Positions 1 through 32,000 of a DNA stretch of 32,000 nt are shown here, piece after piece. The DNA lies in the NCBI RefSeq assembly GCF_018687975.1, contig NZ_CP061310.1, forward strand, positions 1,493,584 to 1,525,583, written 5' to 3'. The stretch's first letter is position 1. Every line of letters starts with the position of its first letter. Source of the DNA: Polynucleobacter sp. es-EL-1. GTDB lineage: Bacteria > Pseudomonadota > Gammaproteobacteria > Burkholderiales > Burkholderiaceae. The translations under genes and the position numbers were made by a program. Below the pieces are notes generated by a model. It did not search any database and was not told the origin of the DNA. It worked only from the letters and a program-made list of their open reading frames with translations.

Positions 1-350
1 GCAAGCATAGGCAATAGTGCGACGTTATCGGTAACGTTTAGAAACGGAATTAAATAAGGGGCCTGGAAAATAAAGCCAATTTTGTCTCTTCTCAGAGCCC
101 TTAAGTCCTTAATCTTCCAACCATTCTCGTAGATCACTTCACCACCCAAAGTCATGCGACCTGCTGTGGGCTCAATGACTGCCCCTAGACATTTCAGTAG
201 CGTACTTTTTCCGGATCCAGATGGGCCAATAAGCCCCACCACTTCACCTGGAGCAATTTGCATATTGACATTTTTGAGGGCATCTACAGCAGCGTCACCA
301 TGTCCGTAAGTTTTTCTAAGCCCTTCTAATTGAATGCTGTAAGTACTCAT
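1..350 (-). CDS. ABC transporter ATP-binding protein (DevA/MacB-like); only the N-terminal part is in the window
   Basis: Reverse translation from the ATG at 350-348 gives MSTYSIQLEGLRKTYGHGDAAVDALKNVNMQIAPGEVVGLIGPSGSGKSTLLKCLG..., with Walker A GPSGSGKST. The start lies directly after the stop of the upstream permease gene (352-354). Confidence 0.85.
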   Translation of the reverse strand, partial: MSTYSIQLEGLRKTYGHGDAAVDALKNVNMQIAPGEVVGLIGPSGSGKSTLLKCLGAVIEPTAGRMTLGGEVIYENGWKIKDLRALRRDKIGFIFQAPYLIPFLNVTDNVALLPML

Positions 351-351
351 A

Positions 352-1542
352 TCAGCCTCCAATTGCTTGGGCGGGATCTACCAGCAAAGCAGCTCTAATC
401 GCCAAGGTACTAGCTAAAGCGCATATGACCATCACTAAAATGAATCCGATGATTGCGTCTACAGGCTCTAATAAAACATACTTTGGAAACAGCGGCGCCC
501 AAAAAGTAGCAGAAGTTTTTCCCACAACAAAACCAATTAACCCCAAGCCAAGGGCTTGCTGCAGAATCATGCTGCCAATAGTACTATTTTGAGTGCCAAT
601 CAATTTCAACACGGCAATCTCCCTAATCTTTCCTAGGGTCATGGTGTAGATAATGAAAGCCACAATGGCAGCGCTTACTACCGCCAAGATCACTAGAAAC
701 ATACCAATTTGTTTTGCGGAATTTGCGATCAACTTGGCAACAAGGATTTCTTCCATCTGCGCCCTTGTATACACCTCAAGATGTTTCCAGCGACGGATTG
801 GTTTGGCTACTTCCTCTGGACTACTGCCGGCTTGGATTTGAACAAGGATGGCATTAACGCTGTGATTGGTAGATTGCGATGCTGTAATGGCATCTAATAA
901 GCCAGGAATAGGGCGATTCAAACTGGGATTGGCTACGTTTCTGGCACGATCATTCAGAATCGCATCGTTGTCCTTTAGAAATTGCGCCTCTTGTGCATCT
1001 TTAATTGGAATGAATACCATTGGATCACCGCCCGATGAAACCATGCGTCGAGTTAAACCCACTACCCGATACTGATGGCGCTTAATTTGAATGAGGTCGT
1101 TTAGCTCAAACCCCGTTTTGATATCCGCTAAAGCTTCATAGTGTGATTGGACTATGTGTCGACCAGAAATCAAATAGGCCGGCTCACCAAGCTGCCCACT
1201 TTCTACCCCAACCACCATGGCTCTAGTGTCACTCTGCCCTTTACGAACCTGCATTGTGAGATAGGTGATGTTAGCTGCGCGTGCAACGCCTGGCATTCCC
1301 AGCACGCCTCTTACATAGTCATCTCGAATGCTGGATGCTTCAGCATAAGGGCCTTGGGTATCTTTTTGTACCACCCAAAGATCTGCACCGCTATTGTTTA
1401 GTAGGGCCATGGCATCATCCACCATGCCTCGATATACCCCTGCCATTGTTAGAGTGACACCGATTAGCAGTCCGAGACCCAATCCCGTTAGAGCAAACTT
1501 ACCCCAAGAATGCGCAATGTCACGACCCGCTAGGCTAATCAC
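352..1542 (-). CDS. ABC exporter permease, FtsX/MacB-like (DevC family)
   Basis: 396-aa ORF. It has an N-terminal TM helix, a large periplasmic domain and three C-terminal TM helices (FtsX-type layout). ATGA overlap with the upstream adaptor gene, and the ATPase gene follows. Confidence 0.8.
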   Translation of the reverse strand: MISLAGRDIAHSWGKFALTGLGLGLLIGVTLTMAGVYRGMVDDAMALLNNSGADLWVVQKDTQGPYAEASSIRDDYVRGVLGMPGVARAANITYLTMQVRKGQSDTRAMVVGVESGQLGEPAYLISGRHIVQSHYEALADIKTGFELNDLIQIKRHQYRVVGLTRRMVSSGGDPMVFIPIKDAQEAQFLKDNDAILNDRARNVANPSLNRPIPGLLDAITASQSTNHSVNAILVQIQAGSSPEEVAKPIRRWKHLEVYTRAQMEEILVAKLIANSAKQIGMFLVILAVVSAAIVAFIIYTMTLGKIREIAVLKLIGTQNSTIGSMILQQALGLGLIGFVVGKTSATFWAPLFPKYVLLEPVDAIIGFILVMVICALASTLAIRAALLVDPAQAIGG

Positions 1543-2696
1543 GGCGTTTTCTTCAATAAAGAATCAACCACCTTAATACGCTGCCCTTCTTTAATTTCAG
1601 CATCGCTATAGAGAACAACTTCATCACCACTCTTAAGTCCACTCAGAATAACCACTTGACCATTTAAGCCGTTTTGTCCAACTTGTACTCGAGCAAAGTA
1701 GGGCTTGCCATCCTTGAGCACCCATACCCCAGTTTCATCACCCCTCTTTTTAATGCTTGCATTGGGCAAGCTAAGGCCATATTCACTAGAGGCTAATTGC
1801 AATGTCACTTCTGCCATCTCCCCAATTGAAACAGTCTTGGGCATATCTATCATTTCAATTTGGGCAATGCGTTCTTCCGCGACACTATCACTGAGCATCT
1901 CAACGCGAACTACCTTGCCCGAGATTGGGTGATGTGGATTAGAGCGCAATATCACATTTGCATCTAAGCCAACGGCTAATCCCATTGACTTACCTTGGTC
2001 AAAACGCGTCTTAATCCATAGGCTCGTTGGGTCGATTAATTTTAAAACCGCCTGACCAGCAATAACAGTTGAGCCTGGCTCGGCATCTCTAGATGTAATG
2101 ATCCCATCTACTGGAGCCCTTAATTTAATATTAAGCTCTTGTTGTTTAAGCCCAGCCAAATCAGCAGTTGTTTTTTGAACAATCGCTTTTGCTGAATTGA
2201 GTTCCTGTGACTTGCCTTCAACAACAATTGGGCTAATAAAATTTTTCTTTCCCAACTCCACATATCGCTTGTACGTTTCAGAAGCCAGCAGTAAGCGTGC
2301 CTTTGCATCAGTCACTTGTGCCTGAGCAGCAATCATTCTCTGATTCAGATCAATAGAATCCATCTCGGCAAGTAGTTGACCCTCTTTAACCAAATTGCCC
2401 ACATCTACATATACGTTTAAAACGCGTCCAGCAACTACCGGCCCCATCAAATACGCCCGCCTGGCTTCAACTGTTCCTACTCCAAATAGTGTGGGTGCAA
2501 GCGATTGATCGCTAACTTTAATAGTCGTCACTTTTGTGGACGCTAAAGGCCCAGAATTTAGAACAACAAATCCAAATACGACTAATAAAAATGTAAGCGT
2601 GAGACCCATCAGTAATTGACGGCGGGTAATGTTCAATTCACGCATTCGGAGTAGAAGCGAACTTAAGAGTTCTTTTAATTTAATGGTGCTATTCAT
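1539..2696 (-). CDS. HlyD-family periplasmic adaptor / membrane fusion protein (DevB-like)
   Basis: 385-aa ORF. It has an N-terminal TM anchor, a lipoyl/coiled-coil segment (VAGRVLNVYVDVGNLVKEGQLLAEMD ... LRAPVDGIITSR) and a beta-barrel C-terminus. First gene of the adaptor-permease-ATPase operon. Confidence 0.8.
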   Translation of the reverse strand: MNSTIKLKELLSSLLLRMRELNITRRQLLMGLTLTFLLVVFGFVVLNSGPLASTKVTTIKVSDQSLAPTLFGVGTVEARRAYLMGPVVAGRVLNVYVDVGNLVKEGQLLAEMDSIDLNQRMIAAQAQVTDAKARLLLASETYKRYVELGKKNFISPIVVEGKSQELNSAKAIVQKTTADLAGLKQQELNIKLRAPVDGIITSRDAEPGSTVIAGQAVLKLIDPTSLWIKTRFDQGKSMGLAVGLDANVILRSNPHHPISGKVVRVEMLSDSVAEERIAQIEMIDMPKTVSIGEMAEVTLQLASSEYGLSLPNASIKKRGDETGVWVLKDGKPYFARVQVGQNGLNGQVVILSGLKSGDEVVLYSDAEIKEGQRIKVVDSLLKKTP

Positions 2697-2845
2697 TTTT
2701 TTGAGCCATTAATGTACTTGAATAAAAGATGCCTATCTTTTAATCATGCTCCCTTTAGTTGTTTAAGGGGTGATTTAATTACCTATTACGATGGAAATCA
2801 ACGCAATCGTTATTAATCCCTAATATTAATCTTTTTGCACTATTT

Positions 2846-2891
2846 AAAGCTATCATACACTATATATTATTATATAATGTATGATAGCTTT
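2846..2891. promoter_or_regulatory. 46-nt AT-rich near-perfect inverted repeat (candidate operator or bidirectional hairpin)
   Basis: The arms aaagctatcataca and tgtatgatagcttt are perfect 14-bp complements. They enclose a mostly self-complementary ctatatattattatataa core. The repeat lies between the methyltransferase stop (2957) and the adaptor start (2696). Confidence 0.4.
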
Positions 2892-2956
2892 AACACCAAA
2901 CTTGTTACTTCGAACGATCCCTACTTGGGTAAAAAAATATCTAAGCTAAGTAAAGC

Positions 2957-3571
2957 CTATTCCATCCTACAAAAGCAATATAAGAACTGCTGGGTGGTCC
3001 CCATAGGGGTTTGATGGAGCTCTGTTGAGCTGTCAATCAGCTTGAATGTCTGACCAAACTGACTGTGAAGATTTTCTGAGTCATAGCGAACGATGTCTAA
3101 ACCACTGCACTTCTCAGGGCCCTCGGGTCCAAAGGTCGACATAATCACATAGCCACCATGCTTTACTGAGCGCATCACTTGTTCTACATATCTTGCTCGT
3201 TGTGCTTCTTCAGTTAAAAAATGAAAGACGGCTCTGTCGTGCCAAACGTCAAAATAGCCTTGCGGTAATGTTGCTTGTGTAATATCAGCGCAGTACCAGT
3301 GAACCTTATCAGCCTGCTTGCCAATACGATCCCTTGCCACATCAATTGCTTTTTGAGAAATATCTAAAACACTGATGCCCTCATAACCCTGAGACAAAAG
3401 GTCATCCACTAGTGTAGATTCGCCACCACCAATATCAATAACGGCAGCACTCTTATTGGCACTAGCTTGATGAATTAAATTTAATGATGTCTCAAGGTGT
3501 GGCGCATACCAACTCACCGCATCTGGCGCCTTGTCGCCATAGACCTTTTCCCAGTGTTCTTTTTTGTTCAT
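2957..3571 (-). CDS. class I SAM-dependent methyltransferase
   Basis: 204-aa ORF with SAM motif I VIDIGGGESTLVDDLL and a downstream acidic/aromatic motif (VLDIS ... DVWHDRAVFHFL). Last gene of a three-gene minus-strand operon. Confidence 0.75.
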   Translation of the reverse strand: MNKKEHWEKVYGDKAPDAVSWYAPHLETSLNLIHQASANKSAAVIDIGGGESTLVDDLLSQGYEGISVLDISQKAIDVARDRIGKQADKVHWYCADITQATLPQGYFDVWHDRAVFHFLTEEAQRARYVEQVMRSVKHGGYVIMSTFGPEGPEKCSGLDIVRYDSENLHSQFGQTFKLIDSSTELHQTPMGTTQQFLYCFCRME

Positions 3572-3574
3572 TTG

Positions 3575-4030
3575 CTAGTACTTAGGTTGTTTATTAACAG
3601 CCTTCTTATAAGCATCCATGCCACCTTTAGTTTTCCACTCTTCATAGCCACCTTGAAGAATGCGCAAATTCTCATAGCCAGCAACACGCAAAGCAAATCC
3701 TGCCTGTGCTGAGAGACTGCCGGTATTACAGTAGATTAAGACAGGCTTGTTCTTAGGAATCTTATCTTTTTGTGCCAAGACTTGGCGCCACTCAATGTTG
3801 ACTGCTCCAGGAATATGACTCTTATCGAACTGAGCCTTATCTCTAGCATCAATCACCATCATCTTCTTGTATTCTTCTGCGGGTATCTGCTCAGGAAATA
3901 TCGTAGCGCCACCATAGTCCACAAACTCAAGGTAACCCGCCATCTCATCAACAGCAATAGCTTTGTTATCAGCAAACGCTGGGCTTGCTATGAATGATGT
4001 GAGCGCAAGCGCAATGAATAGTTTTTTCAT
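3575..4030 (-). CDS. periplasmic rhodanese-domain sulfurtransferase
   Basis: 151-aa ORF. Signal peptide MKKLFIALALTSFIASPAFA. Rhodanese fold signature (IDARD...HIPGAVNI...) and active-site loop YCNTGSLS. Confidence 0.7.
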   Translation of the reverse strand: MKKLFIALALTSFIASPAFADNKAIAVDEMAGYLEFVDYGGATIFPEQIPAEEYKKMMVIDARDKAQFDKSHIPGAVNIEWRQVLAQKDKIPKNKPVLIYCNTGSLSAQAGFALRVAGYENLRILQGGYEEWKTKGGMDAYKKAVNKQPKY

Positions 4031-4456
4031 TTATTTCCCAGTCTTAATAGTTGATTTGAACTTATCGAATTCAGGTCTTACGCTATCGTTGAATAACTTA
4101 CCTTGCCTCTTCTGCTTGGTCGTTCCCTCTAACTCCAGAATGTCCGCAATGATTTGATAGCTCACCATGCCATTGTGAGCGCCACCACTTGCCGCTATGT
4201 TTTGTCCGTTGTACCAAACTGAAGGAGCTGGTGTTAATGGCGGAACGGCTGTTTGGGGCAGAATCAAAATAGGCAGTCGATAGGCATTAGCTATCTCTGC
4301 GGCAATTTGAACATTGGTATTACATCTAGTCCCAGGAGGATCTTGATTAATGAATACCAAGGCTTTTTGCCCGTTAATCTCTAGCGGGACAGGGCTGTTA
4401 GCGAGAACGCTTAATGAGAACAAAGAGATAATGACACCCACGAGCTTTTTAAGCAT
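4031..4456 (-). CDS. secreted hypothetical protein (signal peptide, no domain recognised)
   Basis: 141-aa ORF with signal peptide MLKKLVGVIISLFSLSVLA. Its stop abuts the rhodanese start (4030/4031), so the two are probably co-translated. Confidence 0.55.
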   Translation of the reverse strand: MLKKLVGVIISLFSLSVLANSPVPLEINGQKALVFINQDPPGTRCNTNVQIAAEIANAYRLPILILPQTAVPPLTPAPSVWYNGQNIAASGGAHNGMVSYQIIADILELEGTTKQKRQGKLFNDSVRPEFDKFKSTIKTGK

Positions 4457-4490
4457 TTACACCCTCGCTTATATTCAATAAAATCATTGA

Positions 4491-5171
4491 ATGATTATGC
4501 CTAAACAAAAATCTACTTTCAAGCAAAAACTTTACGAACAGTTCGCCAAACTAGGCAAAGCCCTTGGTTCTGAAGTTCGCCTAGAGCTTATTGAGCTCAT
4601 TATTCAGTGCCCCACAGCGGTAGAAGACTTAGCAAAGAAGGTCAAACTACCGATTGCCAATGTCTCTCAGCACCTACAAGTACTCAAACAAGTGGGCATT
4701 GTGAACACGATCAGACAAGGTAAATCCATTGTTTATGAAATAGCAGACTCTGATGTCATTGATTTGTTCTTAAAGCTACAAGGTGTTGGGCAACGCCACA
4801 TTGAAGAAGTTGATAGCCTCGTTAATAAGTACCTCACCTCGCGCGATAGCTTAGAAGGCATGCCAGTTAATCAAGTACTTAAATTAGCTAAGCGTGGAGA
4901 AATCACGCTTTTAGATGTGCGACCTAGTGAAGAGTATGCTCACTCTCATCTAGAAGGGGCGCTCAATATCACCCTTGAAGAGTTAGAAGAGCGCCTAGGC
5001 GACTTCCCGAAATCTAAAACGATTGTTGCTTACTGTAGGGGCACTTATTGCGTACTGTCTTATGAAGCTGTAAAGCGCCTCAGAGAAAAAGGATTTAAGG
5101 CAGTACGAGCAGAAGATGGCATACCCAATTGGCTCAATATGAATTTGAAGCTAGCTAAACAAGACGAGTAG
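4491..5171 (+). CDS. ArsR/SmtB-family transcriptional regulator fused to a C-terminal rhodanese domain
   Basis: 226-aa ORF. The N-terminal winged HTH (LGSEVRLELIELI...VEDLAKKVKLPIANVSQHLQVLKQVGIV) is typical of ArsR. The C-terminal half has rhodanese motifs (LLDVRPSEEYAHSHLEGALNI, active-site AYCRGTYCVLS). It is divergent from the 4456-2957 operon. Confidence 0.8.
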   Translation: MIMPKQKSTFKQKLYEQFAKLGKALGSEVRLELIELIIQCPTAVEDLAKKVKLPIANVSQHLQVLKQVGIVNTIRQGKSIVYEIADSDVIDLFLKLQGVGQRHIEEVDSLVNKYLTSRDSLEGMPVNQVLKLAKRGEITLLDVRPSEEYAHSHLEGALNITLEELEERLGDFPKSKTIVAYCRGTYCVLSYEAVKRLREKGFKAVRAEDGIPNWLNMNLKLAKQDE

Positions 5172-5174
5172 TGA

Positions 5175-5984
5175 TTGCTCCCTCTTAATCGCCTTATTCA
5201 AACGCCACAGTCTGCTTTTAAGTCGGCAATTATTTTATCTTTGGCTTTACACGTTTGCTTTCTGCTTTTATGGGCTCCATCAACAGCAAAGCCGCTAAAA
5301 AAAATTAAAGATGATGTCGTTGTTATCAAGCTGAACGAGCCGCAAGAAAAGCAAGAGCCCGTCAACATTCAAAAGAATCAAACGCTCACAACGAAAGCTC
5401 CGGCAACACAAGCCGCCCCAAATGCCCCAACAGCAGAAGAGTGGGCTTTTGCCTCAACATACACATTAAAAAATAGTAAAGGCTACAGACACACTTGGGG
5501 TAAGCAAGTGCGTAGCATGATGGGAACAGCTGTTGAAGGTGTCGATCAAGGACAAGTGAGATTTAGAATCGAGATTGCTCCAAATGGCAGCATCACTAGA
5601 GTTGAAACACTTTGGAAGACATCTGATAAAGCAGAGGTGCTGGCTCGCAAAGCCATTTATTCAATGCCACCGCCACCACCCACGCCAACTGGTAAACCAC
5701 TCATCTTTGAAAAGACAATTTCATTTTCACCATTTGCTACTGATGACACACCCATTTACAGCGATGATTGCTTACCTGATCCTCCATCATTTAATAATCC
5801 CTTTGCTTGGGATGGCAAATCGCCACAAGAGATTAAACAAAATAAGCCTGCCGAAAAGCTCAGTCCTGAAGCATTAGCAGAGTGCCTCAAACAATTACCT
5901 CAAGATTCTATTGAAGGTGTGGCCGCCCATAATCAGAGACAACTGGATCAATGGGGGTCAAGCAATCTGAATCAAAGAAAGTAG
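5175..5984 (+). CDS. TonB-like energy-transducer family protein with a C-terminal extension
   Basis: 269-aa ORF with a TTG start 4 nt after the arsR-like stop. It has an N-terminal TM helix (SAIILSLALHVCFLLLWAP), a Pro/Gln-rich linker and a TonB-C-like block (QVRFRIEIAPNGSITRVETLWKTSDKAEVLARKAIYSMPPPP...ISF). Confidence 0.5.
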   Translation: MLPLNRLIQTPQSAFKSAIILSLALHVCFLLLWAPSTAKPLKKIKDDVVVIKLNEPQEKQEPVNIQKNQTLTTKAPATQAAPNAPTAEEWAFASTYTLKNSKGYRHTWGKQVRSMMGTAVEGVDQGQVRFRIEIAPNGSITRVETLWKTSDKAEVLARKAIYSMPPPPPTPTGKPLIFEKTISFSPFATDDTPIYSDDCLPDPPSFNNPFAWDGKSPQEIKQNKPAEKLSPEALAECLKQLPQDSIEGVAAHNQRQLDQWGSSNLNQRK

Positions 5985-6140
5985 TTCAATACATACGTCT
6001 ATGCGTATATATTTGTAATGTCGTTTTAAACGACATCGACTGACGCAGGGATGAATAATTGACATGTCCTTTTAAAGGACAGGTCATACTGGGGACATCT
6101 GACTCTAATGGCGTCTAAGCCTACCAAGCCATAAAAGAAA

Positions 6141-6161
6141 ATAGCCCAACAAGTGGGCTAT
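6141..6161 (-). terminator. hairpin with T-run downstream of tRNA-Phe 3' fragment A
   Basis: atagccca-acaag-tgggctat is an 8-bp stem. On the minus strand it is followed by tttcttttat. Confidence 0.4.
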
Positions 6162-6170
6162 TGAGATTCT

Positions 6171-6191
6171 TGGTGGCCCGGGGCGGAATCG
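6171..6191 (-). repeat. tRNA-Phe 3'-terminal fragment, copy A (att-like scar)
   Basis: tggtggcccggggcggaatcg is identical to the first 21 nt of the tRNA-like element at 6743. The preceding tct is also shared. Similarity stops after the T-loop. Confidence 0.7.
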
Positions 6192-6227
6192 GCCTGGGCC
6201 TAGGATGCTTAATCCTGCTTGCTACTA

Positions 6228-6623
6228 TTACATCTTCACAATTTTCCAAGCACCATTTAAGAAGCCGTCTCCAGTCTTATCTCCTGGCTTGGTATCTTTA
6301 ACCCAGAAATACAGGGGCATTCCTTTGAATGCTAATTGCTTTTTGCCGTCATCACGAGTGATTACAGAATAATCGCCAGACACTGCTGGACTACCATCAA
6401 CTAATAGTGGTGGCCAGTTGGTGGCACATGGGCCATTACACATAGACTTACCTGAACCAGCCGCATCTTTGGCAAAGGTATACAGGGTCATATTATTACT
6501 ACCTACTAACATGCCATCATTTACTTTGGTATATGGCGCCATGGCTCCGCCCGTCATCGACGCACATGCAGCTAATGTAGCAGCAGCGATCAAACTAATT
6601 AATACGCCCTTAATACGATTCAT
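6228..6623 (-). CDS. lipoprotein of the secreted-repeat (Yx[FWY]xxD, COG4315-like) family
   Basis: 131-aa ORF with lipobox LAAC. It has two repeats of the type LYTFAKDAAG...C.G.CA..WPP and LYFWVKDTKPGDKTGDG, as I recall for this family. Confidence 0.65.
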   Translation of the reverse strand: MNRIKGVLISLIAAATLAACASMTGGAMAPYTKVNDGMLVGSNNMTLYTFAKDAAGSGKSMCNGPCATNWPPLLVDGSPAVSGDYSVITRDDGKKQLAFKGMPLYFWVKDTKPGDKTGDGFLNGAWKIVKM

Positions 6624-6708
6624 GTAGATCCCCTTTAAAAGTTAAGTTAACACTCTACTGGTTATTTATGTTTGAAGTATGACGTGATTAAAACTAAGGG
6701 GCTAGGCA

Positions 6709-6733
6709 TGAAAAAACCACCCGAAGGTGGTTT
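6709..6733 (-). terminator. rho-independent terminator downstream of the tRNA-Phe-like element
   Basis: accacc-cgaa-ggtggt hairpin flanked by an A-run (aaaaaa), which is a T-run on the minus strand. It lies 10 nt after the CCA end at 6743. Confidence 0.6.
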
Positions 6734-6742
6734 ATAGAATCT

Positions 6743-6815
6743 TGGTGGCCCGGGGCGGAATCGAACCACCGACACAAGGATTTTCAATCCTTTACTCTAC
6801 CGTCCGCTACTGGCC
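6743..6815 (-). pseudogene. tRNA-Phe(GAA)-like element with an intact 3' ~55 nt and a decayed 5' acceptor/D-arm
   Basis: The reverse complement is ggccagtagcggacggtagagtaaaggattgaaaatccttgtgtcggtggttcgattccgccccgggccacca. The anticodon arm (aagga-ttGAAaa-tcctt), T-arm and ACCA end are canonical. The 5' acceptor pairs at only 5 of 7 positions, the D-stem cannot form, and the element is 3 nt short. Confidence 0.6.
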
Positions 6816-6856
6816 GGAAGCAGCCCCTCAGACAACAATCTATTGGCATCGCCATT

Positions 6857-7007
6857 GAAAAATGTGTAGTAATTGCCTACACACTTTTGAGCATACCCAG
6901 CGTTACTTAAAGTAACGCTCAAATGACCAAACCAATCATTTTCTTCACAAGCCTATCTTTTTGTGACGTTTAGGTCCTGTTTAGGTTCTCTGGTTATGAG
7001 AGCAGAT
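6857..7007 (+). repeat. ~150-bp direct repeat, left copy (L), containing palindrome 1
   Basis: Aligns by eye along its whole length with 14742-14892. The best block is ctttttgtgacgtttaggtc..gtttaggttctctggttatgagagcagat. Confidence 0.8.
6899..6919. repeat. island palindrome copy 1 (agcgttacttaaagtaacgct)
   Basis: Perfect 21-nt palindrome read directly from the sequence. Confidence 0.95.
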
Positions 7008-7193
7008 ATCCAAAGAAAACCACTAGGATTTCAAGAGCTTACGTCGCCTGTTTATCGGTGTGTGAGTATTTGTGTGACTAATTTAAACAGAGCAGAAGAA
7101 ACACTGACTCACTCTTTGGTTTTCTAAACCACAGGATTTTTGGAGCAACCATCTAACACCTCGTTGCTCCAAAGTACTTTTTGAGTGGTTAAT

Positions 7194-7216
7194 AAGCGTT
7201 ACTTAAAGTAACGCTT
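7194..7216. repeat. island palindrome copy 2 (aagcgttacttaaagtaacgctt)
   Basis: Perfect 23-nt palindrome with the same 21-nt core. It lies 126 bp downstream of the end of the metal-efflux operon. Confidence 0.95.
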
Positions 7217-7310
7217 GATTAGCCAATGACCGCCATCGACCCAAAGGCGGACCTTGGCGGAACATGGCTCCACCAATCAACGATAGCAATCCGATTACTT
7301 CACAACAACC

Positions 7311-7329
7311 CAATCTATAGGCTAGATTG
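7311..7329 (-). terminator. possible terminator hairpin after the 122-aa gene
   Basis: caatcta-taggc-tagattg is a 7-bp stem lying 13 nt beyond the stop at 7342. The U-tract is weak. Confidence 0.3.
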
Positions 7330-7341
7330 AGGTGATTTAAC

Positions 7342-7710
7342 TTATAAATTAAATCTTGCTGTAATCACTTTCGCCTTTATCTTGATAACTGCTATGGCCT
7401 TAGCACCCTTGGGAATAGCGAAATTACCTTTCACTTCCAATTTCCCTTCATTAGGCAGTAGCTCATAATCTTTTTTATCTGATCCAATTAAGACTGTCAG
7501 CTTTGCGGTCCCACCATCTATAGGTATCGGTTTACCGTGGTCCGTCAAATACAGCGACAAGCTATCAGGCTTTGCAACCAATTCAATATCAATGTCCTTA
7601 GCCTCTACTATGACACCGCCATGCATTGGTTTTAATTCATGGCCAGCTCCAGCTTGAACTAAGCCAGTAAAACTGATGAGCAAGGTTGCAATCAACATCA
7701 TTGATTTCAT
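7342..7710 (-). CDS. periplasmic protein of the metal-efflux operon (function unknown, putative metal-binding)
   Basis: 122-aa ORF. The signal peptide ends LVQA and the mature N-terminus is GAGHELKPMHGG. The body aligns by eye with the 189-aa protein encoded at 11896-12465 (LSLYLTD / ITLYLDR, GxAK). Confidence 0.6.
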   Translation of the reverse strand: MKSMMLIATLLISFTGLVQAGAGHELKPMHGGVIVEAKDIDIELVAKPDSLSLYLTDHGKPIPIDGGTAKLTVLIGSDKKDYELLPNEGKLEVKGNFAIPKGAKAIAVIKIKAKVITARFNL

Positions 7711-7725
7711 ATAAACCCCTTTAAA

Positions 7726-10700
7726 TTAAAATACTTCGTTAGTTTTCATATTGCTCAAGGCTATTTCAGATGCTTTTTTCCCGTAAAGCCAAAACATGGC
7801 TGGCGTTAAAAAAGTATCCAATAAGGTAGAACTGAGGAGCCCGGAGAAAATAACAACTGCTACTGGATGCAATATCTCTGTACCAGGACGCTCTGCTTCA
7901 AATAACAATGGCGCCAAGGCAAAAGCTGTGACCAAAGCTGTCATTAGTACAGGACTTAAGCGCTCAATTGATCCGCGAATAATCATTGCCAGGCTAAACG
8001 ATTCACCCTCTGACTGCATCAAATTCAGGTAATGACTAATTTTTAAGATTCCGTTACGCACAGATATTCCTGCTAGCGTGATAAATCCTATTAATGCAGC
8101 AATCGAGAGTGGCTGGCCTGAAATCCATAAACCAATCACTGCTCCGACCATAGCCAATGGAATGTTAGACATAATCATTAAAGATAAGCGTATGGACTTA
8201 TAGCGATTATTTAAAACCGCAAACATCAAAAGAAATGATCCAATTGATAGCAAACCAATTACTTTAGATGCCTCTTCTTGCGCTTTAAATTGGCCATCTA
8301 GAGTAATGAAGTACCCCTCTGGAAGAGTCTGATTAGAGATCACAGTTCTAATATCAGCCACGATATCTGACAAGGCACGCTTGGAGGCATTAGCCGATAA
8401 GACAATTCTTCGCTTACCGCCGTCTCTGCTAATTTGATTTGGGCCATCCCCATCCTCAATGCTGGCAATTTTTGAGAGTGGGATTTTTCCATTTGGCGTA
8501 TCAATCAAGATATCAGCAAGACCTTCTAAATTTCTTGCTGAGTCTGGTAGCTTGATCACTAAGGCAAACCGTCGATTACCCTCAATAATTTGCGAGAGTC
8601 TCTCCCCCTCAACCATGCCCTGCAAGGTGGCCATAATCTGAGAAGTTGAAACTCCGTATTGCGCTGCTTTATCGTAATCAATTCGCACCTTAATTTGTGG
8701 TGCTAAAACCTGCTTTTCTATTTCTAAATCAACTAAGCCTTCAATGCCCGCTAATTTGGATCTCAAAAGATCGGCTTGGCTACGCAGCACGTCTAAATCA
8801 TCTCCAAAAATCTTAATCGCAATTTGTGACCGAACTCCTGAAAGCATGTGATCTATTCGATGTGAGATTGGCTGACCGATTGCAATTGCAGCGGGTAAGT
8901 TAACTAATCTTGACCTAATATCTGCCTGTATCTCAGACATGGAGCGATCTAAATCTCCCGCAGGCTTTAAACCAACATCTAACTCACTCACATGTACACC
9001 TTCTGCATGCTCATCCAATTCTGCGCGGCCACTCCTGCGTCCAACATAAGTCACTTCAGGAACCTGCCTGACTAACTTTTCTGCTTGGCTGGCTAGGCCT
9101 GCCGATTCAGAGAGTGAGACACCAGGATTTAAACGCAGCCCGATCAGTAAAGTCCCTTCGTTAAAGGGCGGTAAAAATGAGCTCGCCATAAAGGGAACAC
9201 TGGCAGCAGCTACGATGACGGATGCAAAAGCATACATCAGAGGCTTTTTAGGCGCCGCTAACAACCTTGATAACTGAAACTCATAATGGCTTTTAAGCCA
9301 AGTGACAATCTTTGTATCGTGATCCCTCAGGGACTGCATTGAGGGCAGCAGATAAAAGCAGAGTACTGGTGTGATAGTCACTGAAACTAAAAGTGATGCA
9401 AGAGTAGAGACTATAAATGCAATACCCAAAGGCACAAATAGTCGCCCCTCTATACCTGGTAATGCAAATAATGGGATGAATACCAAAACGATGATGGCTG
9501 TAGCGTAGATAATGCCGGTCCTTACCTCAAGCGAGGCGGCTCTCACAATCGCTAGTGGACTTAATTGATCTAAAGATGCTTTATCTAGATTTGCTCTAAG
9601 GCGACGAATCACGTTTTCCACATCAACTACTGCATCATCAACTAGGCCGCCGATTGCAATGGCTAAGCCTCCTAAGGTCATCGTATTAATTGATAAACCA
9701 AAGTACTTAAAAACCAGGGCAGTTAAGAGAATTGAAACTGGAATTGCTGTTAATGAGATGAGGACCGGGCGAATTGTTCCTAAAAAGAAATACAGCACTA
9801 CAGCAACAAAGATTGATGCGCCGATGAGCTTACCCTCTAAAGTGCTAATGGATGCATCAATAAAGCTCGCCTGCCTAAATGTTACTTTTGGAGCTTCCAT
9901 GCCAGTTGGCAAGCCCTGCTTTAATTCTGCAATAGCTGATTCAATCTTTTTTGTTAGCACTACCGTATCTGCTGAAGGTTGTTTTTGTACACCTAGAATG
10001 ACTGCTGGCCCACCTTCATAACCGGCATCACCTCGCTTAACTGCTGGTGCAAAAGTAATATCTGCAACTTGTCTTAAAAGTATTGTTTGTCCATTGCGGT
10101 TCGATACGGCAATGTTCTTTAAATCTTCAAGGCTAGAAGTTCGCCCTATATGACGAATGAGATACTCACGATTATTAGACTCAAGAAATCCACCAGACGT
10201 ATTTGCAGAGTAGCCCCGCAATGCATCTTCAATCTGCAATATGCTAAGGCCTAGCTCCGCCATACGACGAGTATTAGGTTGTACTTGAAACTGCCTAACT
10301 TGCCCGCCAATAGGAATGACTTGCGCTACCCCGGGGATAGCCATCAATCTGGGTCGCAAAACCCAATCAGCATACTCGCGAACCTGCATGGATGAAATCT
10401 TAGATTCATCAATCGGAATGGCAATTTGCATGATCTCACCCATGATTGAACTAATGGGCCCCATGCGCGAAACAATGCCATCCGGAATTGCTCCGTCCAT
10501 AGATGAGAGTCTTTCTGAAACCATTTGCCTAGCGCGATAGATGTCTACAGACCAGTCAAAAGTAACGTATATGAAAGAAAGGCCAGCACTAGATACTGAG
10601 CGAATGGCTTCTACTCCCGGTAAACCATTCATAGCGGTTTCGAGTGGGAATGTAATGAGTTGTTCAACTTCTTCTGAAGCCATTCCGCCAGCCTCAGTCA

Positions 10701-10848
10701 TGATGGTGACAGTAGGCTTATTCAGATCGGGAAAGACATCCACAGGCATCTTGCTTAAGGTGTAAGCACCATAGACCATAGATATAGCACTGAGCAAAAT
10801 CACTATCATGCGATTTTTTAAGCTGAAATCTAATAACCAAGTAAACAT
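7726..10848 (-). CDS. heavy-metal efflux RND transporter, CzcA/CusA family
   Basis: 1040-aa ORF with a 12-TM RND layout, two large periplasmic loops and the TM4 motif GGLAIAIGGLVDDAVVDVENV, typical of HME-RND pumps. It is flanked by adaptor and outer-membrane factor genes. Confidence 0.9.
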   Translation of the reverse strand: MFTWLLDFSLKNRMIVILLSAISMVYGAYTLSKMPVDVFPDLNKPTVTIMTEAGGMASEEVEQLITFPLETAMNGLPGVEAIRSVSSAGLSFIYVTFDWSVDIYRARQMVSERLSSMDGAIPDGIVSRMGPISSIMGEIMQIAIPIDESKISSMQVREYADWVLRPRLMAIPGVAQVIPIGGQVRQFQVQPNTRRMAELGLSILQIEDALRGYSANTSGGFLESNNREYLIRHIGRTSSLEDLKNIAVSNRNGQTILLRQVADITFAPAVKRGDAGYEGGPAVILGVQKQPSADTVVLTKKIESAIAELKQGLPTGMEAPKVTFRQASFIDASISTLEGKLIGASIFVAVVLYFFLGTIRPVLISLTAIPVSILLTALVFKYFGLSINTMTLGGLAIAIGGLVDDAVVDVENVIRRLRANLDKASLDQLSPLAIVRAASLEVRTGIIYATAIIVLVFIPLFALPGIEGRLFVPLGIAFIVSTLASLLVSVTITPVLCFYLLPSMQSLRDHDTKIVTWLKSHYEFQLSRLLAAPKKPLMYAFASVIVAAASVPFMASSFLPPFNEGTLLIGLRLNPGVSLSESAGLASQAEKLVRQVPEVTYVGRRSGRAELDEHAEGVHVSELDVGLKPAGDLDRSMSEIQADIRSRLVNLPAAIAIGQPISHRIDHMLSGVRSQIAIKIFGDDLDVLRSQADLLRSKLAGIEGLVDLEIEKQVLAPQIKVRIDYDKAAQYGVSTSQIMATLQGMVEGERLSQIIEGNRRFALVIKLPDSARNLEGLADILIDTPNGKIPLSKIASIEDGDGPNQISRDGGKRRIVLSANASKRALSDIVADIRTVISNQTLPEGYFITLDGQFKAQEEASKVIGLLSIGSFLLMFAVLNNRYKSIRLSLMIMSNIPLAMVGAVIGLWISGQPLSIAALIGFITLAGISVRNGILKISHYLNLMQSEGESFSLAMIIRGSIERLSPVLMTALVTAFALAPLLFEAERPGTEILHPVAVVIFSGLLSSTLLDTFLTPAMFWLYGKKASEIALSNMKTNEVF

Positions 10849-10858
10849 GTCTTAGTCC

Positions 10859-11899
10859 TTAACGAATTTGATTGATGAGGGATGCCCCATCAGTAATGAC
10901 TCGTTCACCATCTTTAATACCGCTAGTGATAACAATGTTCTGACCATCTAAAGGCTCATATATAACTGTTCTGGGCTCAAATATTTCTGGGGACTTTTTA
11001 ATCCAGACAATTGTTTGGTTCGAGCTGCTTTTGACTAATGATTTTGAGGGCGCCTTTACTCCAGTGACCTTGCTATCGGTATTTACAAATACTCGAATGG
11101 GCTGACCTATGGGTAAAAATTGGAGATCATCCGATTTAGCAGAAAAAGTAAGAGGCAAGGCTTGCTCTCTGAGGGTCTGTCCACCACCGAGATACTTGAG
11201 CTCAATCACTTTGCCATTAACATCCACTTTGCCATCAGCAATGTTCTTACTCAGATTTGAGTCGTAGGCAAGCGCTTCTATTAATAGCTTGGATGGATTA
11301 ACAACCTCAAAGATTAGATCTCTTGCTTGTACTACTTGGCCAGACACGACACCCGTAGTAGAAATAATTCCGCTGACTGGGGCTCTTAATTCTTCATTAG
11401 CAACCGCGGCTTCTGCCTCTTCAATAGTCTTACGTGGAACCGTATCGCTAAGATCTCGCAAACGCTTTAGTCGACTTTCCGCAAGTGATCTTGATTTTCC
11501 TGGGCCAGCCTCTGGCGTTACATACGCCAAGACATCGCCTTTACTAATCTTCTGTCCGGGCAATGGAAAACCAGCTGGTCCCGGCGTAATACGGCCAGCA
11601 ACAATCGCTTGCACCTTACCGCCAAAGTTAGGATCCATGATGACTTTTCCAGCTAAATCATAGGTTTTGGCATATTCGCCGAACTGGCCAGGAGTTGTCA
11701 TCACGTGTAACTGGCGTTGCGCAGGCTTGGGAATAAAAAGACTGCCGTCCGACTGTCTTTTCGGAGCGTCGCCTTGAACTTGGGATACTTCCGACTCACC
11801 ATGACCCGGCCCAGCATGAACCTTAAAAGCAAATAGCGCCACAGATAAACCAATAAGGATAAAGGGGCGAAATACAAAATCTCTATGTTTGCGATTCAT
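10859..11899 (-). CDS. efflux RND periplasmic adaptor subunit (CzcB/CusB-like)
   Basis: I chose the start at the ATG at 11899-11897 (MNRKHRDFVF...). It forms an ATGA overlap with the stop of the upstream gene. It has a TM/signal segment followed by HAGPGHGESEV, and lipoyl motifs (ISKGDVLAYV ... LRAPVSGIIS). Confidence 0.8.
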   Translation of the reverse strand: MNRKHRDFVFRPFILIGLSVALFAFKVHAGPGHGESEVSQVQGDAPKRQSDGSLFIPKPAQRQLHVMTTPGQFGEYAKTYDLAGKVIMDPNFGGKVQAIVAGRITPGPAGFPLPGQKISKGDVLAYVTPEAGPGKSRSLAESRLKRLRDLSDTVPRKTIEEAEAAVANEELRAPVSGIISTTGVVSGQVVQARDLIFEVVNPSKLLIEALAYDSNLSKNIADGKVDVNGKVIELKYLGGGQTLREQALPLTFSAKSDDLQFLPIGQPIRVFVNTDSKVTGVKAPSKSLVKSSSNQTIVWIKKSPEIFEPRTVIYEPLDGQNIVITSGIKDGERVITDGASLINQIR

Positions 11900-12465
11900 A
11901 CCCGCTCCTTGATTTGTTTGATTAATTTTTTTGCATGCGTCATCAACACCTCTTTCTTGCGATAAGAAAAATAGGCAATTGCCATCAAGAGGCTGAAATA
12001 AAGCAAGATTTTTATTGCTGATTTCCAAGAGATCAATGAGGAGTGCTCAAAGGAACTTAGATCGATAGTGGCTGCTAGTATGTCGGTAACATCATCATTA
12101 ATCGTGATGGTGATCGCAGTAGGCTGATCCTTAATTTTATTTTTTAGGCGAAAGAGATACTCTCCATCACCATGAGGCTCTGAACTAATTTTAGAGCCCT
12201 CAAGCTCAATTTCAACCTTAGCTCCTTTGACCAATTCATTGGAGGAGTAGCGATCTAGGTAGAGCGTGATTTCCTTACCATTGATCACTCCTACCGCCTC
12301 ATAGAGATCAGATTCAGCATAAAAGCGAGGTGATGTTTGAGTTTGTGCAGTGGTGGGTTTTTCCTCCCCATGACCAGGGCCTGCATAAGCTGCCGATGCA
12401 ATTGTCAGAGATAGCGCAATTAATAGTTTTGACGCCAACTGACTATATTTGTTCAATAAATTCAT
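11896..12465 (-). CDS. membrane-anchored periplasmic protein of the metal-efflux operon (unknown function)
   Basis: I chose the start at MNLLNKYSQ (12465), just after the OMF stop at 12479. The signal peptide ends AAYA and the mature N-terminus is GPGHGEEKP. It has a C-terminal TM helix (ILLYFSLLMAIAYFSY). Its stop overlaps the adaptor start. Confidence 0.6.
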   Translation of the reverse strand: MNLLNKYSQLASKLLIALSLTIASAAYAGPGHGEEKPTTAQTQTSPRFYAESDLYEAVGVINGKEITLYLDRYSSNELVKGAKVEIELEGSKISSEPHGDGEYLFRLKNKIKDQPTAITITINDDVTDILAATIDLSSFEHSSLISWKSAIKILLYFSLLMAIAYFSYRKKEVLMTHAKKLIKQIKERV

Positions 12466-12478
12466 AGTTAAAGTGACC

Positions 12479-13762
12479 TTACTCTGGTAACAGGCCAAGG
12501 GCCTGTCGTAAATTTGAAACTGAGACTGCGTAATTGATTTTTGCAATCGCAGCCTGTCTATTTGCATCCACTGCTTCTAGCTCAATACGTAGTCTTGTGG
12601 GCAAATCGGTTTCACCAAAGCGAAATGATTTGTCAAAAAATTGACGTGTTTCATTGGCTAGGTTAGACCTCTTATCTGCAGCGCCAAGCTTCATTTTTGC
12701 CGACTTCACCAAAGCCACATTTGATTCCACATTACTTAATGCAGACTCTCGCTCATAGGACAATCGAACCTCTGAATCGACCATCTCAGCTGTAGCGCTG
12801 GCCAATCTATTGGTATTGCGAGCATCAGAGCCAAAAGGAATTCTTAATCCAACAGCAACTGATTGCTGATAGGGAACGCCATAGACTTCACGGCCCTTAG
12901 TAGTCCATACTTGCAATTGTGGGGATGCCCGAGTTTGAGACTTTGCTAAGTCAACCGCTTTTTTAGCAACCTCTAACTGGTCTACAAGTGCTGCAACGAT
13001 TGGCAAACTAGAATCTAGTCCTGACAGGTTTTCAGGAACCTTGGGTAACGGTTCAATATTTTTAGCAATGTCACCGAATTGAATTTTCTTGAGATACTCA
13101 CTTCCCAATAAAGAACGCACCCTTTGCTCAGCATTAATGACGTTGGCCTGCGCTTCGACCAAAAAAGCTTCTGATGATGCGAGAGCCCCATTAGCCTGAT
13201 GAAGATCTGCGCGAGATAAGTCTCCAGCCTTAAATCTCTTTTCAACATCAAGAGCTAAGCTCTTTGCATTCTCATTTCTGCGTAGCGCTAAATCAGACTC
13301 AATTTTTGATTTCTGGTAATTCCAATAGGCATCCCTTACTTCGGCCGCAACTCTCAATTGGGATAGATAGTATTGAGACAAAAGCTTTTTATATTCTGCA
13401 TCCGCTAAATTAATTGAGCTTGACCGCTCATTCCATAACCAAAGGGGGATATCTAAACCCAGTATGGTTTCACTAGCGCCTTGATTACTGTTAGTTCTAT
13501 CGGTCTTTTGCGACACTTCCACCGAAGCTGGGCTTACCAAAAGGCTGCTAGCAATTTTTTGCTTAGCAAGCGCGGCCTCTACTCGATACTGATAGGACTT
13601 ATAGTCAGGTTGGCGCTCCCATGAAGATTCATAGAAGGACTTTAAGGCCGACTCGGCTTTGCGCTCGCCATTAGCCAGCGCTATTGGCGACCCCAATATA
13701 AAAACCAATCCAGTAAATTGAATGACGCAGCGACGAACTACGCCCGAATACTCTCGCAACAT
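12479..13762 (-). CDS. TolC-family outer-membrane efflux protein (CzcC/CusC-like)
   Basis: 427-aa ORF with a signal-like N-terminus and two repeated OEP-type coiled halves. It sits in the first position of the OMF-adaptor-RND cluster. Confidence 0.8.
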   Translation of the reverse strand: MLREYSGVVRRCVIQFTGLVFILGSPIALANGERKAESALKSFYESSWERQPDYKSYQYRVEAALAKQKIASSLLVSPASVEVSQKTDRTNSNQGASETILGLDIPLWLWNERSSSINLADAEYKKLLSQYYLSQLRVAAEVRDAYWNYQKSKIESDLALRRNENAKSLALDVEKRFKAGDLSRADLHQANGALASSEAFLVEAQANVINAEQRVRSLLGSEYLKKIQFGDIAKNIEPLPKVPENLSGLDSSLPIVAALVDQLEVAKKAVDLAKSQTRASPQLQVWTTKGREVYGVPYQQSVAVGLRIPFGSDARNTNRLASATAEMVDSEVRLSYERESALSNVESNVALVKSAKMKLGAADKRSNLANETRQFFDKSFRFGETDLPTRLRIELEAVDANRQAAIAKINYAVSVSNLRQALGLLPE

Positions 13763-13832
13763 AAAAACTCCATTTGTTTGTTCAAAACAGAGTTAGCGAG
13801 AGAAGAAGAATTAGGTTAAGGCTCTCGCTAAC

Positions 13833-14168
13833 TTAGGCGAGAGCGAGCCAATTGGGTTTTTCAGGAGGGGGAGGAGAAATATTGACTAAAAACTCCACTC
13901 GAGCATCTTCATAATGAAAGATGGTAGTGGCAATTGAAATGGTAAAAGTGGAATGTAATGCTGGAGAATGCGCCAAATGACAGACCCCACAATCAGAATC
14001 GTAGCTTGCAGAATCGCTAGCTGAGGCAATACTGACTGGCTTCTCATGCTCGTGATGTGAAACATGAGAAGCTGCTGCCTGCTCTTCTTGGCAGTAAGCA
14101 GAAACCGTAGCATAGGAGGTTTGTATCGATAAAGCTAGCAGGGCCAGAATTATCAGGATTTTTCTCAT
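13833..14168 (-). CDS. small secreted His/Cys-rich protein (CzcI-like position; putative metal-binding or regulatory)
   Basis: 111-aa ORF with signal peptide MRKILIILALLALSIQTSYA, then SHVSHHEHEKP and CGVCHLAH. First gene of the efflux cluster. Confidence 0.45.
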   Translation of the reverse strand: MRKILIILALLALSIQTSYATVSAYCQEEQAAASHVSHHEHEKPVSIASASDSASYDSDCGVCHLAHSPALHSTFTISIATTIFHYEDARVEFLVNISPPPPEKPNWLALA

Positions 14169-14304
14169 GTTTCTATTACAGCATATTTCTTAGTATTTTG
14201 CATTATGAGCTTTCTCAAAACGCTTAATGGATTAGCTTTGGATAAAGATGTTACCAACAGCTCATACCAGTAAAACACCTACGCAGGACGATTTTAGTGT
14301 TTCT

Positions 14305-14324
14305 TGGCGGTCCGGGGCGGAATC
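14305..14324 (-). repeat. tRNA-Phe 3'-terminal fragment, copy C (degenerate)
   Basis: tggcggtccggggcggaatc matches copies A and B at 18 of 20 positions and is preceded by the same ttct. Confidence 0.55.
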
Positions 14325-14391
14325 AAAAAAGGGCTTAGGATATCTGACTCTGCTTTAGACTATTCCACAACTATTTCTTCCTAAGGCTCAA

Positions 14392-14742
14392 ATGGCTTGG
14401 ATCATTACCAAATACTTACTCACTGCAGGAATGGTTGTATTCATTTCTGAGATAGCTAAGCGGAGCGATAGGTTAGGTGGCTTTATAGCAGCTCTGCCAC
14501 TGATGACTTTACTAACACTTACTTGGCTATATATTGAAAACCAATCTGAAGAGAAGATAGCAAACCATGCCTATTACACCTTTTGGTATGTAATACCTAC
14601 CTTACCAATGTTCTTACTGTTTCCATACCTACTTCCAAAGCTAGGCTTCTGGATGACCATGGCCACGTGTGTAGTAGCGGCAGTTATCTGTTTTGGCTTA
14701 TTTTCCTTAGTGATGAAAAGCGTTGGGATTGAGCTGCTGTAG
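14392..14742 (+). CDS. DUF3147-like small integral membrane protein
   Basis: 116-aa ORF with four predicted TM helices. The N-terminal pattern (KYLLTAGMVVFISEIAKRSDRLGGFIAALPL) is as I recall for DUF3147. Confidence 0.55.
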   Translation: MAWIITKYLLTAGMVVFISEIAKRSDRLGGFIAALPLMTLLTLTWLYIENQSEEKIANHAYYTFWYVIPTLPMFLLFPYLLPKLGFWMTMATCVVAAVICFGLFSLVMKSVGIELL

Positions 14743-14892
14743 AAAATGTGCAGTAATTGCCTACACACTTTCTAGCATCCCCAACCGTTACTTAAAGTAA
14801 CGCCTACAACTCCAAACCCAACCTTTAGTCTCAAAAGCTAGCTTTTTGTGACGTTTAGGTCTAGTTTAGGTTCTCTGGTTATGAGAGCAGAT
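14742..14892 (+). repeat. ~150-bp direct repeat, right copy (R), containing palindrome 3
   Basis: Aligns with 6857-7007 and starts at the last base of the DUF3147-like stop codon. Confidence 0.8.
14786..14802. repeat. island palindrome copy 3 (17-nt core cgttacttaaagtaacg)
   Basis: Same core as copies 1, 2, 5 and 6, but the outer two positions are mutated. Confidence 0.9.
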
Positions 14893-14963
14893 GACATTGG
14901 AGTAATGGTCATCACCCCCCCCTTTTTTTTACAGTACGATGTATTCGCTAAAATGCATAACAT

Positions 14964-15176
14964 ATGAATATCCAAATATTAAAGGGCTTTAATGCCCGCA
15001 AACGATTAAGCGATGGAGCTGATGACGGCTTCACGCCGCTAGTTGTCGGTACTTATAAAGCTAAATCCACAGGAGATGGCTATTTGGCTATTGAAAAGAG
15101 TAATGGCACCCTTGTCTATATCACCCTTCAAACACTAGAAGAAAAAATTGCTAGCAAAGATTTACTCCTAGGATAG
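14964..15176 (+). CDS. hypothetical protein (70 aa)
   Basis: ORF only, with no recognisable motif. It is preceded by a C8T8 tract and followed by hairpin copy 4. Confidence 0.4.
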   Translation: MNIQILKGFNARKRLSDGADDGFTPLVVGTYKAKSTGDGYLAIEKSNGTLVYITLQTLEEKIASKDLLLG

Positions 15177-15231
15177 ATAGGGCAAGGATATAAGGAGCAG
15201 ACAACTTTGATAGCCTATGCCCCCCCCGAAA

Positions 15232-15258
15232 GCAACCGTTACTTTACGTAACGGTTGC
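15232..15258. repeat. palindrome variant copy 4 (gcaaccgttac-tttac-gtaacggttgc), possibly a bidirectional terminator
   Basis: 11-bp perfect stem that shares cgttac/gtaacg with the 21-nt palindrome. It lies between convergent ORFs and is preceded by a C8 run. Confidence 0.7.
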
Positions 15259-15277
15259 AATTCACAGAGGCTACCTC

Positions 15278-15586
15278 CTAGCCTAGCACCTTAGGTGTGT
15301 ATTTTGCTAGCTGCGACTCAAAGTCCCACTTGATGAAATCAGCATCTTTAAATGTACCGATCACCATTCCCGAGCTAGTGACTTTCCACCCAGCACTGGT
15401 TTTAGTGATTTCAAATTCATAGTCGCCATGCCGATCTGTATACCTAGCGCGGTAATGCTGAGGCGTATCAATCAGCACCTCAGGCGAAAGATGCTCAAAC
15501 TGCAAAATAACGCTTTTGTGTTTCTTTAATGCATTAATTACTTGATTAACATCGTTTTTAAGTGCGGCATTAAAAGCTAAGTTCAT
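15278..15586 (-). CDS. hypothetical protein (102 aa), third gene of an uncharacterised operon
   Basis: ORF 12 nt downstream of the 266-aa ORF on the same strand. Confidence 0.55.
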   Translation of the reverse strand: MNLAFNAALKNDVNQVINALKKHKSVILQFEHLSPEVLIDTPQHYRARYTDRHGDYEFEITKTSAGWKVTSSGMVIGTFKDADFIKWDFESQLAKYTPKVLG

Positions 15587-15598
15587 GATATTTCCTTT

Positions 15599-16399
15599 TT
15601 AGATTACAGCGGCTTCATTAACGAGCTCAATCTGCTCTACGGTACGACCACCTTGATTGAGTTTTTCTCGCTCTTCATTTGCCTTAATTCGCATTTTGGC
15701 AATGGCTTCTCGGGCTTTATCCATGTCTTTACATAGATAAGCACTTAATTTTTTAAGCGCATAGTTTTCGAGCTCGACTTCAGCCGGCAACTTACAGACG
15801 ACGTTGTAGTGCCCATTACTAACAGTACACACCACATACTCAAATTCGCAGTTGTCGTTATTAATTCCATCGAACTGATTTGGCGCAGCAAACTTTGCAA
15901 ATGGAAAGTAGCCACGCGACTGCAAATAAGTACGCGTAAGCTCTAAACGCTCATCTTCAATCTGTTGCTGCTCGTCTACCTTCTCATCATCTACCCCAGC
16001 AAGACGCATTTTTTCTAAGCCGCCTGCCTCAATAATTACTTGCGGCAATTCGGCTGCCTTAAAATGGCACGCCATAGCAGTCTCGATCGCCCTGGTGTAG
16101 ACGTGCGCCGTTTTACGATCAGCTCTCGTAATGTATTTGACAAGTAAGGCAACATCGCTGGTATTTTCTTGCACCTTAATGTTTGCCTCTTTAAGTCTAT
16201 ACCGTAGGTTAAAAAATAGATCCTCCTTATCTGGACTTGCTTCAAACTGCTGAGCCAATTCCATTATTTTTGACAATAGCTCATAGAGCTTTCGTCTACC
16301 AGTCACTATGTATTGGTCATTAAATAGATCATGTTCCATGGCCAACTCTTCAGCCTTACTAATAAGTGATTTATTCACTACTAATTCATTTTTTTTCAT
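15599..16399 (-). CDS. hypothetical protein (266 aa), helical N-terminal half and acidic linker
   Basis: Long ORF with no NTPase, nuclease or HTH motif that I can recognise. Confidence 0.6.
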   Translation of the reverse strand: MKKNELVVNKSLISKAEELAMEHDLFNDQYIVTGRRKLYELLSKIMELAQQFEASPDKEDLFFNLRYRLKEANIKVQENTSDVALLVKYITRADRKTAHVYTRAIETAMACHFKAAELPQVIIEAGGLEKMRLAGVDDEKVDEQQQIEDERLELTRTYLQSRGYFPFAKFAAPNQFDGINNDNCEFEYVVCTVSNGHYNVVCKLPAEVELENYALKKLSAYLCKDMDKAREAIAKMRIKANEEREKLNQGGRTVEQIELVNEAAVI

Positions 16400-16459
16400 T
16401 TTTTGTTTCCTTATTTGGTTTTCTTATGCAGCGCCAATAGCGGCGCTGCTTTTTTACAA

Positions 16460-17125
16460 TTAGTGATAGCGATGAGCATTTGAGCGTATCGGGCTATCCG
16501 AGTTCATTTCTGAATGGCAGTTGTATTTGATGCCCAAGTGATCGCAAGCCTCGATTAATGCATCCCCAATTTCAGAGCCATCAAACGAAAAACCCAGCTC
16601 TTCAAATACGATGCTCGATGCCTCTTGCATAATCCAGACATCGTCTTCTGTGAGCGGAATTTGATTGGCGATCTTAAATGCCGCCTGATGTACTTTATTC
16701 ATGCAGTCCGAGCACATATTGGCATTTAGGCATTCCATGATTGGGTCAAAAAAAGCCTCTTCTTCACTCGAGTCGTCCGTAAGCCCCAAGGCCATATTCA
16801 TATGATCGACCAAACCATCCCGATCAATAAATTGCATACCGTAGCGCTTGGCTGCTTTTATGCGCGCCTTGGTCACCTTCGAATCCTTTAAGCAGATACC
16901 ATGCACGTCCATGGTGAGTTGATCTATGCGATCAAGTATCTTTAAATCTTTGCGGTTTAGTTTTTCCCCTTGACTGATCTTGTTAATGGCTTTTGTATAA
17001 AGCGCCAATTCTTCTTGGCTTAAGCCTTCCTCAATGGTGTACTTAACATCTAATAATTTAATTCCAGTGCCGGACAACATGATTTTGTCTGCACTGACCA
17101 TCCCAAATTTCACTGTATTTCTCAT
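16460..17125 (-). CDS. hypothetical Cys-rich protein (221 aa)
   Basis: Long ORF with clusters CLNANMCSDCMNKVH and CDHLGIKYNCH that suggest metal (Zn) ligation. First gene of the minus-strand operon. Confidence 0.6.
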   Translation of the reverse strand: MRNTVKFGMVSADKIMLSGTGIKLLDVKYTIEEGLSQEELALYTKAINKISQGEKLNRKDLKILDRIDQLTMDVHGICLKDSKVTKARIKAAKRYGMQFIDRDGLVDHMNMALGLTDDSSEEEAFFDPIMECLNANMCSDCMNKVHQAAFKIANQIPLTEDDVWIMQEASSIVFEELGFSFDGSEIGDALIEACDHLGIKYNCHSEMNSDSPIRSNAHRYH

Positions 17126-17246
17126 CTTTAATTCTCCTCATTTATGGTCTAGACACTGTGTTTCGATCCATGAAATGAGTGTAGAATCTATTAGCAACTA
17201 TTTGATTTGCCTGTTTATTGTCACCTTTAAGTGTTAATATATTTGA

Positions 17247-18206
17247 ATGGCTACAGCACCTAAAAAAACCACTATTCCAGGGCGAACCACCAAAGATTGG
17301 TCGACTAAAGGTATCCAGGGCTATGTCATGCTGATGGTGGAATTTTTGCGGATTAGCCCAAGCTATGCCTTAGCGCATGAGATTAGAACTAAGAAGATAG
17401 CCCCATCAAAACAAGCTCCACTCATTCTTAAGCTTTACCGAGATACGGATAAACCGCTCACCAAACAAGCAGAGCGCGATGTAATTAGTGACTTCGCGCG
17501 AGTGCTATCGACGTACGATGAATACGGCGACATATTCCAATGTTCATTTGAAGAGTGGTGGGCCAATCGAGGATTAGCTATGTATGGATCACCCCATAAC
17601 AAACCCATCGTTAAGAAGATAGCCGGCATCAGTCAAGGAGAGTCTTATGAACCCCTCTTCGGACGAGCGCTAGAGCATTACTTTAATAAACAGCGAGCCA
17701 GTGAGGGCAATCCACCGGCTTTACTGCTGGCAGTTCCTCTTGGGCAACCTAAAAGGATATTACTCGCGTATATCTCTAAACTCATTGATGCTGAGGCAGT
17801 TCCTTTACCTATTAAGTCCCAAAGGGCTATCAAGCCACTTGTAGCCAAACGCTTACGCTCAGCGCCACTCTTTATCATGTTGCGCATATTGATGGCTAGA
17901 GCCCAGTACCCTCAATTACCGTTATGGCGGATTGGGAAGCATGCGGGCGTGAGCCAAAAATATGCCCAAACAGAAATTACACTCAATAAAAAACGCTTAC
18001 AAGATGCTGACGCTAAGATTCATTTGAGTATTTTGACAAGTCGATATCTACTCAAGGCCAAATGCGTTGCAGAGCAGGCGGCGCGAGGACAGTTTCCTAG
18101 TTCGGCCAAATTGGTCCTGCCCGCATTTGATCTGGATGCTGTTTTTATGCGATTACAGGCAAGGTATCCGCAGCTTAAAGCAGGTAAACCTACAAAATCA
18201 AAGTAG
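17247..18206 (+). CDS. hypothetical protein (319 aa), possible DNA-binding protein
   Basis: Long basic ORF, divergent from the 17125 operon. It has an HTH-like segment (LPLWRIGKHAGVSQKYAQTEI). It converges end to end with the small recombinase gene. Confidence 0.6.
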   Translation: MATAPKKTTIPGRTTKDWSTKGIQGYVMLMVEFLRISPSYALAHEIRTKKIAPSKQAPLILKLYRDTDKPLTKQAERDVISDFARVLSTYDEYGDIFQCSFEEWWANRGLAMYGSPHNKPIVKKIAGISQGESYEPLFGRALEHYFNKQRASEGNPPALLLAVPLGQPKRILLAYISKLIDAEAVPLPIKSQRAIKPLVAKRLRSAPLFIMLRILMARAQYPQLPLWRIGKHAGVSQKYAQTEITLNKKRLQDADAKIHLSILTSRYLLKAKCVAEQAARGQFPSSAKLVLPAFDLDAVFMRLQARYPQLKAGKPTKSK

Positions 18207-18207
18207 G

Positions 18208-18795
18208 CTAAATCAGCTCCACCGCATTACGCAGGATATCGGGACGAGTATCAATATAGCGCTGCGTGGTGGACATTTGACTGTGACCTGCCAACTGCAT
18301 CATGACCCTTACTGACACCCCCTTCTCACTGAGTCGTGTCAAAAAGCCACGGCGACCACTATGGCTAGTAGCGCCATTAAGCCCTGCTTGACGATATAAG
18401 CCGTTAATCACATGCGTTAAGGTGTTTGGTGTGAATCCCAAAGCCCTTTGTGTGGGGAACAATGGACGATTCATGTCTTTTGGTGGATGCGCTGCGATAT
18501 AGATGGCAAGTTCCTGTTGCATACGCTCTGATAACAGCACTACCCTACTTTTAGAGCCCTTGGTCTGATTTGCAGCTAAGTGAATCTCGCTTAACACCTG
18601 TTTATCCGCGTTTAAAACGTCGCTGTAGCGCACACTTGCTACTTCACCTATTCGCATACCCGCCCAGTGCGTTAACAGCAGTATTGCGCGATTACGCACT
18701 GCTGCTTTGGTGCTCGCTGCGTAGTCTAGTGCTCGCTGTAATTCTGCATCACTTAATGTTTTTGCTTGTGCCATGGTCTCTCCTTGTATTGCCAT
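18208..18795 (-). CDS. short tyrosine recombinase (catalytic domain only)
   Basis: 195-aa ORF carrying the R...K...HxxR...H...Y set: AGMRIGEV, TKGSKSRVV, HSGRRGF, LAGHSQMSTTQRYI. It has no N-terminal arm or core-binding domain. Confidence 0.8.
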   Translation of the reverse strand: MAIQGETMAQAKTLSDAELQRALDYAASTKAAVRNRAILLLTHWAGMRIGEVASVRYSDVLNADKQVLSEIHLAANQTKGSKSRVVLLSERMQQELAIYIAAHPPKDMNRPLFPTQRALGFTPNTLTHVINGLYRQAGLNGATSHSGRRGFLTRLSEKGVSVRVMMQLAGHSQMSTTQRYIDTRPDILRNAVELI

Positions 18796-18988
18796 CTATG
18801 TACTTATATTTTGTAGTCAAAACTGCCATATTCCTACCGAAAATGGCCACTAATACACTCAGATTGATGGGTTTTTCAAGTGAAAATGACTGAAAAATAA
18901 TCGCTTGATTTTCAAATGGTTACAAGCACTCAACACTTAACGTAACTAATGTGTTGAGTGGAAAAATCATGGAATTTGATGGTATTTC

Positions 18989-19004
18989 GTGGCAGATCTG
19001 CCAC
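18989..19004. promoter_or_regulatory. 16-bp perfect palindrome gtggcagatctgccac in the recombinase/ORF143 divergent intergenic region
   Basis: Read directly. A second inverted repeat lies just upstream: cactcaacac (18927-18936) and gtgttgagtg (18951-18960). Confidence 0.45.
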
Positions 19005-19050
19005 AATTATTCGAAAGCATTAATAGCTCAAATTTACTAAAGGCCTTGAT

Positions 19051-19482
19051 ATGCAAAATCCCAATAGTCCCGAACGTTTACTTGGTCCATTTCTTTCAAG
19101 ATCGTCTACTCGTTATATAGACGTCTATAGGAAAATTACTGGTAAAGACGCTAAACAACACTTAGCCCATATTTTGAGGTTTTCACACCAACATGGAAAA
19201 ATGCCGGAAATGTATTACTGGCTCATATCTATAACTGGAAAAGAATTTTTATCTAAGCCTGAATATCAGCCTTTTGGCGATCTTATCAATAATGAGCTTG
19301 ATATTATCAAAAGCCAATACAAAGAAAGTCGATATCTAAAAAGGATTAATCAAGAGGCTATGGCTAAGGATATGCCTATTACCCAAGAAAATCTCTCTAG
19401 AATTGCATTACAAAATGGATTAATTGAATGGGTAAACAAACATCAAAGAGTAATACCATACGCAATTCAACTTAATAATTGA
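19051..19482 (+). CDS. hypothetical protein (143 aa)
   Basis: ORF followed by a hairpin plus T-run terminator. Confidence 0.5.
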   Translation: MQNPNSPERLLGPFLSRSSTRYIDVYRKITGKDAKQHLAHILRFSHQHGKMPEMYYWLISITGKEFLSKPEYQPFGDLINNELDIIKSQYKESRYLKRINQEAMAKDMPITQENLSRIALQNGLIEWVNKHQRVIPYAIQLNN

Positions 19483-19503
19483 TCTATTTGATAGATATTT
19501 AAT

Positions 19504-19559
19504 AGCGAGCTAGGCTCGCTTGTGCCTTCGCTACCGCTTGGCACATTTTTTCTTTTTTT
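19504..19559 (+). terminator. tandem hairpins plus a long T-run (rho-independent terminator)
   Basis: Hairpins agcgagc-tag-gctcgct and tgtgcc-N13-ggcaca, followed by ttttttcttttttt. Confidence 0.55.
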
Positions 19560-20193
19560 AATTATTAAATATTCTCTTTCACTAGGAAGCACAAGCCAAG
19601 CCCTGTTAAAGGGCTCAACTCATGCAAGCCTCTTTCACTGAGGTTTTCAACTGATATACACACAACTTGCTAGTGCAAGATAGGTAGGTATTGCTATCAC
19701 CTATTACGTGCCGTCATACGCAGCTAATTTGCGGTCTATATCAGGAACCCTTACAAACTAGCTTGTGGGTTTATCTCATTGGCTTTCCCACTCACTTTCA
19801 GCCTAAATACTTCTAAGCCTACATTCACGTATTTCTACGCTACCAACCAATACAACATCGCAAACGGTACTGCCACACAGGGGCGTCGTTTAAAGCATCC
19901 AAAACAGGGTCTTGGGTAGTGCAATGAGGCCAGATAGTAAGGGTTCTGAATTGCGTACCGTCACACATCAGAACGGGTTTCGCAGCACTATTACCTTCGG
20001 CGTGCCAACCTTTAAGCCTTACTGTTTTTTTACTGCTTTTTATGAATTTATTTAGCTTGAACATAAAGATCGGTAAAAAAAGTAGATATGTGTTCTAAGA
20101 CCTAAAAGGGGCTCAAGAATGGCCTTTTTTCGGTTGTCCAAAGGGGTTTTCTGATCATATTGTTGTGTTGTCCAGGCATTTTTAACTCAACTG

Positions 20194-20724
20194 ATGGAGA
20201 ACATGATGGCAATGCTAGAGAACCTGAATACCTTCAAATTGACCGATGCAAAAAGGCCTAAAAACCAGCCCCCTGTAGTGCAGCGTAGAAACAAGCTGAT
20301 TAGCAAGTTATGGGAACAGCTGGAATTGGCCAAAGCAAAACATAGCGGTAAAGACTTTGTCGTAAAGCGCTACAAAAACGTTAAGGATCTAGAAGGCAAT
20401 ATCAAGAGCATCGAAAAGCCTAAACGTATCAAACCTTGGTGGTTTACCAGCAACACTGGAACACTTTGTATCAATGTTTTTTATGGCAGCAAGCTTTTAG
20501 ATCTAGCTAATGGCAAAACCGCAGTTGAGGCCACTAATCTTGCTAACGTCATTGAAGTTCTAGAACTACTCAAGCGTGAAGCGGAGATCGGCACGTTTGA
20601 TGCGGCCATTGAGGCAGCAAGCTTACAGCTGCGCAGCCGCTTTGAATTGAAAATCCCGAAAACGAGTCAAAAGAGTAAGGTTCTGACCGATTCCAATACG
20701 CAAACCGCATTCATAAATAAATGA
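20194..20724 (+). CDS. hypothetical protein (176 aa), basic
   Basis: First ORF of four co-directional ORFs. The start is ambiguous, with four in-frame Met codons within seven codons. Confidence 0.55.
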   Translation: MENMMAMLENLNTFKLTDAKRPKNQPPVVQRRNKLISKLWEQLELAKAKHSGKDFVVKRYKNVKDLEGNIKSIEKPKRIKPWWFTSNTGTLCINVFYGSKLLDLANGKTAVEATNLANVIEVLELLKREAEIGTFDAAIEAASLQLRSRFELKIPKTSQKSKVLTDSNTQTAFINK

Positions 20725-20742
20725 CTGTGAGGTATAGCAAAA

Positions 20743-21108
20743 ATGAATCCATCTAAAACCCAGCTTTTGAATCATTTGGAGCAATTTTATGGAACGCAGT
20801 ACTACTACCCTCTATGGCCTAAAGTCTTTCTAACGGATGGCGCCCAGTTTCTGGCACAAGAAGCGGCCTGCTATTGGCTGATGGATGCCATAGCTAGTCA
20901 TATTGTTCATTTACCAAAAGCAGAAGTATTTGTCAGCTGCAAGTTAATTGTCTATAACGATAAGGCTGAACTACAACTAGACGATGGCAATGGCAACGTA
21001 CTAGCCACACAGAAGATTGCCTATACGACCTTCCCCTTGGACTCCATAGTGCTGTATGCGTGCTGGGATAGTGAGCGTTGGATCTTAATGCTTCCTACCG
21101 AGTATTAG
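20743..21108 (+). CDS. DUF6876-like protein (plasmid/ICE-associated family)
   Basis: 121-aa ORF with a gaggt RBS. The N-terminal pattern LEQFYGTQYYYP...LTDGAQFLAQEAACYWLMDAIASH matches my recollection of the DUF6876 signature (F.GTE.YYRH..YTDGV..LAE..GAYWLLD.I). Confidence 0.5.
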   Translation: MNPSKTQLLNHLEQFYGTQYYYPLWPKVFLTDGAQFLAQEAACYWLMDAIASHIVHLPKAEVFVSCKLIVYNDKAELQLDDGNGNVLATQKIAYTTFPLDSIVLYACWDSERWILMLPTEY

Positions 21109-21137
21109 TCACTAAAAGTCAGCAGCTAAATATCAGT

Positions 21138-21488
21138 ATGCGATTTTATGAATTTAAATCTAGTCCAACTAAACCATTAAGCTCGGCACAAGCACGAATC
21201 AAAGCTCTTAAAGATCAGGCTAAACGAGCACAGGCAGCAGTTAAGGCTGAACGAGCTAGGCAAAAGATACAGGCCGCTCAAACTACCCTCAATCAATTAG
21301 AAAGCCACTCAATGTCAAAAACCTTTAGAGCATTACATAAGCCCAATAACCCATACTCCGCTTGGATCGGCATTGGTACCTATGGATCATTTAATGATGC
21401 GCTAGCTGCAGTACTAAGAAAAAAGAATCAAGGGTCAATTGCAGTGCAGATACAAGATGGCGCTAAGATTACGATATATTCATCTTAA
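21138..21488 (+). CDS. hypothetical protein (116 aa), with an alternative upstream start at 21078
   Basis: ORF with a lysine/alanine/glutamine-rich helical N-terminus. The 21078 start would overlap the previous gene by 31 nt. Confidence 0.45.
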   Translation: MRFYEFKSSPTKPLSSAQARIKALKDQAKRAQAAVKAERARQKIQAAQTTLNQLESHSMSKTFRALHKPNNPYSAWIGIGTYGSFNDALAAVLRKKNQGSIAVQIQDGAKITIYSS

Positions 21489-21522
21489 TTAATCATTTTC
21501 CACTCTCTTGGAAAGGTGCTAT

Positions 21523-21864
21523 ATGAGCAATTCACCTGAAGAACTTCAAATTGAATTTGAAAAGCTGTATCAATATCTGTCAGATTCTCTGGATAATGGA
21601 CTCATTAAGGGCGATCACTATGATTGTGCACAATACATAATCTCTAAAGCCTATCCAGAAGAAACAAGGGAAATCAACATTGATGAAGGTAATCTAGATG
21701 AAGATGCCGATTCATCCGAAATTGGTGGAACTGTAATGTTAGATATGCTATTCGAAGTAGTGGAGGATAAAGCTACATTTATCAGCGATTTCAGAAAAGC
21801 GATTGATAACTGTCGAACATGGAATCCAGACGAAGTAGCGCAAGAAATTATTAATTCAAGATAG
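21523..21864 (+). CDS. small highly acidic protein (113 aa)
   Basis: ATG at 21523 preceded by ggaaaggtg. It has Asp/Glu-rich tracts (INIDEGNLDEDADSSEIGG, MLFEVVEDK). Confidence 0.55.
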   Translation: MSNSPEELQIEFEKLYQYLSDSLDNGLIKGDHYDCAQYIISKAYPEETREINIDEGNLDEDADSSEIGGTVMLDMLFEVVEDKATFISDFRKAIDNCRTWNPDEVAQEIINSR

Positions 21865-21916
21865 ACATATTTAAAACCAATATAGTTAACCTCGTCCTTG
21901 CAATGAAAGCTTGGCA

Positions 21917-22066
21917 TTACGCAACATGCTGAACTTGCCTCAACCATTCTTGCTCGTCATTAGTTAAACTTCTCTCTTTCTCAGCGTCTTTTAATTCTTC
22001 TATTAGCATTTCTTGATTTTTAGTCGTCCACGATCCCGTGTGCCAACTTGGTGTAACTAATTTCAT
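21917..22066 (-). CDS. possible small ORF (49 aa), not in the supplied ORF track
   Basis: My own translation is MKLVTPSWHTGSWTTKNQEMLIEELKDAEKERSLTNDEQEWLRQVQHVA. An aagga motif lies 7 nt upstream of the ATG. It is downstream of, and co-directional with, the integrase gene. Confidence 0.3.
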   Translation of the reverse strand: MKLVTPSWHTGSWTTKNQEMLIEELKDAEKERSLTNDEQEWLRQVQHVA

Positions 22067-22297
22067 AAATTTTCCTTAAGAAACATCTGCTTTAAATCTT
22101 ATTTTTTATGCCGTCTAGTACTCTAATGCTATCTATATTAACCTCCATTATTGGCAGTCTCGACTCACTAAAATTTATTTTCTGCTGCATTAACTTTTAC
22201 CAGCTAATAATTTTAAGAAATCAGCAATACCTTTCCAAAATTGGTTTATAGCAATACTCCTAAATCATTAAAATTGACCAGGAAATTCTTGTTAAAC

Positions 22298-23644
22298 TTA
22301 AACCATCCGCAGCTCTCGTGCTGCCCGCTTCCTGCTAGGATAGTTATCAGTAGCCTTGCCATCCGCCTCAATCAGCTTTCTAGTATTTACACCACGTAAT
22401 TGCTCAATAGCCTGTATTACCTGTAAGTGGCTATAGTGCCGCTCAATCATTAATACACTTGTACCCATTTGTTTTGCTAGCGTATGAATAGGTACCATAT
22501 CGTGAGTAAGTGCTAATGTGGCATAGGTATGGCGTAGGCTATAGAACACACGCTTTTGATTGGTCTTGGGATCTATTAGTAAGCCATGGTCTGATAAGAA
22601 GTTATCAAACATATGGTTTAAAACATCACTTAAATCTCTACCATCTTTAGCTCTAAAGATGTAGTCATCATTGGTGGGTTTAATCAGCCCAGCTAAAGGA
22701 TCTTTAATTGAGCTAGCTACCCCATAATTTCTAAGCGCAATACGCTCTAGCACCTTGACGCTAGGTAGTCGCCCAATAATCTGCCTTTGCCCTGTTTTAC
22801 CTTTTACTGTCATTTCACAACTTCTATTTAAGTTATGAATTTCAATAACTTCGCCTTCTTCATCCAATTGATCTGTCACGGTGCTAATGGGGTTCATCAT
22901 GAAGCGGATTTGCTTCCATTTCATATCAAGCAACTCAATGCCTGGCCTTGCTCCTGTATCTACCAGCATTTCCACATAATCTCTCAGGATCTCACGGCGC
23001 TCACGCACATCCCGAGTTCTACCTGATTCTATGTATGGACCTAGTAGTTTTAGTAAGGCTCTGAGTTCATGCAGCTCAAATGCTGGGCGACGCACACTCT
23101 CTTTAGTCTTGCCATCTAACTTGGGACGATTGCTCTCGGTTAAGTAACCCCGAACAATGGCTTCATCAAATACCCTGTTAAATGCAGCGTTTTGAGTCTT
23201 ACGATTGCTATTGGATAGCGCTAATCCATACTTGGCTTCACGGTCATCGTAGTACTGCTGCAGGGCGTCGTAGTCAATATTGGTTATGAGTCTTTGCCCA
23301 AGACTAGGTATGAAGTGCTCATTAATGATGCGGATGTAGTCTTTGTAGATTGACTTACCCAAGCCACCCTTCAAGTCTCGCTCCATGCGATCAATTGCCA
23401 GCATGGCGATATCTTTAAAGCGTTTGGTTACTACTGGAATACCGGAGCGTTTACGAATCTCTGCCTCCACTAATAGCTCTTTAGCCTTATTAACTGCCAA
23501 GTCAAGCTGGGTTTCTTTAGTAGTTGCTCGTATCCACTTGTTATCCACCTTATAGCGACATTGCCATACGGCGCTATGCTCGCGCTGATAGAGGGTTAGG
23601 TTACGGTGTATGAGTTGATGTGTACTTTCTTTTTTAATTGCCAT
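22298..23644 (-). CDS. tyrosine-type site-specific integrase (full length, 448 aa)
   Basis: Catalytic motifs LVDTGARPGIELLDMKW, YSLRHTYATLAL and GTSVLMIERHYSH. It has an N-terminal arm-type region (WQCRYKVDNKWIRATTKE). Confidence 0.85.
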   Translation of the reverse strand: MAIKKESTHQLIHRNLTLYQREHSAVWQCRYKVDNKWIRATTKETQLDLAVNKAKELLVEAEIRKRSGIPVVTKRFKDIAMLAIDRMERDLKGGLGKSIYKDYIRIINEHFIPSLGQRLITNIDYDALQQYYDDREAKYGLALSNSNRKTQNAAFNRVFDEAIVRGYLTESNRPKLDGKTKESVRRPAFELHELRALLKLLGPYIESGRTRDVRERREILRDYVEMLVDTGARPGIELLDMKWKQIRFMMNPISTVTDQLDEEGEVIEIHNLNRSCEMTVKGKTGQRQIIGRLPSVKVLERIALRNYGVASSIKDPLAGLIKPTNDDYIFRAKDGRDLSDVLNHMFDNFLSDHGLLIDPKTNQKRVFYSLRHTYATLALTHDMVPIHTLAKQMGTSVLMIERHYSHLQVIQAIEQLRGVNTRKLIEADGKATDNYPSRKRAARELRMV

Positions 23645-23756
23645 ACATATACTTTAGCTTCAGAGCCTAGGCTAGAGCAACCAAGTTGGCTGAAAAATAG
23701 AGGTCAATTTAGCCAAAAGAACTTGTGGCTAAGAGTGGAGTTTATTGGGGGGGATG

Positions 23757-23777
23757 AGCGTTACTTAAAGTAACGCT
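23757..23777. repeat. island palindrome copy 5 (agcgttacttaaagtaacgct)
   Basis: Perfect 21-nt palindrome 113 bp upstream of the integrase start, preceded by a G7 run. Confidence 0.95.
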
Positions 23778-23818
23778 TGGGATGTTGCAAAAAATCAAGA
23801 TTAATTCTATATTAAAAA

Positions 23819-24238
23819 ATGAGCTTACATCTCAACTACTTAAAACCTCCATCTAAAGCGCATCGAGATTATGCAAAAGCTCTTTATGATAGAAGGAATG
23901 AGGCAATTTATATCCCAAAGGTTAATGTTGAACTACCGAATTGGAAGCCCCAAATAAATAGATGTCACGACAACTGCGCCGAGTGGTATTTAAACAATCC
24001 AAATTGCGAAATAGTTCATGGATGGCTTTCTATAGATTTAACTGCTATCGGTTTTTACAGATTTATTGCCCATTCCGTAATTAAGAATTTAGATGGCTCA
24101 TTTATAGACATTACGCCATCCTTAATTCAAACCAACTATCCATTTCTTAAAGGCAGCCTTGATTCGGATCAGTATTTTGAAGCAACAGATGTTTTACATG
24201 AGCATTTTGGAGACTCAAATCTAGATCATTGGATCTAA
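23819..24238 (+). CDS. hypothetical protein (139 aa)
   Basis: ORF only. Its stop codon overlaps the hsdR stop (convergent 4-nt overlap). Confidence 0.45.
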   Translation: MSLHLNYLKPPSKAHRDYAKALYDRRNEAIYIPKVNVELPNWKPQINRCHDNCAEWYLNNPNCEIVHGWLSIDLTAIGFYRFIAHSVIKNLDGSFIDITPSLIQTNYPFLKGSLDSDQYFEATDVLHEHFGDSNLDHWI

Positions 24239-27200
24239 CCAAGGACTGCCCTTCCAGCAGCCTCAGGATAAGCCTCGTATATATGCTCAAACATCGCTGA
24301 ACATTTGTCTTGGTACAAATCTTTTGTATACGCCTCGGGCAAGCCATCATCTAAGGCATCTTGAATGGCAAGCTTTAACTGTGATCTAGCAGTCTCTTTT
24401 TGACGCCAGTTCAACACCAGCAAATTTTTCAATTTTGCAAGTAATTCACGAGAAACCTTCTTTACCTCTGCTTTCTCAGCATTCGTTAAATCAGGAGCAG
24501 GCCTTGTCAAAATATCAAAAATAACAAGCTCTTCCTCTGACATATTCTCGCGAACGTGTCTCTCTTCTTCAGCATTTAAAGTATTTGTAAAGTTTAGTAG
24601 CTCTGCAAATATTTCTTCAATAGTCCGACTACCAGTGTTGTAACTTTCAATGAGTTCTTCAAACTTCTCAGAAAAATCAGCCCTCGTTTTATTGGCTTGG
24701 ATAAGCTTTTCCAATTTAGAGTGAATGGCGGCCTTAAGAGACTCTAAGTCTGTATTTTTATGCTTTGACTCCTTAAACTTCTGGGCAAGTGCTTGAAAAT
24801 TAATTTTTGAGAGGTCTAATGCTGCTGGTCCTTCTTTACGAATTGCCAAGCCAGTAATTGATTCATCCAAAATATCACTGATACCACCCATTATCTTTGA
24901 GATGTCTGAAGGGTTTGGATTTAATCTGACACGAATTGCCTCAACTAAGGTGGATAGACATACAACGATATTAAAAAACTCTAGAGCAGCTGGATCAGGC
25001 TTAATCGCTTTGTATAGAGTATTAACAAGTCGCTCATGACCAAATAACTGTCTACGCAAGGACTCCGGAGAAATCAGACTATCAATTGCATCCTCAATAC
25101 TTTGCAACCTCTCAAAACTTCCATCTGCTAAAGAAATTATGCGCTCCAGATTGACCCCTTTTGTATTGCAAAAGTCAAAAGCCGCCTTAATGGCAATTTT
25201 CAGATCCCTTACTAATTGCTGCTTATCTTTAACTGGATTTGTGCCACCACCACCAACTCCATAAATCGCTAATGCTTTTTCCAAAGAAGCAAATACATTT
25301 GCGTAATCAACAATCATGCCGCTGTGCTTGTCTGGGAAAACCCGATTGGCGCGTGAGATGGTCTGCATCAGCGTGTGATTACGCATCGGTTTATCCAAAT
25401 AAACAGTGGAGCAACTTGGCGCATCAAAGCCTGTCAGCCACATCGCACAAACAAATACCAACCGAAGTGGATCTTTGGAATCCTTAAAGCGCTCATCTAG
25501 CGGAGGCTGAGAATCATTCATGCGTCTACGATGCGGCTCAATATCTAAGCCCAACTCATGCATTTTAGAAATTTCGTTCTGGCTTGGCGAAACAATGACT
25601 GCCATATCAGTTGTCTTTAAAACATCTAATCGCCTTCTCAACTCGGCCAATTGAATATCACGCTGCGCTTGCTTAGGTGTTGTTTCGCCTGCTTCAGCAG
25701 CATTCTGTAATAGTTTAATCACCTCTTCTACTTTTGTAGTCTCTTGCTCCCAGGACTTTTTAACTTTATTAAAGGTCTTTAGGGCGGTAGCCTTGTCAAT
25801 GGAAACAACCATTGCCTTTCCTAAAAAACCTCGACCTAAAAAATGGGAAACAATATCTCGAGCTACAACCTCTAATCGATCATCTCTTGTAATGATGTGA
25901 TATTGCCTAGAAAGTTCACGCTCTAGTCTTGATTCTTGCTCGGGATCTAGTTCAGCTTCTTCAATTAAGCGGTATAAATCTTCATTTAAATCTGGATTAT
26001 TCAGGTGCAACTCAGGGGTGCGATTTTCATAAAATAAAGGGACGGTAGCTCCGTCCTCAACGGACTGCTGAAAATCATATATAGAAACATAATCACCAAA
26101 AACTTCTTTTGTTCTCTCTTCTCCAGCGATCAGTGGTGTTCCTGTGAATGCCAGAAACATGGCATTAGGCAAGGCCGATCTCATATTCAGCGCTAGGGTG
26201 TCATATTGACTCCTGTGTGCCTCATCAGTCATAACAATAACGTCAGATCGATCACATAATAAATCTGGAGATTGAAATTTTTGAACTAGAGTAAAAACAT
26301 ATCTATGATTTCCTCGTAGCAACTCTCTTAACTCTGCGCCACTAGATGCATGACATTTATCGCCTTCGGCTTGAGTTACTGCACCTACAGCCTTAAAGGT
26401 TCCAGCAATTTGATTATCTAACTCTACTCGATCCGTGACAACAGCAAACGTCCAGTTACCCACAAGTTTACGCAACACCTTTTGAGCAAAGAAAACCATT
26501 GAGAAGCTCTTTCCGCTACCTTGGGTCTGCCAAAAGACACCGCCTCTACCGTGACCTAGTTCCCGAGCCTCAAGCATTGATGCAATTGCATTATTAACAC
26601 CAATGAATTGATGATTCTGCCCTAGTATTTTTACTAAACCCGCTTTATGTTCCGAGAATAAAGTAAAGTTTTCCACCAAATCCAAAAGTCGCCCTTTGTC
26701 ACAAACACCTCGGAGCATTACTTCAAGAGAAACTCTTCGTGGCTCATCTTCACGCTCAATACGCTTCCACTCAAACCATCGCTCCCAATCAGCAGTCAAA
26801 GATCCAACGCGACTATCGGATCCATTTGAGGCAATCATTAGAGCGTTGTACCAAAATAAACTAGGTACTTGATCTTTGTAGTGAGTTAAATTTTCATCAA
26901 AAGCATTCCTGGCTGGAACACCCGGTTTCTTTAACTCAATGACGACCCAAGGCAGCCCATTCACAAAACCGACTAGGTCAGGTCGGCATGTATACAGCGA
27001 ACCCGTCACACTAAACTGGCTTACAAGCAAGAAATCGTTACTCTCAGGGGTTTCCCAATCAATAACCTTAATTCTTATAGTCTTTTGACCGCCATTCTCA
27101 GTATCTGGAATTGAAACTGGAACACCTTCTTTTAAGAATTCATAAATTTCACGGTTTGCGGCAGCTAATCCCATTGTCGATCTATCTCTAACAATTTCAT

Positions 27201-27429
27201 CAATAGCCGAAGTTATTGATGAAGGTTGTATATCGGAATTATTAAGCTTTATCAAAGCTGATCGTAGTCGGGGAAGTAACACAACCTCACTTTTAGTGCT
27301 TCGGCCAAAACACCCATCGCCAGAAAATACCTCATCGGATGCATTTAGTATCTCCCATCCCAAGGAAGCAAATAAATTAATAGATGGCTGCTCAATTAAT
27401 TGATCTTCAGAATAGGCATGGGCATTCAT
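24235..27429 (-). CDS. hsdR: type I restriction endonuclease, R subunit
   Basis: 1064-aa ORF with Walker A QTQGSGKSFS, a DEAH box (MTDEAHRSQ), SF2 helicase motifs and a long helical C-terminus. It is downstream of hsdM-hsdS. Confidence 0.9.
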   Translation of the reverse strand: MNAHAYSEDQLIEQPSINLFASLGWEILNASDEVFSGDGCFGRSTKSEVVLLPRLRSALIKLNNSDIQPSSITSAIDEIVRDRSTMGLAAANREIYEFLKEGVPVSIPDTENGGQKTIRIKVIDWETPESNDFLLVSQFSVTGSLYTCRPDLVGFVNGLPWVVIELKKPGVPARNAFDENLTHYKDQVPSLFWYNALMIASNGSDSRVGSLTADWERWFEWKRIEREDEPRRVSLEVMLRGVCDKGRLLDLVENFTLFSEHKAGLVKILGQNHQFIGVNNAIASMLEARELGHGRGGVFWQTQGSGKSFSMVFFAQKVLRKLVGNWTFAVVTDRVELDNQIAGTFKAVGAVTQAEGDKCHASSGAELRELLRGNHRYVFTLVQKFQSPDLLCDRSDVIVMTDEAHRSQYDTLALNMRSALPNAMFLAFTGTPLIAGEERTKEVFGDYVSIYDFQQSVEDGATVPLFYENRTPELHLNNPDLNEDLYRLIEEAELDPEQESRLERELSRQYHIITRDDRLEVVARDIVSHFLGRGFLGKAMVVSIDKATALKTFNKVKKSWEQETTKVEEVIKLLQNAAEAGETTPKQAQRDIQLAELRRRLDVLKTTDMAVIVSPSQNEISKMHELGLDIEPHRRRMNDSQPPLDERFKDSKDPLRLVFVCAMWLTGFDAPSCSTVYLDKPMRNHTLMQTISRANRVFPDKHSGMIVDYANVFASLEKALAIYGVGGGGTNPVKDKQQLVRDLKIAIKAAFDFCNTKGVNLERIISLADGSFERLQSIEDAIDSLISPESLRRQLFGHERLVNTLYKAIKPDPAALEFFNIVVCLSTLVEAIRVRLNPNPSDISKIMGGISDILDESITGLAIRKEGPAALDLSKINFQALAQKFKESKHKNTDLESLKAAIHSKLEKLIQANKTRADFSEKFEELIESYNTGSRTIEEIFAELLNFTNTLNAEEERHVRENMSEEELVIFDILTRPAPDLTNAEKAEVKKVSRELLAKLKNLLVLNWRQKETARSQLKLAIQDALDDGLPEAYTKDLYQDKCSAMFEHIYEAYPEAAGRAVLG

Positions 27430-27439
27430 TAGGAAAAGC

Positions 27440-28651
27440 TCAATTATTAATTTGGATTGATAATAATTTCAGAAGTAAAAGATCACGCATCTTACTTAGC
27501 TTAGAAATTTGCAAAGAAAGTGTAAGAATCTGCCTTAGCATTGGCGCAGCAACCCTCTCAAACTCAACTATCAAACTTTCTGGGGGTGAAATAAACTGCA
27601 TAGCTTTAACAGCCGATCCAGCATGCAAAATAGTTGTTCCTTTTGCATGCGCCCTTATCGTATCTTGAATGCTATCAGAAAGAAGCAAGTTATAGGCAAA
27701 GCTCCACCCCAGCCTACTCTCATCTTTAATCACAAGTTTCCGTATACCAGTTGAATACGAGCCTGACAAACCGATCCTCACAAGCCCAACAGATCCATCT
27801 AGAGTTAAAGCAATATCATCTCGATTTAAATACTTATTCCTAGCTAAAGCATGTGGAATGAATAAATCGCTTTCACGTTTACTAAGATCTCCCACCCGGA
27901 GAAACTTGACCAATCCTTCCGCCCACTCATCCATGTAAGAGTCGGATCCTGGTTCAATGCCCCTCTCAAAATCAGCAAAATCTGATACTTTTCGTGCCTC
28001 CCATCCGGTAGGTAGTGATGTCTCCCCTAAAGGGGTTGCTTTATGTTCAACATATCCTGGATACCTAAAGTTTACAAACCACTCGCGATAAATTGACTGT
28101 GACATTTCTTCAAGGATTTTAATGCGACGGCCATTATTAGCGATAAGATTGTCGAAAGAAGAAAGAATTTCACCAATACGCTTTTGGTCCTCAATGGGCG
28201 GCGTATAGATGGGGAATGATAATAACTTATCTAAACTCAAGTTATCTTGTGTAGCCCCCCTTGATACTGATAGGAATTTGTTACGCATCAAGTCCAATGA
28301 GTACTTTACAAAATGCAAATCAGATTTATGAGGATCAGGAATAAATCCTACAATACTGTCAGGAAAATAAGCTGGAAACTTTAAGATTGCAGTCTTTGCT
28401 GTATTAGCCCCAGCGATAGTTATGCATAACGTATTAGCAGGCCACTGCTTGCTCTGCAATATTCCAAAATCGCTATAGGTATGCAAATATTCGGTGATGT
28501 AAGGATCTGCAGTCATAATATCTGCAGTCTGTATGAAGGGGTGAACACCGCCGTAAAGGCGCGAATCATTTCGCGGGCGATGCCTTGATTTTCCCCTGCC
28601 AACATAACCGAGTTCATCAAGCCGCATCGGCTTCCATGATTTATCCATCAT
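27440..28651 (-). CDS. hsdS: type I R-M specificity subunit
   Basis: 403-aa ORF with two target-recognition halves separated and followed by conserved helical spacers (QKRIGEILSSFDNLIANNGRRIKILEEM ... LSKMRDLLLLKLLS). Its start overlaps the hsdM stop. Confidence 0.85.
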   Translation of the reverse strand: MMDKSWKPMRLDELGYVGRGKSRHRPRNDSRLYGGVHPFIQTADIMTADPYITEYLHTYSDFGILQSKQWPANTLCITIAGANTAKTAILKFPAYFPDSIVGFIPDPHKSDLHFVKYSLDLMRNKFLSVSRGATQDNLSLDKLLSFPIYTPPIEDQKRIGEILSSFDNLIANNGRRIKILEEMSQSIYREWFVNFRYPGYVEHKATPLGETSLPTGWEARKVSDFADFERGIEPGSDSYMDEWAEGLVKFLRVGDLSKRESDLFIPHALARNKYLNRDDIALTLDGSVGLVRIGLSGSYSTGIRKLVIKDESRLGWSFAYNLLLSDSIQDTIRAHAKGTTILHAGSAVKAMQFISPPESLIVEFERVAAPMLRQILTLSLQISKLSKMRDLLLLKLLSIQINN

Positions 28652-30276
28652 TATTCGGCAGTTCTTAATATTTCGGAAATATTTAATGAGATATTTTTTT
28701 CTATTTCCCGCGCTTCCAGATTTAAAAATTCAAGTTCTTCACTTAGGAACCCAAGTTGATCGTTAAAATCTTTACTACTAGTCTCATCACCAAGAGGGGC
28801 TCCAACGTAAAGCCCTGGATTTAACGACCATCCTTGTGCTTCTATATCTGATAATGTAGCCACCTTACATAAACCCAAAATATCTTTATAGACAGGCTTG
28901 GCACCGAAAATTTCTTCAAGCTTAGCTTTAAGCTCTTCACCACCTTGCGCTAAGTCAACTTTATCGCCGCGATATAGCTTAACAATATTTGATATAAAGT
29001 CTATTTGATTTTTCGTCCAGTCCCTATGAGACCTATCAATTTTTCTGTAGATGTGACGAGCATCTATGAAGAGTACAGTATTAGCCCTTGGAGTTTGCGA
29101 TTTACCTTTATCCAAAAACCAAAGCATACATGGTAGTGTCACTGTGTAAAACATATTAGATCCGACAGATATCATCACATCAACAACCTTATCCTGAAGG
29201 AGTTTCTCCCTCAGTTCGCGTTCAGACGATCTTGCGTCAGCAGCAGAATTTCCCATAACAAATCCCGCTCGCCCCTTAGCATTGAGGGCTGAATAAAACA
29301 TCTGAATCCATATGTAGTTTGCGTTATCTGCTCGAGGTAACCCAAATGGAAATCTCCGACCACCTCCCACCATCTCTTTAAGTCGCTCCTTGTCCACTGA
29401 ATCAACATTAAAGGGTGGATTTGCAAGAACAAAATCGAACTGCCCAACCGCTCCGTGAGGGTCATCATAATAACTATTGGTATTGCCGCCGTGACGTATA
29501 TCACCCTCCAAGCCATGAATCGCCAAATTCAAACGACATAAGCGACCAGTGTCATCAGTTTTTTCAACGCCAAAAATTGACAGTTCTGCAGTTGGATTCT
29601 TTTGATGTTCCGAAACAAAACGTGCAGACTGAACGAACATTCCACCTGAGCCACATGCCGGATCAAGAATGCGTCCATGATATGGCTCAATAATTTCTGT
29701 TAGTAATTTCACAATGCTTGAGGGTGTATAAAATTCACCACCGCCCTGCCCTTCGGTCATAGCAAATTCACCAAGGAAGTACTCGTATACGCGTCCGAAT
29801 GCATCAAATTCCAAACTTACAGGTATTTCAGAAACTTTTTTTAGCAGCCCTTTAAGTAACGAGCTAGTAAAGAGGTTGTAAGTTTTTGGAAGCACTCCAG
29901 CCAAACGAGGGTTATGCTTTTCAATTTCACGCATTGCCTCATTAACTTTCGCACCAATATTCTCTGACTCAGGCAAAGTTAGCAAATAGTCATATCGAGC
30001 TTCTGGGCTCAGATAAAGAATTCCTTCGGCCAAATATGCAGTAGGGTCTTCGGATCGACTAACTCTCCTTGGAGAGGAGCCTTCTTTTCCTAACTGCTCA
30101 TGTTTAGAGGCGAATCTAGCCTCTGCAAATCTCAAAAATATCAATCCCAGTATTGGCCCAGCATACTCCTGGGTTTTCAATCCAGAATTTGCTCGGAAGT
30201 CATCCGCAGCATCCCATAGATGTTTCTCCAGGGTTGCATTATTCGCATCTTTTTCAGAAGCTGCAATCCAACGCAT
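28651..30276 (-). CDS. hsdM: type I R-M N6-adenine DNA methyltransferase subunit
   Basis: 541-aa ORF with SAM motif LDPACGSGGMF, catalytic NPPF (FVLANPPFNV) and an HsdM N-terminal helical domain. Confidence 0.9.
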   Translation of the reverse strand: MRWIAASEKDANNATLEKHLWDAADDFRANSGLKTQEYAGPILGLIFLRFAEARFASKHEQLGKEGSSPRRVSRSEDPTAYLAEGILYLSPEARYDYLLTLPESENIGAKVNEAMREIEKHNPRLAGVLPKTYNLFTSSLLKGLLKKVSEIPVSLEFDAFGRVYEYFLGEFAMTEGQGGGEFYTPSSIVKLLTEIIEPYHGRILDPACGSGGMFVQSARFVSEHQKNPTAELSIFGVEKTDDTGRLCRLNLAIHGLEGDIRHGGNTNSYYDDPHGAVGQFDFVLANPPFNVDSVDKERLKEMVGGGRRFPFGLPRADNANYIWIQMFYSALNAKGRAGFVMGNSAADARSSERELREKLLQDKVVDVMISVGSNMFYTVTLPCMLWFLDKGKSQTPRANTVLFIDARHIYRKIDRSHRDWTKNQIDFISNIVKLYRGDKVDLAQGGEELKAKLEEIFGAKPVYKDILGLCKVATLSDIEAQGWSLNPGLYVGAPLGDETSSKDFNDQLGFLSEELEFLNLEAREIEKNISLNISEILRTAE

Positions 30277-30330
30277 ATTTTTACTTTCTGATGTATTTAT
30301 TGTTTTCTACTAGTAGTGTAGCTTGCCCTA

Positions 30331-30351
30331 AGCGTTACTTAAAGTAACGCT
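30331..30351. repeat. island palindrome copy 6 (agcgttacttaaagtaacgct)
   Basis: Perfect 21-nt palindrome between the hsdM start and the tRNA-Ile terminator. Confidence 0.95.
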
Positions 30352-30352
30352 C

Positions 30353-30380
30353 AAAAAAATACCAACCCGAAGGTTGGTAT
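30353..30380 (-). terminator. rho-independent terminator of the tRNA-Ile gene
   Basis: On the minus strand, ataccaacc-ttcg-ggttggtat is followed by ttttttt, 10 nt after the CCA end. Confidence 0.75.
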
Positions 30381-30389
30381 TTTCATTTC

Positions 30390-30682
30390 TGGTGGGCCCA
30401 CCAGGACTTGAACCTGGGACCAAAGGATTCCGGTTTGTGTAGCTTTCACTACTCCCTGGACTATGCCTTCATCATATCGATTGCTCGACTTAGATGGGTG
30501 CCGTCTAGTCTCTACACCTTCAACAGCACTTTCACGCTGAAGCTTGGCTCGGCGTTAGCTTGTGCAGCTTTTGGCTACATTTAGCTTTCTCCGAATTTGA
30601 CACCATCCCTTATGCAGTTTCCACGCATAAGGCACAACTTTCGCTATGAGTCCTCTGCTCTAACCAACTGAGCTATGGGCCC
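30390..30682 (-). tRNA. tRNA-Ile(CAU, lysidine type; Met not excluded) interrupted by a group I intron
   Basis: The 5' exon (30682-30646) is gggcccatagctcagttggttagagcagaggactcat. The 3' exon (30429-30390) is aatcctttggtcccaggttcaagtcctggtgggcccacca. Joined, they give a canonical 77-nt cloverleaf: 7-bp acceptor, anticodon loop ctCATaa and an encoded CCA. G1-C72 excludes an initiator tRNA. C4-G69, C5-G68 and G27-U43 match the TilS determinants I recall for E. coli tRNA-Ile2, which it closely resembles. Confidence 0.85.
30430..30645 (-). ncRNA. group I intron (Azoarcus tRNA-Ile-type, subgroup IC3-like), 216 nt, no ORF
   Basis: Intron RNA blocks gtgcc...gggatggtgtcaaattcgg, aacgccgagccaagcttc and gaaggtgtagagactagacggcaccca..ctaag match the Azoarcus ribozyme core as I remember it. 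It is inserted directly after anticodon CAU, with a gtg guide sequence 10 nt into the intron, and it ends in G (..aaccgg). Confidence 0.85.
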
Positions 30683-30876
30683 TAAAACTGTTTTTACTAC
30701 ACACCTTGCTGCTGGTGTTTGCCGCTTCAAAACCACACTAAAACCGCATTTACTACACACCTCGGTTTTTGCTTCGGTGTGTAAGCGGTGTGTAGTGAAT
30801 TTATACCGCCTAATTCACCACTAACCTCTTGAATCTATTGAGGTCTTAACTACAAGACCCCTAGGGCTTCTTTCTT

Positions 30877-30913
30877 ATGAGTCCTCTGCTCTAACCAACT
30901 GAGCTATGGGCCC
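30877..30913 (-). pseudogene. orphan duplicate of the tRNA-Ile 5' exon
   Basis: 37 nt are identical to 30646-30682, or 39 nt with one flanking t on each side. No matching 3' exon follows. Confidence 0.85.
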
Positions 30914-30985
30914 TATGCCAACATTGTAATTGAAGGGTCAAGCCACCCCTTATCTAATTGGTGGAATTGTATTTACATGCCAATT

Positions 30986-31011
30986 AGATATACATTAATA
31001 TATGTATATCT
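30986..31011. promoter_or_regulatory. palindromic operator upstream of the antitoxin gene
   Basis: agatatacat-taatat-atgtatatct has 10-bp perfect arms and ends 2 nt before the aaggag RBS at 31013-31018. Confidence 0.55.
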
Positions 31012-31027
31012 AAAGGAGTCATTGATC

Positions 31028-31258
31028 ATGATCGTTTCCAAATGGGGCAATAGCCTAGCTATTCGACTACCTTCCCAAGTGGTGGAATTTTTGAAGCTTA
31101 AGGAAGGGGATGATATTGAGGTTCAGGTCGCCGATAAAAAACATTTTCATATTAGAAAAAAACCATCTCCTCAAGAGAGGATAGAGGGTCTGAGAAAATT
31201 TCGTGGACGAATGCCTGCTGATTTTCACTTTGATAGATCCGAACTGAATGAACGCTAA
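31028..31258 (+). CDS. vapB: AbrB/MazE/SpoVT-family antitoxin (VapB-like)
   Basis: I chose the ATG at 31028, 9 nt after aaggag. MIVSKWGNSLAIRLPSQVVEFLKLKEGDDIEV is the classic swapped-hairpin antitoxin motif. It overlaps the PIN gene by 11 nt. Confidence 0.8.
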   Translation: MIVSKWGNSLAIRLPSQVVEFLKLKEGDDIEVQVADKKHFHIRKKPSPQERIEGLRKFRGRMPADFHFDRSELNER

Positions 31259-31652
31259 GAAAATATTCTTTGATACCAATACCCTGCTTTACCTACTGTC
31301 ATCGGATAACAAAAAAGCAGATTGGGTAAGCAAAAATCTACAGCAGCACAATGTGATTAGCGTTCAAGTGCTCAATGAATTTACATCAGCTAGCCTGAGA
31401 AAAATAAAAATATCCAATGCTGAGCTAGATGAGTTTTTGGATCTATTTACATCCACATTCAATGTGAGATCTCTAGATATAGATACCTTTGAAACTGGAC
31501 TAATGGTCTCCAGGCGCTATGGATATCAACACTATGATTCGATGATTATTGCTGCAGCACTGCAGGCGGGTTGCGAAAGACTGTATTCAGAAGATATGCA
31601 GCATCGACAGGTAATCGATAAAAAACTACAAATCGTGAATCCCTTTGCATAA
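31248..31652 (+). CDS. vapC: PIN-domain toxin (VapC-like ribonuclease)
   Basis: 134-aa ORF with the PIN acidic residues in context: FFDTN, VLNEF, YDSMI, YSEDM. Confidence 0.8.
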   Translation: MNAKKIFFDTNTLLYLLSSDNKKADWVSKNLQQHNVISVQVLNEFTSASLRKIKISNAELDEFLDLFTSTFNVRSLDIDTFETGLMVSRRYGYQHYDSMIIAAALQAGCERLYSEDMQHRQVIDKKLQIVNPFA

Positions 31653-31681
31653 GAGATTCACGATATTGGGTAATGCAGCTA

Positions 31682-32000
31682 TTAATCTTCCTCGAGGAAG
31701 GTCTTAAGTTTGTCGCTACGGCTTGGATGACGCATTTTGCGGAGTGCCTTAGCTTCAATCTGACGAATACGCTCACGCGTTACGTCAAACTGCTTTCCAA
31801 CTTCTTCGAGAGTATGGTCTGTGCTCATTTCAACACCAAAGCGCATACGCAATACTTTTGCTTCACGTGGCGTTAATGAATCCAATACATCTTTCACCAC
31901 ATCGCGCATCGAGTCATGCAATGCCGCCTCAGCTGGAGCCAATGTATTGCCATCCTCAATGAAGTCGCCCAAATGAGAGTCTTCATCGTCACCAATTGGC
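31682..32000 (-). CDS. rpoD: RNA polymerase sigma-70 factor RpoD, C-terminal part (gene continues beyond the window)
   Basis: The frame stays open to the window edge. Region 4 ([42 protein letters not shown]) is nearly identical to the E. coli RpoD C-terminus as I recall it. Confidence 0.9.

Follow-up and report, generated by a model that had tools for sequence, protein, structure and literature searches.

A free-standing palindrome at module junctions of a tRNA-Ile island in Polynucleobacter and its link to a lambda-type integrase

Introduction

Joining modules at attachment sites is a known route by which bacterial islands are built, as in tycheposons, additive islands and integron-like arrays. 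In Streptococcus, ICEs and integrase-less cis-mobilizable elements (CIMEs) reportedly accrete in tandem. Modules without a recombinase, bounded by one short recombination site, occur as pdif modules on Acinetobacter plasmids and among other Xer-exploiting elements. Xer/dif-type sites have an 11-6-11 layout with an XerD arm of TTATGTTAAAT type, and Cre/lox, Xer/dif and FimB/E are all systems in which recombinases act on simple symmetric sites. Classical att cores are said to lie in the symmetric stem-loops of tRNA genes, with the anticodon loop as one sublocation.

Two systems from aquatic plankton are closest to the locus described here. Tycheposons form tRNA-anchored arrays in marine picocyanobacteria, and their targets include the 'Met(cat)' tRNA (Hackl et al., bioRxiv 10.1101/2020.12.28.424599). 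Additive flexible islands of 'Ca. Methylopumilus' contain a recurring 20-bp tRNA-Lys repeat (PMC10872708).

Here we analyse a 32,000-nt stretch of the chromosome of Polynucleobacter sp. es-EL-1 (NZ_CP061310.1:1493584-1525583; hereafter the window), in which an island anchored at a tRNA-Ile(CAU) gene contains several copies of a short palindrome, PAL, one of them close to the gene for a 448-aa tyrosine integrase, Int448. We put the probability at roughly 0.55 that a Polynucleobacter clade of lambda-type integrases, represented by Int448, uses PAL as its core-type attachment (crossover) site. What is new in this system is a free-standing palindromic joint tied to a dedicated integrase.

Comparison with described systems

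The PAL island shares with tycheposons an inward-facing tyrosine recombinase at one element end, anchoring at a tRNA gene with an order in which successive integrations would push older elements inward, repeated attachment sequences between elements or their remnants, and adaptive cargo, here metal efflux and restriction-modification. It differs in that the joint lies outside the tRNA as a free-standing palindrome of 21-25 bp, that joints far outnumber integrase genes, and that no replication or primase module was detected (primase, helicase and polymerase families had no match in the island). We rejected a tycheposon-type repeat, that is, a partial target tRNA, as PAL lies 3' of the tRNA-Ile terminator and has no sequence in common with the tRNA. 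The 'Ca. Methylopumilus' islands match in setting (freshwater streamlined plankton) and in having blocks of variable size split by a short repeat beside a tRNA; unlike that repeat, PAL is a palindrome rather than a tRNA 3' end and keeps a fixed distance from the gene of one specific integrase.

As in ICE/CIME arrays, an integrase-bearing element and integrase-less modules are separated by copies of the putative att core, a layout in which neighbouring modules can be mobilised. The core is palindromic here, the modules are many more, several loci occur per genome and there is no conjugation machinery: the preliminary description had called part of the island ICE-like, but no conjugation gene was detectable by Pfam, NCBIfam or PHROGs. 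Modules bounded by a short site and lacking their own recombinase also recall pdif modules, from which the island differs by the dedicated integrase beside the site, by its chromosomal, tRNA-anchored location and by the lack of a dif layout; inspected by eye against the 11-6-11 consensus, PAL does not fit a Xer/dif-type site.

The likeness to integrons (intI, attI, attC) is in architecture: a site ~120 bp upstream of the integrase gene, an integrase gene transcribed away from the array, and promoter-independent modules that each end in the same kind of palindromic site. We nevertheless rejected an integron reading, as Int448 is not of the IntI type but lambda-type with an N-terminal arm-binding-like domain, and NCBIfam integron-integrase models gave no match to it. 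Likewise, PAL is a fixed near-perfect 21-mer, not the variable imperfect hairpin with extrahelical bases of attC, and the modules, unlike cassettes, are multi-gene and lie in either orientation. Classical tRNA att cores share with PAL the order stem, 7 nt, stem, and among relatives of Int448 the closest ones without PAL use precisely the anticodon stem-loop of tRNA-Ile(CAU) (L122); PAL itself lies outside the tRNA, with longer (about 9 bp) and perfectly symmetric arms.

PAL copies in the window

A search of the window located AGCGTTACTTAAAGTAACGCT exactly at 6899, 7195, 23757 and 30331, each time with TTAAAG on the + strand, along with a 17-nt core at 14786, a variant at 15232 and an extension to 23 bp in the second copy, all as first described (Table 1). 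These four exact and two variant copies compare with none expected (0 matches in 100 dinucleotide shuffles), and the flanks at 1-6100 and 30400-32000 are free of PAL, again in agreement with the original account. The term 'perfect palindrome' needs correction: the reverse complement differs at the central base, and 10-bp arms flank that one unpaired base. Pairing is otherwise complete, and the sequence is fixed between copies; copy 4 contains, at 15235-15255 within its larger palindrome, a version with three symmetrically compensated mismatches. Across PAL sites the conserved span is 25 bp, YRA-GCGTTACTTWAAGTAACGC-TYR, with no conservation further out; outside the 19-mer, positions ±11 are T in ~90% of sites, and ±12 and ±13 are Y and R in ~95%. 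The proposed division into 7-bp arms around a 7-bp overlap, CTTAAAG, agrees with the geometry usual for tyrosine-recombinase cores.

Table 1 Features of the island, in coordinates of the window
Feature	Position	Strand	Description
Unit A copy 1	6859..7006	+	A-left hairpin GTGTAG-N7-CTACAC, PAL1, A-right
PAL copy 1	6899..6919	+	Exact 21-mer, within unit A copy 1
Second junction site TTATGAGAGCAGA	6994..7006	+	Second copy at 14879-14891
Unit B	7001..7194	+	Conserved non-coding arm (~200 bp); two GTGTGWG motifs; terminator-like hairpin facing PAL2
PAL copy 2	7194..7216	+	Exact, extends to 23 bp; outer end of unit B
Unit A copy 2	14743..14891	+	~150-bp direct repeat of 6859-7006, 80-90% identical
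PAL copy 3	14784..14804	+	Two-mismatch variant ACCGTTACTTAAAGTAACGCC; 17-nt core at 14786; within unit A copy 2
PAL copy 4	15232..15258		27-bp palindrome, 11-bp arms, centre TTTAC; left end of small-recombinase block
Small tyrosine recombinase	18208..18795	-	195 aa, catalytic domain only; Pfam PF00589, 1.7e-26
Int448	22298..23644	-	448-aa lambda-type tyrosine integrase of a freshwater clade (motifs, PHROG 1, fold); candidate PAL enzyme
PAL-integrase spacer	23645..23756	-	Alignment of 13 loci
PAL copy 5	23757..23777	+	Exact; 113 bp upstream of Int448 start codon
Integrase-less module	23778..30330		PAL5-PAL6 interval: ORF139 and type I restriction-modification hsdR, hsdS, hsdM
PAL copy 6	30331..30351	+	Exact; directly after tRNA-Ile terminator
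tRNA-Ile terminator	30353..30389	-	Hairpin (30360-30379) and T-run, between gene and PAL6
tRNA-Ile(CAU) gene	about 30390-30682	-	Exon limits read from sequence; anchors island

As DNA, PAL folds into a stable hairpin (-8 to -9.5 kcal/mol; -12.6 kcal/mol for copy 4), and it is intergenic, at times just 3' of a stop codon. These properties, and per-genome counts that are lower bounds, would suit a generic REP-like repeat or intrinsic terminator of the genus with no special tie to islands, a reading we consider highly improbable. Its tight linkage to one integrase clade speaks against it, as does its clustering: among the matches listed, strain MWH-HuK1 has at least 11 copies that fall into four clusters rather than being dispersed; for the copies found, mapping the motif in a relative, as had been proposed, gave clusters and no REP-like spread. 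Three of these four clusters include a full intron-bearing tRNA-Ile. An intrinsic terminator, a GC-rich hairpin followed by a T-run, was rejected: neither strand has a T-run after PAL at the copies read, a terminator scan makes no call, and separate canonical terminators adjoin it. Among the commonest neighbour families of PAL, none stood out as RAYT-type; the ten of them without a member in the window were checked against Pfam.

The integrase and its linkage to PAL

Int448 contains the motifs TGARPGE (R233), GKTG (K283), SLRHTYAT (R371, H372) and ERHYSH (Y404), invariant in 23 homologues, and matches PHROG 1 'integrase' (E=3.5e-31); Pfam PF00589 is below threshold in Int448 and present in its homologues. 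By catalytic signature and family homology it is a tyrosine recombinase of the phage-integrase type. An AlphaFold model (pLDDT 79) predicts a four-stranded sheet plus helix (residues 8-66), a helical domain (76-164) and a catalytic domain. Full-length lambda Int (1z1b_B, 440 aligned columns) is its closest counterpart in the PDB, and Tn1549 Int and XerH on palindromic difH are also among the nearest folds, at TM-scores (0.34-0.42) that are low, as expected for multi-domain models. The predicted structure points to the lambda-type (heterobivalent) layout of N-terminal arm-binding-like, core-binding and catalytic domains.

The distance of 113 bp between copy 5 and the integrase start, already reported, proved to be one case of a fixed arrangement. 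PAL lies 113-133 bp before the start codon in all 12 homologues (at least 60% identity) with PAL found upstream, and at -132 in a further, 65%-identical homologue; among those with available upstream DNA, a single one (L059) departs from this arrangement, its sole PAL being degenerate and 801 bp away. In seven homologues, a second PAL follows the integrase stop codon by 9-12 bp. Alignment of 13 loci revealed, next to PAL in the spacer, a G-free stretch with short repeats that are CTCCATAAA-like in relatives and, beyond it, a conserved TTAGCCAC..TTTTGGCTAAATTGAC block that may represent arm sites or a promoter. The CTCCATAAA-like tandem repeats are candidate arm-type sites and differ from the other candidate motif, YTACACAY, which was found nine times against 2.9 expected, with seven of the nine next to PAL1, PAL3 and the tRNA-Ile 5' spacer. 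The PAL-integrase spacer contains no YTACACAC-type repeats, which are probably what the tRNA-type elements use as arm sites.

More distant relatives of Int448 (57-59% identity) are without PAL and have their crossover in the tRNA-Ile anticodon loop. In a position analogous to that of PAL, the core of this loop lies ~100-150 bp upstream of the integrase in L122, L133 and L131, and further upstream in L123; tRNA-half repeats were seen for these relatives, and in L122 the repeats at the island flanks begin at CTCATAATC. Between the PAL-type and tRNA-type clades, the N-terminal domain of the integrase is nearly invariant.

This conservation leaves room for another explanation, in which Int448 keeps an ancestral tRNA-Ile anticodon-loop specificity (TTATGAG) and PAL is recombined by another enzyme, either the small 195-aa recombinase or a host Xer-type protein. 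PAL is short and symmetric, the type of site that simple recombinases use, and Polynucleobacter conserves and uses TTATGAG junctions. NCBIfam matches of the small recombinase are Xer- and invertase-like (its integron-integrase match is weak, partial and far below cut-off), and it co-occurs across taxa with Int448 relatives (L122, L123, L131); in L123, 4 bp separate its stop codon from a 19-bp palindrome distinct from PAL. We nonetheless judge this explanation quite improbable. The small recombinase occurs in just 6-7 of 120 PAL loci and adjoins PAL in none of them, PAL-less relatives keep it too, PAL brackets the integrase gene at fixed distances, and the misfit to the dif consensus noted above counts against a Xer-type enzyme.

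Module borders and PAL arms

The copies of PAL had been taken to partition the island into functional blocks, which holds for some of them. For copies 2, 5 and 6, homology to other genomes ends precisely at the outer edge: at least 35 loci lose homology at 7215/7216, integrase-block homology stops at 23777-23780 in at least nine, and homology begins at 30329-30331 in at least 25. At copy 4, homology to one locus (L001) begins at 15228, which is 4 bp ahead of the 27-bp palindrome. Unit A, conserved on either side of PAL, contains copies 1 and 3, and in present-day comparisons neither of them is a module border. The location of copy 3, 3' of a 116-aa gene, is matched in HuK1, L119 and L070. Nor do all borders fall on PAL, as those at 6036/6037, 7308, 14213, 14391, 14891, about 21489 and about 22297 lie away from any copy.

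The alignment of empty sites suggested in the preliminary description yielded one pair. Two loci (L053 and L057) have the order terminator, PAL, unit B; the occupied site (L076) has terminator, PAL, 3.46 kb of insert, PAL, unit B and differs from the empty one exactly at PAL. The same short sequence thus stands at both ends of the insert and once at the empty site, as in an att core. For the integrase-less module between copies 5 and 6, no close DNA homology was found among the loci fetched, with distant protein similarity in L114 only.

The sequences that meet at PAL are extensively shuffled. Across 149 sites, recurrent arms fell into 27 classes, and a further 104 arms were singletons; the tRNA-Ile terminator, one of the recurrent classes, and unit B are each joined to many unrelated partners, and recurrent flanks as a whole combine with more than 100 different partner sequences. 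Among 193 sites with at most three mismatches, 137 (71%) abut an integrase gene, the tRNA-Ile 3' exon or terminator, unit A or unit B. PAL could accordingly be a protein-binding or structural boundary element (operator, insulator or end-of-unit hairpin) of a few conserved units, with no crossover of its own; cargo would be swapped by homologous recombination with the units as portable homology, and homology would stop where the units stop. Related plankton have flexible islands of the replacement type, which homologous recombination maintains (PMC10872708).

Conservation within unit A can be read both ways. In 26 distinct flank-anchored metagenome copies, a sample that measures conservation without ascertainment bias, PAL columns are 97% identical and the adjoining 12-nt spacer 68%, a constraint in favour of PAL as the attachment site. 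Other blocks of unit A are conserved as well as PAL is, which suits a boundary element, and TTATGAGAGCAGA is highly conserved. The lack of an excision product also suits a boundary element and counts against a crossover at PAL: IMG/VR contained no copy of PAL, no circular or excised form or mapped crossover was seen, and one short integrase-only contig was not circular. We still regard a pure boundary element as unlikely. None of the conserved units lies alongside 56 of the 193 sites, 18 of the 149 have unique arms on both sides, and it would be left unexplained why four unrelated units end in one 25-bp sequence and why PAL lies both upstream of the integrase and 9-12 bp past its stop. A single transcriptional role is also hard to square with the placement of PAL, which lies 5' of genes (ahead of hsdM; between the integrase gene and ORF139) as well as 3' of them.

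tRNA-Ile remnants and the second junction

The tRNA-Ile(CAU) gene holds a group I intron (Rfam RF00028, about 30429-30644) in its anticodon loop and is therefore missed by ARAGORN; copy 6 does lie directly after its terminator, as stated earlier. The 275-bp segment between copies 1 and 2, originally listed as a block, is an old tRNA-Ile attachment-site remnant and no cargo module. Its A-right part consists of a degraded tRNA-Ile terminator and 3' half; it ends in TTATGAGAGCAGA and is joined at TTATGAG, the reverse complement of the anticodon loop CTCATAA, to unit B; in other genomes, too, unit B is joined to tRNA-Ile pieces at TTATGAG. Homology breakpoints fall at the TTATGAGAGCAGA copies (6994, 7006 and 14891). 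This second junction, the borders away from PAL and the N-terminal domain shared across integrase clades are points against PAL as the crossover site. An invertible switch of the fimS kind was rejected, as A-left is never joined to the unit-B arm (0 of 23 A-left arms in the 149 sites).

Model of module accretion

The 25-bp PAL, its behaviour at junctions, the fixed linkage to the integrase and the empty/occupied pair together make PAL most likely the core attachment site of the integrase. Its proposed role as a recombination core thus gains from the junctions of shuffled DNA and the integrase coupling; because neither an excision product nor a strand-exchange point was seen, we infer rather than observe recombination there. 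Strand exchange would take place inside PAL, with Int448 as its enzyme, and modules would move as circles, most likely accreting in tandem beside tRNA-Ile(CAU). The integrase would bind two inverted arms, YRAGCGTTA and TAACGCTYR, around the ~7-bp overlap CTTAAAG, a site asymmetric at the central base only. A resident PAL appears to lie just past the tRNA-Ile(CAU) terminator, and the resident integrase has its own PAL 113-133 bp upstream of its gene. Circles with one PAL could integrate at the resident or any other copy, each integration would leave an insert bracketed by two PALs, and repeated integrations would produce a tandem array. Integrase-less modules such as ORF139-hsdRSM may be captured or moved by the resident integrase, in trans or in cis. 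Among the matches listed, the two PALs flanking a ~296-bp unit are opposite in central-base orientation in most genomes, which suggests that the asymmetric base may not set direction or that those two sites do not recombine together.

The czc block of the window (7308-14213) lies at about 800 kb in HuK1, beside an integrase-PAL pair, and the core flank of the window at about 1216 kb, in line with mobility of the module. In a genome scan, the exact 19-mer occurred in more than 120 stretches, nearly all, among the matches listed, from Polynucleobacter or freshwater Burkholderiales. The matches also include Methylophilaceae MAGs (L018, L019 and L088), and the elements may therefore cross between Methylophilaceae and Polynucleobacter-type groups.

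Structure and distribution of the palindrome

The 21-mer AGCGTTACTTAAAGTAACGCT (PAL, the recurring near-palindrome of the island) occurs exactly at window positions 6899, 7195, 23757 and 30331 (copies 1, 2, 5 and 6), with TTAAAG on the plus strand in all four, and in variant form at 14784 (copy 3, two mismatches) and 15235 (copy 4, three mismatches). It was absent from positions 1–6100 and 30400–32000, and 100 dinucleotide-preserving shuffles of the window yielded no match. The preliminary description had placed these copies correctly, including copy 6 directly beyond the terminator hairpin of tRNA-Ile(CAU), but had called the motif a perfect palindrome; a central base instead stands unpaired between 10-bp arms, and the reverse complement differs by one base. 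Copy 4 is a symmetric, compensated variant (ACCGTTAC..GTAACGGT) within a 27-bp palindrome (15232–15258). Homopolymer tracts immediately flank copies 4 (C8, 15220–15227) and 5 (G7, about 23744–23750), and could be slippage-prone sequence or part of a G-free arm.

One genome per species was scanned with the exact 19-mer core, revealing at least 120 stretches, nearly all of them from Polynucleobacter or unnamed freshwater Burkholderiales and a few from Methylophilaceae MAGs. The closest genome among the matches listed was Polynucleobacter sp. MWH-HuK1 (HuK1; 2.15 Mb), whose locus L038 is 95% identical to window 1–6036. HuK1 holds at least 11 PAL matches in four clusters (776–808, 1216–1232, 1440–1464 and 1952–1968 kb), and at least three full intron-bearing tRNA-Ile copies, found in three of the four clusters. 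Folded as single-stranded DNA, PAL copies reach −5 to −12.6 kcal/mol; an intrinsic terminator was rejected because the T-run after the hairpin is missing, and we consider it very improbable that so clustered a motif is a generic REP or terminator. PAL is accompanied by integrase or island genes in Methylophilaceae MAGs (L018, L019, L088), which points to transfer from one freshwater family to another. Matches in bins of unrelated phyla (L056, L100 and L030; Berkelbacteria, Thermoflexus and Clostridia) look like binning contamination or chance. The PAL sequence was not found in the literature searched, and the main Polynucleobacter island paper (AEM 83:e02266-16, PMC5244307) may still mention it.

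Across 149 exact sites, conservation extends past the 19-mer to T at ±11 (~90%) and Y and R at ±12 and ±13 (~95%) and no further, giving a full site of 25 bp, YRA-GCGTTACTTWAAGTAACGC-TYR. The central base is A, T or C, with C mostly beside integrase genes. Because exact-match fetching biases such estimates, a second sample had as its sole anchor the flanks of unit A, the direct repeat around copies 1 and 3 (Table), and yielded 26 distinct unit A sequences from 32 metagenome contigs. Identity was 97% over the 21 PAL columns versus 68% in the adjoining 12-nt spacer and 64% in the 40 columns further left, which argues that PAL is under constraint. The exact 21-mer was present in 15 of the 26, and other unit A blocks were conserved equally to PAL.

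Table. Coordinates and loci of features associated with PAL.
Feature	Location	Strand	Remark
Unit A, two direct-repeat copies	6859–7006; 14743–14891		~150 bp, around PAL copies 1 and 3
TTATGAGAGCAGA, second recombination-type junction	6994–7006; 14879–14891		matches tRNA-Ile anticodon loop
Positions listed with tRNA-Phe(GAA)-like gene repeats	6159–6193; 14293–14327; 7223–7260
Int448 ORF	22298–23644	-	448 aa
tRNA-Ile(CAU) terminator hairpin	30360–30379
tRNA-Ile(CAU) gene	~30390–30682	-	group I intron within anticodon loop; read from sequence
Unit B partner: tRNA-Ile 3' exon	L026, L107, L053, L090
Unit B partner: intron	L053, L008, L011
Unit B partner: spacer upstream of tRNA	L112, L111, L063
Unit B partner: unit A right half	window, L072, L003, others

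PAL as a junction between unrelated sequences

The arms of the 149 sites fall into 27 recurrent classes and 104 singletons, and the recurrent arms are joined to many unrelated partners. They are two variants of the tRNA-Ile terminator, the end of the ~200-bp non-coding unit B, each half of unit A, either end (5' or 3') of the integrase gene, and the 5' end of a tRNA-Phe-like gene. With up to three mismatches allowed, 137 of 193 sites adjoin an integrase gene, tRNA-Ile, unit A or unit B; k-mer enrichment for arm sites recovered units A and B and nothing else. Homology between the window and other genomes breaks at 7215/7216 in at least 35 loci, at 23777–23780 in at least nine and at 30329–30331 in at least 25, three piles that coincide with where copies 2, 5 and 6 have their outer edges. 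For L001, homology likewise begins at 15228, 4 bp ahead of the 27-bp palindrome of copy 4.

Comparison with empty sites, also proposed earlier, gave one pair. Two loci (L053, L057) have the order tRNA-Ile-type terminator, PAL, unit B, and a third (L076) has the same flanks with 3.46 kb between them, bracketed by two PALs and carrying a tRNA-Phe-like gene and a 921-aa ORF; these loci form an empty/occupied pair. A clean ancestral empty site (unit A left half, PAL, terminator, tRNA-Ile) was not found, the nearest loci (L052, L104) both having other DNA attached. The czc efflux block (7308–14213) has a 96% identical copy in HuK1 at ~800 kb, which adjoins an integrase gene and PAL and is widely separated from the DNA equivalent to the window's core flank. 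An invertible switch between copies 1 and 2 was rejected, as the inverted arrangement was never seen.

The preliminary description held that PAL copies partition the island, and that module boundaries away from the motif would speak against this. The partition stands at copies 2, 5 and 6, where breaks pile up, yet several borders in the window lack PAL. An extra block of 8.35 kb (6037–14391), missing from HuK1 and L119, lies between a core terminator-like palindrome and a 116-aa gene, with neither end at PAL, and the czc block ends 92 and 570 bp from the nearest copy. The end of the small-recombinase block near 21489 and the start of the integrase block at ~22297 also lack PAL in the window; other genomes have it at both places. 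Copies 1 and 3, moreover, are conserved jointly with both their flanks. Alternatively, conserved units might carry PAL as a boundary or binding element, with cargo swapped by homologous recombination between units. We regard this as unlikely; if PAL were a boundary element only, the finding would shrink to a useful landmark of flexible regions.

The two PALs around a ~296-bp unit carry opposite central bases in most genomes, so this single asymmetric base may not dictate direction. The supposed ICE-like core (15278–21864) encodes a 195-aa tyrosine recombinase consisting of a catalytic domain only, a DUF6641 protein and a DUF6876 protein; searches of Pfam, NCBIfam and PHROGs detected nothing conjugative or replicative (no relaxase, T4SS, replication or partition family), and the label was rejected. 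This gene set accompanies relatives of the 448-aa integrase in other taxa.

The integrase linked to PAL

The 448-aa ORF (Int448) lacks a Pfam match at E ≤ 1e-3. Its motifs TGARPGE, SLRHTYAT and ERHYSH are invariant in 23 homologues, and it matches PHROG 1 'integrase' (E = 3.5e-31). In the AlphaFold model (pLDDT 79), a sheet-plus-helix domain at the N-terminus is followed by helical and catalytic domains, with full-length lambda Int, Tn1549 Int, XerH on palindromic difH and Cre as best PDB matches. Motifs, profile match and predicted fold together identify Int448 as an integrase despite the Pfam result. Its family has 2456 matches, mostly in freshwater metagenomes. Phage records contained no integrase relative, plasmid matches reached only 24–33% identity and none of 2.9 million IMG/VR viral contigs carried PAL; a phage, satellite or plasmid origin was therefore rejected.

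At identities of 60% or more, the 12 homologues in which an upstream PAL was found all have it 113–133 bp ahead of the start codon; one more, L059, has a degenerate copy alone, 801 bp away. A further homologue, L130 (65% identical), has this spacing too. In seven homologues a second PAL follows 9–12 bp beyond the stop codon, making the gene a PAL-bracketed unit of ~1.5 kb. The intervening spacer contains a G-free stretch with CTCCATAAA-like tandem repeats beside PAL and a conserved TTAGCCAC..TTTTGGCTAAATTGAC block. We take this spacing to be the decisive observation for the candidate enzyme.

We favor PAL as a core-type site of the Int448 clade, with a probability of roughly 0.55. Strand exchange would occur within PAL, whose two inverted arms would enclose an overlap of ~7 bp, and the chromosomal target would be the resident copy beyond the tRNA-Ile terminator. 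Circles bearing PAL would insert at any PAL, repeated insertion would build tandem arrays of modules, and modules without an integrase, such as ORF139–hsdRSM, would be captured or moved by the resident enzyme. What the data show directly is the motif with its extent and constraint, its junction behavior, its linkage to the integrase gene and one empty/occupied pair; strand exchange within PAL, the enzyme's identity and circular intermediates are inferred. Another recombinase might act on PAL instead, the best candidate being the small 195-aa enzyme; given the spacing ahead of the integrase gene, we consider this distinctly improbable.

A compact 3.4-kb PAL-to-PAL element (L017 1800–3523, and L024) carries integrase, Fic-family and RNase T-like exonuclease genes between inward-facing G-free arms, and is possibly the system's simplest autonomous unit. 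A circular integrase-only mini-element was rejected: the 1503-bp metagenome contig carrying P0006 has neither terminal overlap nor PAL.

tRNA-Ile and a second junction

ARAGORN reported a single match in the window, a weak tRNA-Phe-like gene at 6743–6815, and missed tRNA-Ile(CAU) because a group I intron (Rfam RF00028, 30437–30658) interrupts the anticodon loop. An exact 40-nt copy of the tRNA-Ile 5' exon lies at 30876–30915, 231 bp further on, across a spacer with four YTACACAC motifs. Intron-less tRNA-Ile occurs with PAL at two loci (L090, L093), which weakens the idea that the intron forced a switch of target.

Homologues without PAL in other taxa (57–59% identity; L122–L124, L131, L133) lie directly after an intron-less tRNA-Ile(CAU) next to rpoD, with direct repeats (G)CTTACACAC or TACACACC ahead of the integrase gene. 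In L122, the tRNA-Ile 3' half, from the anticodon loop (CTCATAATC) on, recurs as a direct repeat on either side of the 6-kb island, with CTGCTTACACACTTACTT at both ends, so the ancestral crossover of the family appears to have been in that loop. PAL occupies the position that the anticodon-loop core has in L122, L133 and L131, ~100–150 bp ahead of the integrase gene (the distance is larger in L123).

Traces of such a crossover are widespread in Polynucleobacter loci, where unit B (7001–7194 in the window) meets one of four partners (Table) at TTATGAG, the reverse complement of CTCATAA. One of these, the right half of unit A, resembles the tRNA-Ile terminator at its start and clusters with it; as read from the sequence, its length is roughly that of terminator and 3' half combined. 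The 275-bp gene-free segment between copies 1 and 2, formerly described as a block of its own, is thus not a cargo cassette but an old attachment-site remnant made of a decayed terminator and tRNA 3' half, TTATGAGAGCAGA, and unit B as distal arm. This make-up explains the weak homology noted to the right of copies 1 and 6. TTATGAGAGCAGA is conserved at PAL level in the flank-anchored metagenome copies and forms the joint between unit B and several partners. A structured small RNA in this segment was rejected (Rfam empty at E up to 1); 24 aligned unit B copies gave a consensus fold of just −6 kcal/mol, real covariation lacking.

The tRNA-Phe(GAA)-like gene (minus strand) scores 32.8 bits with acceptor-stem mismatches, and its 3' end is repeated at two more sites. 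Its 5' end lies 14–16 bp from a PAL in L076 and L082, and the DNA right of copy 2 looks like a decayed copy of its 5' part.

Relation to known systems

Polynucleobacter is among the most abundant freshwater bacterioplankton, and its micro-diversification reportedly stems mainly from the gain of genomic islands, partly from an interspecific pool (Hoetzinger and colleagues, 2017). A 21–25-bp joint tied to one integrase clade would give island gain a concrete, testable mechanism, and would serve as a simple marker by which island modules could be located in genomes and metagenomes. It would also exemplify an integrase lineage that exchanged a tRNA anticodon-loop target for a free-standing palindrome, and Int448 with PAL is a compact candidate recombinase/site pair. 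PAL arrays resemble in logic the tandem accretion of ICEs and CIMEs. In geometry the system is like integrons, with an integrase gene, its own site ~120 bp upstream, then modules. Likeness in logic extends to the tRNA-anchored arrays of tycheposons (bioRxiv 10.1101/2020.12.28.424599) and the additive flexible islands of freshwater Methylophilaceae, which are marked by a recurring tRNA-end repeat (PMC10872708). By their defining tests, however, it is not an integron, tycheposon (by att type), dif site, terminator or invertible switch, and it is probably not a REP/RAYT element. Three traits set it apart: the joint is no piece of a tRNA but stands free as a near-perfect 25-bp palindrome, PAL brackets even the integrase gene, and the integrase's nearest relatives use the tRNA-Ile anticodon loop instead.

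Tentatively, Polynucleobacter might possess an integron-like but mechanistically distinct cassette platform, a possibility we would not favor as a whole. One clade of lambda-type integrases would have given up the family's ancestral target, the anticodon loop of tRNA-Ile(CAU), and adopted a free-standing palindrome of 25 bp serving both self-integration and the capture, stacking and redistribution of integrase-less multi-gene modules, with the integrase gene itself a PAL-bracketed cassette. Several loci per genome would each be seeded by a usually intron-bearing tRNA-Ile copy, and the platform would be common to freshwater genera.

Features of the flanking regions

A second palindrome, ATGTCGTTTTAAACGACAT, and its compensated variant ATGTCCTTTTAAAGGACAG lie at 6018–6036 and 6064–6082, precisely where the 8.35-kb block has its left end. 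The same 19-mer has three copies in the related L123 island of a distant taxon, one of them 4 bp from the small recombinase stop codon. A further palindrome (2844–2893; 23-bp arms, 96% complementary, 4-nt center) lies in an intergenic zone (2808–2957) where homology to several genomes is interrupted. The counterpart of position 2957 in strain 15G-AUS-farblos (L086) is bordered by units A and B and a PAL, so the supposed core to the left of the island is modular as well. Between the tRNA-Ile region and rpoD, a MazE-type antitoxin and a PIN-domain toxin form a pair at 30977–31652.

Follow-up and report, generated by a model that had tools for sequence, protein, structure and literature searches.

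The minus strand of the window, by which we mean the whole analysed stretch of 32,000 nucleotides from Polynucleobacter sp. es-EL-1, carries a complete split tRNA gene with the anticodon CAU: exon 1 (30682–30646; 37 nt, GGGCCC...GACTCAT) ends in the anticodon, the intron occupies positions 30645–30430 (216 nt) and exon 2 (30429–30390; 40 nt, AATCC...CCA) includes an encoded CCA end. The 5′-splice site is U-1 of exon 1, whose sequence is identical across many Polynucleobacter loci, and the intron begins with AGCGAAAG and ends in CCGG. The gene is followed on the same strand by a terminator-like hairpin with a T run (30353–30389; stem 30356–30383), and in locus L003, to which we return below, the same hairpin stands 3′ of the displaced 3′-half of the tRNA at attR. 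A preliminary description, made from the letters of the window, had placed two canonical tRNA halves 216 nt apart, and this layout of 37-nt and 40-nt exons was recovered on the minus strand. Both of the searches that it had proposed found the gene: with introns allowed, ARAGORN called a tRNA(cat) with intron (38,216), whose spliced 77-mer forms a perfect cloverleaf with the anticodon CAU, and the Rfam model RF00028 (Intron_gpI) reached 52.8 bits over model positions 1–253 of 253 (E = 7.2e-11; gathering score, 50), a value barely above the threshold, likely because the Rfam seed is without any bacterial sequence. Its expectation that standard callers overlook such a gene was also borne out, as default ARAGORN and the Rfam tRNA model both missed the split gene in the window. 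The blocks that it had quoted are all present (gggatggtgtcaaattcgg, gccgagccaagcttc and gtgtagagactagacggcaccc, the last being the reverse complement of plus-strand 30497–30518). A scan of 30300–31000 for a sigma-70 consensus promoter found none upstream of the tRNA gene. These results confirm that an Azoarcus-type group I intron interrupts a tRNA-Ile(CAU) gene in the window.

ARAGORN labels the gene tRNA-Met because of its anticodon CAT and cannot separate tRNA-Ile2 from tRNA-Met, yet a tRNA-Met host, elongator or initiator, is very improbable in view of the best E. coli matches (annotated tRNA-Ile, 83–84% over the full length, downstream of rpoD-mug; the window gene likewise lies downstream of rpoD), of the pairs C4-G69 and C5-G68, which are reportedly determinants for TilS, and of the paired G1-C72, which speaks against an initiator. 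As a tRNA-Ile2, the window tRNA would have its C34 modified to lysidine by TilS and would be charged by IleRS. The position of the intron agrees with this identity: it follows anticodon-loop position 5, the Ile2.5Ug site, whereas the known fMet intron lies at loop position 2 (Williams 2020, bioRxiv 10.1101/2020.01.27.920355). The synteny with rpoD, the top match and the insertion site all point to tRNA-Ile2, the host that the preliminary description had named.

The intron comprises P1 (GAAA loop), P2 (L2 GAAA), P3, P4, P5/P5a, P6/P6a, P7, P8 with a CUAAG/UAUG receptor motif, P9.0 and P9 (L9 GAAA), and contains no ORF; every pair of the P3–P8 core, with its P3/P7 pseudoknot and a bulged A in P7, can be drawn. 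An internal guide able to pair with the CAU end of the 5′-exon had already been suggested, and we find it as GUUGUG, which pairs with CAU/AGC (slash, splice site) over the GAAA loop to give P1, in which the splice site lies at a U·G wobble: all 54 relatives have the C-G, A-U and U·G pairs, and the pairs of the P1 extension covary. The terminal G, likewise claimed before, is the omega G at 30430, a column that is invariant in the alignment of these relatives. When P1–P9 was drawn by hand over the 54 non-redundant relatives, 93.4% was paired, against 30–41% with the partners slid, and 34 pairs had changed in both partners (356 cells, compared with 97 in shuffles; the observed value was reached by 0 of 500 shuffles). 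Compensatory changes back P4, P5, P5a, P6a and P8, and P9.0 covaries (GC, CG, AU); the invariance of P3 and P7 is uninformative, partly because half of each fell within the 23-nt pattern used for the search. Thermodynamic folding alone recovered P1, P2, P3, P4, P5/P5a, P6, P8, P9.0 and P9 (z = -4.0). Together with the RF00028 match, covariation and fold place the intron in the IC3/Azoarcus type, class Ile2.5Ug.

With all core helices intact, it is very unlikely that the intron is a decayed, non-splicing relic, the locus a tRNA pseudogene and the working tRNA-Ile2 located elsewhere. The Rfam score just 2.8 bits over the cut-off, an A·G mismatch in P4 and the consensus promoter that was not found between 30300 and 31000 would suit such a relic; however, the substitutions among relatives are overwhelmingly compensatory and the P4 A·G pair is common to 28 of the 54, which argues for purifying selection on the structure. 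Furthermore, neither the U-1·G pair nor the terminal G varies, two other species-representative genomes carry the intron at 100% identity and many more at 93–99%, and the sole other copy of exon 1 within the window is a dead half gene. The window precursor is predicted to splice, and that the cell depends on this splicing, as had been proposed, is plausible.

Comparison with the Azoarcus pre-tRNA-Ile, a precursor of 39 + 205 + 40 nt with P2–P9.0, was based on relatives having this published 39/205/40 layout. Shared are the tRNA-Ile(CAU) host, insertion after CAU, the P1–P9 set including P9.0, GAAA loops on P2 and P9, the 11-nt-type receptor in P8, the lack of an ORF and long invariant blocks (GGAUGGUGUCAAAUUCGG, GCCGAGCCAAGC and GAAGGUGUAGAGACUAGACGGCACCC); against what we take to be the Azoarcus ribozyme sequence, the window intron aligns end to end at 77% over 206 columns. 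The window intron differs in its length (216 nt versus 205), in one A·G pair in P4 and in a 5′-exon of 37 nt rather than 39, due to a shorter D loop, and its host is AT-richer. A longer P9 region than in Azoarcus, as claimed in the preliminary description, was not found: alignment columns 201–257 (P9/P9.0) are gap-free in all 54 sequences, including relatives with the exact Azoarcus layout, and the 11 nt beyond the 205-nt relatives sit in the P1 loop, P5a and the P8 loop. This comparison covers intron and exons; the window gene can additionally be seen to have an attL scar and to lie in an island context.

The insertion site CUCAU/...G/AA lies between nucleotides 5 and 6 of the anticodon loop of the CAU tRNA. 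In Williams 2020 (bioRxiv 10.1101/2020.01.27.920355), Ile2.5Ug is one of four classical IC3 types, with loop position 5, U at -1, omega G and IC3 as in the window, and the four classical bacterial classes amount to 3453 introns. The assignment to the Azoarcus pre-tRNA-Ile type made in the preliminary description stands on the RF00028 match, the P1 wobble, the terminal G and covariation, but its "rare" was overstated in view of this count and of our own: among GTDB species-representative genomes, 115 stretches contain the 23-nt intron core, and 86 of these, mostly betaproteobacterial, were called as CAU tRNAs with an intron. One genome of 2.3 Mb (OZ248351.1) holds four diverged intron-tRNA copies plus fragments. 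In collections of plasmids and phages, searches returned matches to the exons and two short ones to the intron core, and nothing more; in IMG/VR, the intron is seen in phage tRNA(CAU) genes, with the link to an integrase absent. The Leu.3Ug intron belongs to the same ribozyme subgroup, also sits in a tRNA anticodon loop and is usually without a homing endonuclease, but differs in tRNA, loop position and phylum. The intron is thus of a class already well known and common in Betaproteobacteria and, by itself, one further member of a textbook ribozyme family; this family is a routine feature of freshwater Betaproteobacteria, where default tRNA callers overlook an essential gene.

The island context is the less ordinary part of the finding and matters more than the intron alone. 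An exact 40-nt repeat of the live exon 1, missed by the preliminary description, lies 231 nt upstream at 30915–30876. Within it we recognise a remnant 5′-half of tRNA-Ile2 on the minus strand (30875–30913; 39 nt, exon 1 + AA) that ends in CTCATAA (30881–30875) and that we read as attL (B-O-P′). This half is dead (Rfam tRNA 18.1 bits, E = 0.84): past CTCATAA the sequence runs on as GAAAGAAGCCC... and not as a tRNA 3′-half, and the separate whole tRNA gene follows. A second intron after this upstream copy was looked for and none was found, the 18-bit partial tRNA match being all that was returned. Such remnants stand beside rpoD in many relatives, and an intact intron-free gene occupies the same place in L083 and L212. 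The window remnant may be an example of the "ghost exons" called by ARAGORN up- or downstream of real ones, as noted in Williams 2020 (bioRxiv 10.1101/2020.01.27.920355).

The spacer between the remnant and the live gene (30683–30874, minus strand) represents, in our reading, the P′ arm of an attachment site for an integrase and is kept in ~30 loci: it holds a tandem CACTACACACC-GCTTACACACC at ~30797–30775 as well as inverted and direct copies of GGTGTGTAGTAAA (30762–30738 and 30706–30682), and two copies of GCTTACACACC lie at +85 to +105 from the core in Polynucleobacter, Sterolibacterium, Nevskiaceae and other loci. That the spacer could be a decayed intron or a MITE was considered and dropped, as the same spacer is joined to two different left flanks at CTCATAA. 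On the other side of the tRNA gene follows a type I restriction-modification operon (24235–30276, minus strand; hsdM 28651–30276, hsdS 27440–28651, hsdR 24235–27429), identified from its ORFs and from Pfam matches of identical proteins; lying between the tRNA and an integrase gene, it is the probable cargo of an island. The candidate island enzyme is a 448-aa tyrosine recombinase/integrase (22298–23644, minus strand; family annotation): its own Pfam and NCBIfam profile matches are weak, and it belongs to a large family named integrase in which relatives at 55–65% identity carry PF00589; a further relative, in L215, is 35% identical. In 12 loci, integrase homologues directly follow the intron-tRNA, and genes like the 448-aa ORF also follow displaced tRNA 3′-halves, while the window integrase is 6.7 kb from the tRNA and not adjacent to it. 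The 448-aa candidate may be the enzyme acting at the CTCATAA core.

A second copy of exon 2, or an attR with a tRNA 3′-half, was sought in window positions 1–30000 and none was found. What we did find on the minus strand is a full P arm (6994–7100) that ends in the core CTCATAA (7000–6994), matches both the attP-like site of L075/L114 and the attR of L003, and is joined to a right flank CCAGAGAACC... rather than to a tRNA 3′-half. A second, shorter P-arm end with its core CTCATAA (14879–14896; core 14885–14879) has the same right flank, here X′ (14743–14878), which is a direct repeat of 6859–6993 with a tandem ACCTAAAC motif and a REP-like palindrome (BLAST repeat 14743–14892 versus 6859–7007, 151 nt at 85%). 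The P-arm junction with right flank X′ is also present in L042.

Across loci that had all been selected by either the intron core or attR, four junction types share CTCATAA. The attB form is seen in L083 and L212, with an intron-free gene 11–13 nt after rpoD; attL (pattern GGACTCATAAGARAGA) in ~17 Polynucleobacter loci besides the window; an attP-like junction in at least 11 loci; and attR in L003 and L031, with the attR pattern in at least 120 metagenome stretches. A full unit of ~3 kb is contained in contig L149, in the order rpoD, 5′-half, CTCATAA, P′, intron-tRNA, 2.4 kb of cargo, P, CTCATAA and 3′-half. The upstream copy of exon 1 could instead stem from a local tandem duplication and possibly serve as an alternative 5′-exon: its 40 nt are 100% identical at a distance of 231 nt, the guide could pair with the upstream CAUAA, and the resulting spliced tRNA would be identical. 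We regard this as quite unlikely, because the copy stops precisely where the anticodon loop ends on its 3′-side, because elsewhere the same right flank joins an unrelated left arm at the 7-nt core and the left arm joins a tRNA 3′-half, and because L149 is a complete unit bounded by attL and attR. In addition, remnant and live gene are different tRNA-Ile2 alleles in L016, L023 and L043, showing that there the remnant is not a local duplication, and the remnants of L205 are nested, in an array that ends in the intron-bearing gene.

Taking these observations together, we consider it very likely that the window holds a functional tRNA-Ile2, orthologous to ileX and located beside rpoD, with an IC3 intron between U36 and A37, and that this gene was brought by an integrated island which split the intron-free copy. 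The precursor would be transcribed as a single RNA in which the GUUGUG guide and CAU/AGC form P1 with U-1 in the U·G wobble; a free guanosine bound in P7 would attack after U-1, the terminal G (30430) would next fill the same P7 pocket, and ligation of the exons would yield the 77-nt tRNA, which TilS would convert into the AUA-reading lysidine form, the splicing steps being taken from the established chemistry of the group I family. At the DNA level, the tyrosine integrase of the island would use CTCATAA, the 7-nt anticodon loop of an intron-free tRNA-Ile2, as its crossover site, leaving the old 5′-half stranded beside rpoD (30913–30875). Past this scar would follow the P′ arm with its tandem arm-type repeats, the complete intron-containing tRNA-Ile2, the type I restriction-modification cargo and the integrase, such that the intron-tRNA gene would mark the left end of the integrated island instead of being the original chromosomal copy. 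The window island may still be mobile.

An intron that is native and vertically inherited, beside which islands merely integrate, with the tRNA being host DNA, retains a small share of the probability. In many genera an intron-tRNA follows rpoD without a remnant, and in other genera roughly half of the intron loci show no remnant within 700 nt: in such loci the intron may be native, and transfer could have run in either direction. Islands in L015, L059, L069 and L077 duplicate the 3′-part of the intron together with exon 2, and these must have evolved against an intron-containing target; the window, moreover, is without a proper attR. Against this stands above all L149, where the intron-tRNA lies between attL and attR and hence by definition within inserted DNA. 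The attP-like junction with the intron-tRNA is furthermore found away from rpoD, with several diverged copies per genome, and the rpoD site holds an intron-free tRNA-Ile2 in L083, L212 and L215. Delivery of the intron-tRNA by the island thus remains our preferred reading, and tyrosine-integrase islands as its vehicle are well supported.

These islands resemble those described by Islander/TIGER (PMC4383910) in their tyrosine integrase, in a crossover within the tRNA gene at the anticodon-loop sublocation, in a core common to attL and attR, in tandem arrays and in cargo such as restriction-modification systems; classical tRNA-targeting islands occupy the same site in L212 and L215. In contrast to the Islander/TIGER type (PMC4383910), the P′ arm here does not continue the tRNA and the host 5′-half stays dead, with a separate complete tRNA gene, usually intron-bearing, 145–214 nt downstream. 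Restoration of the split tRNA by fusion of an island 3′-part to the host 5′-part was not seen in the window, which makes its island a variant of the tRNA-integrase family and not a standard member. In the literature searched, we found no description of an island-borne intron-tRNA that replaces a split intron-free tRNA-Ile2, and Williams 2020 (bioRxiv 10.1101/2020.01.27.920355), in the part available to us, maps the introns without linking them to island-borne replacement genes.

In the hypothesis of Randau & Soll for disrupted archaeal tRNA genes (as cited in PMC4390854), an intron in a tRNA gene removes the target of an integrase; that proposal concerns protein-spliced archaeal introns and split genes, whereas here the intron is a bacterial ribozyme. 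As the window-type intron parts the two halves of CTCATAA, the same integrases would use an incoming gene less readily as a target. We suggest, tentatively and at somewhat less than even chances, that this endonuclease-less intron spreads not by homing but with a complete replacement tRNA-Ile2 beside attP on islands, and that it gives the locus or the island partial site immunity in doing so. Recombination between the two exon-2 copies could then drop the cargo and fix the intron allele beside the 5′-half scar, as in the window. The evidence for protection in the sense of Randau & Soll is mixed and support for immunity is weak: of 100 intron copies, 99 keep their own 5′-exon and the nested array of L205 ends in an intron gene, but in L166 and L237 intron-free copies sit on islands that share the P′ arm, and L056 resembles a P arm fused to the intron. 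Because of these three loci, a strict statement that the intron gives immunity was rejected as a firm claim.

If the intron-tRNA-Ile2 is island cargo, this would explain how a group I intron lacking a homing endonuclease came to be both so widely distributed and so patchy, why some genomes hold several diverged copies, and why assemblies break at the locus. Island finders that expect restoration of the tRNA by fusion would misplace the ends of islands of this kind. Intron-bearing and intron-free forms of one attachment site both exist, in a natural series of attB, attL, attP and attR, and, if the interpretation is true, the old idea of tRNA introns guarding against integrases would gain a testable bacterial system.

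Sequence inspection and ARAGORN in its intron mode place a split tRNA gene on the minus strand of the window: exon 1 (GGGCCCATAGCTCAGTTGGTTAGAGCAGAGGACTCAT) at 30682–30646, an intron of 216 nt running from AGCGAAAGTTGTGCC to CACAAACCGG at 30645–30430, and exon 2 (AATCCTTTGGTCCCAGGTTCAAGTCCTGGTGGGCCCACCA) at 30429–30390, followed by a hairpin (stem at 30383–30356, minus strand) and a T run. With introns allowed, ARAGORN calls a tRNA(cat) with an intron of length 216 at position 38, and the 77-mer left after splicing folds as a perfect cloverleaf; default ARAGORN returns only an unrelated tRNA-Phe in the window, in agreement with the preliminary description, which had predicted that default tRNA callers overlook the gene. 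The Rfam Intron_gpI model is covered entirely by a match at 30658–30437 (52.8 bits, E 7.2e-11; gathering score 50), and this narrow margin is expected because the Rfam group I seed contains no bacterial sequences, as stated in Williams 2020 (bioRxiv 10.1101/2020.01.27.920355). RNAfold on the single sequence recovered P1, P2, P3, P4, P5/P5a, P6, P8, P9.0 and P9 (z = -4.0). All three sequence blocks quoted in the preliminary description are present, and its interpretation as a group I intron in tRNA-Ile(CAU) is supported apart from its statements on P9 length and rarity. Judged by its sequence, the tRNA is Ile2 and not Met: the top E. coli matches are annotated tRNA-Ile genes (83–84% over the full length) downstream of rpoD-mug, the window gene likewise lies downstream of rpoD, and G1-C72 is paired, hence the tRNA is not an initiator. 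Going by the tRNA family, C34 would be modified by TilS.

The secondary structure was drawn by hand on the window sequence. P1 pairs C-3, A-2, U-1, A1, G2 and C3 with G8–G13 under a GAAA loop, with U-1·G11 at the splice site; P2 also carries a GAAA loop; P3 pairs GGUGUC with GGCACC and is followed in order by P4, P5, P5a, P6 and P6a; P7 pairs G(A)GACUA with UAGUCC; P8 holds a CUAAG/UAUG receptor motif; P9.0 pairs GG with CC; P9 has a GAAA loop, and the terminal G at 30430 (minus strand) is omega. By established group I chemistry, guanosine would attack at U-1, after which the terminal G would dock in P7 and the exons would be ligated, with P10 formed by exon AA and guide UU. On a MAFFT alignment of 54 non-redundant relatives this structure is 93.4% paired, compared with 30–41% when the 3' partners are slid by 1–3 columns. 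Both sides change in 34 of 67 pairs (356 cells versus 97 ± 9 shuffled, with 0 of 500 shuffles reaching the observed value), and the covarying helices are P1, P2, P5, P5a, P6a, P8, P9.0 and P9; P3 and P7 are invariant, which is uninformative because the search pattern held half of each. A single P4 pair reads A·G in the window, as it does in 28 of the 54 sequences. The pattern bears the signature expected of a ribozyme under purifying selection. Since alignment columns 201–257 (J8/7, P7', P9.0, P9 and the 3' end) are gap-free in all sequences, the earlier claim that P9 exceeds its Azoarcus counterpart in length is wrong; the 11 additional nt of the window intron fall in P5a and in the loops of P1 and P8.

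The CUCAU|AA insertion point, U at -1 and G at omega correspond to class Ile2.5Ug, which Williams 2020 gives as one of the four classical types of group I intron in bacterial tRNAs; all four are IC3, and together they account for 3453 introns in that survey. The Azoarcus precursor comprises a 39-nt 5' exon, a 205-nt intron with P2–P9 and P9.0, and a 40-nt 3' exon (PMC13168695), and an identical 39/205/40 layout was found in many relatives of the window intron. An exact scan for the 23-nt core GGTGTAGAGACTAGACGGCACCC in one genome per GTDB species matched 115 stretches, 86 of which are CAU tRNAs with an intron of ~188–223 nt according to ARAGORN, the shortest lengths being loci with a misplaced splice junction. 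These CAU-tRNA loci are mostly betaproteobacterial (Polynucleobacter, Massilia/Duganella, Rhodocyclaceae, Neisseriales and Methylophilaceae), and the intron-tRNA usually lies directly after rpoD. Among the species representatives, Polynucleobacter sphagniphilus and one Polynucleobacter MAG have an intron and tRNA 100% identical to those of the window, which places its source among Polynucleobacter-like organisms. The intron is a further member of a well-known, abundant class, and the description of its type as rare did not hold. Introns with the identical core are also present in tRNAs that ARAGORN calls as Arg, Thr, Asn, Lys, Tyr and others, at alphaproteobacterial and Chloroflexota loci (L014, L026, L028, L039, L057, L058, L062, L065, L088, L089, L095, L096 and L098), where the ARAGORN splice junctions look unreliable. 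In IMG/VR viral contigs (L121–L126), phage tRNA(CAU) genes are split by the same intron family, in one case adjoining tRNA-Leu(UAA); therefore, the intron also moves in phage tRNA sets.

A 40-nt stretch at 30915–30876, 231 nt upstream of the live exon, exactly repeats TA, exon 1 and A, and was missed in the preliminary description. This copy spans the whole anticodon loop CTCATAA (30881–30875), then diverges into GAAAGAAGCCC, and with only 18.1 bits in Rfam (E 0.84) it is not a tRNA. The 192-nt spacer contains a tandem CACTACACACC-GCTTACACACC and three GGTGTGTAGTAAA copies in both orientations. At three related loci (L016, L023 and L043) remnant and live gene are different tRNA-Ile2 allele types, which rules out local duplication there. 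A block of 5' half, CTCATAA, spacer and intron-tRNA follows rpoD in ~17 Polynucleobacter species; elsewhere in these genomes (at least 11 loci) the block begins exactly at CTCATAA, behind an unrelated arm with TTGCTTACACA repeats that ends in ...TCTGCT. At L003 and L031 CTCATAA instead links the arm with TTGCTTACACA repeats to the tRNA 3' half and native terminator, and at L083 and L212 an intact intron-free tRNA-Ile2 is found 11–13 nt after rpoD. With B and B' as the tRNA halves, O as the core CTCATAA and P and P' as island arms, these junctions read as attB (B-O-B'), attL (B-O-P'), attP-like (P-O-P') and attR (P-O-B') of one site-specific recombination system, of which the anticodon loop would be the overlap. 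A remark on "ghost exons" in Williams 2020 suggests that remnants were at least noticed before. Between rpoD and the remnant lies a VapBC-like pair (30977–31652, plus strand), comprising a MazE/AbrB-type antitoxin (30977–31258, plus strand) and a PIN toxin (31248–31652, plus strand); it is present in L044, L045, L050 and L059 and absent in L086, L108 and L001, where rpoD abuts the remnant.

The attR pattern TCTGCTCTCATAATCCTTKGGTC occurs in at least 120 metagenome stretches, and at one locus (L149) the complete unit fits within 3.07 kb, in the order rpoD, 5' half, CTCATAA, P' arm, intron-tRNA-Ile2, terminator, a 2.4-kb cargo segment, P arm, CTCATAA and 3' half. This order places the intron-tRNA inside the inserted DNA, and excision would give back an intron-free gene. 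Locus L205 shows a nested arrangement (5' half, O, P', 5' half, O, P', intron-tRNA), and in at least 12 lineages CTCATAA-ended remnants lie 145–214 nt upstream of the intron-tRNA with differing P' arms. Two GCTTACACACC copies stand at +85 to +105 from the core in Polynucleobacter, Sterolibacterium, a Nevskiaceae MAG and others, and the P' arms of Massilia/Duganella and Gulbenkiania/Dechloromonas exhibit other tandem repeats at the same distance; such equally spaced repeats look like arm-type integrase sites. The candidate integrase is a 448-aa ORF (22298–23644, minus strand) from a large family that sources call integrase: its own profile matches are weak, PF00589 is found in relatives at 55–65% identity, and homologues lie directly downstream of the intron-tRNA at 12 loci. 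From the family, integrase action at CTCATAA would be expected. A complete 2.3-Mb chromosome (OZ248351.1) carries four diverged intron-tRNA copies, 81–99% identical to the window intron, together with fragments. Directly downstream of the window's intron-tRNA lies a complete type I restriction-modification operon (hsdM, hsdS, hsdR; 24235–30276, minus strand), and all three public contigs with an identical hsdM break inside or beside the intron-tRNA, which fits a repeated element. Another, short tyrosine recombinase (PF00589, 195 aa; 18208–18795, minus strand) and a 319-aa ORF of no known family are arranged back to back (pair at 17247–18795), a pairing also seen in L001.

Several observations are at odds with the island model. 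No attR with the tRNA 3' half was found in the window; a full P arm with CTCATAA at 7100–6994 and a shorter one at 14896–14879 are both joined to a CCAGAGAACCTAAAC flank, a junction shared by L042. This flank is a 151-nt direct repeat (14743–14892 and 6859–7007, 85% identity), each copy being preceded by the P-arm end and CTCATAA, and the repeats bracket an RND efflux operon (7726–13762); the flank may belong, as an arm, to another element of a tandem array, or it may be a secondary site. In other genera, roughly half of the intron loci showed no remnant within 700 nt; at those loci the intron may be native, and such hosts may be the islands' source of the intron. L212 and L215 contain classical islands, which use the same core and rebuild the tRNA through fusion, and islands with the window's P' arm in L166 and L237 carry a complete intron-free tRNA. 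In the case of L056 (minus strand, ~130 nt upstream of the core at 1333), intron and exon 2 lack a 5' exon: non-tRNA DNA ...CCTGTCTT|CTCAT precedes the intron, and the DNA before CTCAT|AGCGAAAG is ...GACCTGTCTT. This is possibly a P arm fused to the intron and may be the product of integration into an intron-containing gene. The intron's own 5' exon is kept in 99 of ~100 copies. Shielding of the gene from integrase by the intron, by analogy with the Randau-Soll proposal for archaea (PMC4390854), would be a tendency at best. At L015, L059, L069 and L077, a displaced fragment lies downstream of the live gene at a distance of a few kb; it comprises the 3' portion of the intron, starting in J8/7 or P9, together with exon 2 and the terminator, which suggests another island class with intron DNA in its attachment sequence.

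Two further features of the window were observed. Several intergenic sites (30331–30351, 6899–6923, 7193–7215, 23755–23779 and 14786–14803) carry the perfect, REP-like palindrome AGCGTTACTTTAAGTAACGCT, which is also repeated in many related loci. The tRNA-Phe(GAA) at 6743–6815 (minus strand) scores only 32.8 bits in Rfam, with 5'-half mismatches in the acceptor and D arms, and may be hybrid or damaged; the 28-nt copy of its 3' end at 6164–6191, ~570 nt downstream, looks like a second att-type duplication.

What the sequences demonstrate is the architecture with its conservation and covariation, the set of junctions, and a single complete island. As a route to fixation, two exon-2 copies would recombine and leave behind a scar of the window type. 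The literature searched, with its incomplete coverage of relevant work, yielded no description of islands whose replacement gene leaves the target unrestored. According to the Islander work (PMC4383910), tRNA-targeting islands normally rebuild the gene from island sequence, whereas here the replacement gene is island-borne and the split tRNA is left unrestored, making this a variant of tRNA-targeting islands.

Follow-up and report, generated by a model that had tools for sequence, protein, structure and literature searches.

The window, by which we mean the whole 32-kb stretch of DNA that was analysed, carries on its minus strand the 3' end of rpoD, followed by a 5' half of a tRNA-Ile(CAU) gene (hereafter the orphan), a spacer, a second tRNA-Ile(CAU) gene interrupted by a group I intron, the genes of a type I restriction-modification system and two genes for tyrosine recombinases (Table 1). 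A repeat search returned an exact 40-nt direct repeat at 30645-30684 and 30876-30915, 231 nt apart from start to start, in agreement with the original prediction, which had noted a 5'-half copy upstream of the tRNA 5' exon. The 37-nt 5' half GGGCCCATAGCTCAGTTGGTTAGAGCAGAGGACTCAT occurs exactly twice in the window, both times on the minus strand (30646-30682 and 30877-30913), and was not found in any of 100 shuffled controls. The tRNA 3' half has a single occurrence (30390-30429), and a search of the 32-kb window found neither an orphan 3' half nor a decayed one.

Similarity beyond the two copies extends over at most 2 nt upstream and 1 nt downstream, the 'TA' that flanks both copies on the 5' side matching by chance. 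In the orphan, tRNA-derived sequence takes in the full anticodon loop CTCATAA (30875-30881) and ends where loop and stem meet, 2 bases past the intron insertion point, which lies after CAT. The copy had been thought to end exactly at that insertion point and to continue in a sequence, aagaaag, resembling the intron start agcgaaag; this resemblance does not reflect homology, as the 'aa' after CAT corresponds to loop positions 37-38 and the ensuing 'gaaagaagccc' is a mobile element's conserved left end.

When introns were allowed, ARAGORN called no tRNA at the orphan and identified the neighbouring gene as a tRNA(CAU) with a 216-nt intron, the spliced exons of which form a perfect 77-nt cloverleaf; no second tRNA(CAU) was found in the 32-kb window. 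The intron, predicted to be self-splicing, matches the full length of the Rfam model Intron_gpI (RF00028), for which the gathering score is 50, with 52.8 bits. The exon/intron junctions read ...CTCAT/AGCG...ACCGG/AATCC, so that the CTCATAA core is split 5 + 2 and the half-sites in the anticodon stem are separated by 216 bp. With U at -1, G at omega and insertion at position 5, the intron has the features of class Ile2.5Ug of bacterial tRNA group I introns (doi 10.1101/2020.01.27.920355).

Table 1 Features of the tRNA-Ile(CAU) locus and the adjoining island, in window coordinates.
Feature	Position	Strand	Evidence or remark
rpoD 3' end, host flank	31682..32000	-	Pfam Sigma70_r4 and Sigma70_r3
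Orphan, probable host-derived 5' part of resident tRNA-Ile(CAU)	30882..30913	-	Acceptor strand, D arm, 5' strand of anticodon stem; intact tRNA at same place in L090 and 75 metagenome contigs
attL core CTCATAA, complete anticodon loop, putative crossover (overlap) region	30875..30881	-	Homology of attB, attL, attP-like and attR classes switches exactly here
Island left end (att arm), 192 bp between core and replacement tRNA	30683..30874	-	Conserved in 32 loci, behind 5' half or island right end
Conserved hairpin GGGGTCTT-GTAGTT-AAGACCTC, 13 nt past core	30840..30861	-	Compensatory changes in L028/L081 (GAGAGCCTT/AAGGCTCTT) and L074/L076
Arm-type-like motif YTACACACC, 4 copies	30697..30795		Minus: 30776-30784 and 30787-30795; plus: 30697-30705 and 30753-30761
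5' exon of island-borne replacement tRNA-Ile(CAU)	30646..30682	-	
Group I intron, 216 nt, Azoarcus-like	30430..30645	-	After anticodon-loop position 5 (U-1 ... omega-G)
3' exon of replacement tRNA, CCA included	30390..30429	-	Equals host 3' half in 54 metagenome contigs
Terminator-like hairpin after tRNA	30356..30383	-	
Palindrome CGTTACTTAAAGTAACG, two copies bracketing hsd cargo	30333-30349 and 23759-23775		
Cargo: type I restriction-modification hsdM, hsdS, hsdR	24235..30276	-	Pfam
Island integrase, divergent 448-aa tyrosine recombinase	22298..23644	-	ARPGIE..., LRHTYAT, ERHYSHL; R...HxxR...Y motifs
Second, small XerC/D-like recombinase, 195 aa	18208..18795	-	Pfam Phage_integrase 1.7e-26; NCBIfam
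Internal CTCATAA junction, then 'type-2' left end (CCAGAGAACCTAAAC...)	14879..14885	-	Border between two elements of tandem array
Island right end (other att arm)	7001..7250	-	Tandem motif GTCACACAAATACTCACACACC at 7057-7078; alignments to L083 and relatives
Right-end core CTCATAA	6994..7000	-	Joined to another 'type-2' left end, not host 3' half

Profile matches of the island integrase are weak (no Pfam domain at 1e-3; NCBIfam XerA at E = 0.001) and a PDB sequence search with it returned only noise; it is assigned to the tyrosine recombinases because of its motifs and because some of its homologues, 2456 in number and named integrase, match PF00589. Members of the family lie 0.3-1.5 kb downstream of the intron-containing tRNA at nine loci (L022, L025, L039, L055, L061, L084, L096, L105 and L108), and in L121, L122 and L124 relatives of about 57% identity immediately follow intact tRNA-Ile genes, the CTTACACAC repeats again being present. 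The 195-aa recombinase recurs in L016, L025, L096, L119 and L125. The island ORFs scanned against Pfam and NCBIfam comprise restriction-modification, RND efflux and unknown proteins, with no capsid, tail, terminase or lysis domain among them.

We compared the window with 103 genome loci and 75 metagenome contigs; the genome scan is biased, because it was seeded with the intron core (a 24-mer), integrase-seeded look-ups being added afterwards. All 75 metagenome contigs show the empty site, an intact intronless tRNA 5-25 nt past the rpoD stop codon, and L090 provides a further example of such a gene at the position of the orphan. Once spliced, the island tRNA has exactly the sequence of the intact host tRNA in L090 and in the metagenome contigs, identity of the 3' half to the 3' exon of the window being found in 54 of the 75. 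Relatives without the toxin-antitoxin insert have the tRNA or the orphan beginning about 7-17 nt past the rpoD stop codon (rpoD-orphan distances in 15 genomes); exact-protein look-ups with the PIN toxin and the MazE-like antitoxin gave no match on record.

Because the orphan is located where the intact tRNA sits in the 75 metagenome contigs, it would represent the resident half of the gene, and because the same spacer and tRNA sit behind unrelated left flanks in 12 loci, the intron-containing gene would be the imported one. This reverses the original prediction, in which the orphan was a copy of the real 5' exon. Moreover, the spacer or the intron can be near-identical between hosts that show 18-20% divergence at the 3' end of rpoD, which indicates that the island left end moves between hosts.

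All four classes of recombination product were found among the loci, and they share a single common 7-bp core, CTCATAA. The attB class is the intact intronless tRNA directly after rpoD; attL consists of the 5' half, the core and the island left end, as arranged in the window; attP-like sites join the island right end through the core to the island left end; and attR joins the right end through the core to the 3' half. The order 5' half, core and spacer occurs 18 times (window included) and right end, core and spacer 12 times, and the orders right end, core and 3' half and 5' half, core and 3' half are also present. In an alignment of 32 sequences the homology between attL and attP-like sites starts exactly at CTCATAA, and identity with attB ends after these bases, the sequence behind the core in the window not being tRNA.

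At the other end of the island, window positions 7400-6994 are 100% identical to L083 over 407 nt, and right-end alignments to L018, L030, L108, L112, L117 and L150 (75-87% identity) stop, every one, at the last base of the core. In L126, L150 and L166 this family of right ends precedes additional attR sites, in which the host 3' half is intact, and an attR with the 3' half 1.6-2.1 kb downstream was found in L017, L041, L088 and L109. In the last of these, from Duganella rivi, joining the two cores in silico removed 2454 bp and yielded a perfect 79-nt tRNA(CAU) behind the native promoter after rpoD. Two Pseudoduganella loci (L023, L078) hold two inverted 3'-half junctions, which do not fit a simple attR.

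All four matches to YTACACACC in the 32 kb fall within the spacer, with 0.2 expected by chance, and this motif and ACACACCG (3/3 matches in 32 kb) are located only at the two island ends. YTACACACC adjoins the integrase gene in L022, L119, L121 and L122 and is absent upstream of native intron-tRNA genes. We infer that these repeats are candidate arm sites of the integrase.

The junction classes with their exact breakpoints, the integrase family and the replacement gene with its intron can be read directly from the sequences, and they point to a high probability that the orphan is an attL scar, left by an island which split the resident tRNA-Ile(CAU) in its anticodon loop and supplied an intron-bearing replacement tRNA. 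In the source of the window, most likely a Polynucleobacter-like betaproteobacterium, the resident gene would originally have lain directly downstream of rpoD, and a tyrosine-integrase island would have recombined with it inside the 7-bp loop CTCATAA, in a crossover presumably catalysed by the island integrase. The 5' half would have stayed beside the rpoD-side flank as attL, and the 3' half would now mark, as attR, the distal border of the island or of an island array, outside the window. The island itself carries the replacement tRNA-Ile(CAU) about 190 bp inside its left end, with the cargo and the divergent tyrosine integrase behind it. The expected form of this attR is right end/CTCATAA/TCCTTTGGTCCC..., and excision would be predicted to give a circle reading GGATATCTGCT/CTCATAA/GAAAGAAGCCC and a restored site reading GAGGA/CTCATAA/TCCTTTGG.

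Since the island DNA next to the core is unrelated to tRNA, the host gene would stay split, and the cell would now probably depend on the tRNA of the island. The 40-nt repeat would then come from no duplication event but from the homology of a broken tRNA gene with an imported one. A scar of an element that targets the anticodon loop had been among the options of the original prediction and is borne out by the att-type junctions at CTCATAA. Related strains do show the duplicate within a larger recognisable element of ordinary att structure, an outcome that the original prediction had named among those that would refute it.

In 18 of the 29 other genomes with an orphan, 1-11 nt distinguish this from the 5' exon next to it, and in the remaining 11 the two are identical over 37 nt; the pair reads GGGCCT vs GGGCCC in L016, L044, L063, L067 and L080. 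In a comparison of 18 genomes we counted 0.028 differences per site in the orphan, 0.016 in the functional 5' exon and 0.168 in the adjacent spacer. Conservation so near to that of the functional exon would suit an orphan kept for a role at the RNA level, either as a CAU-ending mimic of the 5' exon (an alternative or trans splice substrate, or a decoy) or as a signal resembling a tRNA, by which the rpoD transcript is processed at its 3' end, roles that are compatible with an attL origin. The orphan precedes the tRNA on the same strand and is followed by a hairpin with compensatory changes, and read-through across the spacer is plausible because a sigma-70 consensus scan of the tRNA strand found no promoter there; the scan found none upstream of the orphan either. 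Nevertheless, we see only a slim chance of such a role. Some orphans carry changes that would break a tRNA stem or the context of the loop (three in L032, GAGGC in L093, 26 of 37 positions identical in L053), L097 and L101 (vs L103) have the intron-tRNA behind rpoD with spacer homology and without an orphan, and at 12 loci this tRNA follows an island right end and works without any 5' half. The conservation can be explained by abundant intact attB alleles in the same populations together with horizontal turnover of the islands. We found no evidence in these sequences for an exon-mimic or trans-splicing role. Neutral decay of the orphan after one ancient integration was considered and rejected, as the orphan is too conserved and the island ends do not track host divergence. 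We attribute its conservation to integration, recent or repeated, into a functional gene that is itself conserved; other possible causes are gene conversion and an unrecognised function.

The identity of the two copies over 40 nt in the window would fit a local partial duplication of the intron-containing gene, either a tandem relic or a product of replication slippage, and later gene conversion could give the identity over 37 nt in 11 of the 29 genomes. This explanation is already largely refuted and appears very improbable: no flank is shared beyond 2 nt upstream and 1 nt downstream, the orphan has a contiguous CTCATAA that the intron-containing gene lacks, and in 12 loci the sequence behind the orphan is joined at the same base to unrelated island ends. 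Furthermore, D loops or stems of orphans in other genera are unlike those of the adjacent exon (L103, L109, L110), and L109 retains a matching 3' half 2.4 kb away. We give least credence to a by-product of intron biology, in which reverse splicing, cDNA recombination or homing-related repair would have copied the 5' exon as far as the splice site. The orphan does end within 2 nt of the intron insertion site, but the boundary is that of loop and stem and not the splice site, no endonuclease is encoded in the 216-nt intron, and no orphan ending at CAT without AA was seen. In addition, L119 contradicts this explanation with an orphan of the same CTCATAA boundary beside an intronless replacement tRNA, and Moraxella prophage records have an orphan with this boundary and no intron within the stretches read. 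The tandem-gene relic, the intron-mediated recombination or reverse splicing and the free 5'-exon mimic of the original prediction are unsupported, given the integrase-type breakpoints and the stem-breaking mutations in some orphans.

The attL reading can be set against known modes of integration. Classical tRNA islands carry a 3' part of the tRNA next to the att core, so that the gene is rebuilt and an orphan 3' fragment is left, and islands or prophages in tRNA genes which cross over in the anticodon loop, the gene being restored with an element-borne 3' half, were reportedly described by Williams in 2002. The present island shares with the classical ones the sublocation, the integrase superfamily and the attL/attR logic, and close relatives of its family use the classical restoring mode at the same site (L150, L166, L126, L121, L122). 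Unlike the classical islands, its attL in the window is without an intact gene and shows a direct repeat of 7 bp and an orphaned 5' half, because what follows the core is not tRNA-like. The Azoarcus-type group I intron of tRNA-Ile(CAU), of class Ile2.5Ug and subgroup IC3, was reportedly described by Reinhold-Hurek and Shub in 1992. The island intron, which we take to be of this Azoarcus type, likewise interrupts this tRNA after CAU, shares the 24-mer core, is small and has no open reading frame. We considered whether islands of this type must contain the intron and rejected the idea, as L119 has an intronless replacement and L121, L122 and L124 are of classical restoring types. A literature search for an intron-bearing replacement tRNA on an integrative island found none, which is not proof of absence.

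The closest known parallel comes from actinobacteriophages (Fionnbharth, Cluster L, Gaia) with tRNA-dependent lysogeny. Their attB lies within a tRNA gene of the host, recombination with attP is the work of a tyrosine integrase, the shared core measures about 8-10 bp and is flanked by putative arm-type sites, and dependence of the host on the phage-borne tRNA was shown experimentally (Guerrero-Bustamante and Hatfull, mBio 2024, PMC10865867). In both systems no functional tRNA would be rebuilt at the junction because the core is short, that of the island (7 bp) also being too short to rebuild the tRNA, and the element carries a cognate tRNA. The island differs in being a phage-gene-free element of Betaproteobacteria and some Gammaproteobacteria, often in tandem arrays, with restriction-modification, efflux and other genes as cargo. 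Moreover, its target is tRNA-Ile(CAU), its core is the whole anticodon loop and its replacement tRNA bears an intron that splits this core. It would thus work like the phage system yet stand outside the phage group, since it has no phage domains. Randau and Soll (2008) hypothesised that tRNA introns and split tRNA genes guard against integrating elements, to the extent that the hypothesis is summarised in PMC4090602. An intron in the anticodon loop would destroy attB under that idea, and the island intron similarly splits CTCATAA. As summarised there, the idea concerns archaeal, protein-spliced introns in host genes, whereas here the integrating element brings the interrupted gene, and a group I ribozyme of bacterial type serves as the intron; protection is hypothetical in both cases.

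A tentative reading, which we consider possible but rather doubtful, ties the intron to the integration system in two ways: by splitting the core and moving the stem half-sites apart, the intron may protect the replacement gene, and the genomes that rely on it, from this integrase family and from competitors using the same attB, and the islands may spread the endonuclease-less Azoarcus-type intron horizontally among Betaproteobacteria. A deletion that joins the orphan to the imported 5' exon could afterwards fix the intron at the native locus. On this reading the island would be addictive as well, as a cell that lost it by excision would have no intact tRNA-Ile(CAU). In L119, where the replacement tRNA has no intron and a different anticodon stem, the altered stem would achieve something similar to the core-splitting effect of the intron. 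The movement of bacterial tRNA introns from lineage to lineage without homing endonucleases, and the intron as an att-site breaker in bacteria, as in the idea of Randau and Soll, are now testable.

An attL would give an odd 5'-half tRNA fragment an ordinary mechanical explanation, and the loci compared here suggest a widespread, apparently undescribed mode of integration in Proteobacteria, in which an essential single-isotype tRNA gene is broken and a replacement is brought. The ribozyme-bearing replacement would link two previously unconnected fields, that of integrases which target tRNA genes and that of group I introns in bacterial tRNAs. Such loci are at risk of mis-annotation by island finders that expect 3'-fragment repeats and by tRNA finders that skip introns, and metagenome assemblies break inside the intron too; look-ups with HsdM led only to short MAG contigs that were broken inside the intron and lacked upstream context. 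When the interval from orphan to exon was compared by BLAST with phage and plasmid collections, only the two tRNA halves matched, the spacer being without a relative there, and all 10 of the 10 viral contigs with the exact 37-mer hold the full intronless tRNA.

The lone 5' half of tRNA-Ile(CAU) upstream of the complete, intron-containing gene is a real direct repeat, as the original prediction had stated: the match is exact across 40 nt, the copies lie 231 nt apart, and shuffled sequences gave no matches. The same prediction placed the end of this orphan at the intron insertion point, which is wrong, as the orphan reads on as CTCAT-AA-GAAAG, comprising the full 7-nt anticodon loop and stopping at the loop/stem border. 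The tRNA 3' half is present in a single copy within the window. The downstream intron exceeds the gathering score of Rfam Intron_gpI, and ARAGORN (introns allowed) places it, with a length of 216 nt, directly after CAT; the exons (30682-30646 and 30429-30390) form, once spliced, a perfect 77-nt cloverleaf, which is the classical 'Ile2.5Ug' setting of the Azoarcus-type intron (class: doi 10.1101/2020.01.27.920355).

Features of the window, listed from rpoD towards the distal end of the island
Feature	Position	Strand	Remarks
3' end of rpoD	31682-32000	minus	first in order
Bidirectional terminator-like hairpin	31632-31664		by the toxin-antitoxin insert
MazE/AbrB-type antitoxin and PIN-domain toxin pair	31028-31652	plus	opposite strand to the tRNA
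Orphan 5' half of tRNA(CAU)	30913-30877	minus	
Conserved hairpin	30840-30861	minus	13 nt past the attL core; GGGGTCTT/AAGACCTC
Spacer, 194 nt		minus	between orphan and complete tRNA(CAU) gene
Complete tRNA(CAU) gene		minus	interrupted by group I intron; followed by terminator
hsdM, hsdS, hsdR		minus	after the terminator
Large integrase ORF, 448 aa	22298-23644		R...HxxR...Y tyrosine recombinase signature
Small XerC/D-like recombinase, 195 aa	18208-18795	minus	catalytic domain only; inside the island
Palindromes CGTTACTTAAAGTAACG	6901-6917, 7197-7213, 14786-14802, 15237-15253, 23759-23775, 30333-30349		
tRNA-Phe(GAA)-like gene	6746-6815	minus	Rfam 32.8 bits, low; mismatches in acceptor and D-stem

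Besides the loci with an orphan, 12 others have this spacer and intron-containing tRNA behind a conserved non-tRNA sequence ending ...TCTGCT, and in a multiple alignment of 32 sequences the two types turn homologous exactly at CTCATAA, the 7-bp core. The ...TCTGCT-type sequence is also present in the window (7250-7001), followed by CTCATAA at 7000-6994; this right end is 100% identical to locus L083 over 407 nt, and its alignments to L018, L030, L108, L112 and L117 all terminate at the final core base. A right end joined through CTCATAA to the tRNA-Ile 3' half was found in L018 and, in decayed form, in L017; in three metagenome contigs, L126, L150 (right end 87% identical to that of the window) and L166, the host 3' half joined in this way is intact. 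Scanning metagenomes for the rpoD end, 5-25 nt and 5' half...CTCATAATCC identified an intact, intronless tRNA after rpoD in 75 contigs, 54 of which have the same 3' half as the 3' exon of the window; L090 is another intact empty site. In Duganella rivi (L109), a 2454-bp insert has tRNA halves on both sides, which, joined at both cores, restore a perfect tRNA of 79 nt downstream of the native promoter. Judging from these sequences, the junction classes correspond to all four products expected from site-specific recombination at the 7-bp core (attB, attL, attP-like and attR). The orphan structure is an attL junction, and neither an exon duplicate nor a ribozyme decoy, as initially considered. 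Two Pseudoduganella loci (L023, L078) carry an intron-containing tRNA without orphan and an inverted CTCATAA|3'-half junction approximately 450-490 nt upstream of the intron core, a poor fit to a simple attR that may reflect inversion between cores.

The position of the orphan relative to rpoD is that of the native tRNA, while the spacer and intron-containing tRNA also occur elsewhere behind island ends, and some genomes have several such copies (five in strain ZE-4, some in arrays). Moreover, orphan and adjacent 5' exon differ in 18 of 29 genomes, for example at position 6 (T vs C in L016, L044, L063, L067 and L080) or in the D loop (L103, L110); in the window they happen to match exactly. 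These observations mean that the orphan is the host's gene half and that the intron-containing gene arrived with the island. Compared with L103, the Limnobacter loci L097 and L101 have rpoD, a partial Dechloromonas-type spacer and the intron-containing tRNA, with the orphan absent, consistent with later orphan loss or with a deletion running from one 5' half to the other; the latter would leave the intron-bearing gene fixed in the native position.

The arrangement is not peculiar to the window. Scanning a single genome from each species for a 24-nt segment of the intron core yielded 103 loci, chiefly from Polynucleobacter and other Burkholderiales, and an orphan, approximately 160-215 nt and an intron-containing tRNA were found in at least 29 of them (31 including two indel-bearing orphans), in Polynucleobacter, Sterolibacterium, Gulbenkiania, Duganella and Dechloromonas as well as in members of Thiobacillaceae, Nevskiaceae and Steroidobacteraceae. 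The orphan of most Polynucleobacter genomes starts approximately 7-17 nt past the rpoD stop codon (153 nt in L044). The toxin-antitoxin pair is an extra insertion in this short intergenic space, outside the island, shared by the window, L054, L055, L059 and L067 and absent in ten other Polynucleobacter-like genomes. Metagenome and MAG contigs with identical HsdM (L001 1-130, L002 1-90, L003) all stop within the intron or 3' exon; short-read assemblies break at the multi-copy intron-containing tRNA, and such islands are therefore expected to be under-reported in MAGs.

Sequence conservation is far higher in the orphan than in the spacer (0.028 vs 0.168 differences per site). A function of the orphan RNA does not seem to be needed here, and would fit poorly with the mutations in the orphans of L032, L093 and L053 and with the existence of 12 orphan-less copies. 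Intact attB alleles are abundant in metagenome contigs, island left ends are near-identical across hosts with 18-20% divergence at the rpoD 3' end, and host and spacer distances correlate weakly (r = 0.39). The simplest reading is recent, recurrent integration into a gene that is functional most of the time, with conversion from the adjacent exon perhaps contributing.

The 448-aa ORF is weakly recognised by profiles, and its homologues named integrase number over 2400, some carrying PF00589. This family lies 0.3-1.5 kb downstream of the intron-containing tRNA in nine loci; the slot between tRNA and integrase gene holds type I restriction-modification genes in the window and a HEPN/ATPase pair in L120. 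Homologues of the small recombinase occur together with the large integrase in L016, L025, L096, L119 and L125, often with DUF6641 and DUF6876 genes. Two repeats, YTACACACC (four copies in 32 kb, all in the spacer) and ACACACCG (three copies in 32 kb, confined to the two island ends), adjoin the integrase gene in relatives, are absent upstream of intron-containing tRNA genes without an att core, and are putative arm-type sites.

From 30881 to 6994 the region spans 23.9 kb and contains a third core (14885-14879), which suggests an array of two or more elements. The cores at 14885-14879 and 7000-6994 both precede a second kind of left end, CCAGAGAACC..., near-identical over approximately 130 nt after each core (14750-14885 and 6860-7000, minus strand; CCAGAGAACCTAAAC...palindrome...GTGTGTAGGCAATTACT[A/G]CACA) and also found in L052, L126 and L171. 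The region consists of elements with one common core, arranged as a mosaic or in tandem, and the host 3' half, if it still exists, must lie outside the window. The window has six copies of the perfect 17-nt palindrome CGTTACTTAAAGTAACG, one with a single mismatch (none expected by chance), and the palindrome recurs in 26 fetched loci. Copies lie right after the replacement-tRNA terminator, 115 nt before the start of the integrase gene and close to the two element ends; two of them flank the hsdMSR cassette, and the palindrome could be a regulator or recombinase site delimiting cargo modules. The hairpin past the attL core shows compensatory replacements in L028/L081 (GAGAGCCTT/AAGGCTCTT), with G.U replaced by A-U in L074/L076; lacking a U tract, it does not qualify as a classical terminator. 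The tRNA-Phe(GAA)-like gene past the left end of the second kind behind the core at 6994-7000 may be a degenerate element-borne tRNA; a homologue, not called by ARAGORN, immediately follows the intron-containing tRNA in L052 (354-444).

As the intron cuts the core 5+2 and moves the anticodon-stem arms apart, the replacement gene is predicted from its sequence to be a non-substrate, and the intron would act as an att-site breaker, which echoes the Randau-Soll proposal, made for archaea, as summarised in PMC4090602. The island links integrase targeting to a classic bacterial ribozyme intron. Integrase-seeded look-ups, which offset the bias of the intron-seeded scan, revealed two other architectures among integrase relatives at approximately 57% identity. 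The classical restoring type has an intact tRNA, arm repeats and integrase (L121 after rpoD, L122 and L123 after hrcA, and L124). The intronless replacement type (L119, 3588-3900, downstream of hrcA, integrase 57% identical) has orphan|CTCATAA|approximately 195-nt spacer with the same repeats, an intact tRNA(CAU) and integrase; the anticodon stem of its replacement tRNA (GTCGA/TCGAT vs host GAGGA/TCCTT) may be an alternative route of escape from its own integrase. The intron is therefore one variant and not a requirement.

Among described systems, the nearest is the tRNA-dependent lysogeny of actinobacteriophages, in which the core is short, the tRNA is not rebuilt and a cognate tRNA brought by the element rescues the host (PMC10865867). 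Judged here from sequence alone, the island operates alike, although it is not a phage and its replacement tRNA has a group I intron. It appears to be a variant of known non-restoring, tRNA-carrying integration, distinguished by the intron-bearing replacement tRNA; our literature search, of incomplete coverage and no proof of novelty, retrieved no description of such an island. Moraxella phages Mcat4 and Mcat5 (L014 1215-1252; L015 11981-12019) carry an orphan tRNA-Ile(CAU) 5' half ending CTCATAA, just past tRNA-Leu(TAG) and followed by AT-rich non-tRNA DNA, with no intron seen within the stretches read of these prophage records. Non-restoring junctions of this kind therefore seem to be present in prophages of Moraxellaceae as well.
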